Translations under genes and position numbers: made by a program
Notes under the pieces: model-generated
Told to the model about the DNA's origin: nothing
Seen by the model: only the letters and a program-made list of their open reading frames with translations
The model's database searches: none
Shown: positions 1-64,000 of the stretch, one piece after another
How positions within the stretch are numbered: the first letter of the stretch is position 1
Layout of the letters: every line of letters begins with the position of its first letter
Assembly (NCBI GenBank): GCA_025594325.1
Contig: JANHCV010000013.1
Coordinates: forward strand, 1,313,397-1,377,396
Direction of reading: 5' to 3'
DNA length: 64,000 nt
From: Blastocladiella emersonii ATCC 22665
Lineage: Eukaryota; Fungi; Blastocladiomycota

Positions 1-180
1 TGGCCCTACATCAGCGAGGCTCTGCTCGCCAACCAGTACGCGATCTTCGGTTGCACCGGCCTCGCGATGGCCGCCTACGTCCACTTCCAGGTGCCCGAGA
101 CCAAGGGCAAGTCGCTCGAGGAGATGGACGAGGTGTTCGGGTTCAAGTCCGGCGCGGCCGCTTCGGAGCTCAAGGCCTGA
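1..180 (+). CDS. 3' end of sugar-porter MFS transporter (duplicate copy, 5' part outside window)
   Basis: Frame reads WPYISEALLANQYAIFGCTG...VPETKGKSLEEMD...ELKA with TGA at 178-180. It contains the PETKG motif and is the reverse complement of 3806-3985. Confidence 0.9.
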   Translation, partial: WPYISEALLANQYAIFGCTGLAMAAYVHFQVPETKGKSLEEMDEVFGFKSGAAASELKA

Positions 181-649
181 TCCCCCCCCCCCCCGGCCTT
201 CTTTCGTATGGCGTGTCTCCATACTCTCTAGAAAAACCTTGTTTTGTCGTGTTACATACAGTTGTGCATTCTCCACTACTTGCTCGCAACGTCTCTTTCT
301 CGTCAAGGTCCTCGCCCTCGCCCTTCCCTCGTCTCGCGCAAGACGCTGAGCCTCGACTTCGTGTCTCTTGCGTAACAAACCCTAACAAGCTATAAAGTGA
401 GCCTTGATATCATGTTGAGTGTTCCGCGAGACCCGATGTTGGCGGAGAAGAGGCGCTCCGACGACGCGTTGCGCCACACCCGAAACGTGGCAGCCCGGTC
501 GCGTGACCGTAATTAACGCGGTCGCCATTCAAGCCGGCCGCGCGATCCAGTCTCGCTGCTTCCTCCCAAAAACAACCACCACCCACGCAATGAAACCTTA
601 TGAAGTACATGCAACGCGCTCCGCGCGCTTCACGGACCTCCCCGCCGAG
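1..649 (+). repeat. Left arm of inverted duplication 1 (pairs with 3337-3985; extends beyond window start)
   Basis: Position x pairs with 3986-x (checked at both ends and at the C13/G13 run). Translations of overlapping ORFs are identical. First mismatch is at 650/3336. Confidence 0.95.
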
Positions 650-2238
650 CTCGTGGCGGCGGTGCTGTGTCTGCCGCCCCTCGGCCTGCCGTCCCGCTCG
701 CGTCGGATGGTCTCGCGGCGGTTGCGCTAGACTCTGCGACTCAATGGCACTTGCGCTGCATTTATGCGTCCCGTACCGAGCTTTACGGGTGGCAGGATCC
801 CGCTCCTGCGAGTGCTGATCGTGACCAAGACGAGGTCTCGGACACGAAACCGTTTGGACCTTATATCGCTTACCTTGCCGCACGCGAGAAAGCCGCCGCT
901 TCTACTCGGACGAGCGACAAGGTTCGCTGGCTCCCGAGCCCCGACATTTTTGACACGGTGACGCTCAACCGGATCTGCCGTGGTTACGTGCCCGTCCACT
1001 TACGCCGAGTTCAGTGTACTCGATTGCGACCCATCACTTCCAGCGTCCCTCGTGATTGACACCCTTCCTTGGCTCATTGGCAATCGAGGGGAACATCTCT
1101 TTCGAGGCAATCTTTGTTCAGTGGCCTCCCTCTACGCTGGAGCCTGCAGCGTCGAGTGCACGGTCCAGCTGATGCGCCAGTTTGACGGTTACGAGGATTA
1201 CATGGCGGCGCTCGGCTCCGTTCGAGACTGGTCCCGCGATTCCTTACGGACACTTCCTCGCTGGGCTTCTGTGCGATCCGAACACCGCCCCAGGCATTCT
1301 CTCATCGCTTAATACTTTCTACTCTCACGAACACCCTCATGCGCACTGGCATCTGTACAAGTTGATTCGGCCCGAGGTCCGGCGCGGAATTGGCCGCTGG
1401 AAGCCTAGCGCCGAAGCGTCCATGGACTCGCTCCCTCTTGTTCATTTCACGCAAGCCGACTTGCGTGAGGCTCCGCCGATACGTTTGCTCAAATCGGCGT
1501 TCGAGTCGATGACCGACGACGGAGATTCGCCCAATAAGGGATCGTCCATCCACCCGATCGCTCGCGCTGATGAGACGAGCGCGCCGCTGCTGCCCGCTCA
1601 CCTCGCTGATTCGTCGTGAGCGCCTTGGCAGTATGCCCTTCACGCGTTGCTCACGCAAGTCCCGCGCTTCACGCTTACGGCCGACGCGATCCCGGACGAG
1701 CTTCGTTGGATTCTGTTCTCGCGAGGCGCTCTGTCGCGCAGACTTTTTGCGCCGCGGCGAGGCCGCCTGCGGCGTGTTGCCTGGCCCAGGCACCGAGACA
1801 GCGTGGATCATTGAGCAGCTCTACCGCGCTGCGCCCGAGGTCCTGATCAGCGAGCTCGTGCGGGTGAGCGTCACGAGTCCCGCTTTTGTCTGGCGCATGC
1901 TCCAGCGCGGTGCCTTGGACGGGCTTTGCTCACCAAAGTGGCTCCTCGCTGCCGCGTCCGTGATCTTTGACCGATGCCGCGGCAAGGAGGCCGCCGGGCA
2001 CGAGGCTTTGGTTAAGCTGTTTGCTGCAGCGGATGAGACCGCTCGTTCGGCCAAATTCCTTGGTTTGTACCGGACCGAATGCGAGCAGCGCGGGATTCTC
2101 CTGCTCCATCCACTTTTAGGTCGTCTCCATCTCTGTGAATACATCGCGCATCATAACCATATTTTCCTTTTCTTCGGCTCATTTCCTTCAGTTTTCGGTG
2201 ACTCGCGGCTGTGGGGATTGCGCGAGAAGCGAGAGTAG
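590..2238 (+). pseudogene. Frameshifted F-box-like orphan gene
   Basis: ATG 590 gives MKPYEVHATRSARFTDLPAELVAAVLCL (F-box-like FxDLPxEL motif). Protein-like segments continue in successive different frames (667-1059, 980-1312, 1182-1619, 1570-2238). GC is lower than in core genes. Confidence 0.55.
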
Positions 2239-2463
2239 ACTATCGTTAAGCACTTGGCGGTCAATGGCGTCTGACAACGAGCAGGCGACTGCGCTATTGC
2301 CAAAAACATGTCTTTATGCCGATCGCGTAAGGTGGATTGACCAATTTCCCCTCGGCACAGCCTCTCGTCAATCCCACCAGGCAAGCATGTTCCACGCGAT
2401 CACGTGTTTTGAGCAACGCGTCCCTCGCCGCCCGCCACCACAGCGCCAGGCGGCGAGCCGCGC

Positions 2464-3302
2464 TTGATCTCGGTCCGCGACGTCGCGCAGCTGCTCGCCG
2501 ACCTCGAGTACACCGCCGACCACGCGTCCGGCATGTCGTTCAATAACAAAGTAACGAGGGTCACGGACACGGATGGACCGGAGGTGAATGTATTCGTCGT
2601 CAAACACGCTCCTCACACTCGTGGCCGGTACCCGTCGTGCGCCGACTGGAACTTGATTTTCTTGAGCTTCTGCGACCCGAGGCTGGATGGGATGGGATGG
2701 TGGGCCGACTACGACGCGAAGGACGACGGACAGCTTGAATCGAGCGAGGCCGACCGAAGCGGCAGCTTGACGGCGGCGGCGGCAGCGGCGGCGCGGTGCG
2801 GTAGGACGAGCGGAGCGTGTGCTGGTTGCAGTCGAACTTGGCCGCCGAAACCGAGCCAAGAAGTTGTGCTCGCCATGATCTCGTTGACGGCAACGCGCGC
2901 TTGATCTTGATCTCGCGAGAGATATCGTAGGCGTCAGTTTTTTTTTCTGATCGTGACGAGAGTAAGTAGAGGCGGGGACGCGGTACCTCGAACATGCCAC
3001 GGATCACGGCCGTGGCCGACTTGGTGCTGCGCGACGTGAAGCCGCCGCGGCCCAAACAGGTCGCTGAGCGCGCGCGTCGTCTTGGGCTCGACGAGGATGC
3101 ATGCACGCACGCACGGATGACGGTGCCGATGTCGATGAAGATGATCTACACGCGCGGCGGCAGGCGAGGATCTCGAGGTGAGCACTCGGAGCAGCGAGAG
3201 CGAGTGGGGACCAGTCAAGAGCCGCGGGCATCGATACCGCACCGTACCTGCTGCTGCTTGCGAGGCCTCGCGCTCGCTCAACTTGGGTCGTCAAGTCCCT
3301 AG
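2464..3302 (+). pseudogene. Possible degenerate coding fragments of unknown function
   Basis: ORFs 2464-2904 and 2994-3302 have partly protein-like composition (DLEYTADH...DWNLIFLSFCDPRLDGMGWWADY). No family recognised. Confidence 0.25.
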
Positions 3303-3336
3303 GGCGCCAGCGCAACATGACGGTACGCGGCTTTCA

Positions 3337-3985
3337 CTCGGCGGGGAGGTCCGTGAAGCGCGCGGAGCGCGTTGCATGTACTTCATAAGGTTTCATTGCG
3401 TGGGTGGTGGTTGTTTTTGGGAGGAAGCAGCGAGACTGGATCGCGCGGCCGGCTTGAATGGCGACCGCGTTAATTACGGTCACGCGACCGGGCTGCCACG
3501 TTTCGGGTGTGGCGCAACGCGTCGTCGGAGCGCCTCTTCTCCGCCAACATCGGGTCTCGCGGAACACTCAACATGATATCAAGGCTCACTTTATAGCTTG
3601 TTAGGGTTTGTTACGCAAGAGACACGAAGTCGAGGCTCAGCGTCTTGCGCGAGACGAGGGAAGGGCGAGGGCGAGGACCTTGACGAGAAAGAGACGTTGC
3701 GAGCAAGTAGTGGAGAATGCACAACTGTATGTAACACGACAAAACAAGGTTTTTCTAGAGAGTATGGAGACACGCCATACGAAAGAAGGCCGGGGGGGGG
3801 GGGGATCAGGCCTTGAGCTCCGAAGCGGCCGCGCCGGACTTGAACCCGAACACCTCGTCCATCTCCTCGAGCGACTTGCCCTTGGTCTCGGGCACCTGGA
3901 AGTGGACGTAGGCGGCCATCGCGAGGCCGGTGCAACCGAAGATCGCGTACTGGTTGGCGAGCAGAGCCTCGCTGATGTAGGGCCA
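3337..3985 (-). repeat. Right arm of inverted duplication 1
   Basis: Reverse complement of 1-649. At the inner end the F-box start is cut to ...RFTDLPAE followed by a stop. Confidence 0.95.
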
Positions 3986-5560
3986 GACCGCGGAGAGGAT
4001 GTAGTTGTTGATCCAGTTGCTCGCGGTCGCGATCCCGACGCCCTTGCCGCGCACACGGGCCGGGAAGATTTCGGAAACGTATGACCAGACCACGGGGCCC
4101 CACGTCGAGGCGACTATTTTTTTGCGGGGAAAAGAAAGGAGGTGGGTGAGTGGCGAGGCGGTTGGAGAGGCGAGCGAGGTGGAGGGAGCGAGCGCGAGAA
4201 AATGTCAGTCGATCGGTGTCAGAGCGGGTCCGCGGTCAATGTAAGTGAACACGTACAGCAGAGGACGTAAAGATACATCCCAACGAGGCCGATGAGCGAG
4301 TAGGCGGTCGCCGAGGCCGGGTACGCGTCGGGCGTCAGGCCCGCGGACGCCGACTGGAACAGGTTGACCGCGATGCAGATGATCCACATGAAGGTCGCCA
4401 TGCCGATACCACCCCACTTGAGCAGCTGCGTGCGGCCCGCGCGCTCGATGAGGTACATGCCGGGGAGCGTGCCGAACACATTTACGAGTGCTTGGACAAC
4501 GACATTAACGGTCGTAGCGGTATTGCGCGAGAAACCCATTGCGATGAAGAGCGAAGAGCTGAAGTACATGACCGCATTGATCCCGGTCCACTGCTGGAAG
4601 AACTGGAGCATAACGCCAATGACGAGACGGTTGCGGATGCCCGGGCGCATGAGCTCGCCCCACGACGCGGTGCCGATCTGGCGCTCGGCGTCGATCGACT
4701 GCTTGATGTCGTGGAACTCCTGCTGCACCTCGGCGGCCTTGACGTCAGTCTGGCGCAGCTTGGCGAGCTGGGCGGCAGCCTCGTCGTCGCGGTTCTTGGA
4801 CAGGAGCCAGCGGGGCGACTCGGGCAGGAGGAACAGGATGAGGATGAGCAGGAAGCCGGGCGCGGCCTGGATGCCAAGAGCGAGGCGCCACTGCGAGTTG
4901 TCGTCCTTGGCAGCCGACTTGTACACCGTGATGATGATGGCGTTGACGATCGAGGCGAAGGCGATGCCGATGGTGATCATGAGCTGCTGGATGGTCGTGA
5001 GGCGGCCGCGGATGCTGGTCGGGGCGAGCTCGGCAATGTACAGGGGCACGGTCATGGACAGGATACCGACGCCAAGACCACCGACAAAACGACCAGCCAT
5101 GACAAAACCGACGCGCGACGAGATCGAGTCGGAGGCGGGGACCAGGGCCTGGATCATGGCGCCGGCCGAGAAGAACATGGCGCCGAGCCAGATCGACTTC
5201 TTGCGGCCGAGAATGTCGGCGGCGAGGGCCATGAACAGCGCGCCGGGGATGCAGCCGAGCAGGAAGAAGGACACGATGTTGGAGGTGCGGGACGTCGACT
5301 CGTCCGTCTTGACCAGCTCGCCGTTGACGAGGTTCGAGAGGCCGTAGAACAGCTGGAACGGGTCCATCTCGAGGACCGAGTTGATGATCCCGATCTCATA
5401 GCCGAACAGGAAGCCGCCAAGGGCCGCCGCAAAACTATACGCGTGTTGAGGGACAGGGCGGCGGCGGCGGGTCAGTCGAGATGTTTCGGCGGCTTCGTGG
5501 GTGATGGGGGTGTGGGGGAACGTACCTGACAAAGACCGAGTACAGGCCCGCGTTCGTCAT
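3806..5560 (-). CDS. Sugar-porter (MFS hexose transporter family), 3 exons
   Basis: ATG at 5560 (MTNAGLYSVFVS), with GT-AG introns 5435-5525 and 4114-4256. Motifs: GGFLFGYEIG, GRKK, PLYIAELAP..RGRL, PESPRWL, QQWTGIN, WGPVVW..SEIFP..RG, PETKG. Confidence 0.95.
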
Positions 5561-6597
5561 GGTCGAGGTCGAGGTGGGAGGGAGTGATGAGGGATCAGGG
5601 AGTGGAGGGGAGGGAGATCAGCAGCGGCGCTCGACGCCGCGCAGACGTTTGCTCTCCGCCCTACTCAGCCGGCCAAGTGCGAGTTCCACATCGTGCCGCT
5701 GTCGGCCATCTCGGCCTTGCTTCACGTCGCGCCGAACGGGAGCCGGCCATCGTCTGCACACCAGCGCGGGTGCAACGAGTACCTCATCAACGTGTACGAC
5801 GACGCTGCGAGCCTCACGCCGCTTACGATGCCGCAGATCGCCAACTCGCTTGACCTTGTGGACCGCCGCGATCTCGACGGCGCAAACACGACGCGCTGCA
5901 AGCACACGAGCCTGACCATGACAATACAATGCAGACTCTACGCGCTACTTAACGGATAGCTCATTCTCATCAGTTGATACGGAGCTGCAAATTAGCTGCA
6001 ACTCAATCGGCCCGAGTGAAGACATCATTCGATGCACGTCTCGCGCCGCTCGACCACTTGTCTGACATTCTGCTGGGACAGATCGGCATTTTATCAATTG
6101 GCGCGAGGCATATCTCGATCCACACTCGTTCGATGAGTCGTTCGAGCTTTTTACTTGATCGATCAACCATGTCCATGGGTCAGATGACAAGCAAGTCGAT
6201 CAACAGGTCGAATGACTTGAGCTCACGCCGATCGATAGTTATTCGACGCGTGGATCGATTTTCTCGGCCATCTCGAACGAGAACAAGTCGATCGACATTG
6301 GATCGACTTGGCGGGTCCGGCGCGGTTTGGTGATGCTAGCCGCGGCATCGGTCAAAGATCACGGACGCGGCAGCGAGGAGCCACTTTGGTGAGCGGAGCC
6401 CGTCCGAGGCCGGGTCGGCGTCGGGCGTGAGAGCGGGGAGGGTCCGATGGGGACGCGTCGCTTTCGGGCACGGGCCGGGCATGCGGTGGCAGTGAGTCCC
6501 ACCGGTGCGCGGACAGTCGGCCGTGTCTCAGGCCGGTCGGCTTGCCGCGGCCGCTTTCGACCTCCCCTCTCCCGACCCCGCCGCGGACCCGAATGCA

Positions 6598-9500
6598 ATG
6601 AACCCGTTCAACCACACGCCGCGCCCGCCGCCCCATGCAACTGCCGGCAACGGCCCCGCCAACGGGCCGCGCGTCGGTGGCGGCGCGCCCGGCGCCCCTC
6701 CGCCGCCCGCCGCCGGGTCGCTCGCCGCGCTCGCCGGCGTCAACGCCATGAACGCCAACTTTGTGCCCCTCCACGGCCACGGCCCGGTCGCGCAGCACCC
6801 GCACCTCCCTACGCGCCCGCGGCCGAACATCATCCAGGCCCCGCCGCCCGTGCTGCCCCACCACCACCCGCACATGCACCCGCACCCGATGCCGCCGGCC
6901 GGGCTCCAGCGCACCCACTCGATGCCGTCGCCCTCGATGCAGCACCCGCACCCGCCCGCGATGCAGCGCCCGCCCATGTACCAGCAGCAGCCGCAGCAGA
7001 CCGGGCTGCAGCGCACCTTCTCCATGCCGCCCGCCCCGCACTCGATGCAACACTCTCAGCAACAGCAGCAACATCCTCTCGGCCGACCAGGAACGGCCCC
7101 TCCGCCGCACCATGGGCCCGCTGCCCCACCCCCGTCGATGCCGCCGTCGGCCGCGTCGCCGCACTTCCCGCCCAGCCGCTCCGGCCCCGTCGCGCCCGCT
7201 GCCTTCCCGCCACCTGCGCAGCAGCAGCCACCTCCCGCACCACCACCGGCTGCTCCCGCGGCCGCACCCGCGCCAGCCCCGCCCACCGCCGCCTCGCCCG
7301 CCGCGACGCCGAAGCGCGCGCTCCCGTGGGCCGACTCGGGCCCGACCAGCGCCAAACGGCCCGCCGCCTCGCCGTCCGTCGGCCCGCGCAAGGTGTTCCG
7401 CCGCGACGCGCCGCCCGCTGCGCCGGCACCGACGCCCGCCACCGCCAGCCTCAACCTGACCGTCGAGCGGCTGCTGCAGTCGACCACCGCCGCCGCGATC
7501 GCCGCCAAGGCCGACGGCGGCGGCGGTGGCAAGGGCAAAAAGAAGCGCGGCGACGGCAAGGTGCAGACCAAGATCGACTTTTCGGGCGCCAAGCCCAAGG
7601 ACGAGCCGTCGTCCGCGACGCCCGCCTCCGCCTCAACCCCCTCCTCCTCCACCGACACCGCCGCCAAGCCGGCCGGCCGCACCTACACCATGATGGGCGT
7701 CGAGGTGCGCTTCCCGTTCGACGCGTACCCGTCGCAGCTCAGCATGATGTCCAAGATCATCGCCGCGCTCCGCGCCGGGTCCAACGCCCTGCTCGAGTCG
7801 CCCACCGGGTCCGGCAAGTCGCTCGCCCTCCTGTGCGCGACGCTCGCGTGGCGCGACGCCGAGGTCGGCCGCCGCCGCACCGCCTACGAGGCCGAAATGG
7901 CTGAGTACCACGTCAAGGTCAAGGCCTGGAGCGAGCGCATGGCTAAGGTCCGCAAGGAGAACGGCGCGGGCGCCGCCAAGGCTTCGGCGGCCGCCGCGCG
8001 CGCTGCCCGCGGACACGTCAAGGTCGAGCTCGAGAGCGGGTCCGACTGGTCCAGCGACGACGACTTTTTGCCCGAGGCCAAACCCAAGCCGCCGCCGCGG
8101 TTCGCCAAGGACTCCGACACCGCGAAACGCGATATCCGCGCCGCCCTGCACCCCGTCGCGCCCGTGGTCCCTGCGCTCGCGGCGGCGGCTGCCGCCAAGA
8201 AGGAGCCCGGAACCACCGCTGCCGACCCCGCTGCGCCCGCGCCTGCTGCTGCCGAAGACGACGACCCGTACTCGCCGCCCAAGCGCCCCGAGCTCGTCCC
8301 CGTCCCGCGCATCTACTTTGGTTCGCGCACGCACCGGCAGCTCGCGCAGGTCGTGCAGGAGCTGCGCGGCAACGCGACGTACCGCCCGCGCATGGCGGTG
8401 CTCGGGTCGCGCAACCAGTACTGCGTGGACAAGGACGTGCAGCGCGCGGCGAACCGCAACGACGCGTGTGCGGCGGCCGTCGACTCCAAGTCGTGCCGGT
8501 ACTTCGAGGGCGCGCGCGCGCTGTCCATGTCGCGGCGGCTGCCGGCGATCTGGGACGTCGAGGACATGCGCGACCTCGGGCTCAAGTCGCGCGGGTGCCC
8601 GTATTTTGCGTCGCGCACGCTCGCCGAGACGGCCGACCTCATCCTCTGCCCGTACAACTACCTGCTCGACCCGCAGATCCGCGCGTCTATGGGCATCAAG
8701 CTCGATAACGCTATCGTCGTGCTCGACGAGGCGCATAACGTCGAGGACGTGGCGCGCGAGGCCGCCGGGTCCGAGATCGAGGATATCCAGCTCGCCGCGC
8801 TCGCCAAGGAGCTCGCCGATCTCATCAAGTTCTTTGGCGAGATGGACGAGGGCGACGTCATTGCCCACTACGTCAGCGGTGTGCCCGACTACGCCGTGCT
8901 GCTCCGGCTCGTCGAGGCGCTCCAGGCGTTCCTCGCCGACCACGTCAAGTCGTTCCAGGAGGTGACGTTCGACCACAAGCTCAACGTGTACGCTTTGCCG
9001 ACTCTCCGAGCCGACACGGACCAAACTCACACTCGCTTGCTCGCCCGCGCGTAGCGTCAACCCAGACACGTTCGTGCGACACCTCGGGACCAGCGGCGTG
9101 ACGCTCGACACGCTCGTCGATGTGCAGGCCGCGCTCGAGACGGTCAGCGCGTGCAAGGCCGACCAGCGCGAGAACTCCATGGTGCAGGTGATCTCGGACC
9201 CGGCGTTCCGCCTGCTCGGCTCGCTGCTCCTGTCGCTTGGCAACCTGTTCGACCCGCGGTTCACGGCCGACTTCCATGTCATCGCCGTCGAGCGTATCGT
9301 GCGCGCCAACACGGGCAAGACCAACGGCCGCAGCACCGGCGCGGGGAGCCGGCGGTCGAACAACAGCACGATTGCCGACTGCACGTTTCCCTGCTTCATC
9401 ATGTCCCCCGACTCTGAACTGACCTGCGGTTGATCATGTAGACATGCGCGAGGAGTGGAAGCACAAGATGGCGCTGTGGTGCATGAACCCGGGCGTGACC

Positions 9501-10641
9501 TTCTCGGCGCTCGGCAAGCAGGCGCACTCGGTGCTCCTCACGAGCGGTACGCTGTCGCCCATGGGCACGTTCGCGTCGGAGCTGCAGGCCGACTTCCCGA
9601 TCCGGCTCGAGGCCGACCACGTCATCCAGCTCGACCAGACGTGGGTCGGCGCCGTCAACTCGCCCGAGCTGATCGGCACCTACCAGCAGTCCGAGACGCT
9701 CGAGTACCAGGACGCGATCGGGTGGGCCGTTGTCGAGCTCGCACGGCACGTCCCGCACGGCATGCTCGTGTTCGCGCCCAGCTACGCGTTCCTCGACAAG
9801 CTCATCAACCGGTGGCGCCTCACGGGCGCCTACGACGCGCTCGAGCGCGTGAAAAAGGTCTTCACCGAGCCGCGCGCCGGTAAGGAGGCCGCGTTCGAGG
9901 ACGCCATCAACGGGTTCTACGAGGCCGTCGAGGAGAGCTCGCAGCGCGAGCGCGATGTCGGGCACTGGCTCGGCGGCGGGTACGCTACTCTCATGTTGCT
10001 GTGGGAACCGTGTGCGGGAGGCGGACTGACTCGACTCGCTCCGTTTGTGTAGCGCGCTCATGTTTGGCGTGTACCGCGGCAAGGTGTCCGAGGGCATCGA
10101 CTTTTCCAACAACCGCGCGCGCGCCGTCGTGTGCATCGGGATCCCGTACCCGAGCGTGTACGTTCTCTCGCGTTGTCCTTCGCCCCGACGCTCGCACTCA
10201 CTGCGTTCTTCACCGCGTAGCATGGACAAGAAGGTGCAGCTCAAGAAGGCGTACAACGACCGGCACCGGTACGCGCGCAGGCTCCTGTCGGGCAGCGAGT
10301 GGTACGACATCCAGGCGTACCGCGCCATCAACCAGGCGCTCGGCCGGTGCATCCGCCACCGCAACGACTGGGGCGCGCTCGTCCTGCTCGACCGCCGCTT
10401 CGCCACCCCCAAGGCGCAGCAGGGCCTGTCCAAGTGGGTCCGCCCGCGCATCACCGTGTGGAACCACCTCGGTGCCGCGCTCGAGAACGTCGTCGGGTTC
10501 CTCGAGTACCGTGGCGTCAAGTACGCCCCGCCGCAGCCGCCGCCAGGGTCCGAGGCGAGGATCGAGGAGGTGCAGGAGGGTGACGCGGACGCGAGCGATG
10601 GCGGCAGCGACGAGGGCGGGTTCATGCCTGCACAACCCTGA
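6598..10641 (+). CDS. BRIP1: XPD-family Fe-S DNA helicase, FANCJ/BRIP1-like, 5 exons
   Basis: Motifs: ESPTGSGKS, IYFGSRTHRQLAQV (FANCJ-type), Fe-S cysteines (YC..C..C..CPYF), DEAHN, LTSGTLSP, RGKVSEGIDF, QALGRCIRHRNDWG. Introns 8988-9054, 9381-9441 (GC-AG), 9980-10052, 10158-10220. Long P/Q/A-rich N-terminus. Confidence 0.9.
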
Positions 10642-11099
10642 GATTGTAAGCTAGCAATATACACCGTAGGCTACATCCGAAACGATTGATGCAGGGGCCG
10701 GCAGCGCGGAGGCATCTCGCGAGCTGAAGGCGGGCGACAGGGCAGGCGACTTGGCCGACAGTCCAGGCGAGGGCGGCGCTGAGACACGACGCGCCGGCGC
10801 CGACCTGAGCTGCTGAACGACGGGCCACGCTCCGACTTGGACTCGCCGCTCGTGCGGGGTCAACCTACGTCCTTCCTGCCCGTTTCATCTCGGTGATAGA
10901 GGAGGCGGGGCGTGACTCGCGGTGCTTGGTGACGTAGTCCATCAAAACCAACGGATCACCGCCGCGGAGCCCATGGCGGCAGATGGGGATGACCGTGAGG
11001 TCGGTAGCGCGGCGGTGGCGCACCCATTCGGCGTTGACAAGGACGGACAGGATACACAGGCTCTTCGGACCTCCAGGACTGCCGCATGTAGAAGTCGAT

Positions 11100-13297
11100 C
11101 GCGCGCGACGCCGGCGTGGCTCGTGAGCAGGGATCGAGCTCACGCACCCTCGCACGCGCGGGCGGCGAATGCAACGACGCGAGAACGTTCGAGAGGCCCA
11201 GCGTCGGGTTCGGTGAAGGCCTAGTACATAAACTGCGCGGCCGCGAAAGCACGCTCGCTCAGGGCGGCCACGTTCGGGGGCGGCCCACACCGAGCCGAGC
11301 GAGAATCTCGGAGATCGTCGGTGCGCCCAGCCGCTGCTGCAGCGGGCGCGCCGCGCGAGGAAGAAACGAGGGCCAGAAGCCGCGGACACATAAAGTACAA
11401 GCCGAGAGAGGTAGCTGTAGCGAGAGACGACGGGCCTGCTGCTAGTCCGCGACGGGGGCGGCGACAGCAGATGGCGCGCGCGCCGCTCGAGCTCCGACCG
11501 TCGTTCCAACTTTGGGGGAAGAAGAGGGCGTGTGCGAGCAGGAGCAGCAGCTCGGCACCAGCTCGGCAGCGACGACTCGACTCGACTCGAGGTGCGCCGA
11601 GTTGGGGAGGGCAGGGCGAGCTGATTCGAAGCAGGGTCCGCAGCGTCGAGGGACGGGCGGTGGTCAAGGGCGATGGCGCGCAAACGACACTCGAAGCGGT
11701 GCACGACCGTGAGCGGAAACGTTGGTCGGCGCGACTGACGGAGGCAGCAGGTCAGGTCGGGACGCGGTGGGGCAGAGCAGGGCGACGCGCGCGTTGGGTT
11801 ACACACGGAGGGAGGAGTGGCGACGATTGGGGGCGACGGCGCGGACGTGCGCGTGCGAAGGCCGTCGAGCTCGCGGGCGAGGGCAAACGCGCTGGTTGGC
11901 ACGTAGAGCGTGGAGTGGTGGTGGTGGCGGCGGCGGGCAAGCGCGGCGCATGCGACAGCACCCGCTCGGCCACATGCATACGGAACGAGGAGAGGACCAC
12001 CAGCTGTGCTGCCGTTTGACGCCGACAGAAGGAGGTTGCTTGCTGCAGCGCTCAAGCGCGAGAGCGATGCCATGGGGCGAGCAGCCCGCGGAGCACGCTG
12101 CGGGCGAGGTTCATGCGATTCCATCAAGTTACAGTGCCACGTCGTGCCTTGCCTTGTTGACGTGCACATGGACATGGAGGTGAGCGGGGTGCCTGACCGA
12201 CCGAGGCCGCGCCACGCCACACGGTGGCCATGGCCGTGGCCGCCGCGCTGCGCGTCCTTGTCAGCTGACGGCGACTGACGCGTCGCGGGGCGCGCTTCGG
12301 GAGGGAGAGGTGAGGAGGCCCGAGCCTTCCTCTTCTTCTCTCTCTTCGCCGACTGACGCCCCATGCACCATGACCATGAAAGCCGATGCAACGTGATAAC
12401 TTGGTGCAACATCACGCCGGACAGGCCCTGACGCGGATCGGCGCCGTCGTGAGGTGCCCAGCCGCATCTGCTGTACCGCTACTACTGTATGACTGAGCTG
12501 AGCGTCAGTCGGACTGCTTCGTCAGCTATGCAGATGCAGCTCGTCCGTCCCCGTCGTCCTTGTCGGGAACGCCGCCTTCCGCTTGCCGTGCCCTACGTTA
12601 GTCGCGCGCGAACGTTTGCTTCAGCGGCGGGCCCCGCTAGCCAGCGTCCCTCGCTCGCTCGCCTCGTTCCGGTCCCCCTGTCGCCCCACGCCGCCGATCT
12701 GCACTGCCGAACCTCACCCGACCACCGTGACCGCTTCGTCGTCCTCGCCAGCCACCTGCTCGTCCCCCGCTGGCATGCATTCCCGAGCCGCACGACCTCC
12801 GTTCGAGCCGACCTACATGGACGTGCTCACAGCCTCGGCAACTTCATGGCGGGCCAGGTGAGTCGTCGCCACACGCGCACGCACGAGCGGGGCCAGCGTT
12901 TGGTGTGCGCGCGAGGTGCGCGCGAGGTACGCCGCCGCGAGCGGCTACCGCGGCTCGGTGCGCTTCGGGGTCCGCTGCTGCTCGTCGGCCGCAATCGCCG
13001 CCTTTCGCACCTGCTGCTTTATGACCTCGCGCTTTCGTAGCCTAGCCCAGCTGGCGGGCGGCCTGCTGCTTCGCGAGAGCATGGATGCTGCCGCCTCGCT
13101 CAACTGGCGGCCACGGCGGCGGGAACCCCTTGGATCGTCGCCCTTGACGTGCGCGTGCACCCGCCGTACCGCGTTGATTCACGCTTTCGCCGCGCGGCCC
13201 GAGCGAGGCCTTAGGATGCGTCCGTTGCTCAGCGTGTACACACGCGCGAGGTGAGCGTGCGTGCGTGCCGACGGCGAGCCGAATTCGCGCGCGGTCT
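11100..13297 (-). repeat. ~2.1 kb dispersed module, copy 1
   Basis: The core matches 52300-54338 directly (offset 41038-41041) and 27044-29081 inverted. 11100-11250 is a diverged homolog of ~29240-29400. Confidence 0.9.
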
Positions 13298-16200
13298 ACT
13301 ACCCTCCCCGCCACCCCTGCCGACACTCTGACGAGACCGAGTGAGCGGAGGCACGCACGCGTGGTGATGATGATGTGCGGCGCCTTTGTTACGACGCTCG
13401 GGCCAGAAAGGCGCCTGTCTGGACTTGCGCGCGCTCGCGCGCGTGGCGGCCACGATGGCGCGGCGGGGGACGCTGGCCGCCGCCCGGCCCAGCCAGCCCG
13501 CCGCCCGCCGCCCGCCGCCCGCCGACTTAGACACATGAATTCCCCCAAAAACAATAATTCTTGTTTATCACTGAATCGTGATCAGGGACCATCAGGGACC
13601 CCAGAAATGCAAAAATCCCCGAGTCAAAGCATGGGGGTGTTGAGATCGTGTTCGGGCGCGCCGAGGCGAAAAAGTTTTTCACTCGCGGCCGTCGCGACGA
13701 GCTCGCGGCGCGGGTGGGCAATTCAAGCACGTAACGCTCAATCTGGCAGCTCCCGACCTGTCTCGGATCTGGCTCAAACTTTGCACGTAATCTTCTGATA
13801 TATCATGAGATATTTTAGACTAGTGAGCATAATTTTACGGCGTCGTTTGACGGCCCTGCATGCATCGGGGGTGGTTAGTTCACGTATTCGAGCTCCACCT
13901 CGCTCGCTCACTGGGTTGGCCACCGGGCCGGGCGACACTCTGCTCCCACTGCTCGGGCCCGCGACCGCGTCCACTGGCTTCGCTCGCCATCCTTTGCCCA
14001 CGATCACGATCACGATCGCCGCTAATCAGCATCATGACCGCCGGCCGGGTCGACGACCAAGGCAAAGCGCGGCAACATGGCCGCCGGGTCGACGACCAAG
14101 GCGAAGAAGCAGCAAGCAACATGGCCGACCGCCGGGTCCTGGACCTGCGTGTGGTCGACGCGGCGGCGACGCGCGAGACACGGGCGCTGTAGTGGCGGCG
14201 GTGGCCGTTCCAAGGCGCGCGCGCGCGAGGAGGTGTGTGCGCCGCCTCGTACGCGGGAGGAACGAGCGGCGGGTTGCCCGACGTTCATGAGCTCGCCGTC
14301 CGCGAGCTAAGCTAACCCGTTGCGTCCGTTTGATGTTCCCGTCCGGCGCGCGCCCAACCTGTCGTCGTCCAACCTGTCGTCGCCCGCGATCGCGCCCCGC
14401 GACGGCGCGCGCGCAAGTTCGGAAGTTCGGCATGCCGACCGCCGCCGAGCTGGTTGACGAGAACGAAGATCCCCACCCGACTCGTGTCCTGCGGTCGGCC
14501 GACCTCACGCGCATCGCCACGCATCGCCAAGAAGCGGGGCGGCGGCCCGCGGCAAAGGAACCGTTGGCGCTGTTTGGCGTCGACCTGCTGTCGCGCGAGG
14601 ACATGAGCTCCGAGGAGGACGGCGATGTGGCCGGCACGAAGCATCGCGGCTTGGGCGCCACCAAGTACGCGAGATTCGCGCCGAGCCGCGCCGCGCGGAA
14701 AAGGGTTGCCGATGCTGGCACGCGTCCAAGAGGGACCTGGCCCGACGCGACGACGGCAGCATAAAGTAGAAGCGGGGCCGGCTGCCGGGATGAGCCGCGG
14801 CACGCAGCGGCGCTCGAGGACGGCGACGCTCTCGCCGGGTAGCGGGGAGCATGTTTGGACGCAGCAAGGTTGAGTGAGCGTGGACGGCGACGGGTTGAAG
14901 GCGCGCACCTGAGCGCGAGAGCGAAAGCGCTGCTTCAGCCAGACGGCAAAGCAGTAGCAAGCGGTCGAGGAACACGGTGGCTCGCGAGCGACCGAGCCAA
15001 GCGTGCTGCTGCTGGCGCTGCTTCGGGTGGCAACGACCCAAGGGGCGGCGGCGGCGGCTTACAACGGGTGTGCAGCTGGCGTGTGCCAGCACACGCGGGG
15101 CAGCGGCAGCGGGCAGAGTGTCGCGTGCGCGCGGGATGGCCATGCCACCGACCGCAGCCGCTCCAGCACAACGGCCGCAGCGAGGGAGCGAGCGAGCGCG
15201 GACATCACCACCACGGCTCACGCTGCAGTCTGACACCGTAGGAGAGAAAGTGCAGGGTGCGGTCGGCGAGGGGGCGATGCGCGCGGGGACACGATGGCGA
15301 GTCGTTTGAGCGGTGGCGCGCTCGCCGGCGGCAACAAGCGTCTAGGGTCATGCATGGGTCATGGGCGCATGGTACCGCCGCGGCGTGTGCGACGTGTTGA
15401 TGTGGTATACATGGATGCGTTTCATGGAGTGGTGAGGTAATATAGCGGGTCATGATCAGGCGAGAGAGCGAGGACCGCGCGCGGCGACGAGGCGCCCTTT
15501 ATACTCCTCCGCCCGTGCCCCGCTGCCTGCCACGCGGCGGCCACCGCCACCGACAAGGACTCTGGCGCTCTGACGCGAGCAGCGAGCAGCGAGCAGCGAG
15601 CAGGTCGCTGGCTCGCGGCGGTCGCCCACAGACTTTCGACGTGCCGCTCATGCGAGGTCGCGTCGCTCACCATCCGCTGCCCTTGACATCTCGTGCGCAG
15701 CTCGGGTTGCACACGACGAAGTCTCTAGCTCTCGCGACCATCAACTTCTCAAGCACGACACCAGGACGACTACAACCTCGCTACATTCATCCCCACATCA
15801 AACGATCGTCTACAGATCTACTCGGACTTCTTCTCGGCGGCCTCCTTGAGGACCTTGTCGAGGTCGTCCTTGGCGAGCCACTTGCCCTCGACCTCCTTGA
15901 TCTTCTTCTCGAGCTCCTCGACGCGCTTGGTGAGGGCGGCCACCTCGGGCACCTTGTTCCCAGTACTGCCGCGGGCGCGGGTGATGGTGCGCTTGAGCGC
16001 GGGCTTGTCCTGCTCGGCGGCTAGCACGAGGGCCGCGTCGGCGGCGCCCGCGAACTGGGCGGGCAGGCCGTAGGGCAGGTTGGCGATGGCGGCCGTGGCC
16101 GACGCGCGCACGCGGAAGTGCGGGTCGTACAGGACCTCGGCGATCGCCTCGCCAATGGTGCGCGCGAGCGGCTCGGGGACCCACGCGGCGGCCGACGCGA

Positions 16201-18411
16201 GCGCCTGCACGAGGTTGGCCTTGACCGAGAACGGGAAGTCGGCGCCCATGACCGCGGCGTGCTGCGCGAGCAGGAACTCGGCCGCCTCGACGGTGCGGAA
16301 CGCGGCCACGTCGTGGTACGACATGGCGCGCACCGAGTCCTTGTAGTCGGTAAACTCGGGGGTCGTGCCGGCGGCGTAGGCGGCGACGAGCGCGAAATCC
16401 TCGGGGCGGCGCTGCGCCGCGATCGCCGTGATGAGCGCCGAGCGCTGCACGTACGTCAGGTCGGCCTTGGGGTCGGCGAGCGTCGCGTGCGCAAACTTGG
16501 CGATGGCCGGGTGCTTGAAGTTGAGGCGGTTGAAGATGAGCTTGCGCGCGACATCGTCCGTCTCCTGCGCCGCCAGATCGACGAGCAGGTCGACGGCGGG
16601 CGCGTGGCGCAGACCGGCGAGCGCCATGGCGATCTTGGCGCGGACCATGGGCATCTTCTCGGCGAGCGCGATCGGGCGCACCTTGCGCAGCGTGTAAAAG
16701 TCGGCGTCCTTGAGCAGCGTGCGGTACGCGCGGACGCGGTTGACGCAGTCGCGCGCACCCGCGGCCGTGGCGAGCAGCACGTCGTGGCCCGGGTTGAACT
16801 CGCCTTCGAAGGCGAACAGCTGGAAGCCGTCGGGGTCGACCTCGACGCGCACGGGCTTGCCGCCGGGACCCGCAGCAGTGCCGGTGTGGGCGGCAGCAAC
16901 GGCCTTGGCCGAGTTGCCGTCAAACGACGCGACCGCGCGGTGCACGGCGCCGTCGGCCGTGGCAAACTCGACGGGCACGTCCATGGCGAACAGCGGGACG
17001 CCCTTGGCGGCGTCGGCCTGGGTCTGCTCGAGCGTGACGTGCGCGACGCCCTTGGCCTCGTCGTAGGCGTACTCGGCCTTGAACTTGGGGAAGCCCTTGG
17101 AGTAGAACCACTGGTCGAAGAAGCGCGTCAGGTTGAGGCCCGAGAACTCCTCGAGCACCTTGCGGAAGTCGTCGGTCTCGACCGTCTTGCCCGTGAACCG
17201 GCGCACGTACTCGCCGACGGCGGGCCAGAACACGTCGTCGCCGAGCAGGCCGCGCAGCATGTGGATGCGCGCGCCGCCGCCCGGGTACAGGTGGCCGTCG
17301 AACATGTTCCACGAGTGGTCGTACTGGCGGCAAACGACGGGGCGGAGATAGCGCTGGGTCTCGCGGATGTAGGCCTCCTGGTCGTCGAAGCGGTACATGC
17401 GGGCACGCTGGCGCATCTCCTCGGGCGTGGCGCCGACGTGCTCCTCGACCCAGACCGACTCGATGTAGGTGGCCCACGACTCCTTGAGCCAGGCGTGCTC
17501 GAAGAAGCGGACGACGGTCTAGCGAGCGGTTCGGGTGGGCGTGCGTAAGTCGGCGGCGGTTCCAGGTGTGTTCTGGGAGAAGCGAGAGCGTACCATGTCG
17601 CCCTGGATGTCGAGAATGATGATGGGTACAAGTGGGGAAGCGAGGGGGCGCGGGTTAGTGGTCGGCGACGCGCGACGCGGTCCACTCGAGCGAGACGCGT
17701 ACGAAGAGCGAGTGGGCCATCTCGTGGATGTTGATCGTGTCCATGACAAACTTGTTGTCGCGCTCGTGGGTCTTGTCCATGGCGAGGAAGCTGCCCCAGC
17801 TACAAGGGACAACGAGGTGACGAGGGTGAGTGACCAGTCGGTCGCGGCACGACGCTCCGCCCAACGATTCCGAGGACCCGCCCAACGATTCCAGGGCCCC
17901 ATATAGGTCAGGAGAACAGGAAAACACGTACGAAACAGAAGAAATGTTCTCCATGGCCCCACCAATGAATGGAGACATGACTTGGTGATACTTTGGCCAC
18001 GGGATGGGCGTAATTTTGGCGCACAACCACGAGTACATGGCCGGCGTCGAGTCCAGGCCGCGCTTGACGTCCTCAATGGCAAAGTTCTTGGGCGCATAGT
18101 ACTTGATGGGCACCTCGCCGAGCGCGGTCACGGCCGGGCGGTCGTCGATGGTCTTGAAGTCGCCCACGGCGAGGAACAGCAGGTACGACGGGCACGGGAA
18201 GTCCAGGTCCCACACGGTCGTCTTGAGCGAGGCGTCCTCGGCGTTGGGGGTCGACGAGACAAGGGCGCCGTTGGCGACCGTCTCGAAGTCGGCGGGCGCC
18301 GTCAGGCGGAACGTCAGGCGCGGGCGCACCGTCGGGAAGTCGACGCACGGCAGCCAGTAGCGCGCGCGCTCCGTCTCGTGGTCCGTGATCGCGTACGTGC
18401 CGTTCGACGGC
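11260..18411 (+). repeat. Left arm of 7.15 kb inverted duplication 2
   Basis: Position x pairs with 40341-x throughout (all mirrored ORF pairs sum to 40341). One substitution seen (15137 vs 25204). Confidence 0.97.
15498..15503 (-). promoter_or_regulatory. TATA-like box (mirror copy at 24838-24843, + strand)
   Basis: TATAAAGGG in GC-rich context, about 45 nt upstream of an ATG (24888 in the right-arm copy). The downstream ORFs look degenerate. Confidence 0.3.
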
Positions 18412-18878
18412 GTGTCGACCGAGTTGAAGAAGAGGCCCGACACGGGCTTCTCGACGCGGTACGTGACGGTGATCTTGCGCTCGTCGCCCTTGGCGGCGAA
18501 GGGCTCGGCCCAGCGCAGCGTGATCTCATTGCCGTCGTACTCGAAGCCGGCGAGCTTGTCGCCCGTGACGGCGACGTTGTCGAAGCCGACGGCGTGCAGG
18601 GTCAGGCGCGTCGCGGCGTCGCCGAGGGCGGCGGCCGTCGGGACGGCGGCGTTGCAGCGGACCGTGTGGGTGACGGTGCCGTCGACGGCGTTGTTGGGGA
18701 AGTCGAAGACGAGGCCGATGTCCATGTGAACAGGCTCCAGCGTGATGTTGGGCGCATAGTGCTTGACGGCGTCGGCGGCGGCGAAGCCGGCGAGGTCGTT
18801 GTGCGGCTCGGCACCGGCGGCTTCGCCGAAGAGCTCGGCAGCGGCGCGGACGTGCGCGCAGGACGAGGAGCAGGGCAT
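15818..18878 (-). CDS. M1 family zinc aminopeptidase with C-terminal HEAT-like region and coiled coil
   Basis: Contains GGAMEN. HEMAH-x18-E is restored by splicing through a 9-nt exon (17594-17602). Also WLKES and YPGGGARIHMLR (catalytic Tyr region). ATG at 18878, three introns, C-terminal coiled coil VAALTKRVEELEKKIKEVE. Confidence 0.93.
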
Positions 18879-19919
18879 GGTTTGGTTGCGTAGCAAAGAG
18901 TGCGGGCGGGGAGCGAGGACGGCGTGCGGCGGGCGCGCTCGCTATTTGTAGGGCGGGCGGGTTGGGGAGGATCGGGAGGGGTCCGGCAGGAATCCGACGT
19001 CAGCGCGTCACAAGAGGCACAACAAGGGCGGGTCGGGGGAGGAGACGTGCCGCGAAAAGGGCCGAGGAGAACCCGCGCGCCTGCGGCACCGTCACCTGAT
19101 CAAATCGCCACACGGCCGGCCCGCCGTGCAGCGTGCGCGAGGCCCCCGTAGCTGGCGTCGTCGACGCGGAAGTTGACGCACTCGGCGGCCACCAGATCGA
19201 CATGGCGGCAGCGGTGCGGGCTGGCGCGATCAGGGACCCGTGTGCCGCGAGCGCGCTGGCGCGGCGGGCGAGGTGACGGGTGAGCGACAGCATCGGCCTA
19301 ATTCAGTCTAGGCTGCGAGGGAGAGCAGCACGGTGGCCCTGCGTTGCACTAAGTTACGTGGCAATCGTCCTTCTCGATGGGACGCCGATCGCGGCAGCGG
19401 GGGTGGCTCAGCATCGGCGAGCGCGCGCCCGCCGTGGCAACGCGGTCAGCTGACACCGTGTGAGCGGCGCAGCGCGTCCTTCCGCCCCGCTTCGCGTTAC
19501 CCGTTACATTGCGCCCGCGCGCTCCTAGACCTCGATGCAACCCATACATTCCGCTATGCGACGTCATGCACTGACTAGCGCGAGCACTCTTTGGGCACTT
19601 GCCGCTTGCCGCTCCAGGATCCCGCCCATGGTTGAGCAACGGGACGACGACGCGCCTTCCGATTCGACTTTGACTAGCTGTTCGCGTCGCGGCCGCGACG
19701 TGCCCCATGAACACATCGCACTTACCAATCACCATTTCATTGCAGAATCCACGAGAGATCAACATGCTGAGAGGAGGAACGCGACCACTCGACTGTGCTG
19801 TTAGTCGGACAAGTTTAAGCCATGCTCGCGAGCAAAGTCATAAATGAGAGACACCCCTGGAACGTAGCTATGGCAGCTCAGGAGATCTTCATGGACTAGA
19901 AATAGCGGATAAGCAGCTG

Positions 19920-21299
19920 TTAGCAGCCGTTCGCGCGAGTGCAGATTATCAGAGAAGTGCTTGTACCTTCTCGGAACAGAGGTGTGATCCGCTCACGGCC
20001 AAGCAATGTGAGCAACTCATCAAGATTGGCGCGGCCCTCGTCAAAGCTGGAGTTGAGCACGTCGTAGATGACGAGGACGTAGTCTGAATCCTTCAAATAC
20101 CCAGTTGGACGAAACTCTTTGAGGACGGTAAGGCCTGCTCCGCTGGAATGCAAAAACAGGACGGGCGCTTCGCTCGCAGAAGAATTGGGGAATTTGGAAA
20201 GGTGGTCCGCCACGTCGTGGGGGCGATCGAAGCACTCGTAAATCGCAAGACAAGCTTTAGCTGACCGGGTAGCGGCAGACTTGCACGCTTTTCCATAGGT
20301 ATATGTGCGTGGGTCGTCCGGGTTCCAGCCGTGCGCGACGAGGTAGTTGTACATTTGCAGGACGCCGGCGGCAGTCATCGGCACTGAATCAAGAAACGGA
20401 TGCCGGTCATTGCTGCGCTGCACGTTTGACTCGAGTACCTGCTGCACAAGCCGGCGGCCGTCCATACCGAACCGAGACGCCGAAAAGAGTGAAAACGCGG
20501 TTTCGTGGAAGCTTTGGACTGCATACGCCGCGCAGAATTCAATGATGGTCGGCGGTAGTGCCGTATTTTTGTAGGTGTGGAGGTCGACCAATTGGCGGGA
20601 CGACTTGCCGTACAGCGAAGAGATCCCTCTCCAAACGTTGAGGTCGACCGGAATGGAAAGCAGCCCAGGGGCGGAGATGCGCATCGAATCAAGGAGATGC
20701 TCGAGCATGACCATGTCGTTAATGTCTGCAAGGAAAAGGCACAACAAGGCTACTGTGAGCACTGGCGACCGCGAGGCAGCGCGTTTGGCATAATGATCGT
20801 CAGGGCGCTGCAAAAATTCGAGGAGCTTACCAAGATGAGCAGAGAGGACGAGTGTGGATGGAGCGCGTGGAAGTGCGGCAGCGGATTGTTGCACGAGGTG
20901 AGAAACGAACAAGTGAGAGACCACGTTCGAGCTGTTGGATTGTGCGTCAATGAAGAGGAGGTTGCAGATGTAGTCGAGATCGGAAAAAATCGACCAGTCG
21001 CTCCAACTTGCGGTTGAGGCGCCCAGCCCCAAAAAACTGGGCGACAGGTCCCAGTCATCGTCGTTCGAATGGTCGGAATCGAGGTCGTCCTCCTCCGAAC
21101 CATGGAACTTACGAGCGCGCGTTGAGATCGCGCGAAATCCCCAGTTCAGAGTTACCGAGGAGTCGCGCGAGGCCTCGCTGAGTGCCCGGGACGCGACGGG
21201 GACCGTGGAGCGCAGCGCGGCGAGCTGCAGGATCATGGTGCCTGGGACCGAGTGGAAAATTGCATCAAGATTCATTTGCATGTAGTCATTGGCTTCCAT
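19920..21299 (-). CDS. Intronless low-GC orphan protein (459 aa), possible degenerate N-terminal F-box
   Basis: Uninterrupted 1380-nt ORF in lower-GC DNA, where such length is unlikely by chance. N-terminus IFHSVPGTMILQLAAL..VPVASRAL resembles an F-box pattern. Confidence 0.7.
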   Translation of the reverse strand: MEANDYMQMNLDAIFHSVPGTMILQLAALRSTVPVASRALSEASRDSSVTLNWGFRAISTRARKFHGSEEDDLDSDHSNDDDWDLSPSFLGLGASTASWSDWSIFSDLDYICNLLFIDAQSNSSNVVSHLFVSHLVQQSAAALPRAPSTLVLSAHLGKLLEFLQRPDDHYAKRAASRSPVLTVALLCLFLADINDMVMLEHLLDSMRISAPGLLSIPVDLNVWRGISSLYGKSSRQLVDLHTYKNTALPPTIIEFCAAYAVQSFHETAFSLFSASRFGMDGRRLVQQVLESNVQRSNDRHPFLDSVPMTAAGVLQMYNYLVAHGWNPDDPRTYTYGKACKSAATRSAKACLAIYECFDRPHDVADHLSKFPNSSASEAPVLFLHSSGAGLTVLKEFRPTGYLKDSDYVLVIYDVLNSSFDEGRANLDELLTLLGRERITPLFREGTSTSLIICTRANGC

Positions 21300-21870
21300 T
21301 GCTGGGTGCTAGTGGTTGTCGAGGGAGCGCAAACCGTGAGAGCCGCCAGACGAGCTCAAGAACGCGAAGCAAAGGCGACGCGTTCCGATTGCCTTGACAG
21401 GGCTCTCGCGCCGCGGTCATCAACCTTTGATCAACGAAGCCAGGCTCGTCGGTCGCGTCGTTCATCCCGTCGTCAGGCTAGGGATCAAGTACCAGTGCGA
21501 CCTCGGCCACTGCGCACCTGCTGATGACCAACAAGTCCCTTTCTCGTCGCTATATCGAGAAATGAAGGAAGCACACTGGCTGAGTGATATCGTGTTGCGC
21601 TCGCGACCTGGCTCATGAACACGATTGTAAGTGGGTCGTGGTCGAGACCGGATACCGGTGAGGTGAGCGCGCAACAGGCGCGTCGCGGTTGGCTGCGAGA
21701 CATCGCGTGAGTGGCTGAGGCGCGCAGCCCCACCGAAACAGTTCCCTTGCGAGAAATCGCGCAGGGACGACTCGCACCTCCGCTTGACGACAAACTGGCA
21801 ACCATGGAACACCGGATTATTGGATGTAACATCGTGCAACGCTCAGCGGCGAAACGTATCATCAGGCTCC

Positions 21871-24523
21871 ATGAACGCGTCGCTTGACAGAAGTTCGCGG
21901 AGCCAAAGTGCCTTCAACTCGTCGGACCTGCCGTCGAACGGCACGTACGCGATCACGGACCACGAGACGGAGCGCGCGCGCTACTGGCTGCCGTGCGTCG
22001 ACTTCCCGACGGTGCGCCCGCGCCTGACGTTCCGCCTGACGGCGCCCGCCGACTTCGAGACGGTCGCCAACGGCGCCCTTGTCTCGTCGACCCCCAACGC
22101 CGAGGACGCCTCGCTCAAGACGACCGTGTGGGACCTGGACTTCCCGTGCCCGTCGTACCTGCTGTTCCTCGCCGTGGGCGACTTCAAGACCATCGACGAC
22201 CGCCCGGCCGTGACCGCGCTCGGCGAGGTGCCCATCAAGTACTATGCGCCCAAGAACTTTGCCATTGAGGACGTCAAGCGCGGCCTGGACTCGACGCCGG
22301 CCATGTACTCGTGGTTGTGCGCCAAAATTACGCCCATCCCGTGGCCAAAGTATCACCAAGTCATGTCTCCATTCATTGGTGGGGCCATGGAGAACATTTC
22401 TTCTGTTTCGTACGTGTTTTCCTGTTCTCCTGACCTATATGGGGCCCTGGAATCGTTGGGCGGGTCCTCGGAATCGTTGGGCGGAGCGTCGTGCCGCGAC
22501 CGACTGGTCACTCACCCTCGTCACCTCGTTGTCCCTTGTAGCTGGGGCAGCTTCCTCGCCATGGACAAGACCCACGAGCGCGACAACAAGTTTGTCATGG
22601 ACACGATCAACATCCACGAGATGGCCCACTCGCTCTTCGTACGCGTCTCGCTCGAGTGGACCGCGTCGCGCGTCGCCGACCACTAACCCGCGCCCCCTCG
22701 CTTCCCCACTTGTACCCATCATCATTCTCGACATCCAGGGCGACATGGTACGCTCTCGCTTCTCCCAGAACACACCTGGAACCGCCGCCGACTTACGCAC
22801 GCCCACCCGAACCGCTCGCTAGACCGTCGTCCGCTTCTTCGAGCACGCCTGGCTCAAGGAGTCGTGGGCCACCTACATCGAGTCGGTCTGGGTCGAGGAG
22901 CACGTCGGCGCCACGCCCGAGGAGATGCGCCAGCGTGCCCGCATGTACCGCTTCGACGACCAGGAGGCCTACATCCGCGAGACCCAGCGCTATCTCCGCC
23001 CCGTCGTTTGCCGCCAGTACGACCACTCGTGGAACATGTTCGACGGCCACCTGTACCCGGGCGGCGGCGCGCGCATCCACATGCTGCGCGGCCTGCTCGG
23101 CGACGACGTGTTCTGGCCCGCCGTCGGCGAGTACGTGCGCCGGTTCACGGGCAAGACGGTCGAGACCGACGACTTCCGCAAGGTGCTCGAGGAGTTCTCG
23201 GGCCTCAACCTGACGCGCTTCTTCGACCAGTGGTTCTACTCCAAGGGCTTCCCCAAGTTCAAGGCCGAGTACGCCTACGACGAGGCCAAGGGCGTCGCGC
23301 ACGTCACGCTCGAGCAGACCCAGGCCGACGCCGCCAAGGGCGTCCCGCTGTTCGCCATGGACGTGCCCGTCGAGTTTGCCACGGCCGACGGCGCCGTGCA
23401 CCGCGCGGTCGCGTCGTTTGACGGCAACTCGGCCAAGGCCGTTGCTGCCGCCCACACCGGCACTGCTGCGGGTCCCGGCGGCAAGCCCGTGCGCGTCGAG
23501 GTCGACCCCGACGGCTTCCAGCTGTTCGCCTTCGAAGGCGAGTTCAACCCGGGCCACGACGTGCTGCTCGCCACGGCCGCGGGTGCGCGCGACTGCGTCA
23601 ACCGCGTCCGCGCGTACCGCACGCTGCTCAAGGACGCCGACTTTTACACGCTGCGCAAGGTGCGCCCGATCGCGCTCGCCGAGAAGATGCCCATGGTCCG
23701 CGCCAAGATCGCCATGGCGCTCGCCGGTCTGCGCCACGCGCCCGCCGTCGACCTGCTCGTCGATCTGGCGGCGCAGGAGACGGACGATGTCGCGCGCAAG
23801 CTCATCTTCAACCGCCTCAACTTCAAGCACCCGGCCATCGCCAAGTTTGCGCACGCGACGCTCGCCGACCCCAAGGCCGACCTGACGTACGTGCAGCGCT
23901 CGGCGCTCATCACGGCGATCGCGGCGCAGCGCCGCCCCGAGGATTTCGCGCTCGTCGCCGCCTACGCCGCCGGCACGACCCCCGAGTTTACCGACTACAA
24001 GGACTCGGTGCGCGCCATGTCGTACCACGACGTGGCCGCGTTCCGCACCGTCGAGGCGGCCGAGTTCCTGCTCGCGCAGCACGCCGCGGTCATGGGCGCC
24101 GACTTCCCGTTCTCGGTCAAGGCCAACCTCGTGCAGGCGCTCGCGTCGGCCGCCGCGTGGGTCCCCGAGCCGCTCGCGCGCACCATTGGCGAGGCGATCG
24201 CCGAGGTCCTGTACGACCCGCACTTCCGCGTGCGCGCGTCGGCCACGGCCGCCATCGCCAACCTGCCCTACGGCCTGCCCGCCCAGTTCGCGGGCGCCGC
24301 CGACGCGGCCCTCGTGCTAGCCGCCGAGCAGGACAAGCCCGCGCTCAAGCGCACCATCACCCGCGCCCGCGGCAGTACTGGGAACAAGGTGCCCGAGGTG
24401 GCCGCCCTCACCAAGCGCGTCGAGGAGCTCGAGAAGAAGATCAAGGAGGTCGAGGGCAAGTGGCTCGCCAAGGACGACCTCGACAAGGTCCTCAAGGAGG
24501 CCGCCGAGAAGAAGTCCGAGTAG
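21871..24523 (+). CDS. 5'-truncated, chimeric duplicate of the M1 aminopeptidase
   Basis: From 21930 it mirrors the parent gene. The upstream frame is open with ATG 21871 (MNASLDRSSRSQSAFNSSDL then PSNGTYAITDHE). It lacks about 156 N-terminal residues but keeps GAMEN, HEXXH-E and the C-terminus. Expression unknown. Confidence 0.7.
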
Positions 24524-27500
24524 ATCTGTAGACGATCGTTTGATGTGGGGATGAATGTAGCGAGGTTGTAGTCGTCCTGGTGTCGTGCTTGAGAAGTTGA
24601 TGGTCGCGAGAGCTAGAGACTTCGTCGTGTGCAACCCGAGCTGCGCACGAGATGTCAAGGGCAGCGGATGGTGAGCGACGCGACCTCGCATGAGCGGCAC
24701 GTCGAAAGTCTGTGGGCGACCGCCGCGAGCCAGCGACCTGCTCGCTGCTCGCTGCTCGCTGCTCGCGTCAGAGCGCCAGAGTCCTTGTCGGTGGCGGTGG
24801 CCGCCGCGTGGCAGGCAGCGGGGCACGGGCGGAGGAGTATAAAGGGCGCCTCGTCGCCGCGCGCGGTCCTCGCTCTCTCGCCTGATCATGACCCGCTATA
24901 TTACCTCACCACTCCATGAAACGCATCCATGTATACCACATCAACACGTCGCACACGCCGCGGCGGTACCATGCGCCCATGACCCATGCATGACCCTAGA
25001 CGCTTGTTGCCGCCGGCGAGCGCGCCACCGCTCAAACGACTCGCCATCGTGTCCCCGCGCGCATCGCCCCCTCGCCGACCGCACCCTGCACTTTCTCTCC
25101 TACGGTGTCAGACTGCAGCGTGAGCCGTGGTGGTGATGTCCGCGCTCGCTCGCTCCCTCGCTGCGGCCGTTGTGCTGGAGCGGCTGCGGTCGGTGGCATG
25201 GCCGTCCCGCGCGCACGCGACACTCTGCCCGCTGCCGCTGCCCCGCGTGTGCTGGCACACGCCAGCTGCACACCCGTTGTAAGCCGCCGCCGCCGCCCCT
25301 TGGGTCGTTGCCACCCGAAGCAGCGCCAGCAGCAGCACGCTTGGCTCGGTCGCTCGCGAGCCACCGTGTTCCTCGACCGCTTGCTACTGCTTTGCCGTCT
25401 GGCTGAAGCAGCGCTTTCGCTCTCGCGCTCAGGTGCGCGCCTTCAACCCGTCGCCGTCCACGCTCACTCAACCTTGCTGCGTCCAAACATGCTCCCCGCT
25501 ACCCGGCGAGAGCGTCGCCGTCCTCGAGCGCCGCTGCGTGCCGCGGCTCATCCCGGCAGCCGGCCCCGCTTCTACTTTATGCTGCCGTCGTCGCGTCGGG
25601 CCAGGTCCCTCTTGGACGCGTGCCAGCATCGGCAACCCTTTTCCGCGCGGCGCGGCTCGGCGCGAATCTCGCGTACTTGGTGGCGCCCAAGCCGCGATGC
25701 TTCGTGCCGGCCACATCGCCGTCCTCCTCGGAGCTCATGTCCTCGCGCGACAGCAGGTCGACGCCAAACAGCGCCAACGGTTCCTTTGCCGCGGGCCGCC
25801 GCCCCGCTTCTTGGCGATGCGTGGCGATGCGCGTGAGGTCGGCCGACCGCAGGACACGAGTCGGGTGGGGATCTTCGTTCTCGTCAACCAGCTCGGCGGC
25901 GGTCGGCATGCCGAACTTCCGAACTTGCGCGCGCGCCGTCGCGGGGCGCGATCGCGGGCGACGACAGGTTGGACGACGACAGGTTGGGCGCGCGCCGGAC
26001 GGGAACATCAAACGGACGCAACGGGTTAGCTTAGCTCGCGGACGGCGAGCTCATGAACGTCGGGCAACCCGCCGCTCGTTCCTCCCGCGTACGAGGCGGC
26101 GCACACACCTCCTCGCGCGCGCGCGCCTTGGAACGGCCACCGCCGCCACTACAGCGCCCGTGTCTCGCGCGTCGCCGCCGCGTCGACCACACGCAGGTCC
26201 AGGACCCGGCGGTCGGCCATGTTGCTTGCTGCTTCTTCGCCTTGGTCGTCGACCCGGCGGCCATGTTGCCGCGCTTTGCCTTGGTCGTCGACCCGGCCGG
26301 CGGTCATGATGCTGATTAGCGGCGATCGTGATCGTGATCGTGGGCAAAGGATGGCGAGCGAAGCCAGTGGACGCGGTCGCGGGCCCGAGCAGTGGGAGCA
26401 GAGTGTCGCCCGGCCCGGTGGCCAACCCAGTGAGCGAGCGAGGTGGAGCTCGAATACGTGAACTAACCACCCCCGATGCATGCAGGGCCGTCAAACGACG
26501 CCGTAAAATTATGCTCACTAGTCTAAAATATCTCATGATATATCAGAAGATTACGTGCAAAGTTTGAGCCAGATCCGAGACAGGTCGGGAGCTGCCAGAT
26601 TGAGCGTTACGTGCTTGAATTGCCCACCCGCGCCGCGAGCTCGTCGCGACGGCCGCGAGTGAAAAACTTTTTCGCCTCGGCGCGCCCGAACACGATCTCA
26701 ACACCCCCATGCTTTGACTCGGGGATTTTTGCATTTCTGGGGTCCCTGATGGTCCCTGATCACGATTCAGTGATAAACAAGAATTATTGTTTTTGGGGGA
26801 ATTCATGTGTCTAAGTCGGCGGGCGGCGGGCGGCGGGCGGCGGGCTGGCTGGGCCGGGCGGCGGCCAGCGTCCCCCGCCGCGCCATCGTGGCCGCCACGC
26901 GCGCGAGCGCGCGCAAGTCCAGACAGGCGCCTTTCTGGCCCGAGCGTCGTAACAAAGGCGCCGCACATCATCATCACCACGCGTGCGTGCCTCCGCTCAC
27001 TCGGTCTCGTCAGAGTGTCGGCAGGGGTGGCGGGGAGGGTAGTAGACCGCGCGCGAATTCGGCTCGCCGTCGGCACGCACGCACGCTCACCTCGCGCGTG
27101 TGTACACGCTGAGCAACGGACGCATCCTAAGGCCTCGCTCGGGCCGCGCGGCGAAAGCGTGAATCAACGCGGTACGGCGGGTGCACGCGCACGTCAAGGG
27201 CGACGATCCAAGGGGTTCCCGCCGCCGTGGCCGCCAGTTGAGCGAGGCGGCAGCATCCATGCTCTCGCGAAGCAGCAGGCCGCCCGCCAGCTGGGCTAGG
27301 CTACGAAAGCGCGAGGTCATAAAGCAGCAGGTGCGAAAGGCGGCGATTGCGGCCGACGAGCAGCAGCGGACCCCGAAGCGCACCGAGCCGCGGTAGCCGC
27401 TCGCGGCGGCGTACCTCGCGCGCACCTCGCGCGCACACCAAACGCTGGCCCCGCTCGTGCGTGCGCGTGTGGCGACGACTCACCTGGCCCGCCATGAAGT

Positions 27501-29081
27501 TGCCGAGGCTGTGAGCACGTCCATGTAGGTCGGCTCGAACGGAGGTCGTGCGGCTCGGGAATGCATGCCAGCGGGGGACGAGCAGGTGGCTGGCGAGGAC
27601 GACGAAGCGGTCACGGTGGTCGGGTGAGGTTCGGCAGTGCAGATCGGCGGCGTGGGGCGACAGGGGGACCGGAACGAGGCGAGCGAGCGAGGGACGCTGG
27701 CTAGCGGGGCCCGCCGCTGAAGCAAACGTTCGCGCGCGACTAACGTAGGGCACGGCAAGCGGAAGGCGGCGTTCCCGACAAGGACGACGGGGACGGACGA
27801 GCTGCATCTGCATAGCTGACGAAGCAGTCCGACTGACGCTCAGCTCAGTCATACAGTAGTAGCGGTACAGCAGATGCGGCTGGGCACCTCACGACGGCGC
27901 CGATCCGCGTCAGGGCCTGTCCGGCGTGATGTTGCACCAAGTTATCACGTTGCATCGGCTTTCATGGTCATGGTGCATGGGGCGTCAGTCGGCGAAGAGA
28001 GAGAAGAAGAGGAAGGCTCGGGCCTCCTCACCTCTCCCTCCCGAAGCGCGCCCCGCGACGCGTCAGTCGCCGTCAGCTGACAAGGACGCGCAGCGCGGCG
28101 GCCACGGCCATGGCCACCGTGTGGCGTGGCGCGGCCTCGGTCGGTCAGGCACCCCGCTCACCTCCATGTCCATGTGCACGTCAACAAGGCAAGGCACGAC
28201 GTGGCACTGTAACTTGATGGAATCGCATGAACCTCGCCCGCAGCGTGCTCCGCGGGCTGCTCGCCCCATGGCATCGCTCTCGCGCTTGAGCGCTGCAGCA
28301 AGCAACCTCCTTCTGTCGGCGTCAAACGGCAGCACAGCTGGTGGTCCTCTCCTCGTTCCGTATGCATGTGGCCGAGCGGGTGCTGTCGCATGCGCCGCGC
28401 TTGCCCGCCGCCGCCACCACCACCACTCCACGCTCTACGTGCCAACCAGCGCGTTTGCCCTCGCCCGCGAGCTCGACGGCCTTCGCACGCGCACGTCCGC
28501 GCCGTCGCCCCCAATCGTCGCCACTCCTCCCTCCGTGTGTAACCCAACGCGCGCGTCGCCCTGCTCTGCCCCACCGCGTCCCGACCTGACCTGCTGCCTC
28601 CGTCAGTCGCGCCGACCAACGTTTCCGCTCACGGTCGTGCACCGCTTCGAGTGTCGTTTGCGCGCCATCGCCCTTGACCACCGCCCGTCCCTCGACGCTG
28701 CGGACCCTGCTTCGAATCAGCTCGCCCTGCCCTCCCCAACTCGGCGCACCTCGAGTCGAGTCGAGTCGTCGCTGCCGAGCTGGTGCCGAGCTGCTGCTCC
28801 TGCTCGCACACGCCCTCTTCTTCCCCCAAAGTTGGAACGACGGTCGGAGCTCGAGCGGCGCGCGCGCCATCTGCTGTCGCCGCCCCCGTCGCGGACTAGC
28901 AGCAGGCCCGTCGTCTCTCGCTACAGCTACCTCTCTCGGCTTGTACTTTATGTGTCCGCGGCTTCTGGCCCTCGTTTCTTCCTCGCGCGGCGCGCCCGCT
29001 GCAGCAGCGGCTGGGCGCACCGACGATCTCCGAGATTCTCGCTCGGCTCGGTGTGGGCCGCCCCCGAACGTGGCCGCCCTG
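21930..29081 (-). repeat. Right arm of inverted duplication 2
   Basis: Reverse complement of 11260-18411. Confidence 0.97.
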
Positions 29082-29400
29082 GGCGAGCGAGCGAGCGCGG
29101 CGCAGCGCAGCTGTGGGATCAACGTCGGTATGTCCGTGGACGCAGCCGGCCGGCCAGCTGAGCAACGAACGTCTCGGCCGTCACGCTGGCTGGTAAGCGT
29201 ACGGGGCGGCGAAACGCCATCGAAACGGCCGCGCCGGGCGTGCGTGCTGCTGTGCCGCGCCCGCAGCCTTACGATGCCTTTCGATGCCTTCGCCCGAACC
29301 TGACGCTTGGCCGCTCAAACGTTTCCGCGTCGTTGCATTCGCCGCTTGCGCGCGAGGGTGTGTGTGTTCGATCTCAGCTCGCGAGCCACGCCGGCGTCGA
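27044..29400 (+). repeat. ~2.1 kb dispersed module, copy 2 (inverted)
   Basis: Core matches copies 1 and 3. 29082-29250 is shared in diverged form with copy 3 (52130-52300) but absent from copy 1. Confidence 0.9.
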
Positions 29401-30635
29401 GCTTGTATTGTAGCTACGACGCTTTCTTATCATAGTATTCACATCTCGTGCGACCAGGCGAGCGGCACTGTCCATGCGATCTGGTACTTGGTACCTTACG
29501 ACGAGCTCGCGCCCGCAACCTGGGTTTCGCTGTATGCGGCTCCTGCACTCCTTTCCCGCGACGCGTATCCCTTCGCGATGCCTGTGCGCATCAGTTAACG
29601 CGTCCGACTTCTCGGACTGGGCGCGAAAAACGACGACGCTGCTGTGGGTCCGTTTGCGACCATGACACGTGTACCGCTCGCCGATATGCGAGCCGGGTTT
29701 GTCCCGCATCGACGCCCCTTGACACCCTCATCGCCTGTGTAGCTTCTTGTGAACCAGCCTTTGGGGATCCCGCCACTTGGCCACAGTTCTGCAGCTTCGC
29801 TGTCGCCCTGAACGTTGACCTGCTCGCGTTAGTATCGGCTGCGCTTGCCGGCCATGTGTCTGATCTTCTCATCGAGTATTTGAGCAGCCCTCAGTCGCCT
29901 GTCGACCCTTACTTGGTCTGTGTGATCGTTCTGGTGCGAGTGTTCGCAGGGCTCCTTCAGCCAATTATGGAGCACAAGTTCATGTGGCTCCTTCTTTCGC
30001 ACTCGTGGGACGATGTTGGTTTTGGGCGCGCGCTCGACTTCTTTGACCAAGAATGTTCTCGCCTTTCAGCAGATGACCCCAATCTCGACCCGCAGATCCT
30101 GGCGGGTTACTTCATAGGCGCAGCCGCCAACGAACGCGCCCTGACTTTGACGCAGCAAGCTCAGCCATTCAATGCGGGCCGACTCGCCGACCTACTCGCG
30201 GCGCTCGTTGAGCGGTACCCCGGCACAGCGATCTCTGGTGACCAAGCTCCAAAGATCTTGACCTGGTTAAGCCCTCTTCTTGATGGTCGATCTCTTCCGA
30301 CCCCGTCCGAGCACCAGTTTTTCACCACCTTGCTGTCTCACGATCCGGCTTATGTTGTCAGCTTTCTGATCATGGATTGGTCGAGCGAGCTACCGCACTG
30401 GATCTGGGAGGCTGTCGCCGACCACGAGTTTGCCCGCGCTGTGCTTTTCGAGAACCTCAACTATCGCATGGGCTCGATCCGGGACACGCTTCGCTTGCTC
30501 GTGCATCGCAATGACCTAGCGCGGGCGCGGGCGGTCCTTCGCGCGGTTCCTCAGCTGCTTGATGACATGGATCTTTGCGAGTCGATTTCTCACATGGAGG
30601 GCATCGATCTCGCGAGCCTTCGTCCCAATCCATGA
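29284..30635 (+). CDS. Low-GC orphan gene (possibly frameshifted at 5' end)
   Basis: ATG 29284 (MPSPEPDAWPLKRFRVVAFAA, 104 aa) overlaps a 395-codon ORF (29448-30635) of helical, protein-like composition. No family recognised. Confidence 0.6.
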
Positions 30636-30727
30636 ACTCAGTGGCCTCGTTCAAAAACACGTCGTCATTTCCGTGTTTCTTCAGGGGGAAGGAGTAATAT
30701 ATTTGATTTGAGCGACCTAGGAGAGTG

Positions 30728-31957
30728 TCACGATTGAGAACCAAGACCCGACTCGCGCCACCATCGAGCAACCTGGCCGAATCCGAGCTTCAGTGCGAGC
30801 TCCTGAGCATGACAGACATGGTCACGCCCAAGTGCGAGTGGGACCTCCGAGTTGAGCCACCACTGGAGCCGCGCGACAACGTCCGTTTCGTCGTCGGTGG
30901 CCTCGATCGTAAACCAGCCAAACGGGCACACGAACTCGTCGCGCGGGAGAGTCACAAGCAACCAGTCGAGGACCTGGATGCGGTTGAGCTTGCTCGCGTA
31001 GCCGATCATGAATGACCAATATGGCCTCGAGTCCGTAGCTTCACGATCGCAGTTGTTGCCCTCGTCGACTGCGCTCTCGACCAAGTCGACGCCGTACGCC
31101 TCGGGCTCCCACGCAGGGTTGCTATGGCGGCGGAGGCACTCGTCGTCGCAGCGCCGGTAGATCCACGCCAACAAATCAAAGTCGGCGGGCTCCGAGCAGA
31201 TCACGGCGCGGACCAACGCGGTCCAGTCGATGGCTCCCATAAAAAAGGCGCCCGAGCGAGGCGAGCTTCGGAAGCATTCGAAAACCTGGACGCTCGGGCG
31301 CCGGAGGGCAAGCAACGTCAAGTCGTACAGATCCAACTCGGCGTAATCAAGATGAAGCTCGAGCAGGTACGGAAGAAGCTCGATATCCTGCTGCTCGACG
31401 GCGTTGTGGAGGACTGCAGCGGAGACCTTGATCACGGGAGTCGTTTTCCACCACTCGAGGACGCGGTAGTGGCGGTCGCGCGCCGCTCTGTCGACCGCGG
31501 CCTTGGTGCACCAGGACCCAGAAAAGTGCTCTTCAAGCCAGTGCAGGACGTCGGCGTGGCCACGGGCCGACGCCAGGTCCACGTAAAGCGGCGTGGTCAC
31601 GCTTATCTCGATCAAGGTGCTCAAGTCGCCCAGCAAGTCGGCGCGACCGGCCGCGCAAAGCAGGGCGCCGTAGAAAGTGGCCTGATCGACGTCCGCCTTG
31701 GGCAACGGCCGGCGGTGCTCAATGAGCTGAGCCAAGACATGGTTCCCGCCGTGCAAGAGAAGTGTCCACATGCGTTCGTGAACCGAGCGAGCAAAGACAG
31801 TGCTGCGTAGGTCGGAAAGATCGGGGGCGACGCAAAGTAGCGGCAGTGGGTCGGCACCGCAAGGATCGTCCAGCACGACGCGGATGAGGATCTGCTCGAT
31901 GAGTTTGATCTTTGGGAGTTGCATGGTGTGCTTCGGGCGCTGCATGGGAACCGGCAT
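30728..31957 (-). CDS. Ankyrin-repeat-like orphan protein (409 aa) with F-box-like N-terminus
   Basis: Repeated degenerate ankyrin-like units (VDLASARGHADVLHWL, VDRAARDRHYRVLEWW, IGYASKLNRIQVLDWL). N-terminus LPKIKLIEQIL...LLCVAP. Intronless, lower GC. Confidence 0.75.
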   Translation of the reverse strand: MPVPMQRPKHTMQLPKIKLIEQILIRVVLDDPCGADPLPLLCVAPDLSDLRSTVFARSVHERMWTLLLHGGNHVLAQLIEHRRPLPKADVDQATFYGALLCAAGRADLLGDLSTLIEISVTTPLYVDLASARGHADVLHWLEEHFSGSWCTKAAVDRAARDRHYRVLEWWKTTPVIKVSAAVLHNAVEQQDIELLPYLLELHLDYAELDLYDLTLLALRRPSVQVFECFRSSPRSGAFFMGAIDWTALVRAVICSEPADFDLLAWIYRRCDDECLRRHSNPAWEPEAYGVDLVESAVDEGNNCDREATDSRPYWSFMIGYASKLNRIQVLDWLLVTLPRDEFVCPFGWFTIEATDDETDVVARLQWWLNSEVPLALGRDHVCHAQELALKLGFGQVARWWRESGLGSQS

Positions 31958-32127
31958 AGTTTTGCGCGACAGAGGGAGGAAGCGATCACGAACGAGGGCC
32001 GGGGGACGCGTCTCTCATGCGCACGTGCGAAGCGACTTTCGGCCGCTTCTCCTGAGAGCTCAACGACGTCTCGAGGGAAGCCCTTACGAAGCATCACAAG
32101 TGGATCAAACACGTTCTATTCGACTAA

Positions 32128-34299
32128 TTACTCGTCATCCTCGTCGCTGTCAGGTCCCGAATCCACGATCTCGACGCCGTCCATGGCATCCAGGTCGTCA
32201 TCTTCGTCGCTGTCACCGTCCACGTCCATGGCCGCCGCCGCCGCGGGAGCGGGCTTGGTGGGAGACGCACTCGACTTGGCAGCCGCCGCCGACGCAACGA
32301 CGACGGGCGCGGGGACGGGCGCGAGCTTAACGGGCACCGGCGCGGGCGCCGCGAGCTTGGGCATCGGCGCCGGGGCGGGCTTGGCGACCGGGACGGGTTC
32401 CTGGGCGGGAGCAGCGGCAGCTTCGGGCTCGTCAGCGGCAGCAGTGTCGACGACCATCGCCTGCGCCTCCTCCTCGTCATCACTTTCCTCGCCGCCAGCC
32501 GCCTTTTCGATGGCCTCGCGTGCCTGAGCCGCGGGATCAACAAACGAGAGGCCCATCCCGACAACGACGGGTGCGGGCCCCGTCGGCGCAGCGCGCTCGG
32601 CGAGGACGACGACGGGGCGCGGGTCGGGGACGCGGCGCGGGTGCGCGACGGCGTCGAGCGCGGCGTCGCTGCCCTTGGCGACGGACCCGTGGACGAGCGG
32701 GAGCACGTTGTAGGCGCCGACGCCCTGGGTGGTGACGACCGACGGCAGCGTGGCCGAGGCCGTAAGGGCGGAGATGGTCGCGCGGGTGCGGGCGGCGTGG
32801 CGGCGCGCGTGCGAGGTCGACGCGAGCGCCGAGTGCAGCATGGCCGAGTCCCACTCGACGCGGACCGGGGTCGGGATGCGGGACCCCGCGGCGGCGATGA
32901 TGGCGTGCACGGCGCGGGTGGCGTGCGGGTCGGCGGCGCGCAGGCTCGCGGCGAGGGTCGGCGAGGTGGTGAGAAGACGCAGGGCGCGGTCGAGCGGGAG
33001 GACGGCGACGAGGTCGGCGAACAGCGTGAGGGCAGCGGGGAGGTGCATGGCGCGCGCGAGAACCGAGGCGAGGGCGGGCGCGTGCGGGGTCAGCGACGCG
33101 AGGGCGTCGGCCTGGGCGATGGGCGTGACGAGGGCGCCGTGCACGAGGTCGGCGAGGGCCGAGGCGCGGAGCGCGGGGAGGAAGGCGACCGAGAGCTGGA
33201 ACAGGCGGGCGTCCTGGCCGAGGGCGACCTGCGGGGCGGCGAGCACGCGCTCGGCGGCGGCGAGGATCAGGGCGGCCGGGATGGCAGCGAGCGGCGACTT
33301 GGAGGCGTCGGTCGCGTGCGCCGCCGGGCGGTGCGTGGCGAGGGCGGCGAGGACCTTGACGGCGGCGTCCCACCGGTTGCGGGCGTCGGTCCAGGCGGCC
33401 CAGGAGGGGTCCTCCAGGCGCACCTGCGGCCACAGCAGGCCGAGGTCGGCGGGCTGCGAGTCGGACGACCAGTCCTCGTCGATGCCGATGAGCAGCACGT
33501 CGAGCGCGGCGTGCAGCGAGCCGACGGTGGCACGCGCAACGGCGAGCCAGTCGCCGGCAATCTTGGCGTCGGCAGTCCCCAGAGCCACAGCGCGCGCGAG
33601 GAGGGTGGCGGCGGCGGTCGGGTGGGTGAGCAGGGCCGACTCGGCAGCGGCACGCAGCTTGGCGGCCCAGTAGCGCGAGGGGGCGGGGAATGCGACGACG
33701 ATATCGGTGAGCGCGGCGAGGGCGGCGGGCGCGAGCGCGGGGGACGCGACCCACGGGAGGAGGGCGGGGATCACGACCTTGAGGGCGGGGGCGACGACGT
33801 GGGTGTAGACCTGCGGGTTCTTGGCGGCGGCGCGCAGCAGGTTGACGGTGACGGCAAGGGCGTGCTTGCGGACGGCATCCGAGTTGGCTGTGGACTTGAC
33901 GAGGTCGGTGAGGGCGTCGGCCCATGCGAGGCGGCGGTCGGCGTAGAGGGCGTCGATGACGGCGGGCCACTGGTCGACCCACTGGGCGACGAAGAGCATG
34001 CCGAGGATGCGGGCGGCGTCGGGCTTGGCGTTGAGCAGGGTGTTGACGAGGGCGCTCCACCGCTTGAGGGCGCGGTCGACGTCGGGATGGCGCGCGGCGA
34101 GGGCGTGCGAGCGGGCGAGCAGGCGGTGGTGGGCGATCATGTCCCCGACGCCGGCGCCGCGGCGCAGCTCGTCGGGCATGTCCGGGTTGCTGGGGGCGAA
34201 GGTGGCAGGGGTCCACTCCTGGGCGAGGACCAGGGCCCACACCTGCGAGACGGCCTGCGCGGCCTCGGCGGCGGCCTGGCGCTGCTGAACGGATTCCAT
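32128..34299 (-). CDS. RIX1: Rix1/PELP1-like pre-60S (rixosome) subunit
   Basis: Helical N-terminus with Rix1-like pattern (WSALVNTLL...RILGML...W...L..LV...VVAPALKVVIPALL...FPAPSRYWAAKL). P/A-rich linker and acidic tail DVDGDSDEDDDLDAMDGVEIVDSGPDSDEDDE. ATG at 34299. Confidence 0.75.
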   Translation of the reverse strand: MESVQQRQAAAEAAQAVSQVWALVLAQEWTPATFAPSNPDMPDELRRGAGVGDMIAHHRLLARSHALAARHPDVDRALKRWSALVNTLLNAKPDAARILGMLFVAQWVDQWPAVIDALYADRRLAWADALTDLVKSTANSDAVRKHALAVTVNLLRAAAKNPQVYTHVVAPALKVVIPALLPWVASPALAPAALAALTDIVVAFPAPSRYWAAKLRAAAESALLTHPTAAATLLARAVALGTADAKIAGDWLAVARATVGSLHAALDVLLIGIDEDWSSDSQPADLGLLWPQVRLEDPSWAAWTDARNRWDAAVKVLAALATHRPAAHATDASKSPLAAIPAALILAAAERVLAAPQVALGQDARLFQLSVAFLPALRASALADLVHGALVTPIAQADALASLTPHAPALASVLARAMHLPAALTLFADLVAVLPLDRALRLLTTSPTLAASLRAADPHATRAVHAIIAAAGSRIPTPVRVEWDSAMLHSALASTSHARRHAARTRATISALTASATLPSVVTTQGVGAYNVLPLVHGSVAKGSDAALDAVAHPRRVPDPRPVVVLAERAAPTGPAPVVVGMGLSFVDPAAQAREAIEKAAGGEESDDEEEAQAMVVDTAAADEPEAAAAPAQEPVPVAKPAPAPMPKLAAPAPVPVKLAPVPAPVVVASAAAAKSSASPTKPAPAAAAAMDVDGDSDEDDDLDAMDGVEIVDSGPDSDEDDE

Positions 34300-34639
34300 T
34301 TGATTGATCGTATCTTCTGGTGGGGATCGGAGGCGTACGTCGCGTCGCGCGGACCAGCGAGGGAGGAGGGGAGGTCCAAGTCGCGCGGCTCGAGTCACGC
34401 AGGGGTCAGGTGACCGGTCGCGAGGGCGGCCGCGAGGTGGCGCAACGCGTTCCCACGCCCAGGATGCGCCAGTCCAGCGCCGATCCAATCGCGCGCCCCG
34501 GATCCGTCAGCGCCAAGGCCGATCCGATGCCGGCGTCCGCCGCAGGGGTGGCACGCCAGGCTGCGTGCCAGGGTTCGGGGATCTTGGCGCGGCGCAGGGC
34601 GCGGCGCGCGCGCGGGAGGGTTCCCGTGGCCGCCGACCC

Positions 34640-34645
34640 TATAAA
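34640..34645 (+). promoter_or_regulatory. TATA box of AAA ATPase gene in a head-to-head promoter
   Basis: CCTATAAAGG about 65 nt upstream of ATG 34711, within the 411-nt gap to the divergent RIX1 start. Confidence 0.5.
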
Positions 34646-34710
34646 GGTGGCCTGGTGCACGGCTGGCGTCCTCTCTCTCGCAACCTCGTCACCAACTGCA
34701 ACGTATCACC

Positions 34711-36726
34711 ATGACACCGAGCCCGCCACCGCCGCCGCCCCCGCCGGGCCACCCCGCACCCGCTGTGTGGACCTCCGAGACGACCAATGCCGCCAAGGCC
34801 GACGGCACCGCGCCCGCCTTCGCCGTCACGGTCAACGTGTCCAACGAGCCCATCTTCGTGTTCGCGCCCAAGGCCGAGTCGACGCCCGCCGGCGCCGTGT
34901 GGCTGTACGACGTGGTCAAGGTGTCGATCCCGGGCGCCCCGCTCTCGCGCATCCTGCCGCCGCTGCAGCTGCTGTACGCCCTCGGCAAGCTGCGCGCCGT
35001 GCGCCTGACCGTCGACGAGTACAATGCCTCGCTCGCCCTCGACGAGGACGACGGCCGCAAGCGCTACGCCCGCCACCACGCATCGGACCTCTTCTCCGTG
35101 CTCGCCTTCCGCCCGACCGACCCCGCCGCGCCCCTCGTCGTCCCCGGGCTCGCCGAGCTGATCGCCGCCGTCGAGGCGCACTTTGCGACTGAGCTCGCGA
35201 CGCACCGCGCAACTGTCGCTGCTGGGTCCGTCGAGTTTGCCGGTTTGGGAGAACTCTACGTCCCGGGTACCACCGTCGTCGGCGCCACCTCGCTCGGGCC
35301 CGGTGCCACCGCGCGCGCCGCGTACCGCGTGCGCTCGTCGTGGTTCGAGGAGAAGCGCACCCTGTTCCGCGTCGAGACCAGCTTCCACCTGCGCCTCGAG
35401 GCCCTCGTCAACTTTGGCCGCCACCTCGTCCTCGTCTCGTTCGAGGAGGTCTACTCGGGCTGGACCGGCGCCAAGGTCCGCGGCCTCGCCGAGCTCGGCG
35501 CCGTGCTCCCCGCCACTCCCGACGACCTCGCTACCCTCACCGCGCGCACCGAAAAGATCCTCGGCGTGCTCGGCCAGGGCCCGCACCCGTTCGTCGAGTA
35601 CTCGGCCGGCGCCTTCTTCCCGCACGCCCGCGGCACCACCAAGCCCTCGCTCTCCGCCTCGGTCGGCGGCGGCCGCCTCGTCGTCGACGGGAAGCGCGGC
35701 CTGATGCTCGGCCACTTCCCCTCGCAGGGCTCCGACGAGGTCACCCTCGCCATCCTCAACACGGCCGGCCGCTACAAGCGCCACGCCGCCTCCCTCAAGT
35801 CCGACGACGAGCTGCCGCCCGTCGGCACTGACGCGCCGCTCGCATTCCCGATCTCCCCGTCGGCCGTCCCGCCCTTCCTCGTCCCGACCGTGTGGCCCGC
35901 GCTCGTCGGGTTCAGCTTCGCCGCCAAGGCGTGGGGCCACGTCCTCGTCGACGCCCTCGCGCCCATCCAGTTCAACGACACGGCGTTTGACCAGCTTGTC
36001 ATCCCGCCCGCGCGCAAGCGCCTGATCCGCGCCCTCGTCAAGTTTGGCGGCCGCGCCGCCGTCGACGATCTCGTCGCGGGCAAGTCGGGCGGGTCCGTGT
36101 TCCTCCTCTACGGGCCGCCGGGCACGGGCAAGACGGTCAGCGCTGAGGCGATTGCCGAGCTGCTGCACAAGCCGCTGTACTACGTGACCATGGGCGAGCT
36201 CGGCACCACGCCCGAGGCCATGGAGACGCGGCTCGGCGAGGTGCTCGACCTGTGCGCCGGGTGGGACGCGCTCGTGCTAATTGACGAGGTGGACACGTTC
36301 GTCGAGCGGCGCACCACGTCCGACGTGGTCCGCAACGCCATGGTGTGCGTGATGCTGCGCCTGCTCGAGTACCACCCGGGCCTGCTGTTCCTGACCACGA
36401 ACCGCGTGCGCGAGTTCGACCCGGCGTTCGAGAGCCGCATCACGGTCGCGCTTCGCTACGACAACCTCGACGAGCCTGCGCGCGCCCAGGTCTGGCGCAA
36501 CCTCGTCGCCCGCGTCCGCGGCATCGACGTGGCCCACGACCTTGACTACTCTGCGCTCGCCAAGGAGCCCATGAACGGCCGCCAGATCAAGAACGCGGTC
36601 CGGCTCGCTGTCGCGCTCGCCGAGGATATCGGTGAGCCCCTGTCGCAGGCCCTCGTCGAGGAGACGGTCGCGATCGCGGCGCTCGGCCGACTCCAGATGG
36701 CCGACAAGGACACGTACTCGCTCTAG
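34711..36726 (+). CDS. AAA+ ATPase (fungal single-AAA type with long N-terminal domain), 671 aa
   Basis: Walker A GPPGTGKT, Walker B VLIDE, LTTNR, DPAFESRI, MNGRQIKN. Intronless, high GC3. Confidence 0.92.
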   Translation: MTPSPPPPPPPPGHPAPAVWTSETTNAAKADGTAPAFAVTVNVSNEPIFVFAPKAESTPAGAVWLYDVVKVSIPGAPLSRILPPLQLLYALGKLRAVRLTVDEYNASLALDEDDGRKRYARHHASDLFSVLAFRPTDPAAPLVVPGLAELIAAVEAHFATELATHRATVAAGSVEFAGLGELYVPGTTVVGATSLGPGATARAAYRVRSSWFEEKRTLFRVETSFHLRLEALVNFGRHLVLVSFEEVYSGWTGAKVRGLAELGAVLPATPDDLATLTARTEKILGVLGQGPHPFVEYSAGAFFPHARGTTKPSLSASVGGGRLVVDGKRGLMLGHFPSQGSDEVTLAILNTAGRYKRHAASLKSDDELPPVGTDAPLAFPISPSAVPPFLVPTVWPALVGFSFAAKAWGHVLVDALAPIQFNDTAFDQLVIPPARKRLIRALVKFGGRAAVDDLVAGKSGGSVFLLYGPPGTGKTVSAEAIAELLHKPLYYVTMGELGTTPEAMETRLGEVLDLCAGWDALVLIDEVDTFVERRTTSDVVRNAMVCVMLRLLEYHPGLLFLTTNRVREFDPAFESRITVALRYDNLDEPARAQVWRNLVARVRGIDVAHDLDYSALAKEPMNGRQIKNAVRLAVALAEDIGEPLSQALVEETVAIAALGRLQMADKDTYSL

Positions 36727-36958
36727 GAGCGGGGTGTACATGATTATATGCCAGCAATTTTGCACATACGTTACTCTTGTGACCTCCTTGCCTCCTGTAA
36801 GTCGCGGCGGTGATCGCCCTTTTGATGGGGGTCAGCGGGACGCGACGTGGACGTCGCGTCGGACGCCACGCCGCATCGCGGCTCAGATCGCGGCTCTCCC
36901 TCAGCAATGGCGCACTCACTACTCCCATGAAAGCTTCATGAATTGACTTGCTGAAACT

Positions 36959-38581
36959 ATGAGCTCCGATCGTGACCAGCCACCGGCATCGCTCGCAGGC
37001 CGGCGATCCATGCCGCGATCGCCGACGCTCCGCGGCGCTCGCAGGTCACGGTCGCCGAGAGCAGACTCGTGCAGCTCGAGCAACGACGACGGCGATCTTG
37101 AGTCCATGTCGTCGCTATCGACGTGTCTTTCCTCTCCTGCAGCTCGTGCGGAGCACGCCGGCTGGTCTCGCGACCCACCTGCTACTCCGCCCCGTGCCAA
37201 CTCGGCCCACTCCCCGCGCGCTGTCACGCTCTCGCCGTTGCTCGCCAACTCGGCGGCGCCCAAACGCTCGGTGGTCGCCGAACTTGCGCCGCCGTCCTTG
37301 CAAACGTGCCCTTCCTCCACTCCGCCACGATCTCGTGCCGTCCGCTCTCCGTCCACCATCACACTCTCGCCGTTGCTCGCTGCTTCTGCGGTCGAAGGAT
37401 CGGACGCGGACGAGCCTGCACCGTTGCAGGAGCCCGATCCCGACGACGCCCCGCGGCGGCGGCGGCATCGCAAGCGGGATACGGACGCGCGTCGGTACCT
37501 GTGCCCGGACTGCGGCGAGCAGTTTAAACGCGCCGAGCACCTGCACCGCCACTCTCGGACCCACACAGGTGCTAAGCCGTTCCCGTGCCCGTATCCCGAT
37601 TGCACCAAGGCCTTCTCGCGCCCCGACACGCTGGCGGCTCACGTCAAGGTGCACGAGCGCCGCGGGGAAACGTGTCCGGACGCGGATGCTGCGGCGCCGT
37701 CTGTGGGTGGCGACGGCGACGTGTCGACGAGCTCGGCCGTCTTGGAGGCCGACGAGGATGCCGAGGACTCGATTGAGCCGCCCAAGAAGAAGCGCAAACC
37801 GGCGCCACGGCTACATCCTCGCCGATTGGACGGCAGCACGGCGGCGAACATCGCGCCTGACATTGTTGCGGCCGCTGCAGCCGAGAGCGCCCAGCGACAC
37901 GTACTCGCTACATCTGCACCGCCCGAGGAGGCCGTTGCCGCGCCGACTGTTCGGCCCTTGCCCGTCGCCCCGCGTCCGCCTCCGCCCGCCGCAGTGTACA
38001 GCAGCGAGTACCATGAATCGACAGGCTGGGGCCTCCTGCCTTTGCCGCCCAACTCGCAACCCCCGCCCGAGCAGCAACTCCCACCCAGCCCGCAACCCCC
38101 ACCCAACCCGCAACCTCCACTCGAGCCGCTTCCCGCACAACCTCCACCAGTCCCGCAAACTTTACCCGACCCGCACCTCATGGACTACTGGTCATCGCTG
38201 CAGCTCATGTACCAGGCGCACCCGCTTCTCGGGTACCAGCTGCCGTTGCCTGTGGATCCGTACCTGGTCCCCTTCGCGTTTCCGGGCTTCACTCACCCCA
38301 CGCCGCTGTACTCGCCGCCGCCCGGATACCCGGCAGCGAATGCAATTTTTGCTGGCCTTCCGCTGCTTCCCGCCCACGACCCGCTCTCAGTCGCGTTTCA
38401 GTCGAACCCCTACGGTCCCCCGCAAGCTCAGCAGCATTCTCACTCAGTCGTGGCGGGCACGAGCGCCGGACCTGCGACACCGCTCGACGGGATCGCTTCT
38501 GGCTCGACGGCGCCCATCGCGCTTCAGCAGGCCGCGGGCAGCGACGGGGACCGAGCGCCGGCGCCAGATCGGACGCAGTGA
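36959..38581 (+). CDS. C2H2 zinc-finger transcription factor (two fingers), 540 aa
   Basis: CPDCGEQFKRAEHLHRHSRTH-TGAKP-FPCPYPDCTKAFSRPDTLAAHVKVH, an NLS-like PPKKKRK, and a P/Q-rich C-terminus. Confidence 0.9.
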   Translation: MSSDRDQPPASLAGRRSMPRSPTLRGARRSRSPRADSCSSSNDDGDLESMSSLSTCLSSPAARAEHAGWSRDPPATPPRANSAHSPRAVTLSPLLANSAAPKRSVVAELAPPSLQTCPSSTPPRSRAVRSPSTITLSPLLAASAVEGSDADEPAPLQEPDPDDAPRRRRHRKRDTDARRYLCPDCGEQFKRAEHLHRHSRTHTGAKPFPCPYPDCTKAFSRPDTLAAHVKVHERRGETCPDADAAAPSVGGDGDVSTSSAVLEADEDAEDSIEPPKKKRKPAPRLHPRRLDGSTAANIAPDIVAAAAAESAQRHVLATSAPPEEAVAAPTVRPLPVAPRPPPPAAVYSSEYHESTGWGLLPLPPNSQPPPEQQLPPSPQPPPNPQPPLEPLPAQPPPVPQTLPDPHLMDYWSSLQLMYQAHPLLGYQLPLPVDPYLVPFAFPGFTHPTPLYSPPPGYPAANAIFAGLPLLPAHDPLSVAFQSNPYGPPQAQQHSHSVVAGTSAGPATPLDGIASGSTAPIALQQAAGSDGDRAPAPDRTQ

Positions 38582-38940
38582 TCAAGTCCTCCTCTGTCGC
38601 GGGAGCGCCATTTGTATATACTCAATCAATCCATTTCTAACTCATAGCCGTCTCGATCGAGCGAAAAGACGAGATGCGTCGAAGCGAGCATCACCTGACG
38701 AGCATCACCTGACCGAATGTCTCGCGTTTCACGACGCGTCTCGCACGCGTCGCCCACCGTGTCCCTTGTCGCGCCACTTGTCCGCAAACTTGTCGCGCAC
38801 TCAAGACCACGGACAACCGCGGCAAATCACTCGATCCGCTAGCGCTGGGAGACGCGCAAAGTCAGCTCCGACCATGAGCGGCCGCGTCCGCGAACTCTTA
38901 CCGCCACTATGCTTCATGAAACTCAACGAACGATCATGCA

Positions 38941-41900
38941 ATGAGGCTGAAATGTAAACCTCATCGAGCGGCGGCACGATGCTCGCTCGCCTTCTCGCTC
39001 GTCGTCCTCGCGCTCCTCGTGATCGGCGCACCGCGATCCGCGACTGCTGCCAACTTCACAATTGGCATCGGGATTCCGACGGGGCTGACGGGATATGTCG
39101 GCGCACTGGCAAGATGGATGCAGATGATCATGGAAATGAATCTCGCACAGCTCAACGCCGAGATCGCGCAGCCGAAAGGTACGCGGCGCTGGTACCGACT
39201 GAACCGGTATGCGCTGAACCTGCCTGCCGTGTCTAGGCCACAACTTTAGCCTAACCTTTCGCGACACCAACTCGCTCCGTGTGACGGGCGTGAGCCGCAT
39301 GCTCGAGCTGGTCGACGCGGGCGCCGTGGCCGTCGTCGGCGACCTGTACTCGGACATGACCATGTCGCAGGCCTACGCCATCGCGCGCAACCGCGTCTTC
39401 CAGTGTACCGGGTCGGCCACCTCGGACACGCTGTCCAACAAGGCCGAGTTCCCGTACGTGTACCGCACGGTGCCTACCGACAGCTACCAGGCCGTGGTCA
39501 TGCTGCGCACACTCCAGCATCTCGGCTGGACCGGGGTCAACGTGATCAGCGCGACCTCGTCGTACGGGACCTCGCGTACGTGCTCGCCGTGCCGCCGCGC
39601 CGACCGACGCTGACTGAACATCCGAGTAGTTCTCTCAACCTTCAACCAGTACGCCGCCCAGTACCAGATCACGTCGTACCTCCAAACGCGCCTCGACGCC
39701 TCCCCAAAAGACGCCGATGTGCAGGCTGTGGTCCAGCAGCTCGCCGATAGCCCGTCACGCGTGATCGTGACCATGGCCGATGTCGATCTGCTATACCGCA
39801 TCGCGACCGAGGCCGCGCGCCAGGGCCTCAACCCGCAGGACTGGGTGTGGCTCGCATCCGAGACCGTGCTGCTGCTTCCGCAGTTCCTCGGCTCGCTGAC
39901 CAACGACACGGCGCCCGCCAACTCGTTCCTGCAGGGGATCCTCGGCACTTCGCCGCTCGAGCAGGACGCGTCGGCCGCACGATACCAGACGCTGGTGCAG
40001 CAGTGGAAGGCGACGTACAACAACTCGATCATCACCGACCAGTGCGTCTATTGTTTTTTCTTCCACGCGTGCCTCGAGGCCAGCGTCCGTGGCGTCGTCG
40101 CCCTCGCCGACAAGTTCGGCACACCCGCGGTCCTCGCGCGGACACACAACGCGACGCTCGCCGACTTTCTCGTGCCCTTCGACAGCGCCACGGGGCCCGT
40201 GCGGTACTCGGCCAGCGGCGACCGCCTCGGCCTGTACCAGATCATCAACCTGCAGGGCGCCGCGACGCAGCCCGTGCTCTCGGTCGCGGCGGACCTCAGC
40301 ATGACGCCGACCGGGATCCCGATCGTGTACACGGGCGGCAAGACGGCCGTCAAGTCGTGGCGCACCGAGATCTCGGTCTCGGTCCCGTCCTACTCGTCGC
40401 CCGGCGTCATCGTGCTGCTGACCGTGAGCGCGCTGTCGGCGGTCCTTGTGATCGGCACCTTCGTGTACCTGTTTACGTTCCGCAAGTCGAAACGCGTACG
40501 TCACATTGGCGTACCGTTCCTCATGGCCTTTTCGGTCGGGCTCGTCGCCAACCTGCTGTCGCCGTTCGTGTGGGCGGACATTCCGACCGAGGCAGGATGC
40601 ACCGTGTCGAGCTGGCTCGCGATCTTTGGCTCGTGCATGACGCTCTCGGCGCTCGGGATGAAGGCGTTCCGCATCGTACGCATCTACGACAAGTACGTGC
40701 CGTCCGCTGTTCGTGCCGAGCGCTTCACTCACAATCGCCCGCGCCCGTAGCCGCATTCTCGCCAACTCCAAGTCGCTCGGGACACGACACCTGCTCGCGC
40801 GCATGGTGATTCTACCCCTCGCCCAGATCGCCATGTTCATCGTATCGGCCACGGTCGCGCCGTCGCACCCGACGTCGAGCGTGTCCAAGGCCGTCATGAC
40901 GTACGCGTGCACGTCGACGAAACCCACGGTCGCCGACGCGCTGGCTGCCGTGGCCGGGTGCGCGGACCTGGTCCTTCTCCTCGCCAACGTGTACCTGGCG
41001 ACCAAGATCCGGCGCACGCACACGACCTACCTCGAAACCTCGTTCATCGCCATGAGCATCCACCACCTCACGCTCACGGTGGCCATCGCCGTGTCGCTGC
41101 TCCTGCTGCTCCCCGTCAACGCCGTGTCCGGGTTCTACATCAAGTCGGTCGCCGTCGTGTACCCGAACCTGGTCGCGTTCTACGCCATGAGTACGTTCGC
41201 CGGGCGCCTGAGTGTGCGAACGCTGATCGTGACTGCGCTGCGTAGCGCTCCGCCACGTCCACCTGGTGCGCCGCGAGGCCATCGAGGACTCGGATGGGAC
41301 CATCGTGTCGCATCACCGCGACGCGGGCTCGTCGTCCAACTCGGAATGGACCGCGTCCGGCCAGGCGAGTGGTTCGCGATCCACGGCGGCCAAGGTACGC
41401 TAGCGACTCTCTCGTGGCTGTTTGAGCTTCCACTCACTCTCTATATGCGCGTGTAGTCGATCACGGGCAAGTTCGCCATGAAGCGGTCCAACCGATTCTT
41501 CGCCAACTGGGAGATGCGGTCGCTGACCGTCGTCCCGTTCGAGGGTACCTCACACTCTCGCCCAAACCGCGCCTCGACATTCCGCTGACCCGCTCGCTTG
41601 GTAGGCGTGATCCTGGTCGGCAACCCGAACCCCGACAAGCCAAGCCTCGCGCTAGCCATCGCCACGTCGACCGTGACGACGGACGTGCCCGAGTACCCGA
41701 TGTGCATCGTGCTCTCGCACCGCGGCACCGACCCGCTGCTCGTCCAGTTCGTCTCGGAGCTCGAGCAGAAGTCGTGGCTCACAGTGCTCGGCAAGGCAGG
41801 CGTCGTCGCGCGGCAGTCGCAGTCCGGGTCCCGGTCGTCGGGCAGCGGCGGCAAGCGAAGCGGACCTGTGCCGCAGGCTCCGGGATCGAGTAAGAGCGGC

Positions 41901-42005
41901 GGCGGTGCGGCGGCGGGCGCCAGGCTGCCGGCCGTTGCTTCAACGCACTCGCTGTCGGAGTTGGATGAGGAAGAGAGCGGCCCGGTTTCACTCCCGCGGA
42001 CATAG
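38941..42005 (+). CDS. Class C (GABA-B-like) GPCR: signal peptide, Venus-flytrap domain, 7TM, PH-like tail
   Basis: Flytrap motifs VVGDLYS..T, ATSDTLSNKAEFPYVYRTVPTDSYQA, LGW..V, YG. 7TM segments include RKSKRVR..GVPFL and C..SSWL..FG......LGMKAFRIVRIY. Introns 39179-39236 and 39576-39629, plus four more with GTAC donors. Confidence 0.85.
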
Positions 42006-42684
42006 ATTGCGCGCGTTCGTTATATTCATTGAATCGAAGCGCACGCCACCGCGTCTGCGGTAGCGCCAGCGCGACAGACTCCTCGTCGTTCGCGTGGACC
42101 ACGAGCGGCAGCGGCCCACGGATGAGCACCGACTGCAGGACGGCGATGACGAGCTCGGCCAATGCGGCGGAGTCAGGAGGCACGGCGATTGCGGAGACGG
42201 GCGAGGATATGAGTACTTTTGGCCGCCGCGGCTGCGTCGTGGTCCCATCGAGAAGCACGATGAAGTACGCCAACGACGGGAAGCAGTCGATGTTAAGGTC
42301 GCAGAGGTGCGCGGTGCGCGGGTTGCCGTGGTCGAGGTTCGTGGTGTGGTGGTCGTGGTAGCGTTGGCGGGCTGGATCGAAGCGAACGACGACTTGCCCT
42401 TGACGGTCAGCTTGCAGTTGTCGGGCTCGGCGGACACAGCGCACAACTCTTGCCGCCGGCCTCACAGCCGCGGTGCCCAGCGCCGCTTCTTGGCCCGCGT
42501 GTGCGCGAGGCGGGACTTCGACTGCAAGCAGCCCGGCGCGTTGCGCGAGCCGGCGCAGACGGATCGGTCGCCCGTGCGCCGCTCCGCGCGGTTCCGGTCG
42601 TGTAGCTCGAGGAGGAGCTGCGCGATCTCGAGAGCCACGCAGTTCGCTGCAGCATCGTCGGTCGCATCCGAGACCTGGATCTAG
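42000..42684 (-). CDS. Hypothetical protein or fragment convergent with the GPCR
   Basis: Frame 41779-42465 has a protein-like stretch (HLCDLNIDCFPSLAYFIVLLDG...ALAELVIAVLQSVLIRGPLPLVVHAN). Start and exon structure unclear. Confidence 0.35.
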
Positions 42685-43133
42685 GGCGCGCCGGGCTCGG
42701 CCGGTAAACGGCCAAAACCCGACGATCAGGTTCGCCGCGCGGTTTGTGGGTTCTGCTGAGAAGATACATAGCGACGACTTGCAACCACTCGGTCGGTCAC
42801 GTTGAGCGGAACGCCCGCCTCAGCTCCGCGCTCCGCTCGATTCAACGCGCGGCGCACGCGCGGCGTAGCGAGGCTCGAGCTAAGGCCCACTCAAGGCTGT
42901 GCCGCGTTGCGCCACGGTGCACCCGGCGCAGCGTCCGCCGCAGCGGGTGCGGCTGCGGAGACAGCGATGAGAGACGCGACTTGAAACGGCGTGAGCGCCA
43001 CGTGCCGAATGTCCCGCGCGCTCGGCTTTCGGTGTCTCCCGCCGCGACCCGGTGCCACACGCGCCGCCCTCAAATCGCGTGTCTGCCCGCCCGCACCCGC
43101 GCCTGCTCTCCAACGATAATCCAGCACACTGCA

Positions 43134-45484
43134 ATGTCATCAACACTCTCCACCGGCACCGGCACGGGCAGCGGCACCAGCACGCCGCGCGAGCGGAGCG
43201 GTAGCGCCGCGGGGCTCCCCGCGGGGACCGCCGACCCCGAAGCCGCCGTCGACGTCGAGGACGAGGACGCGGGGCCCAAGCTGACGGACGCCGAGGCCGC
43301 GCGGGTCCGCGACCTCGCCGACGTGCCCATCTCGGACCTCGAGGCTCACGACGCCGAGGTCGTTCGCGCGGTATGCGGGGGTTTGCTCGAGCCCGCTCCC
43401 CGACGCGAGCTGACGTGCGCCGTCCCGCGAGTAGATTGCGCTCTTCTTCGACAACGACTTCAAGGGCGCGCTCGCCGTCATGCAGTCGCAGAGCGACCGC
43501 GACGCGCTGTACGCGCTGGGCGAGGGCACCTTCTCGATGCTCAAGGGTCCGTCCGTCTCCCCTTCCACGCCGCACTCCGTCTCTGACACCCCGATCCGCG
43601 CGTCTAGCCATGACGACCTTCGACCCGGACCACATCGCGACCGCCACCACGCTGCTGCAGCGCGCCGAGGCGCTGGCGAGCACGCAGTACAAGCTGGCCA
43701 CCCCGAAAACCAACTCGTTCCGGCTGACCAAGTGGATCCGCGGCGGCGCGTCGTACCTGGCGCAGACCACGGGGCTCGCGGCCGCGCCCAAGCTGACGCC
43801 TGGCCAGCTGCGGTCGACGATCGTGCGCGCCGAGGCCTCGCTCATCTCGTCGTTCCTGTACCTGTTCCAGGAGTCGCTCATGGCCTTCGTCAAGGCCGGA
43901 CTCGGTCTCCGCAAGTCGCAGACCAACTATGCACAGGCGTGGCAGACGTACCAGGCGCTCGCGGACGCGGGCGGCGACGCGCAGGTTGCGACGGCGATGG
44001 ATCAGCATACCCGCGAGGGGATCCAGTTCGGGTACGCCTGGCACCGTGTGCCGTCTTGGGTCCAGTGCTGACGCGCGCGTGCGTGTGTGTAGCATCGGCG
44101 CACTCAACGTGGTCCTCGCGATCCTGCCGAGCAAGGTCGCTCGCGTGATCTCGATCCTCGTACGCTCGCTCCTTGTCGACCCACTCCGTCACTCCCACTC
44201 ACCCTCGTTGCACGACTCCCGCAGGGCTACAAGGGCGACCGTGACCTCGGGTTCGGGCTCATCGAAAAAGCGGCCGCAAGCGACGGCGTGCGCGCGCCCA
44301 TCGCCACGCTCTTGTACGCTTCCCCACCTCCCCCCAGCCATCACGCCCCCTCACCCTTCCCTCCCCTCCCCCGCCGTGTAGCATGGGCGGGTACCACGCG
44401 GTCCTGTCCTCGTTCGCGCCGTCGGTCCTGGGCCCCGCGATGCTGCCCGTGGCGGCGCGGCACCTGACGGGCGCGCTGCGCCACTTCCCGCGCTCGCCGT
44501 TCCACCTGCTCCTGCTCGCGCGCGTAGCGCGGACGGCGCGGGACCTTCCGCGGTCCGACGCGCTACTGCACGCGGCGCAGTCAGCGGCGTCGGGCGCGTG
44601 GCCCGAGCTCGCGCTGCTGGCCATGTACGAGGAGGCGGTCAACGCCATGGCGCAGCTCGACTGGTCGCGCGCCGCGGACCGGTGCGCGCACCTGCGCGCC
44701 AACACGTACTGGTCGGTCGCCTTCTTCACGTACGCCGAGGCGGCGTGCCGCGCCATGGCGGGCGACGAGGGGCGCGCGAGGGAGCTCATGAAGCTCGCGC
44801 CTACGTACGTCACGCGCAAGTACGGCGGCAAGGTGATCTCGGTCGAGCAGTGGATTCTCAAGAAGGCCGCCGTGTTTGAGGGACGCGAGAGTATCAGCGA
44901 GTACCTCCCGGGGTTCGGTGCGTTGCGCCTTCCGTGCTCGCGTCGCTCACGACTCACACTGACGCTTGCGCGCCGGAGTAGAGATCCTGCTGATTTGGAA
45001 CATGTTCGCAACAATGCCGCACTCCGCGCTCGTGGCGTGCCGTGACCGCGTGCTCGCGGCGCTCGACCTTCGGCGCGAGGACGAGGTGGACGCGCTGGCC
45101 GTACTCCACCTGGTCCTCGCGACGGTGGAGCGCGAGCTGGGCAACTGGGAAGCGGCGGGCCGGTCGCTCGAGTACGCGGTGGACGCGGGCGTCGAGGTGG
45201 AGACGTGGGTGCCGCCGTTTGCGACGTACGCGCGCGCCGTGACGGGGCTCGCCGAGGCGGTGAGCGCGGCGGGCGACGGCGACGACCTGCGCGAGGCGGT
45301 GCAGAAGGCGGACGCGGACGTCAAGCGCGCGGGCAAGGCCAACGACTACTGCTTCGAGTTCCGGCTCGCGTTCCGGATCCACCTCGTCGGCCTGACCTTT
45401 GACGAGTGGCTCGCGCGCGACGGCGGAGTGCCCAGGTCGGTGCTGACGATGCCGACCGCGGCCGAGCTGTTTGGCGACTCGTAG
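43134..45484 (+). CDS. IML2: IML2/TTC39 family TPR protein, multi-exon
   Basis: IALFFDN.F..A, AMTTFDP..I..A, RAEASL..S....FQES...FVK.GL.LRK, IQFG.G..N...S.LP.KV, WS.AFF.Y..A, FEFRL.FRIHL. At least five GT-AG introns. ATG at 43134. Confidence 0.85.
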
Positions 45485-45580
45485 GCTGCAATAGAGAACA
45501 CACCGTTGTTTGGAATTGAGAGAGAATGGGTACAAAACTGGTTAGGGGACGCGACCACGCGCGCGCGAGCAGTTGATCGA

Positions 45581-47164
45581 TCAGGCCTTGAGGTCGACGC
45601 CGTGCTCGGGCGACGGCTCGAAGCCAAAGACCGAGTCCATGTCCTCGAGCGAGCGGCCCATGGTCTCGGGAACAAAGTAGTGGGCGAAGGCAGCCATGGC
45701 GAGCCCCGTCACGCCAAAGATGGCGTACTGCTGCGGGCCGAGCGCGTCCGAGACGTACGGCCACGTCGCGGCAATGACGTAGTTCCAGGTCCAGTTTGAC
45801 AGGGTGGCGAGGCCCGTGCCCTTGCCGCGGATGCGGGCAGGGAACACTTCGGACTGGTACACCCATACAGAGCCCGCCCAGGTGCAAGAGAACGCGAGGA
45901 CAAAGAGGTAGAGGAAGAGCAGCGAGAGCGTTGAGTAGGTGCGGGCGGCGGGCGGAAGCTCGGCGTCGACGGGGATGCTGCCGGTGGGGAAGCCGGACGC
46001 GGACTGGAACAGGTTGACGAAGAGGACGAGGGCCCAGTTGCAGACGGCCATGACGATGCCGCCCCAGGTGAGCAGCTTGACGCGGCCGACGCGCTCGATG
46101 AGGTACATGCCGGGCAGCGTGCCGAAGACGTTGACGAGGGCCTGGACGACGACGTTGATGGTCGTGGCGGTGGTCTTGTCATTACCGAGGGCGATATAAA
46201 ACGATGCGGAGTAGTACATGACGACGTTGATCCCCGTCCACTGCTGGAAGAACTGGAGGAAGGAGACGATGACGAGCCGGTTCTTGATACCGGGGCGCAG
46301 CAGCTCGCGCCACGAGGCCGACCCGATCTGGCGCTCCGTCTCCAGGGCCTGCTTGTAATCGTGGAACTCTTCCTGGACGGCGGGCGAGCGGGCCTCAGCC
46401 TGGCGCAGCTTGGCGAGGTTGTGGAGGGCCTCGTCCTCGCGGTCGACGGCCATGAGCCAGCGTGGCGACTCGGGGAGGAGGAAGAGCATGAACATGAGGA
46501 GGAAGCCGGGGACGGCCTGGACGCCCAGGGCGATGCGCCACTGGCGGTCGTTGTCGAGCGGCTCGTTCTTGTAGGACTCGATGAGCAGGGCGTTGACCGA
46601 GGGGGCAAAGGCGATGCCGATGGTGATCATGAGCTGCTGGACGGTGGTGAGGCGGCCGCGGATGCGGGTCGGGGCGAGCTCGGCAATGTAGAGGGGCACG
46701 GCCATGGACAGGATGCCGACGCCGATGCCGGAGAGGAAGCGCCCGGCCATGAACCAGGCGATGCGGGCGTGGACGTGGTCTAGCGGGCCGGCGGGGATGA
46801 CGGCCTGCAGGACGGAGCCGATGGTGAAGAAGAGGGCGCCGAGCCACATGGTGCGCTTGCGGCCGGCGCGGTCGGCGACAAAGGAGACGAGGATGGCGCC
46901 GGGGATGCAGCCGAGCAGGAAGAAGGAGACGAGGCGCGAGATGCGCGCGGTGGCCTCGCCCGTGGTGACGAGGGCGCCGTCGGCGGCGAGGGTGGAGAGG
47001 CCGAAGAAGAGCTTGAAGGGGTCCATCTCGAGGACCGAGTTGATGATGCCAATCTCGTAGCCGAACAGGAAGCCGCCGAGCGAGGCGGTGGCGGAGACGG
47101 CCCACGTGTACCACGAGGCGGACTGGGCCACGGCCGTCGCGGGCAGGGTGGGCGGCGAGTGCAT
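45581..47164 (-). CDS. Sugar-porter MFS transporter, intronless paralog (527 aa)
   Basis: ATG at 47164 (MHSPPTLP). Motifs GGFLFGYEIG, PESPRWL, QQWTGIN, SEVFP..IRG, PETMG. Ends in LKA-stop like the 3806-5560 gene. Confidence 0.95.
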   Translation of the reverse strand: MHSPPTLPATAVAQSASWYTWAVSATASLGGFLFGYEIGIINSVLEMDPFKLFFGLSTLAADGALVTTGEATARISRLVSFFLLGCIPGAILVSFVADRAGRKRTMWLGALFFTIGSVLQAVIPAGPLDHVHARIAWFMAGRFLSGIGVGILSMAVPLYIAELAPTRIRGRLTTVQQLMITIGIAFAPSVNALLIESYKNEPLDNDRQWRIALGVQAVPGFLLMFMLFLLPESPRWLMAVDREDEALHNLAKLRQAEARSPAVQEEFHDYKQALETERQIGSASWRELLRPGIKNRLVIVSFLQFFQQWTGINVVMYYSASFYIALGNDKTTATTINVVVQALVNVFGTLPGMYLIERVGRVKLLTWGGIVMAVCNWALVLFVNLFQSASGFPTGSIPVDAELPPAARTYSTLSLLFLYLFVLAFSCTWAGSVWVYQSEVFPARIRGKGTGLATLSNWTWNYVIAATWPYVSDALGPQQYAIFGVTGLAMAAFAHYFVPETMGRSLEDMDSVFGFEPSPEHGVDLKA

Positions 47165-47476
47165 GGGGTTAAGTTGGTGCGTAGCAGTTGGGTTGAGGGT
47201 GGTGGTGAGAGAGGGCGAGGGAGGGAGGGCGGGAAGAGGCGAAAAAAGCGGCGCAGCGAGTGGCGCAAGCGACCGGCCGCGACCGGCACGGGTCACGCGG
47301 CGCGAACGTGCGCCAGCGCAGGCCGCGCAGGACGCGTCGCTCGAGGGAAGGAGAGGTGGCCGCGGACACACGTGGGCGAGTCGCGCGGTTCCCGAAAGGG
47401 CGCGCCCCTGTCCCCCTCCTATCATCCCGCCGCGGTCGGTCCCCGCTCTCCCCCTCCCCGCCCACTCATCACAGCT

Positions 47477-49723
47477 ATGGACGACCACGCGCACCACCAC
47501 CTGCACACGCACGCGGCGCACCCGGCGCACCACCCGGCGATGCAGCCGCACCCGCACGCCACGCCGCACCCGGCGACCGCCGGCGGCGTGCTCGCCCCGC
47601 CGAACTCGGCGCTGCCGCCGCCCACGGTCCACCGCGTCGCCTCGGGCATCCAGCTCTCGGCCCTCACCATGGGCATCCACCGATCCGCGTCGCCGCTGCC
47701 GCTGCCGCACTCGCCGCTCTCGCTCGCCCACCCGTTCCCGCATCAGCACACGCACACGCAGCAGCACCCGCACGCCGGCTCCGCCTCGCCCGCCGCCATG
47801 ATGTTCGCCCACTCGCCCGTCGTCGGCCCCATGGGCCCGCTCGCCGACCCGCCCGCCTGGCTCAACTCGCCCCCCTCCTCCTCGGCCGACTCATCAGCTT
47901 CCTTCCGCCGCGCCGACGCCTCCGCCACCGGCCCGCAGCTCGTCGTCTTCATGGTCGGCCTCCCCGCCCGCGGCAAGTCCTACATCTCCAAGAAGCTCAC
48001 CCGCTACCTCACCTGGCTCGGCTACTCGACCAGGGTCTTCAACGTCGGCAACCGCCGCCGCGCCGCCGCCGCCGCCGCCTCGGCCGCCAACACACCCGCT
48101 CACGAGGCCCCCGCCGCCGTCCCCGCCGGCGCCGGCACCACCTCCACCTTCTTCGACCCGAGCAACACCCCCGCCGCCTCGCTGCGCGACCAGCTCGCCC
48201 TCGAGGCTCTCGACGAGCTCGTCGCCTGGCTGCGCGCCGGCCGCGGCCGCGTCGCCATCCACGACGCCACCAACTCGACCCAGCTGCGCCGCGACCTGCT
48301 CGTCAACCACCTCAAGCCCCACATGCCGCATATCAAGCTGCTCTTCCTCGAGTCCATCTGCACCGACCAGCGCGTCATCGACGCCAACGTCCGCATGAAG
48401 CTCCAGTCGCCCGACTACCTTGGCATCGACCCCGACACCGCCATCGCCGACTTTACGGCGCGCATGCGCAACTACGAGCGCGCCTACCAGCCCCTCGGCC
48501 CGCACGAGGACGCCAAGCGCTGGTCCTACATCAAGGTCATCGACGTCGGCAGACAGGTCGTCACCTCCAACCTGCGCGGCTACCTCTCCTCGCAGATCGT
48601 CTTCTACCTCATGAACATCAACATCGAGCACCGCACCATCTGGCTCTCAAGACACGGCGAGTCCGTCTTCAACGTCCAGGGCCGCATCGGCGGCGACGCG
48701 CCCCTGACGGATAACGGCCGACGCTACGCCGCCGCCCTCGCCCGCTTCCTCGCCTCCGTCTACGACGCCGTCCCCGGCCGCCACGCGCCCAAGCTCGAGT
48801 CCGACGCCGCTGCCGCACTCGGCACACCGACCTCCCCGCTCGTCGCCGCCGCCACCGCCCGCATCGGCCGCGGCGAGCCCGCCCTCCCGCCCGAGGCCTA
48901 CGAGTCGGCCCACGACCTCATCCAGCAGCACATCTCGCTCGCCTCGCACGAGCAGCACGACGACGAGGACGACGACGAGTACAGCAGCAGCAGTGGGAGC
49001 GGTAGCGGCTCCGACTCGAGCGACGACGACGACTCGGACCCCGAGGAGCTCAGTCCGACCGACTGCGACGACTGCGCCGCTGCCCACTCGCACCGCCGCC
49101 GCCGCAAGCGCGTCCCCGTGTGGACGTCGACGCTGCGCCGCACCATCGAGACGGCCGCGTACCTGCCGCGCACCGCGCCGCACCTGGTCGGCGTGCGGTC
49201 CATGAAGCTGCTCAACGAGATCCACTCTGGCCAGTTCGAGGGCCTGACGCCCATGGAGATCGAGGCCGGGTGGCCCGGCGAGGTGGCGCGCCGCCAGGCC
49301 CACAAGCTCGCGTACCGGTACCCGGGGCTCGGCGGCGAGTCGTACCTCGACGTGATCGCACGCCTCAAGCCCGTCATCATCGAGACGGAGCGCCTCACCC
49401 ACGACGTGGTCGTCGTCACCCACAACGTCGTCGCCCGCATCATGCTCGCCTACTACCTCGGCGTCGGCTGGGACGAGATGCCGCGCCTCGAGGTCCCGCT
49501 CCACCACCTCTACGCGCTGCAGCCGCGGCCCTACGGCACCGAGCTCGTCCGCTTCCGCTACGACCCGGACCTCGACGAGATCGTCCGCATCGACGAGCCC
49601 GCTGGCGCCGCCGCTTCCGCCGTCGTCACGCCGCTCATGCGCGGGCTCTCCATCAGCGAGCCGCCCACGCCTATCCACCAGCGCTGCGACCCGCACGCCG
49701 CTGCTGCCCCGCGCTCGAGCTGA
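47477..49723 (+). CDS. PFKFB: 6-phosphofructo-2-kinase/fructose-2,6-bisphosphatase
   Basis: Kinase motifs MVGLPARGKSY, FNVGNRRR, DATNST. Phosphatase motifs SRHGES, LNEI, GESYLDV..RL.PVI.E.ER, VTHN. ATG at 47477. Confidence 0.95.
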   Translation: MDDHAHHHLHTHAAHPAHHPAMQPHPHATPHPATAGGVLAPPNSALPPPTVHRVASGIQLSALTMGIHRSASPLPLPHSPLSLAHPFPHQHTHTQQHPHAGSASPAAMMFAHSPVVGPMGPLADPPAWLNSPPSSSADSSASFRRADASATGPQLVVFMVGLPARGKSYISKKLTRYLTWLGYSTRVFNVGNRRRAAAAAASAANTPAHEAPAAVPAGAGTTSTFFDPSNTPAASLRDQLALEALDELVAWLRAGRGRVAIHDATNSTQLRRDLLVNHLKPHMPHIKLLFLESICTDQRVIDANVRMKLQSPDYLGIDPDTAIADFTARMRNYERAYQPLGPHEDAKRWSYIKVIDVGRQVVTSNLRGYLSSQIVFYLMNINIEHRTIWLSRHGESVFNVQGRIGGDAPLTDNGRRYAAALARFLASVYDAVPGRHAPKLESDAAAALGTPTSPLVAAATARIGRGEPALPPEAYESAHDLIQQHISLASHEQHDDEDDDEYSSSSGSGSGSDSSDDDDSDPEELSPTDCDDCAAAHSHRRRRKRVPVWTSTLRRTIETAAYLPRTAPHLVGVRSMKLLNEIHSGQFEGLTPMEIEAGWPGEVARRQAHKLAYRYPGLGGESYLDVIARLKPVIIETERLTHDVVVVTHNVVARIMLAYYLGVGWDEMPRLEVPLHHLYALQPRPYGTELVRFRYDPDLDEIVRIDEPAGAAASAVVTPLMRGLSISEPPTPIHQRCDPHAAAAPRSS

Positions 49724-51081
49724 ACCCAACGAGATACCAAACCCAATCCCTACCCGTGTACATATGCATACATCTTACCCGTCCTCCTGCACGCCGATCG
49801 ACGTGATTCAAACGAGAGAGAGGGAGCAACGCGCGTTGATGACTGCTCATCGCTGCCGCAGCGCTCGCTCCTTCAGCCGTCCGAGCTCCCGCTCAGGAGG
49901 ACCATGTATTCTTATGGAACTTAATGCATGCTCTTGCTAGACCACAACGTTGCGATCTGCTGCCGTCCAGGCGGTCCCGTGTGTTGGGTTTGACCGAGCC
50001 GCGGAGAGTGCCGCTGCCGGTCGCGGTCTCGCGGCGTCCGATGTGATTCTGCACGAGTGTGCTCCTCGCTGAGGTTGATACTTGCCGCCCATGCTGCACA
50101 TCGACGGCTTGAGCCCGCGCCGCAGTCGTTACTGTGACTGCTGTCTCCCGCGGGTCGCAGGTCGTCGATCTTGACGCCGTCCCTCGCTCGCGGTGCGTTG
50201 CGGGTCGCGCGTGTACTGAGCGACATCCTCCGCGACATCCAATTATCTCTACCACAATAACACGCTTGGCGTTAGTGTTGGTCGCGCGCGAAGCGCAGTG
50301 CGTCGATTTGCTCCACGGCATAGTTCTTGGCAACGCTCCCGCTCACACTCGCACGAATACTCCGGTCCCGGTCCTGTCCCACGACATGGCCGCGCCGCCC
50401 GGGTGCTCTCGCTTCGTCAAGGCTTTCAAGTTCAGACCACCGGCGCAGCGCGCGCGACTGATGCCTTCGCAGCACTCGCGCGGGCGCCGTGAAAAGACGA
50501 CGCGCCGCTCACGCGAGTGCTGCGGTTCTGCAACCTGTCGCGCGGCTGCTTCACGGTCTACCTCGAGAGGCGGGATCACGGCAATGCGGCCCGCGCGCGC
50601 TGTCGTTGACGCTGCAAAATCTCTCCCAGGTCGGCTGGCTCTCGTCGATTGCGCTTAGAGTGCGGTGCTGGCGGACCGCACTGCCCGAACAAGCTGGCGC
50701 CGCGGGACCTTGCGACGCGGACGCGCGTAGAGCTGGTCACGGTTTGCTCCCTCGCGCAGAAAGCTGAGTTGCACGGTCGAGTCGGGTGTCATGCTTTTGA
50801 TTCAGCCGTAGACTGCTGCTCCTGCTCAAGACCTGCGTTGGCGAGCTTGGCGAGTCGCGCGGCCAGTGGTTGTGCACGCGTGCCCGTTCATGGCCGAGCC
50901 TGCTGAGGGAGAGCATGATACACGTACTTTCGCGGCGACGCCACGGAGAGCATTTGACATAGAATGACGTTTATTGAAATCATCGGCGGCTCAGCGGCGG
51001 ACATAAACGACACGCGCCGATCAGGTTGGCGGTCGGCGGCACGCGTCCGCTCCCCCTAACGCACCAGTGCGCGTCCGTTCT

Positions 51082-51900
51082 CTAGGACCACGCGCCACGC
51101 GCGCTGGTCGACGATGTCCATACCGTAAAGTCGGTGAACCCATCGCACTGGCCGTGGTGCTGCCACTCGTCGACGTTGGGCAGCACGACGAGAGGTTCAC
51201 CGGGTGCAGGCGCGGCGGTAGGCGCGGTCCACTCAGTCGTCACGAACTTGGTGAGCTGCGTGATCCCAAGCGCGACCGCGGGGTCCGCAAACTCGAGCCA
51301 CACGTCAGCGCGGACGCACGCGGGCGACTCGACCGCCTCGGCGTCTTTGCGGGAGCACTCGTCGGCCTCGTTGGCCAGCGGCGGACGCACGAGGAACTGT
51401 CCCACCCACACGGGTTTCGCGCCGTGAACCGCGGTACCCCACACCCATACGCGCTCGTTCTCGAGCACAGTGCGCCCGCCGACGACTGCAAGAACACCGC
51501 TTGGCAGCTGCGCGGCGGCCCATGCGCGCGGCGCGAGTCGCAGCGCCAGGTGCCCGTAGCCGAGGTCGCGCGGCACCGACGCGTCCATCCACTCGTTGGT
51601 CGCGATTGACGCACGCGCGTACCCGGCCGCCCACTTGACCTCGACCACGCCGGCGGCGGCGTTGGGCGCGGGGCCGACCGTGTAGCTGTCCGCGGTGGCG
51701 CAGGACGCGGCACCCGCGGGTGCGACGGGCAAAGGACGGGAGCTGTCGGCCGAGAGCAGGTCGAACTGCGCGCCCACGATTACCATGTCGGCACCGGCGC
51801 CAGCGCGACCAGGGTCGGCGGACTTGGTGCGGCCAGTGTAGTCGGTGTCGATGAAGACCCACTCTGACGACTCGGGCGGGCAGGTTTGATTGAGATTCAT
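51082..51900 (-). CDS. Hypothetical protein (~270 aa)
   Basis: Open frame with high-GC3 codons and W/V-rich beta-like composition (VEVKWAAGY, ERVWVWG, VWLEFADP). No family recognised. Confidence 0.55.
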   Translation of the reverse strand: MNLNQTCPPESSEWVFIDTDYTGRTKSADPGRAGAGADMVIVGAQFDLLSADSSRPLPVAPAGAASCATADSYTVGPAPNAAAGVVEVKWAAGYARASIATNEWMDASVPRDLGYGHLALRLAPRAWAAAQLPSGVLAVVGGRTVLENERVWVWGTAVHGAKPVWVGQFLVRPPLANEADECSRKDAEAVESPACVRADVWLEFADPAVALGITQLTKFVTTEWTAPTAAPAPGEPLVVLPNVDEWQHHGQCDGFTDFTVWTSSTSARGAWS

Positions 51901-52129
51901 GGTGGCTATCATCAAAGATTTGAGCGTACGAGAGGAGAAAAGAGTCGCCTACTCGACACCTAACCGCGTCAACCAAAGCAGCTGGAACGAGACGTGTCTG
52001 GCTGTCCACTTCGTGTCCTGTTCCTCGCGCGAGTTGAAAGCGATATGGTCTACATACACGGCGGGCAGACGAGTCCGCTCGAGCGGCGCGAGCATCAGGC
52101 TGAGCGTTGCAGCCTCGAAGCAACACCGC

Positions 52130-54338
52130 ATCGCGACAGATTGCAAACCCGACACGGCCGGCGATGGGGTTCCGCCACGCCGTACCCGTATCGGCGAGCA
52201 TGACGGCTTAGCTGAAGCGAAGCTCAGGTTGTCAACCGCGTCCACGGACATGCCGGCGTTAGATCCCACAGCTGCGCTGCGCCGCGCTCGCTCGCTCGCC
52301 CAGGGCGGCCACGTTCGGGGGCGGCCCACACCGAGCCGAGCGAGAGAACTGAAGGTCGGTGCACCCAGCCGCTGCTGCAGCGGGCGCGCCGCGCGAGGAA
52401 GAAACGAGGGCCAGAAGCCGCGGACACATAAAGTACAAGCCGAGAGAGGTAGCTGTAGCGAGAGACGACGGGCCTGCTGCTAGTCCGCGACGGGGGCGGC
52501 GACAGCAGATGGCGCGCGCGCCGCTCGAGCTCCGACCGTCGTTCCAACTTTGGGGGAAGAAGAGGGCGTGTGCGAGCAGGAGCAGCAGCTCGGCACCAGC
52601 TCGGCAGCGACGACTCGACTCGACTCGAGGTGCGCCGAGTTGGGGAGGGCAGGGCGAGCTGATTCGAAGCAGGGTCCGCAGCGTCGAGGGACGGGCGGTG
52701 GTCAAGGGCGATGGCGCGCAAACGACACTCGAAGCGGTGCACGACCGTGAGCGGAAACGTTGGTCGGCGCGACTGACGGGGGCAGCAGGTCAGGTCGGGA
52801 CGCGGTGGGGCAGAGCAGGGCGACGCGCGCGTTGGGTTACACACGGAGGGAGGAGTGGCGACGATTGGGGGCGACGGCGCGGACGTGCGCGTGCGAAGGC
52901 CGTCGAGCTCGCGGGCGAGGGCAAACGCGCTGGTTGGCACGTAGAGCGTGGAGTGGTGGTGGTGGCGGCGGCGGGCAAGCGCGGCGCATGCGACAGCACC
53001 CGCTCGGCCACATGCATACGGAACGAGGAGAGGACCACCAGCTGTGCTGCCGTTTGACGCCGACAGAAGGAGGTTGCTTGCTGCAGCGCTCAAGCGCGAG
53101 AGCGATGCCATGGGGCGAGCAGCCCGCGGAGCACGCTGCGGGCGAGGTTCATGCGATTCCATCAAGTTACAGTGCCACGTCGTGCCTTGCCTTGTTGACG
53201 TGCACATGGACATGGAGGTGAGCGGGGTGCCTGACCGACCGAGGCCGCGCCACGCCACACGGTGGCCATGGCCGTGGCCGCCGCGCTGCGCGTCCTTGTC
53301 AGCTGACGGCGACTGACGCGTCGCGGGGCGCGCTTCGGGAGGGAGAGGTGAGGAGGCCCGAGCCTTCCTCTTCTTCTCTCTCTTCGCCGACTGACGCCCC
53401 ATGCACCATGACCATGAAAGCCGATGCAACGTGATAACTTGGTGCAACATCACGCCGGACAGGCCCTGACGCGGATCGGCGCCGTCGTGAGGTGCCCAGC
53501 CGCATCTGCTGTACCGCTACTACTGTATGACTGAGCTGAGCGTCAGTCGGACTGCTTCGTCAGCTATGCAGATGCAGCTCGTCCGTCCCCGTCGTCCTTG
53601 TCGGGAACGCCGCCTTCCGCTTGCCGTGCCCTACGTTAGTCGCGCGCGAACGTTTGCTTCAGCGGCGGGCCCCGCTAGCCAGCGTCCCTCGCTCGCTCGC
53701 CTCGTTCCGGTCCCCCTGTCGCCCCACGCCGCCGATCTGCACTGCCGAACCTCACCCGACCACCGTGACCGCTTCGTCGTCCTCGCCAGCCACCTGCTCG
53801 TCCCCCGCTGGCATGCATTCCCGAGCCGCACGACCTCCGTTCGAGCCGACCTACATGGACGTGCTCACAGCCTCGGCAACTTCATGGCGGGCCAGGTGAG
53901 TCGTCGCCACACGCGCACGCACGAGCGGGGCCAGCGTTTGGTGTGCGCGCGAGGTGCGCGCGAGGTACGCCGCCGCGAGCGGCTACCGCGGCTCGGTGCG
54001 CTTCGGGGTCCGCTGCTGCTCGTCGGCCGCAATCGCCGCCTTTCGCACCTGCTGCTTTATGACCTCGCGCTTTCGTAGCCTAGCCCAGCTGGCGGGCGGC
54101 CTGCTGCTTCGCGAGAGCATGGATGCTGCCGCCTCGCTCAACTGGCGGCCACGGCGGCGGGAACCCCTTGGATCGTCGCCCTTGACGTGCGCGTGCACCC
54201 GCCGTACCGCGTTGATTCACGCTTTCGCCGCGCGGCCCGAGCGAGGCCTTAGGATGCGTCCGTTGCTCAGCGTGTACACACGCTCACCTCGCGCGTGCGT
54301 GCGTGCATGCCGACGGCGACCCGAATCGCGCGCGGTCT
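52130..54338 (-). repeat. ~2.1 kb dispersed module, copy 3
   Basis: Direct repeat of 11260-13297. In translation only one core difference was seen (CLR vs CPR), and both edges are diverged. Confidence 0.92.
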
Positions 54339-54789
54339 GCCTCCTGCCCGTTTCCAAGTAGGTTCTCTGACGAAACTGCATGCTCACACTTGCCCCAAGA
54401 CCGTAATCATTCAAGCAAAAGGCCACGGTAGCTCCGTGGGGTGGAGAACGGGCACGGCCTCACGAGCAGTACGGGCTTGATCGTGGCAACGGCGATAATT
54501 ATGCGCTTGGGCAGGCGTTTCGCGTGGCCCGTGGTCGTGAACGGGTGGCGCGAGAACCGGCAGCTTGTCCCATGCGCGTGCGGCGGACATAAGAGTGCCA
54601 CGTGGGGGACGGGAAACGCGTCGTCATAGAGCTCGAGCATAGTAGCGCACTGGTACTTGAGCTTTGCGTTGGTGGCATCGAGCGCGTCGCGAAGGACGCC
54701 GGCGAACGTTACGGTGTAGTCAGATTCTCGGGGGAGCGAGCGTGCGAGCGAAGAGACCGCCGCCAAACTTCGATCACGACCTGCCGCTG

Positions 54790-57700
54790 TCCCGAGTTTT
54801 AGGCTTGCGCTCAACTCGAGTCAACGAAGTTGTTCAGAAAGCGAGGACGGTCGACATAAAGTAGAAACGGGGCCGCTGTGCGCGCGTGCGACTCGAGTTC
54901 GGCGCGGGCGGCGGCCTTGGCCACGAACCACTCGCGCGGGAGGGCCGCGTTGAGGACCGATACCGCTTCCGTATCGCTCGGGTACGCGGCGCGGAAGCGG
55001 CTGAGGAAGTCGGTGCCGGCGTCGCGGAGGGCTGTTTACGGCGGGCGCGGCGCGCGGAGTGCGCAGGTCGAGCGCGAGAACGCGCTTGGTGACGAGCACG
55101 ATGGAGCTGAGCGCGAGGAGCTCGCGGACGATGGCGGGGTCCGCGGTCCAGTGGCCCGACGGGGCCTCGATGGCCTTGTGCGCTTCGAGGTCCGCGACGA
55201 GGGCGACGACCGGCACGAGAGCGCGGCGTTCCACGACGACGAACTTGTACAGGTCGGCGGCGTACCTGTCGGCGCACTCGGCCTGGTTGTGATGGATGCC
55301 GGGCGAGCGATTCCTGAGCACCTTGGTCGTCGTCGTCATGAGCGCGACGAGGCGGAGGTGGTAGACGGTCACCGCCTCGACGAGCGGCTTGAAGGCGACG
55401 CGCGGGGTGACGGCGATGGGCGGCAGCACGACCACGTCCTCGGACACGGGGATGTGTGCGTGGCGCCACGATAGGCCCATGTCGCGGAAGTCCTTGGGTC
55501 GGCCAACGCCTTCTTGCGCACCTGCAGCAGAGTCGACGGCTCGTGCATGGTGAGCTCCGCCATGAGCTCGGCGAGCGGGAGCGGGACCTCGGCGACGCGC
55601 GCGCGAGCTGTACCGACCGGGACAGGATCGGGCCGAGTCGGGAGCGCGGCGTGGGCGTCCCCAAAAACCGCGGAATCGAGCATCGCGGCGGCCATGCCGG
55701 CCTCGAGCGCACCGAGGAGCGGGTACAGTGGCACGACGAGTGGTGCAGGAGCAGCGGCGGGTGCGGGACGACTTGACCCTCGTTGACGAGCTCGGCGGGG
55801 ACGGCGGCGAACCCGCTCATGACGGCGTCGTCGGCGTCGAGCCCGTGGTGGAGCATGCACGCGGGCGCGACGGCGGCTGTAATGATCTCGCGGGCCGCGT
55901 GGCCGCGGGCGAACCAGGTGAGCATGGGCTTCCGCAGGGCGGGGCCGCGAATACCCTTGACCTCGAGGTGGTGCGGGGACGGGAGCGGGTGGAGCGCGAT
56001 CGCGGCGGCGGCGGCGGCCAGGCTGCCCAGGAACTCGCGGCGCGCGTGCACCGCGCCACGCGTGATGGCGCGGGAGAACAGGCGGATTGCGGCGGCGTCG
56101 GGCAGGTCGAGAAGCGGCGGCAGCGCGTCCTCGCCCGGGATCGGCAGGCCAGCCTCCTTTACGTCGCGGCGCGCGATCGCCCAGGCAGGGATCGCCGCGA
56201 CGCGGGTCGCGAACGCTGCGTCGTGGTCGGCGCGCAGCGTGTTGACGTCGAGGTGCATGACGTGCAGCAGGTCAGGGCCGAGCAGCGCGTCGATCAGCGT
56301 GCCGGCGGCGGGGTTCAGGGCGGCGTCGTGCTTGGCCGCGCCGACAGACGTGAGCTGGCTGAGCCACGACTCGGAGATCTGGTTGAGCGTCTCGACGCGC
56401 TGCTCGTCCACGAGCTTGCACTGGAACCAGTGGAACGGCGTATCCTGCAGGCCGCACGAGCACCGAGATGCCTTGAAGTCGGCGTCCCAGCACTGGATGC
56501 AGCGGGCCTTGGGGTTCGGCTCGGCGGCGCACTCGGCCCTGCCGCAGGTGGGCACGGCGATGCGGCCGACCGAGTGCAGCGACTCGCGGCACGGCAGCTT
56601 GTTGGCGAGCGCGCGCAGGCGGAAGGACGTCTCCTTGTTCTGGTCGCGCGAGGTGCGGCGCGCGAGCGGGCGCAACCCGCCGTGGAGCGCGAGCGCGGTC
56701 GCCTCCCAGTCGAGCTCCTCGGCCTGGGCGGCGGCAGCGTTCGCAGCTGCTACAGCGGCGGCCGCAGCGGCGTCGGCGGGTCCGGGCTCGGGCGTCGGCG
56801 GCTGCGCGAGCGCGAGGTGCGCCACGTTCTCGGCGAGCACCGCGTCGCGGCACTCGGCCTGCGCGAGATCGCGCATGAACTTGCGCGGGTCGCCGCAAAT
56901 CTCGTGGTCGAAAAAGGCGGGGACGTGGTGGAGGTCCGACTCGGTGCGCGTGCGTTTCGAAAAGTACGCGTCCGAGGCGGGCGGCTGGTTCGCCGCGGCC
57001 TTGGCGGCGCGGTCGGCGATGTTGTTGGGCGTGGTCGGGTCGTCGGCGTGGCCGCGGACCCACGAGAAGGCGACCTTGACGTTGCGGTCACGCAGCGCGA
57101 GGCGGAGCGCGGACCACAGGTCGCTCGACGCGCACCGGACGCGCTGGCGCATCGTCGCCGTCGGCGAGAGCTGCGTGCGCGCGGCCTCGATGGCGGCCTG
57201 CGAGTCCGAGTAGATGTGCAGCGCGGTCCCGGCGGCGACCTGCGACACGGCGAGGACGAACGCGTGGATCTCGGCGCGCGTCGACGAGAACGGGCCGGGC
57301 GGCAGCTTGGCGGCGGCGATGTGGCCCACGTCGTCGTCCGTGACGCCGTTGGCGGCCGCGCGGCAGTCAGCGTCGTGGCGCGTGGCCGTGTCGTAGCCGT
57401 CGGGCAGAGGGAACACGGCGGCGGAGCCCGCGCGCGCGACGCCCTCGGGGCCCGGCCGGTCCGCGTAGTACGAGCCGTCCGTGTACGCGACGACGACGTT
57501 GCCCGGGGTGGGCATGATCTGGAACCCGACGGCGCGGACAGGATCGGCGAGCGCGGCGGCGGGGCGGGGGCGGGTGTGGCGGAAGACGAGCGGCGGCGCG
57601 CCGGCGGGCGCGGGCGGGTCGTCGTCCATGGGCAGCGCGGGCGGGTACATTTCCTGCCCGTGGCTGATTTCCGTGATCCGGGCGTGGTTGCGGTTCGCCA

Positions 57701-60240
57701 CGTCGATCAGGATCCGGGCGACGTCGCGGTCGTCGGCGTTCATGCGCGCGTTGCCGTTGTCCGTGAGCGGCACGCGGAACTCCTTGACGAGCTGCTGCAC
57801 GTCCTTGGTCGCCATGCGGCGGAGCATCGGCAGCGTGTACTTGCGCCCGACGAGGCCGTCATCGTTGTCGGGCGGGTACTCGAGCAGCGTCTCGAGCGTG
57901 TACAGGGGCAGCCACCGGATCAAGTTCTTGGTCCAGACGCGGTCCTGGTTCTTCTTGCCGCGCACCGTCATCTCGGGCACGACGAGGACCGTGGGCGTGC
58001 AGTTGCCGGGGACGATGAGGTTGTAGTCGCGGCGGCGGTCCACAATCGACATCTTGCGCCGCTGCATGAGCAGCAGCAGGTTGTCGAACCACACGCACGG
58101 CAGCTGGTTGGACATGGGCACGAGCGCGAGGTCGGGCCGCTCGAGCGGCGAGAAAGCGCACTGCGTCTGGAACTGGAGGATGCCGAGCTCGTAGCGCGCG
58201 GGCACGCCGTGCGGGCGCGGGTCGTTGAGCATGACGCACAGGTCGGTGACGTGCTGCTGCGTGATCAGGTCGGCGAGCGAGTGCAGGCCGATGATGTCGC
58301 GGTCGTGCAGCATGGCCGTGGGGAACGTGTTGGGCAGCTTGTACTTGCGGCGCACGAGCGCGCGCGCCGACTGGTCGATGCGGTCGAGCTGCGCGAGCGA
58401 CGGCACGCGGAACAGCGAGCGGTACGCCGCGGCGGGGAAGAAGACGGCGTTGAGCAGGTACACGGCGGCCTTGCCCGCAATGCGGCGGGCGGTCCTTGAG
58501 CAGGGCGAGGCCCTTGCGCGCCTCGGCGAGGCACGTGTTGGCTGCTTCGCGGCCGAGCATGGCGTGGTCAATGAACACGCCCAGGTAGCGGAACGACTTG
58601 CCGACCCAGGGGACGGCGACGCCGCGCACGACGAGGGGCGCGTTCTGCGGGACGTTGGGCCCGCCCGTGAGCGCCCCGCCGTCCCACTTGGAGAGCATGC
58701 GGAGGACCGCACCCTTGGCCGGGTTCGCGTTGATGCGCGTGAGCCCGTTGAAGTCGTCCACAATATCGACGATGCGTTGCAGGTGGTCTCGGTCGGATGC
58801 ATAGAAGACGGCGTCGTCCATGTAAGCGACGGCGGCGACGCGGAGCGTGTCGAGCTGGCGGTGCGACGCGCGAAACGTGAACGGCGGCGCTGCAAACCCG
58901 CGGTTGGGCCCGACGTGGCGCAGCCCCGAACCGGCCCCGAGCGTGATACCGAACCCGCGCGCGTCCTCGTCGTGGTCGGCGTCGCCCGTCTCGACCGTGA
59001 GCCGGTTGACCTCGCACAGGCACACGTCGTAGAAGAGGTTCCACAGCAGCGGCGACTCGACGGCCCCCTGCGGGAACCCGCGCTCGATGCAGACCTCGTC
59101 CGACAGGCCGTACGCCGTGAGCACGCGCGCCGTGCGCCCGTGCAGCATGCCGTCAAAGTAGAAGTCGACGAACTCGGGCGGCAGCCGGATGCGCCGCATG
59201 GCGCGCTTGAGCAGGGCGTGCGGCACCGAGTCGAACGCCTTGGACTTGTCCTCGAAGTAGGCCCACAGCGGGCCGTCCTCGATGCGCGCCTTGAGCGCGG
59301 CGGCGTGCAGGATCGTCGTCGTGTCGGTGCCCGGGATCGCCGAGTACCGCGCGCCCTGCAGGACGTCGTGCTCGCGCAGGACCGGGTGCATGCGCTCGAG
59401 CAGGATCTTCATGAGCACCTTGGACGCGGTCTCGAGCAGCGTGAAGGGGCGCGAGTTGGTCGCGTTGCCCGTGAACCCGGCGCTCGTCTTGGGGATCAGG
59501 TAGATGAGGCCCGTCTTCCACGACGCGGGCGCGGACCGCGTGCGCAGGCACGCCGCGAGCAGGGCGAGCAGCGCCGTGTGCGTCTTCTCGCCGGCCCGCT
59601 CGAGGAGCCGGACCGTGAGCCCGGTGCCGCCGGGCGCCTTGTCCTTGCCCGACGCGGCGAGCACGTCGGTGAGCTCCTTGTGCGTCGGCGCGGCCATGAG
59701 CCCGTCCCACACGTCGTCGATGATGCGCTGGAGCGGCGCAAACGCGTGCTGCCACCGGCCGGGCAGCTGCGCGTCGGGGTCGCCGTCGCCGTCCTCGTAT
59801 CGGCTGAACCAGCCCTGGACCTGCTCGGCGACGACACGCCTGACCTCGGCGGGCTCGCGCGTGATGATCGGGCCGTCCCCAGCGTCGCCGTCGGGCGGGG
59901 CGGGGCACTGGACGTGGTCGACGGTCGCCTGCGCGCGCCTGGTCCGCGTCGCCGAGTCGATGAGACAGCGCAGCTTGTGCTCGAACTGGTCGTCGCGCGC
60001 GTCGGTGCGCTCCTCGAGGCGGCGGCTCGCCACGCCCATGTCGCACGCCGCGCGCGCCGCAATGATGACGCACGTGGTTGCCGCGGGCGGAGTTCGCCGC
60101 GGCCATGCGGTCGAGGAGCACCGCGAGGCTGTCGCCGCTGACGCGGAGCGGCGCGAGCGCGGGGCTCTACGCGCGCCAGTCCACCCGCGCGGCGAGGAGC
60201 GGGCGCCACCGCTTGACGCCCGCGCGCTCGATCAGGCCGT
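54790..60240 (-). mobile_element. Degenerate non-LTR (LINE-type) retrotransposon ORF2: RT, RNase H, CCHC knuckle, long extension
   Basis: RT motifs KAPG, WKTG.IYLIPK, RPFTLL, DKSKAFDSV, GFPQGAVESPLLW, YMDD, FRYLG. RNase H motifs YTDGS, RAE, YSDSQ, WVRGH, NNIADRAA. Knuckle C.C....TPFHWFQC. Frameshifts near 60080, 58480, 55770, 55490 and 55040. Confidence 0.92.
56995..57500 (-). other. RNase HI domain of the retroelement
   Basis: All four acidic residues (TDGS, RAE, YSDS, ADR) and the RGH histidine are present. Confidence 0.9.
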
Positions 60241-60399
60241 CGGCGGCGGGCGCGAGGTGCGTGTTGGGCACGCGCGCGTGCGGGGCGAGGACGGGCGAGT
60301 GGACGAGTGACGCGAGCGAGTGGCGCAGGAGGAGGGGCGGGCGCGGGATAATCGGGCCCTCGTTGGCGGGTTCTCGGCGGGAACGGCAGCGAACCCGCT

Positions 60400-61160
60400 C
60401 ACGACGGGTGTTACGCGCGGCGAACTCAAATGCGTAGTCGGCGTCGCCGTCGGGCGCGCCGCAGACAATCACCACACGCTCGGCGCCGGCGACTGCAAAG
60501 CACTCGGCGAGGATGCGCGTGACGATCACGCGCGCGCGGAGCGAGGACGGGCGAGTCGACGAGCACGTTCAGCGGAGCGGGTGCATGTTCCACATGCCGC
60601 AGACCGCAGGGGCATGTGCAAGCAGGCGGTGCGTGGCGAGCGCGATGCCCATCGACTCGTGCGCCGTCGGTGCGGCGATGGACGACGCGGTCGGTCGGTG
60701 GCGCGGCATCCACGTCCATGGCTAGAGAGAGAGGGGGCCGAGTTCGGACATCAGGGACGAGTTATGTGGCGGATTGCGCGCGCAGCGAGCGCACCGTTGG
60801 CATCCTCAGATGCACCGCTGAGCGAAGCGGTCCGGCGGCGCTTGCCGGGAGCCGACTTGGCGGGGCTGCGGGAGGGCGACTCGTTCTGCAGAGCGGCGTG
60901 CACGATGAGTGCGACGAGGTCGAGGACGAGCGGGCAGCACGCGGCGACGACGGCGCGGGTGAAGTGCGGGTCGGCGAGCACGGCAGCGAGCGCGGTGAAG
61001 GCGGCCTCCTTGGCGTGGCGGTCCAGCGGTGATGGCGCAGACTCGGGGAAGGAGAAGCGAGGGTGGAGAGGGTGTCCGGGCCAGGTGCAGCCGACTCACT
61101 TGCGGCAGCGGCGAGGACGGTGCGGGCGAAGTGCAGATTGGCGATGTTTGGTTGATAGCA
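60400..61160 (-). pseudogene. Fragment resembling the midasin (MDN1/Rea1) N-terminus
   Basis: Across frameshifts and a GT...CTAG intron it reads FTALAAVLADPHFTRAVVAACCPLVLDLVA ... ALATHRLL..MWNMHPL..RARVIVTRILAECFAVAGAER. This matches my recollection of the midasin N-terminal pattern (LL.P.FT..I...F.PLL.DL; W..SPL..VR.LA.R..A....EAER). Not confirmed by search. Confidence 0.45.
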
Positions 61161-62999
61161 TTGCAGCAAGTTGCGAGAGGTGAGGGCGAGTAGGGAGCAC
61201 ACAGGTTTGGAGTAGGTGCAGAGAGAGGCGGCGGGAGCGGGTCGCACAACACCAGCCGAAGGGGCTCCTGTCACTTCAATCCGCAGCCACGCGAGGCCGC
61301 GCCGCTCCTGGTTCCCTCTCCCTCTCCACTCCCTCGTCCCCTCCCTCTTACTGGCTTGGAACTCTACCGCACTCTATGCAACTTGTCGCAAATGATACAT
61401 GACCTCTCTTGCTGCGACTTGTCCGCCCTTCCAATGAGACCACGGAGCTGGCCCTGCGCGTCGGGGCGGAGCCGTGCGTCGCCGCGTGTACACGGCGCAC
61501 CGCGGGATGCGGGCAGTATCGCGTGCGGGACATGTCGCAATCCGCCAACCGTCCGTGAGACAAGGTGGCGGCGCTCGCCGCCAAGACGGCGAGTCGCTCG
61601 TTCTTGCCGCTCCCCGCTGTGTCTACGCAACCATGATAGGGCGGCCCTCGCTTGATATCGACCTGGCGTTCGAGCCCGCGGCGCTCACAGCGCTGCGCGA
61701 CGGGGCTCAAGCAGGTCGCAGTTGCGCGCCCGCTGCGCCGCAACAAAGCGCGCTCGCCACGCACACGATCAACCAGTACCCGTCCCGTCGCCGTCCCTTG
61801 CAATCGCGGCCGTGAACTCGCCTCACCCGCTCGCTCGCTCGCTTGTCCCGTTCGCCTGCGCGCTCGTCCCGCCGCCCACGGGCGCGGTCCATTGTTGCGT
61901 GTACAGGGACCACGTTCTTGTCGCCCTAGGTCCCGCTCGCGCTCGCCGTGGTGCACGTGCCCATCACACCGACCGCGCGGTGCATCTTCCCGCGCGCACC
62001 CGTCGCGTGACGCGAGCTCGCCCTGCCCATGTGCTTTTCCCGCCGCGTGCGCCAGCTGCCGTCGCGCCCGTCACACCCGTCTGCATGCGCCATTCACCAC
62101 CGCGTTTGACCCATCAGTGCGCGCAACGCCCGCACGCGATTCGACCGAGCGCGTGCAGGGACTGTGTGCTCGTCGCGTTGTATACGGGAGTAGCGCTGAG
62201 GGCAGTGCAGCGGTGCTGTTCGATGCCGCGTTGCTCGCGGGCATCGCTCCGCCAGCGGTCGTGGTCGCGGGCGTGTCGCTGCTCTTGCGCGCTTATTCTT
62301 ATCGCGATTGTGAGCCCGCGCATATGACTCGCCTGCTAGGTCGACCCGTGCACCCGATTGCGTGACCCGCGCGCCACTGCCATGGCCGTCTGCCTTGATT
62401 GCGACTGTGAGTCCGCCGTCGCGCCGCAAATAGGACGCAATTTGGACAGAGCGCGCGGCGAGTGCGCCCTGAAGCAGCAAAGAGCTACTCGACCTCACGT
62501 CAGCCGCGCCGCGTCAATAGCAAACTGCGTTGCAACCACGCGATCTTCGTGGCGCAACTGCTTGCCGCGTCGCCGGGTGTGTAGATACGCTTTTCCTCGC
62601 CCCGCGGCCGTCGCGATTGGACTTGTGAGCCTCTGAAAGCTGTTGTAACGGAATCGGAGACGCTGCATGCGCGACCAACACAGCTGCCTTACTCTCAGTC
62701 AACTGCTGCAGCTCCGTACCAGCATCATCTGCGCCGCCGCCTGGCCTCATAGCGGCGGACGCGTTCGCAGCCACGCCCATCAACTTGCAGCGCGTGTGCG
62801 CGCTCATCAACGAGTACTACAACTGTCACGCTTCCCTGTCTCGCGATGCGGTATTGGCGAACGCTTGCGCACTGAACAAACGGCGCGGAGCATCGTTACG
62901 CGATGGCCTCGCTGCTAGGATGCGCAAGAACTGAGCGGGATCACGCACTCTTAGCGCATCTGCGCCCCACACGCCGCGCTCACGCAGCAAATAGAAAGC

Positions 63000-64000
63000 A
63001 AAGCGAAGAAAGAAACTTATAAAGCAGGGTATTAACGGCGCGTTGTTGCCTCAGAAAATGTGTGGGACGTGGGCTTGGACGACTAAGGGGATCGGACCTG
63101 GTCAAAGTGCATCTCAAACCCACGCGCGACGCGAGTCTACATGTGTATGGAGCGCGCCATCAACGAGCCAAAACGCGGCCAGAAATCACAAAAAGGTTGC
63201 GCTGGACAACGAGAGAGCCATGGGTCGGTCTTCCGCGTGGAAGCGAAGCAAAGCGTGATTGCAAAGTTCTGCACGCGCGCGCGTCTGTACACCCCGCGTT
63301 TTAAACTGTAGACTCTTGAGAGGGAGGATGGGCCTCTGGGAGTCGGTGCAGGCATTCCGTAAATACTTCGAGACCGCGTGACGGATCTAATGCAAGGGGG
63401 CTGAGAATCGACTTTACGAGCATGCGTTACAGAGCAAGTCAACGCGGATAAGTGTGGATAAATAGAATAGCCACACGGTGCCAGCAATCCAGAAGAAGTC
63501 GTACTGGGCGAAGAGAAAAGTGCGAAACTTGAGCAGAATTGAGGCAAACCAAGTGCTGCGGCGCAAGCGAACTCAAGCGAAAACGAGGATTGTGAACGAA
63601 TCCCCACGATTCATTATTAAAAGGCCCGCACAGTGATACGAATGACTGTCCACTAATAGAACCTGCGCAGAAGAAGGTCGGCGTGGTACGACTTGGTTGC
63701 GAATTGCATGAGCAGCAAATGTCGTAGACTTAGTGCTTCATGTAGCGGGTAAACCTGAACAGCAATCAATGCGAGTGATAGAGGAGAATAGAAAACGAGA
63801 GTAGAGCAGAAAACAATGAAATAATAACGCCAAACACACTTTTCGAAATGGACGGCGGAACGTGATAAGGATTACGCAGTTCTGACTGGACAATCGTCTT
63901 GTGTATGATTTTATAAATTCAAATATATTACGTGGAGTGTATTCGTAAAGCAGGATTACGTAATATTTTAATCTGGCGAAAAAAACAATGATTACAAATT
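63000..64000. other. AT-rich, apparently non-coding tract
   Basis: Base composition shifts progressively to strongly AT-rich at the window end, with no long ORFs. Confidence 0.7.

Follow-up and report, generated by a model that had tools for sequence, protein, structure and literature searches.

In their classical form, fold-back events lead to terminal deletions or to dicentric chromosomes. Hermetz et al. 2014 (PMC3907307) sequenced human inverted duplications of the fold-back type, in which the spacer is single-copy ('disomic'), and a short inverted sequence is expected at the fold-back (PMC3907307). The two structures analyzed here in the fungus Blastocladiella emersonii are probably of this known kind, namely fold-back palindromes with a single-copy spacer. 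They share with the human fold-backs an inverted duplicate, a kilobase-sized single-copy spacer from the source, and the loss of sequence at the break. Unlike the human cases, however, they are interstitial and small (2.3 and ~7.5 kb copied), have recaptured the distal DNA, show no terminal deletion, dicentric or ring chromosome, and are fixed rather than de novo. They also resemble the primate sex-chromosome palindromes (PMC8327919) in having arms of more than 99.9% identity that carry genes, a unique spacer, older divergence just outside the arms, and conversion, although the arms are much smaller and the site is autosome-like and subtelomeric. The inversions described by Ranz et al. 2007 (PMC1885836) are similar in that non-repetitive genes, duplicated in inverted orientation, surround a single-copy segment. 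That model gives each arm one natural and one new junction, whereas the left copy in B. emersonii is natural on both sides in event 1 and appears to be so in event 2.

The window, i.e., the whole stretch of DNA that was analyzed, covers the terminal 64 kb of contig 5 (C5) of B. emersonii ATCC 22665, the assembly of which was built from HiFi reads with a mean length of 10.5 kb, purged, and manually refined. Positions refer to the window, and negative positions refer to the left flank retrieved from C5 beyond the window start. The window contains two inverted segmental duplications, most probably independent and real, which form palindromes with a single-copy loop (Table 1). Both are interstitial, 35-64 kb inside the 1.38-Mb contig; a further 35-58 kb, carrying genes and a canonical subtelomeric repeat, follows them. 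Chance cannot account for perfect repeats as long as 2.3 and 7.2 kb. The helicase gene between the two events has a 96% paralog of its 3' half at C5:1179853-1181935. The exons of gene models were treated one by one and not as joined spliced models. Pfam scans of the ORFs of the arms, the spacers, and a dispersed repeat detected only the transporter, the helicase, the aminopeptidase, and a sub-threshold ankyrin match outside the events, and tRNA and Rfam scans yielded no matches.

Table 1. Features of the two inverted duplications and their surroundings (window positions)
Feature	Position	Strand	Remark
Event 1 left arm (probable original), part in the window	1-649	+	Full arm C5:1311750-1314045, beginning 1,646 nt before the window
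Event 1 spacer	650-3336	+	Single copy, 2,687 nt
Candidate templated insertion, 51-nt patch	3286-3336	+	At the spacer/right-arm junction
Event 1 right arm (probably derived)	3337-5632	-	2,296 nt, 100% identical to the left arm
Terminal 704 nt of dispersed repeat	5633-6337	+	Truncated exactly at the right-arm edge
DEAD_2 (XPD/CHL1-type) helicase gene	6496-10638	+	Between the two events; single copy here
Degenerate outer continuation, event 2 left copy	10945-11239	+	Subtelomere repeat family
Event 2 left arm (probable original)	11240-18429	+	Identical core 11260-18411
Two subtelomere-repeat-family modules	11240-15604		Within the event 2 left arm
3' two thirds of aminopeptidase gene	15818-18429		Within the event 2 left arm
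Full-length M1 aminopeptidase gene	15818-18878	-	Spans the left-arm/spacer boundary
Event 2 spacer	18430-21911	+	3,482 nt, single copy; lower-GC DNA plus the 5' end of the aminopeptidase gene
Orphan ORF in event 2 spacer	19920-21299	-	459 aa
Chimeric aminopeptidase gene	21871-24523	+	H9P43_009170, annotated, 747 aa; starts in the spacer
Event 2 right arm (probably derived)	21912-29101	-	Core 21930-29081; truncated aminopeptidase copy fused to spacer DNA
Outer continuation, event 2 right copy	29102-29402	-	Family element truncated at about 29402
Third, canonical subtelomeric copy of module 1	52148-54338	+	10-12 kb from the contig end

The arms of event 1 have sharp edges and no mismatches over their full length. 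The flank fetched from C5 revealed that the left arm begins at -1646, and it was to the left of the window that the outer junction of this event had been expected. Since the window starts inside this arm, only 649 nt of it had been seen before, containing the 3' end of the sugar-transporter CDS (stop codon at 178-180) followed by the start of an F-box-like ORF. A complete transporter CDS is present in each arm; the right copy extends with introns from the ATG at 5560 to the stop at 3806 and matches Pfam Sugar_tr with E=2e-96. The right copy retains only 72 nt of native upstream DNA, and the right arm also holds the truncated F-box-like ORF start. The left arm looks natural on both sides, which would make it the original and the right arm the derived copy. 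At its inner boundary, an 86-88% paralog at C5:689939-693889 is colinear across the arm and the spacer. Its outer edge is crossed by a G-poor promoter/5'UTR tract (12% G), as G-poor as only 0.4% of 80-nt windows, and TATAAAA is found 172 nt upstream of the transporter ATG of this copy. The spacer belongs to a dispersed family with at least 20 copies and is in decay; its comparison with the closest paralog showed frameshifting indels and no codon-position bias. None of its seven scanned ORFs matched a Pfam family at E<=1, F-box included, and an LPxEL-like motif at 419-730 is the only F-box-like trace.

Both junctions of the right arm of event 1 are new. At the inner one, positions 3286-3340 are identical to C2:1479729-1479783 at 54 of 55 sites. 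The 51-nt patch is not colinear with the closest spacer paralog and is flanked by GGT and CTCG overlaps; it has the appearance of a copy made from a paralog and may be a templated insertion. At the outer junction, 5632|5633, the arm abuts with a 3-nt CTC overlap a dispersed repeat of at least 3.3 kb, 87-89% identical to copies on contigs C3, C16, C17, C18, and C19, and other copies extend past the point where this one is cut. These 3-4-nt microhomologies are read from paralogs and each is weak alone.

The cores of event 2 cover 7,152 nt and differ by a single SNP (15137/25204). Each core edge carries patchy homology of 18-20 nt, which brings the arms to 7,190 nt, and degenerate homology extends for ~300 nt beyond the core. 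Since the full-length aminopeptidase gene spans the left-arm/spacer junction, this junction is natural; the Pfam N-terminal domain of the enzyme crosses the left inner edge, and the right copy is truncated. No protein-level remnants of the aminopeptidase were found in the right part of the spacer. The ORF in the spacer has one distant paralog (H9P43_009647, 31%), was not assigned to a family by Pfam, and gave no usable match in the ESM Atlas. At the inner junction (21912-21929), 13 of 18 positions match the left arm in register with a perfect run of 10 nt. Short inverted homology at the spacer/duplicate boundary, as in the human fold-backs, may be represented by this run in event 2 and, in event 1, by no more than the 4-nt CTCG overlap deduced from the paralog of the patch. 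In the presumed primer of event 2, the final 2 nt are mismatched, and there are five mismatches in the first 8 nt, so that simple priming would need an error-prone start or a later change.

The outer flanks of event 2 were compared with each other and with five other copies of the family at chromosome ends. Positions 11103-11215 are ~86% identical to 29294-29402 with shared derived indels, and the left copy has lost ~186 nt at 11227-11248. We had regarded the left outer flank as a much older relic (72-74% identity), a view that was dropped when finer alignment gave 86% and the shared derived indels. The right outer continuation is colinear with the five other copies, at 88-95% overall and 98% in its inner part. 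Against these copies, the two flanks share a derived 17-nt deletion and two base changes. Since these derived states are shared, the flanks are probably sister copies, as judged from ~60 nt. The right element ends at ~29402 and the left one reaches further, to ~10945. The real outer junction of event 2 is thus most probably ~29402|29403.

The single difference in 7,152 nt of the event 2 core contrasts with ~86% identity (~14% divergence) in the adjoining 108 nt, and we infer that arm-to-arm gene conversion has preserved the identity of the core. A subtelomere repeat family found 9-20 kb from many contig ends makes up the outer 4.4 kb of the arms. The third copy of module 1 in the window is identical to the event 2 arms over ~1.5 kb, 96-97% identical at the tract edges, and 78% identical in the flank, a pattern that appears to be the signature of ectopic gene conversion. 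The copy on C21 is 99.7% identical over 800 nt. The part of the right flank that borders the core is 98% family-like, so that subsequent ectopic conversion has to be postulated there as well.

The original prediction, made from the window alone, had described each event as B-C-B'-D, in which B continues naturally into C, B' continues naturally into D, and only the junction of C with B' is new. Two inverted duplications within 30 kb are indeed present, and the continuity of B with C was borne out in both, by the colinear paralog in event 1 and by the aminopeptidase gene in event 2. The junction of C with B' is new as described, but that of B' with D, at 5632|5633 and ~29402|29403, is new as well. 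The proposed passage of B' into a transporter gene at event 1 was an artefact of the window edge because each arm holds the complete CDS. Lower GC content holds for the second spacer (0.61 versus 0.674 in the arms) but hardly separates the first from its arms (0.613 versus 0.620), and the F-box identity in event 1 found no support in Pfam. The view that orphan-gene cassettes are duplicated did not survive either: the spacers are single-copy, and the duplicated DNA comprises subtelomere-family repeats, the transporter gene, and two thirds of the aminopeptidase gene.

In both events, the left copy runs on into the outer flank and the spacer, and the right copy is truncated and inverted between two new junctions. 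Both look like scars of ordinary DNA-break repair. On balance, we consider it probable that both were produced by fold-back or template-switch DNA synthesis during the repair of a chromosome break or a collapsed replication fork. The steps that we infer from the observed junctions would be as follows. A break on the right-hand side of the spacer would have exposed a 3' end, which would have paired with a short complementary stretch a few kilobases back on the same strand. Reverse copying of 2.3 kb (event 1) or ~7.5 kb (event 2) would have been followed by rejoining to the distal DNA via microhomology with some loss of sequence. The spacer would then be the loop of the fold-back and not a moving cassette. 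The junctions appear to fit this origin in their micro- or patchy homology, the templated-looking insertion, and the broken repeat at the outer junction, a reading anchored on paralogs and family copies within one assembly rather than on a pre-duplication allele. Distal DNA was recaptured in both events and only local loss is seen, as in the truncated repeat at 5633. The 3-4-nt overlaps, the 51-nt insert apparently from a paralog, and one 'microhomeology' junction are also reminiscent of MMBIR/FoSTeS and templated insertions. In yeast, templated inverted insertions are mostly 5-34 bp (PMC11724301), whereas kilobases were copied in B. emersonii. Event 1 would be young or unaltered. Event 2 would be older, with its outer 300 nt diverged and ~186 nt lost there from the left copy, and conversion between its arms would halt where this deletion breaks the homology. 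Template switching, one of the mechanisms first proposed, fits the junctions; locus-level or mobile flipping of orphan cassettes is not supported.

Event 2 could instead be an inversion coupled to a duplication, arising from staggered breaks as in Drosophila or from two template switches, with the spacer and the aminopeptidase inverted and the 7.2-kb block placed at both ends. The core taken alone agrees with it, since the left arm is natural inside and the right arm natural outside as predicted (PMC1885836), and the right flank is colinear with five other chromosome ends. However, the left outer flank is the apparent sister of the right one and is longer, so that the left copy looks natural on both sides, and a staggered-break inversion fits only if the degenerate extension is ignored. 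The predicted old adjacency of 11239 with the far spacer end left no trace: relic homology between the left flank and the far spacer end, or between the spacer end and the right flank, was searched for and none was found. Moreover, Drosophila duplications of this kind reach at most ~1.9 kb (PMC1885836), and event 1, with its left arm natural on both sides, does not fit at all. We therefore regard an inversion as unlikely.

Alternatively, event 2 may have started from two pre-existing inverted subtelomere repeats, if the left copy served as the template for mending a break in the right one, synthesis continued into the aminopeptidase gene, and the end was captured by microhomology. The membership of the outer 4.4 kb of the arms in a family that exchanges sequence between copies near many contig ends speaks for this, as do an inner junction that is microhomology-like and an outer one that looks seamless. 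It requires, however, that the right-hand element was already present in inverted orientation and that identity later spread exactly to the homology limit. The shared derived indels of the flanks are explained more simply by one duplication, and event 1 is left unexplained. This route, too, seems improbable.

It is very unlikely that either palindrome, or both, stems from misassembly, such as that caused by chimeric or fold-back reads. Identical or nearly identical arms and an assembly that was purged and manually refined might raise this suspicion. Against it stand the unique spacers of 2.7 and 3.5 kb, the SNP, the degenerate extension with its own deletion, and biological junction signatures unlike those of missing-adapter or amplification chimeras; in addition, the mean HiFi read length exceeds the 7.28 kb of event 1 in total, and both structures lie deep in the contig. 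Least credible is a mobile element or programmed invertible switch that carries or flips the orphan-gene spacers, because, although recombination between long perfect inverted repeats can flip the intervening DNA and the spacers hold lineage-specific ORFs, the junctions lack a target-site duplication, no recombinase or transposase Pfam domain was detected in the scanned ORFs of arms, spacers, and nearby flanks, the spacers are unrelated (no similarity between them and no internal mirror symmetry of either was found), only fragments and never whole units recur, and the arms consist of ordinary genes and repeats whose ends fall arbitrarily within coding sequences.

Fold-back synthesis, the origin that we favor, need not be peculiar to this locus. 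Two further palindromes were verified on C3 and C2, with spacers of 164 nt and 8.4 kb, and inverted match pairs with identical scores were found on C1, C15, C16, C17, C18, and C21. In the C2 palindrome, the arms are 99.8% identical and the inner remnants 95.6% and 80.5%. Since further palindromes were verified elsewhere, the recurrence is genome-wide and not local, in disagreement with the predicted locus-level mechanism, and two palindromes within 30 kb are not clearly above chance in such a palindrome-rich genome. Members of the event 1 spacer family lie in the arms, not the spacers, of other palindromes. The B. emersonii genome paper never uses the word 'inverted' and makes no mention of such structures. 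A search for family-A polymerases, as a hint of Pol theta, yielded one candidate frame of 1,348 aa on C16. Tentatively, B. emersonii may have an unusually active fold-back or inverted-duplication repair combined with arm-to-arm conversion, which would have left near-perfect palindromes by the dozen across the genome, each with a loop of a few kilobases, and given rise to lineage-specific gene duplication and chimeric genes.

The two events provide dissected examples of the birth and ageing of palindromes in an early-diverging fungus. Event 1 appears fresh, with sharp edges and a templated-looking insert, and event 2 appears older, its core held identical up to a blocking deletion. They have yielded an extra, complete copy of the sugar-transporter gene, with foreign DNA upstream of it, as well as a publicly annotated chimeric aminopeptidase. 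A census of this palindrome-rich genome may be merited, and this wider point is independent of the locus. If such repair is indeed unusually active, a lineage-specific gene-duplicating route would have produced both the chimeric aminopeptidase in the annotation and the additional transporter copy.

Both inverted repeats of the original prediction are real in the assembly. The one nearer the window start (event 1) was measured after adding the sequence left of the window, to which negative positions refer, since the window edge cut its left arm, as the repeated copies are called here. The two arms have sharp edges and show no mismatch over 2,296 nt, and together with the single-copy spacer of 2,687 nt between them the whole event extends over 7.28 kb. 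Each arm contains the whole sugar-transporter coding sequence and codons 1-77 of an ORF that carries an LPxEL motif. The transporter is thus not the DNA flanking the second copy on the right, as had been proposed, because it is complete inside each arm. A third, older sugar-transporter paralog in the distal window has 76% DNA identity to the duplicated one. The second inverted duplication (event 2), which includes an aminopeptidase gene, has a core of 7,152 nt per arm with one SNP, patchy homology of 18-20 nt at each core edge and a spacer of 3,482 nt.

Features of the region (positions in the window unless a contig is named; C, contig)
Feature	Position	Strand	Remark
Event 1, left arm	-1646 to 649
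Event 1, right arm	3337 to 5632
Right-arm sugar transporter	ATG 5560, stop 3806		Right copy of event 1; short first exon and intron
75-nt inverted copy of spacer-1 sequence	6336-6410		Source 1912-1986
3' half of DEAD_2 helicase gene	8461-10541		Partial copy at C5:1179853-1181935
Event 2, left core	11260-18411
Aminopeptidase gene	18878 to 15818
Chimeric right-arm aminopeptidase	21871-24523	+	Publicly annotated as H9P43_009170, 747 aa (100% protein match)
Event 2, right core	21930-29081
Lower-GC ORF	29448-30635	+
Lower-GC ORF	30728-31957	-
Older sugar-transporter paralog	45584-47890	-
Third copy, subtelomere family	52148-54338		Canonical
Contig terminus	61500-64000
Palindrome on contig 2	Within C2:1475000-1490000
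Palindrome on contig 3	Within C3:1237000-1252000		Spacer C3:1244449-1244612

The window takes up the final 64 kb of contig 5 (1,377,396 bp) in an assembly of 32.65 Mb in 21 contigs, which was obtained with LJA from PacBio HiFi reads of 10.5 kb on average (PMC9730499); the word 'inverted' is absent from that genome paper. A repeat family is found in fixed orientation 9-20 kb from many contig ends. Since a canonical copy of this family, the third copy, lies in the window, the region is subtelomere-like. The contig terminus is AT-richer (GC 0.585 versus 0.667 overall). The AAACCT telomere repeats reported by the genome paper were not found at the end of contig 5, and the contig probably does not reach the true chromosome end. 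Several features speak for the palindromes being real DNA rather than an assembly artefact: the unique kb-sized spacers, the SNP, a degenerate extension with its own deletion and a templated-looking insertion. Moreover, both events sit well inside the 1.38-Mb contig, and event 1 is shorter than the mean HiFi read.

The two copies of event 1 differ in their junctions. At C5:689939-693889, a paralog (86-88%) follows the window colinearly from 43 to ~3285, straight across the boundary between left arm and spacer, which indicates that this boundary predates the duplication. A G-poor tract (12% G) spans the left outer edge, passing from the flank into the 72-nt 5'UTR of the arm, and a TATAAAA motif lies 172 nt upstream of the transporter ATG; only 0.4% of the 80-nt windows in this region are equally G-poor. 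Both edges of the left copy are thus natural. Those of the right copy are not: its outer edge adjoins, with a 3-nt CTC overlap, the final 704 nt of a dispersed repeat, of which the other copies run at least 2.5 kb past this edge and all stop together at the position corresponding to 6337. At the inner side, homology to the spacer paralog ends near 3285 and is followed by a 51-nt patch up to the edge of the right copy; the overlaps of this patch are GGT with the spacer and CTCG with the arm. The patch region (3286-3340) matches C2:1479729-1479783 at 54 of 55 positions, and in other family loci this stretch is either kilobases distant from the adjacent spacer sequence or in the opposite orientation to it. 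Judged from the sequence, these junctions look like the outcome of break repair with several template switches in series: first, a paralog would have served as template for a short stretch, giving the 51-nt insertion, 2.3 kb of upstream sequence on the same chromosome would then have been copied in reverse, and the copied end would finally have been joined to the chewed-back distal end.

A 75-nt inverted copy (95%) of spacer-1 sequence is positioned precisely where the dispersed repeat naturally ends, shortly before the helicase gene. This copy is older than event 1, because it contains 4 mismatches whereas the arms contain none, and was probably left behind by an earlier rearrangement.

The aminopeptidase gene of event 2, with its N-terminal Pfam domain, spans the boundary between left arm and spacer, as in a 920-aa paralog. 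In the chimeric right-arm gene, the first ~14 residues are encoded by spacer DNA fused in frame, and ~170 N-terminal residues of the M1 N-terminal domain are missing. At the inner junction, 13 of 18 bases, including a perfect 10-nt run, are in register with the arm alignment. This homology seems far beyond chance and is of the same kind as the short inverted sequence reported for fold-back junctions (PMC3907307). Just outside event 2 lie two lower-GC ORFs unlike either spacer; the Pfam scan assigned no family to the plus-strand ORF and only a sub-threshold ankyrin match (E=0.007) to the minus-strand ORF.

The right flank of event 2, from 29102 to ~29373, aligns colinearly with five further copies at chromosome ends. 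Taken alone, this suggests an inversion-coupled duplication, in which the natural junction would be the outer one for the right arm and the inner one for the left arm; such one-sided natural junctions per arm are the pattern of that process (PMC1885836). Finer alignment, however, revealed that the left flank (~10945-11239) is a copy of the same family stretch. Both flanks have in common a 17-nt deletion and two base changes that are absent from the five other copies. The right copy ends at ~29402, whereas the left flank extends ~150 nt further outward; the left flank has also undergone a ~186-nt deletion flanked by two similar short motifs. The simplest history, which we hold less firmly than the reading of event 1, would be a single inverted duplication of ~7.5 kb whose right copy, like that of event 1, is truncated on either side. 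The outer 300 nt would then have diverged and suffered the deletion, and recent arm-to-arm conversion may have made the remainder identical up to the ~186-nt deletion. The sister relation of the outer flanks rests on ~60 nt. This history also needs a later ectopic conversion for the right flank next to the core, which is 98% family-like, and an error-prone start or a later patch for the initial 8 nt of the right arm, 5 of which are mismatched.

The copies of the subtelomere family are mosaics, in which stretches of 99.7-100% among the arms, the third copy and the end of contig 21 lie beside stretches of 78-97%. The third copy is identical to the event 2 arms over ~1.5 kb, 96-97% identical at the tract edges and 78% beyond, and the copy within C21:9000-18999 shows 99.7% over 800 nt. 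The mosaics indicate that ectopic gene conversion between chromosome ends is ongoing. At the core SNP, five family copies have C, so the T of the left arm is the derived base. Independent signs of conversion are visible in the third copy, the contig 21 copy and a palindrome on contig 2.

No similarity was detected between the two spacers at the DNA or protein level. Spacer 1 belongs to a dispersed family with 20 or more copies, and comparison with its closest paralog revealed frameshifting indels and no excess of third-position changes, which indicates that it is decaying. The F-box expected there was not recovered, since neither a Pfam F-box nor any other family matched at E<=1. In other palindromes, members of this family are located in the arms. 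Spacer 2 contains the 5' end of the aminopeptidase gene and a 459-aa ORF with a single same-species paralog (31%) and neither a Pfam family nor an Atlas neighbour. The lower GC ascribed to both spacers holds, relative to the arms, for spacer 2 and not for spacer 1. No recombinase, transposase, tRNA or Rfam RNA was found in the region. The original prediction was largely right in what it observed, apart from the correction to event 1, and its general idea of template switching is supported. Its proposal that a local or mobile process works on cassettes of orphan genes is not supported.

Similar palindromes occur elsewhere in the genome. That on contig 3 has identical arms of at least 7,388 nt, a lower bound set by the stretch examined, which carry members of the spacer-1 family and flank a 164-nt spacer. 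That on contig 2 has arms of at least 3,062 nt (99.84%) and a spacer of 8.4 kb, in which further inverted remnants (95.6% and 80.5%) point to an older, larger palindrome decaying from the centre. Three DNA searches also returned inverted match pairs with identical scores on contigs 1, 15, 16, 17, 18 and 21. A partial copy (96%) of the DEAD_2 helicase gene, covering its 3' half, lies 130 kb further upstream on contig 5 itself, beside a spacer-1 family member, which would be another recent segmental duplication. Both events are of a known kind, fold-back or template-switch inverted duplications, one of which was later homogenised by gene conversion. Such structures are common in this genome, and given their number in 32.65 Mb and their clustering in repeat-rich ends, two palindromes within 30 kb are not remarkable.

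Follow-up and report, generated by a model that had tools for sequence, protein, structure and literature searches.

Two copies of a gene for an M1-family zinc aminopeptidase lie in mirror-image orientation in a 64,000-nt stretch of contig JANHCV010000013.1 of Blastocladiella emersonii ATCC 22665 (assembly GCA_025594325.1). This stretch is referred to here as the window, and all coordinates are given relative to it (Table 1). The left-hand (L) gene is complete and encodes a protein with a HEAT-repeat tail; only its first ∼155 codons are located outside the left arm of the palindrome. The right-hand (R) copy is without promoter and without these first ∼155 codons. It opens with 14 unrelated codons, counted from an in-frame ATG, after which M1 sequence runs from position 21912 onwards. 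The duplication takes in about 83% of the gene, in agreement with an earlier note on this DNA that saw most of a host gene duplicated; the gene is complete on the left only. The public protein KAI9156060.1 is a 5′-truncated duplicate of KAI9156059.1 and not an independent gene.

The two arms are reverse complements of each other, and a repeat search, a base-by-base comparison and a blastn self-alignment agree on one mismatch and no indels between them. The sole difference is a CpG transition, with T at 15137 and C at the partner position 25204 when read on the same strand. The same note had described a near-perfect inverted duplication of 7.15 kb with no net indel, a spacer of 3.5 kb and the SNP at 15137/25204, and this SNP turns out to be the only one in the 7,152 bp. 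The spacer measures 3,518 bp. An exact product look-up for its orphan ORF gave none on record, and a blastp comparison of the three orphan ORFs with lower GC content did not identify them as paralogs. A tblastx comparison of the spacer and flanks with the window returned compositional noise only, and nothing was found in tRNA and Rfam scans of the window.

Table 1. Features of the palindrome and its surroundings (window coordinates; a dot indicates no strand).
Feature	Position	Strand	Remarks
Complete M1-family zinc aminopeptidase gene, HEAT-repeat tail	15821-18878	-	KAI9156059.1, 883 aa
5′-truncated M1 copy	21871-24523	+	KAI9156060.1, 747 aa, public (predicted) model
Left arm, tract matching the right arm	11260-18411	.	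7,152 bp; one mismatch, no indel
Right arm, inverted tract matching the left arm	21930-29081	.	Single-copy part at 2.1-2.2x spacer depth
Spacer	18412-21929	.	Contains M1 gene 5′ end, M1 upstream region and lower-GC DNA with orphan ORF
Orphan ORF, 459 aa	19923-21299	-	Lower-GC part of spacer
Inner, probably unconverted edge of the right copy	21912-21929	+	Older M1 coding sequence, 18 nt, encoding F N S S D L
Counterpart of this inner edge within the complete left gene	18412-18429	-	F N S V D T; 15/18 to paralog, three private changes
Outer diverged homology, left	11103-11259	.	Without the ∼165 bp present in the right copy and copy C
Outer diverged homology, right	29082-29402	.	29286-29402 84% to L 11103-11220
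Non-coding dispersed repeat, left arm part	11103-15600	.	Mirror on the right about 24740-29402
Third copy (C) of the outer module	52148-54338	+	Direct to left arm; 1 mismatch in 1,920 bp core, mosaic edges

The structure was compared with Logan contigs from public DNA sequencing runs of this strain. Contigs from runs X1 and X2 match 21330-21959 with no differences, crossing the junction at 21929/21930 and reaching 30 nt into the arm, which is as far as a k=31 graph allows. A single Logan contig spans 18658-21959 at single-copy depth, and no alternative branch is present on the spacer side of the junction in the contigs of the two runs. The depth of the spacer contigs is 34.3 in X1 and 132.1 in X2. 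Arm contigs from the single-copy M1 part have a depth of 278-289 in X2, corresponding to 2.11-2.19 times that of the spacer, and of up to 77 in X1, where depth drops with G+C. By the same measure of read depth no triplicated inverted segment was found, as the single-copy arm part is at 2.1-2.2x and not at 3x. Position 25204 sits in a multi-copy repeat, and the contigs at this arm SNP derive from other copies. One and the same sample was used for all three DNA runs and for the assembly, and the read support is in this respect not independent of that DNA preparation. Together, the alignment, contigs and depth demonstrate that the near-complete identity of two inverted arms around a unique spacer is present in the DNA itself. 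The check for mis-assembly suggested in the earlier note, consisting of sequence across 21929/21930 and depth on the arms, comes out in favour of the palindrome: the structure is fixed in the sample, and gene-bearing mirror-image copies are a real part of a B. emersonii chromosome. Because the arms are identical, neither M1 copy would be altered by a flip of the spacer.

In each arm the outer ∼4.3 kb consists of a dispersed repeat that is present in about 4-13 copy equivalents in the genome. The summed contig depth over 24730-27329 is 4-13 times that of single-copy DNA, with variants of 95-99% similarity and loose ends at 24739/24746. Unique DNA therefore makes up at most ∼2.8 kb of the arm, and the previously proposed copying of about 5 kb past the homology is not supported. 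No codon periodicity is seen in the repeat part, 13 of its ORFs gave no match in Pfam, and neither LTR nor TIR was found in it.

At the outer end of the arms the in-register identity goes down to 15/20 at 11240-11259. Past an indel of ∼165 bp, diverged homology resumes between L 11103-11220 and R 29402-29286 (84% over 119 bp), and the outer end was thus correctly placed inside older diverged inverted homology by the earlier note. The region 29082-29238 is 77% identical to copy C. Copy C and R are identical over the ∼41 nt immediately outside the arm and about 80% identical over the next 57 nt; after that a single mismatch is found in 1,920 bp. Copy C is thus a conversion mosaic, which in turn implies that short-range copying between repeats occurred here more than once. 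A LINE-like ORF adjoins copy C.

At the inner edge, ten in-register matches (CTTCAACTCG) come after an 8-nt block with 3/8 matches, and beyond that there are none. An in-register run of at least 10 within 30 nt is observed for 0.013% of random pairs from the window. Using an M1 paralog on another contig (locus L001) as the outgroup, the 18 nt of this edge match at 16/18 positions between R and the paralog, at 15/18 between L and the paralog and at 13/18 between L and R. At none of the sites do L and R agree against the paralog, such that no derived site is common to both arms, and private changes number three in L and two in R. The final 8 nt read GTCGACAC in L, TCGGACCT in R and GCCGACCT in the paralog; 6/8 matches have a chance probability of about 0.007 at the local base composition. 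The B. britannica ortholog has D-L at this site, as in R and the paralog. When the paralog is aligned with the window using blastn, the right-arm alignment starts exactly at 21912, and tblastn agrees. In the 45 nt upstream of this position R is unrelated (11/45), whereas L and the paralog match at 44/45. No homology inward of 21912 and none to the missing N-terminal 155 codons was found in the right copy.

As the right edge is closer to the paralog and has no site where L and R agree against it, the left arm in its current form cannot have served as its template, and we count the independent origin of this edge among the established points. Since the 18 nt are M1 coding sequence nearer to the paralog, the truncated M1 copy predates the identity of the arms. 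On these sequence comparisons the true breakpoint of the duplication lies at 21911/21912. At the inner end the older homology covers just 18 nt, and the outgroup argument therefore stands on five variable sites. The letters of the in-register homeology that the earlier note gave for the inner boundary are correct, but its reading of the boundary as a new junction is not supported, because these 18 nt are old M1 coding sequence.

At either end, the identical tract thus gives way to older homology that has diverged, a pattern characteristic of gene conversion acting inside an inverted duplication of greater age. The divergence at these edges (16% at the outer edge and 5/18 at the inner edge) is of about the same order as that between L and the paralog (12-15%), and at both edges it indicates a duplication older than the identity of the arms. 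The most probable history is that of a head-to-head inverted duplication that was later made identical by non-reciprocal arm-to-arm copying, either gene conversion or intrachromosomal templated repair. Recombination between inverted copies, as invoked in the earlier note, is in this sense the right class of process. The original duplicated block would have extended over about L 11103-18429 (R 29402-21912) and would have comprised a ∼4.5-kb non-coding dispersed repeat together with the 3′ 83% of the M1 gene, broken at codon ∼156, with the right copy placed between two lower-GC stretches. Homogenisation would then span the whole collinear block, stopping on the outside at the ∼165-bp indel (11259/11260 and 29081/29082) and on the inside 18 nt before the end of homology (18411/18412 and 21929/21930), while the edges beyond would retain the older divergence. 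We infer that copying between the arms, in one long tract or in many shorter ones, made them identical and still continues.

Further points weigh against conversion. As the homology at the outer edge is part of a dispersed repeat family, it could stem from separate insertions instead of a single old duplication. Conversion is normally disfavoured over a stretch such as these ∼2.8 kb, which would have been ∼15% diverged. Long-running conversion might also produce a GC-biased excess of substitutions, and the part of the M1 gene inside the arm shows none relative to the paralog, although this is a weak test as GC3 is already ∼0.95. The ratios of strong to weak differences between L and the paralog are 12:19 and 60:71 for the arm parts and 15:12 for the N-terminus outside the arm.

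Somewhat unlikely, but deserving to be weighed, is a single long-tract repair event that overwrote an older diverged right copy, a reading that retains the mechanism of the earlier note but in which the duplication itself is again not new. Following a break in or near the right copy, ∼7.15 kb would have been copied at once from the left arm as template, with the second end captured at the other limit of homology. Copying could have started from a 3′ end ...CTTCAACTCGTCGGACCT primed at the left gene's homeologous site, or by invasion in the highly similar repeat. Such an event would explain why the identical tract ends sharply on both sides with a single difference left in 7,152 bp, and the eight right-specific nucleotides retained beside a perfect 10-nt match are as expected for a kept primer or anchor. 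The repeat copies, with 95-99% similarity, are also a good site for invasion, whereas the gene part would be ∼15% diverged. On the other hand, 7-kb tracts are unusual in mitotic conversion, and a single tract that fills the collinear block from edge to edge would be a coincidence, while repeated conversion predicts exactly such filling. In addition, copy C shows several separate events nearby.

The explanation offered by the earlier note was a new inverted duplication, in which a one-ended invasion between inverted repeats was followed by break-induced replication (BIR) through unique DNA, with the greater part of the M1 gene, and by resolution at a microhomology in unrelated spacer DNA (MMBIR-like). 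It accounts for an outer boundary within inverted homology, for the near identity of the arms and for the 10-nt in-register match at the inner boundary, which is not explained by chance. We nevertheless consider it improbable. The inner 18 nt are in-frame M1 coding sequence and resemble the paralog more closely than the supposed template, whose private changes are absent from R. Letters of the template are expected directly after the shared 10 nt; instead, eight non-template letters follow, for which no source was found within the window. The claim of a microhomology-resolved junction between unrelated sequences is therefore not supported, and the apparently fresh MMBIR junction would be the final 18 nt of an old gene fragment, left unconverted.

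There is a slim chance that the right copy has a transposon-mediated origin, in which the dispersed repeat moved into lower-GC DNA together with 2.8 kb of flanking M1 sequence (transduction). The GC content of the right block (0.674) stands out between lower flanks (0.577 and 0.595), the repeat is multi-copy and the ORF beside copy C is LINE-like, but searches of the repeat and the right block gave no LTR, TIR or target-site duplication, a poly(A) was not found either, and the repeat has neither a coding signal nor a Pfam match. Moreover, transduction accounts for the old origin only and not for the present identity with diverged edges. An assembly artefact, whether a fold-back chimera or a repeat collapsed or expanded in the short-read-polished HiFi assembly, is very improbable even though all runs share the sample of the assembly and polishing could erase a few real differences between the arms, given the junction contigs of two runs at single-copy depth without a spacer-side branch, the doubled arm depth, a 3.5-kb unique spacer unlike that of missing-adapter fold-backs and HiFi reads with a mean length of 10.5 kb, which is longer than one arm.

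Palindromes homogenised from arm to arm are already familiar, and the present locus probably adds another example, in a fungus for which we know of no sexual cycle. The gene-bearing palindromes P1-P8 of the human and ape Y chromosomes have arms that are kept identical by arm-to-arm conversion (Rozen et al. 2003, as cited in PMC5490193; PMC8600007), and X-chromosome palindromes likewise have conversion-homogenised gene-bearing arms (PMC8327919, PMC8981503). The B. emersonii locus resembles both in its inverted arms of >99.9% identity, its unique spacer, the genes in its arms and an identity that, judging from the diverged edges, is much younger than the duplication. It differs in that the arms are 7 kb rather than tens to hundreds of kb long, the chromosome is fungal and not a sex chromosome, one gene copy is 5′-truncated, non-coding dispersed repeat makes up most of the arm, a GC-biased signature is not seen and the case is known from one sample. 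Among asexual animals, inter-arm gene conversion has been proposed for 17 palindromes in Adineta vaga and 11 in Folsomia candida (as described in PMC5490193). These too are intrachromosomal palindromes of collinear genes in organisms without known sex, but their blocks contain several genes with measurable Ks (0.2 in one F. candida case), whereas the B. emersonii arms are virtually identical.

Other inverted duplications can be compared as well. DUP-TRP/INV-DUP and related rearrangements arise when replication switches template between inverted repeats and a second junction forms at a microhomology (MMBIR: PMC2621351; PMC11293582; PMC4352052). Shared with our locus are one boundary within paired inverted repeats, a second boundary with a short perfect match, and an inverted duplicated product; a triplicated segment is not shared (depth 2x), and the second 'microhomology' is here residual homologous gene sequence with its own history rather than a match between unrelated sequences. 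Fold-back inverted duplications, which arise at double-strand breaks, are similar in their inverted duplication around a short spacer. Their spacers measure tens of bp to a few kb, they start at a short inverted repeat and they usually come with a terminal deletion or a dicentric chromosome (PMC10622511, PMC3907307), in contrast to the interstitial and stable B. emersonii structure with its 3.5-kb spacer holding genes.

Tentatively, very efficient intrachromosomal copying may homogenise an entire set of gene-bearing palindromes in B. emersonii, stopping only ∼20 nt or so before homology ends and resembling the situation in the palindromes of the Y chromosome and of bdelloids and springtails. 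Such palindromes are not mentioned in the B. emersonii genome paper. The M1 loci of B. britannica, on contigs of 4-15 kb, show no palindrome, but these loci are too short and too diverged to reveal an orthologous one (the proteins are only 54% identical). If the proposal is true, this would be the locus where an outgroup paralog dates the duplication and where copying is seen to act also on non-coding repeats and on a gene fragment that is dead. Homogenisation would then reflect how the recombination machinery works in general and not selection for gene dosage, and would be a genome-wide feature, as yet undescribed, of a model zoosporic fungus. Setting the first bases outside the identical tract against those of a paralog provides a simple test that can be applied to other near-identical palindromes in the genome.

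The two arms of the palindrome, 11260–18411 and 21930–29081, are each 7,152 bp long and reverse-complementary except at a single position, without indels, as found concordantly by repeat search, base-by-base comparison and blastn, and are separated by a spacer of 3,518 bp. The mismatch falls within a CpG, where position 15137 is T and position 25204 is C when read on the same strand. The published B. emersonii assembly comprises 21 contigs. PacBio HiFi reads averaging 10.5 kb were put together by the La Jolla Assembler, and 65-bp Illumina reads served for polishing; palindromes or inverted repeats are nowhere mentioned in the genome paper (PMC9730499).

Read support was taken from Logan contigs (k = 31) of three DNA runs, all containing the junction region and all from the one sample that was also used for the assembly, so that the support is tied to that sample. 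In two of these public runs, X1 and X2, a contig of 3.2–3.3 kb shows no differences over 21330–21959. It stops 30 nt inside the arm because the 31-mer graph must branch there, the arm being shared; since it is unbranched at 21929, no other continuation of the spacer was retained. The spacer depth is 132.1 in X2, and six arm contigs within 21984–24794 have depths of 278–289, which is 2.11–2.19 times that of the spacer. In X1 the arm-to-spacer ratio is 2.2 at a G+C content of ~0.62–0.65 and falls to 0.9 at 0.71, which looks like library G+C bias. The X1 spacer depth of 34.3 equals the expectation for 31-mers from 2.2 Gb of 65-bp reads over 34.3 Mb, and X1 is thus probably the Illumina library of the genome paper. 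With the junction supported in both runs and the X2 arms at twice the spacer depth rather than halved, the duplication described in the earlier note is real.

Each arm contains one clear coding region as judged by codon-position G+C, corresponding to an M1 aminopeptidase gene. In agreement with this identity, the translation contains GAMEN and HEMAH motifs and matches aminopeptidase N and relatives in the PDB. The M1 sequences encoded in the window match NCBI proteins of strain ATCC 22665 at 100% identity. Because the first ~155 codons lie inside the spacer, outside the arm, the gene is complete only on the left; what stands on the right is a fragment that has neither promoter nor start. No trace of its missing 155 codons is found elsewhere in the window. 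In both public models the GAMEN-encoding segment (17650–18100 on the left, 22240–22690 on the right) is spliced out. The segment is in frame in the DNA and is retained in the model of the paralog, and this intron is probably mis-called in both copies.

Features of the M1 gene copies, the paralog locus and the third module copy
Feature	Position	Strand or orientation	Description
M1-family zinc aminopeptidase with HEAT-repeat tail	15821–18878	-	Pfam Peptidase_M1_N, Peptidase_M1, HEAT_2
Complete left M1 copy			Public model KAI9156059.1, 883 aa
Right M1 fragment	starts at in-frame ATG 21871		Annotated as gene KAI9156060.1, 747 aa
Paralog locus (L001)	contig JANHCV010000003.1, 200985–224016
Copy C of the left arm's outer module	52148–54338	direct to left arm

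A protein search identifies an M1 paralog on another contig (KAI-class protein H9P43_002914, 920 aa, 80% identical), whose gene lacks the flanking dispersed repeat and whose homology to the window stops at the gene's own ends. In blastn the full gene aligns to the left copy at 83–85%, and the alignment to the right copy starts exactly at 21912. Moving from the inner edge of the arms into the spacer, three of eight nucleotides match between left and right, followed by ten of ten in register and then chance level; among random pairs drawn from the window, 0.013% have an in-register run of at least ten within 30 nt. Over the 18 nt of 21912–21929, identities number 13 between left and right, 16 between right and paralog and 15 between left and paralog, with three changes private to the left, two to the right and no site at which left and right agree against the paralog. 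The last eight nucleotides read GTCGACAC in the left copy, TCGGACCT in the right copy and GCCGACCT in the paralog. The encoded residues are FNSSDL on the right, FNSADL in the paralog and FNSVDT on the left, and the B. britannica ortholog likewise has D-L. On the 5' side of 21912 the right copy is unrelated to the left copy and the paralog (11–12 of 45), whereas those two match at 44 of 45. At least six chance matches in eight nucleotides have p ~0.007 at this composition, and if the right copy had been copied from the present left copy and then mutated, chance alone would have to explain why three of the five changes produced the letters of the paralog. Over these 18 nt, the outgroup pattern and the odds thus identify 21912–21929 as old M1 sequence that does not derive from the left arm in its current form. 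This places the true duplication breakpoint at 21911/21912, and the truncated M1 copy predates the identity of the arms.

At the outer edge, in-register identity over 11240–11259 is only 15 of 20, and beyond an indel of ~165 bp homology resumes at 84% (left 11103–11220, right 29402–29286). At either end the identical tract sits inside older homology: the 165-bp indel limits it on the outside, and on the inside it stops 18 nt before the homology ends. Divergence of the edges left unconverted is 16% on the outside and 5 of 18 sites on the inside, similar in order to that between the left copy and the paralog (12–15%). A new junction of unrelated sequences would not give this pattern. The probable explanation is that an older inverted duplication underwent gene conversion between its arms: this would homogenise a collinear block up to heterologies and leave short edges over. 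Since the outer homology belongs to a dispersed family, it could stem from independent insertions. Comparison of the left copy with the paralog gives no signal of GC-biased conversion.

Such conversion could have proceeded through many tracts, as concerted evolution of the kind known from sex-chromosome palindromes (PMC8600007, PMC8327919). A single repair tract of ~7 kb, another form of the same explanation and not additional to it, seems rather unlikely; it would begin in the highly similar repeat, or the right-hand 3' end would prime on a homeologous site. A duplication de novo by one-ended invasion, resolved by microhomology as the earlier note had it, is quite improbable: the letters quoted for its inner junction are right by base comparison, but the supposed new junction falls in old M1 sequence, closer to the paralog than to the left copy.

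The ~5 kb said to have been copied past the homology has to be reduced as well. The outer ~4.3 kb of each arm (11260 to ~15600 on the left) is multi-copy, so that at most ~2.8 kb of arm is unique. Summed contig depth on 24730–27329 is 4–13 times single copy, with many contigs at 95–99% identity, and contigs diverge off at 24739/24746, marking one repeat end at a (CTGCTCG)4 run. The outer part has no Pfam match, LTR or TIR. It shows no codon periodicity either, so that any transcript from it would be non-coding. A TATAAAGG motif is located at 24838–24846 (mirror ~15496–15504), ~100 bp into the dispersed repeat and just past the 3' end of the M1 gene.

The locus resembles Y- and X-chromosome palindromes in how the structure works, and also the palindromes described in asexual animals (PMC5490193). 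One formal trait, a boundary lying in inverted repeats, is common to this locus and DUP-TRP/INV-DUP rearrangements, but the locus lacks their microhomology junction between unrelated DNA and their triplicated segment (PMC11293582, PMC2621351).

The right block has a G+C content of 0.674 and its flanking stretches are lower (0.577 and 0.595); no target-site duplication was found around it. This lower-GC DNA (0.58–0.60 versus 0.67; 19304–21911 and 29403–31957) carries long orphan ORFs, three in all, with no Pfam match and no mutual relation detectable by blastp.

The core of copy C differs from each arm by one mismatch in 1,920 bp. At its edge, ~41 nt outside the arm are identical to the right copy, and the left copy is unalignable there; the next 57 nt, over which the two arms match one another, show ~80% identity, and the near-identical core follows. 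Exactly where this core ends, at the far end of copy C, a 13-bp micro-inversion separates it from both arms (left 13244–13256, GCGCGAGGTGAGC, versus the reverse complement at 54282–54294), a short footprint resembling that of a template switch. Within this 43-kb stretch, sequence must have been copied from one repeat copy to another on several separate occasions. An older paralogous gene pair, 3804–5442 and 45579–47101, has 71–76% nucleotide identity. Its offset of 41.65–41.78 kb is near that between the left module and copy C (41.04 kb), and gene pair and module may be what is left of an old segmental duplication in direct orientation, with near-identity now confined to the module. A second inverted repeat, 1–649 and 3337–3985, is 100% identical and partly cut off by the window edge; it ends sharply on the inner side, and no homeology extends past that point. 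Copy C is adjoined by a long minus-strand ORF (54837–59408; 1,524 codons) that encodes an RNase H domain, the module homology stopping at 54338.
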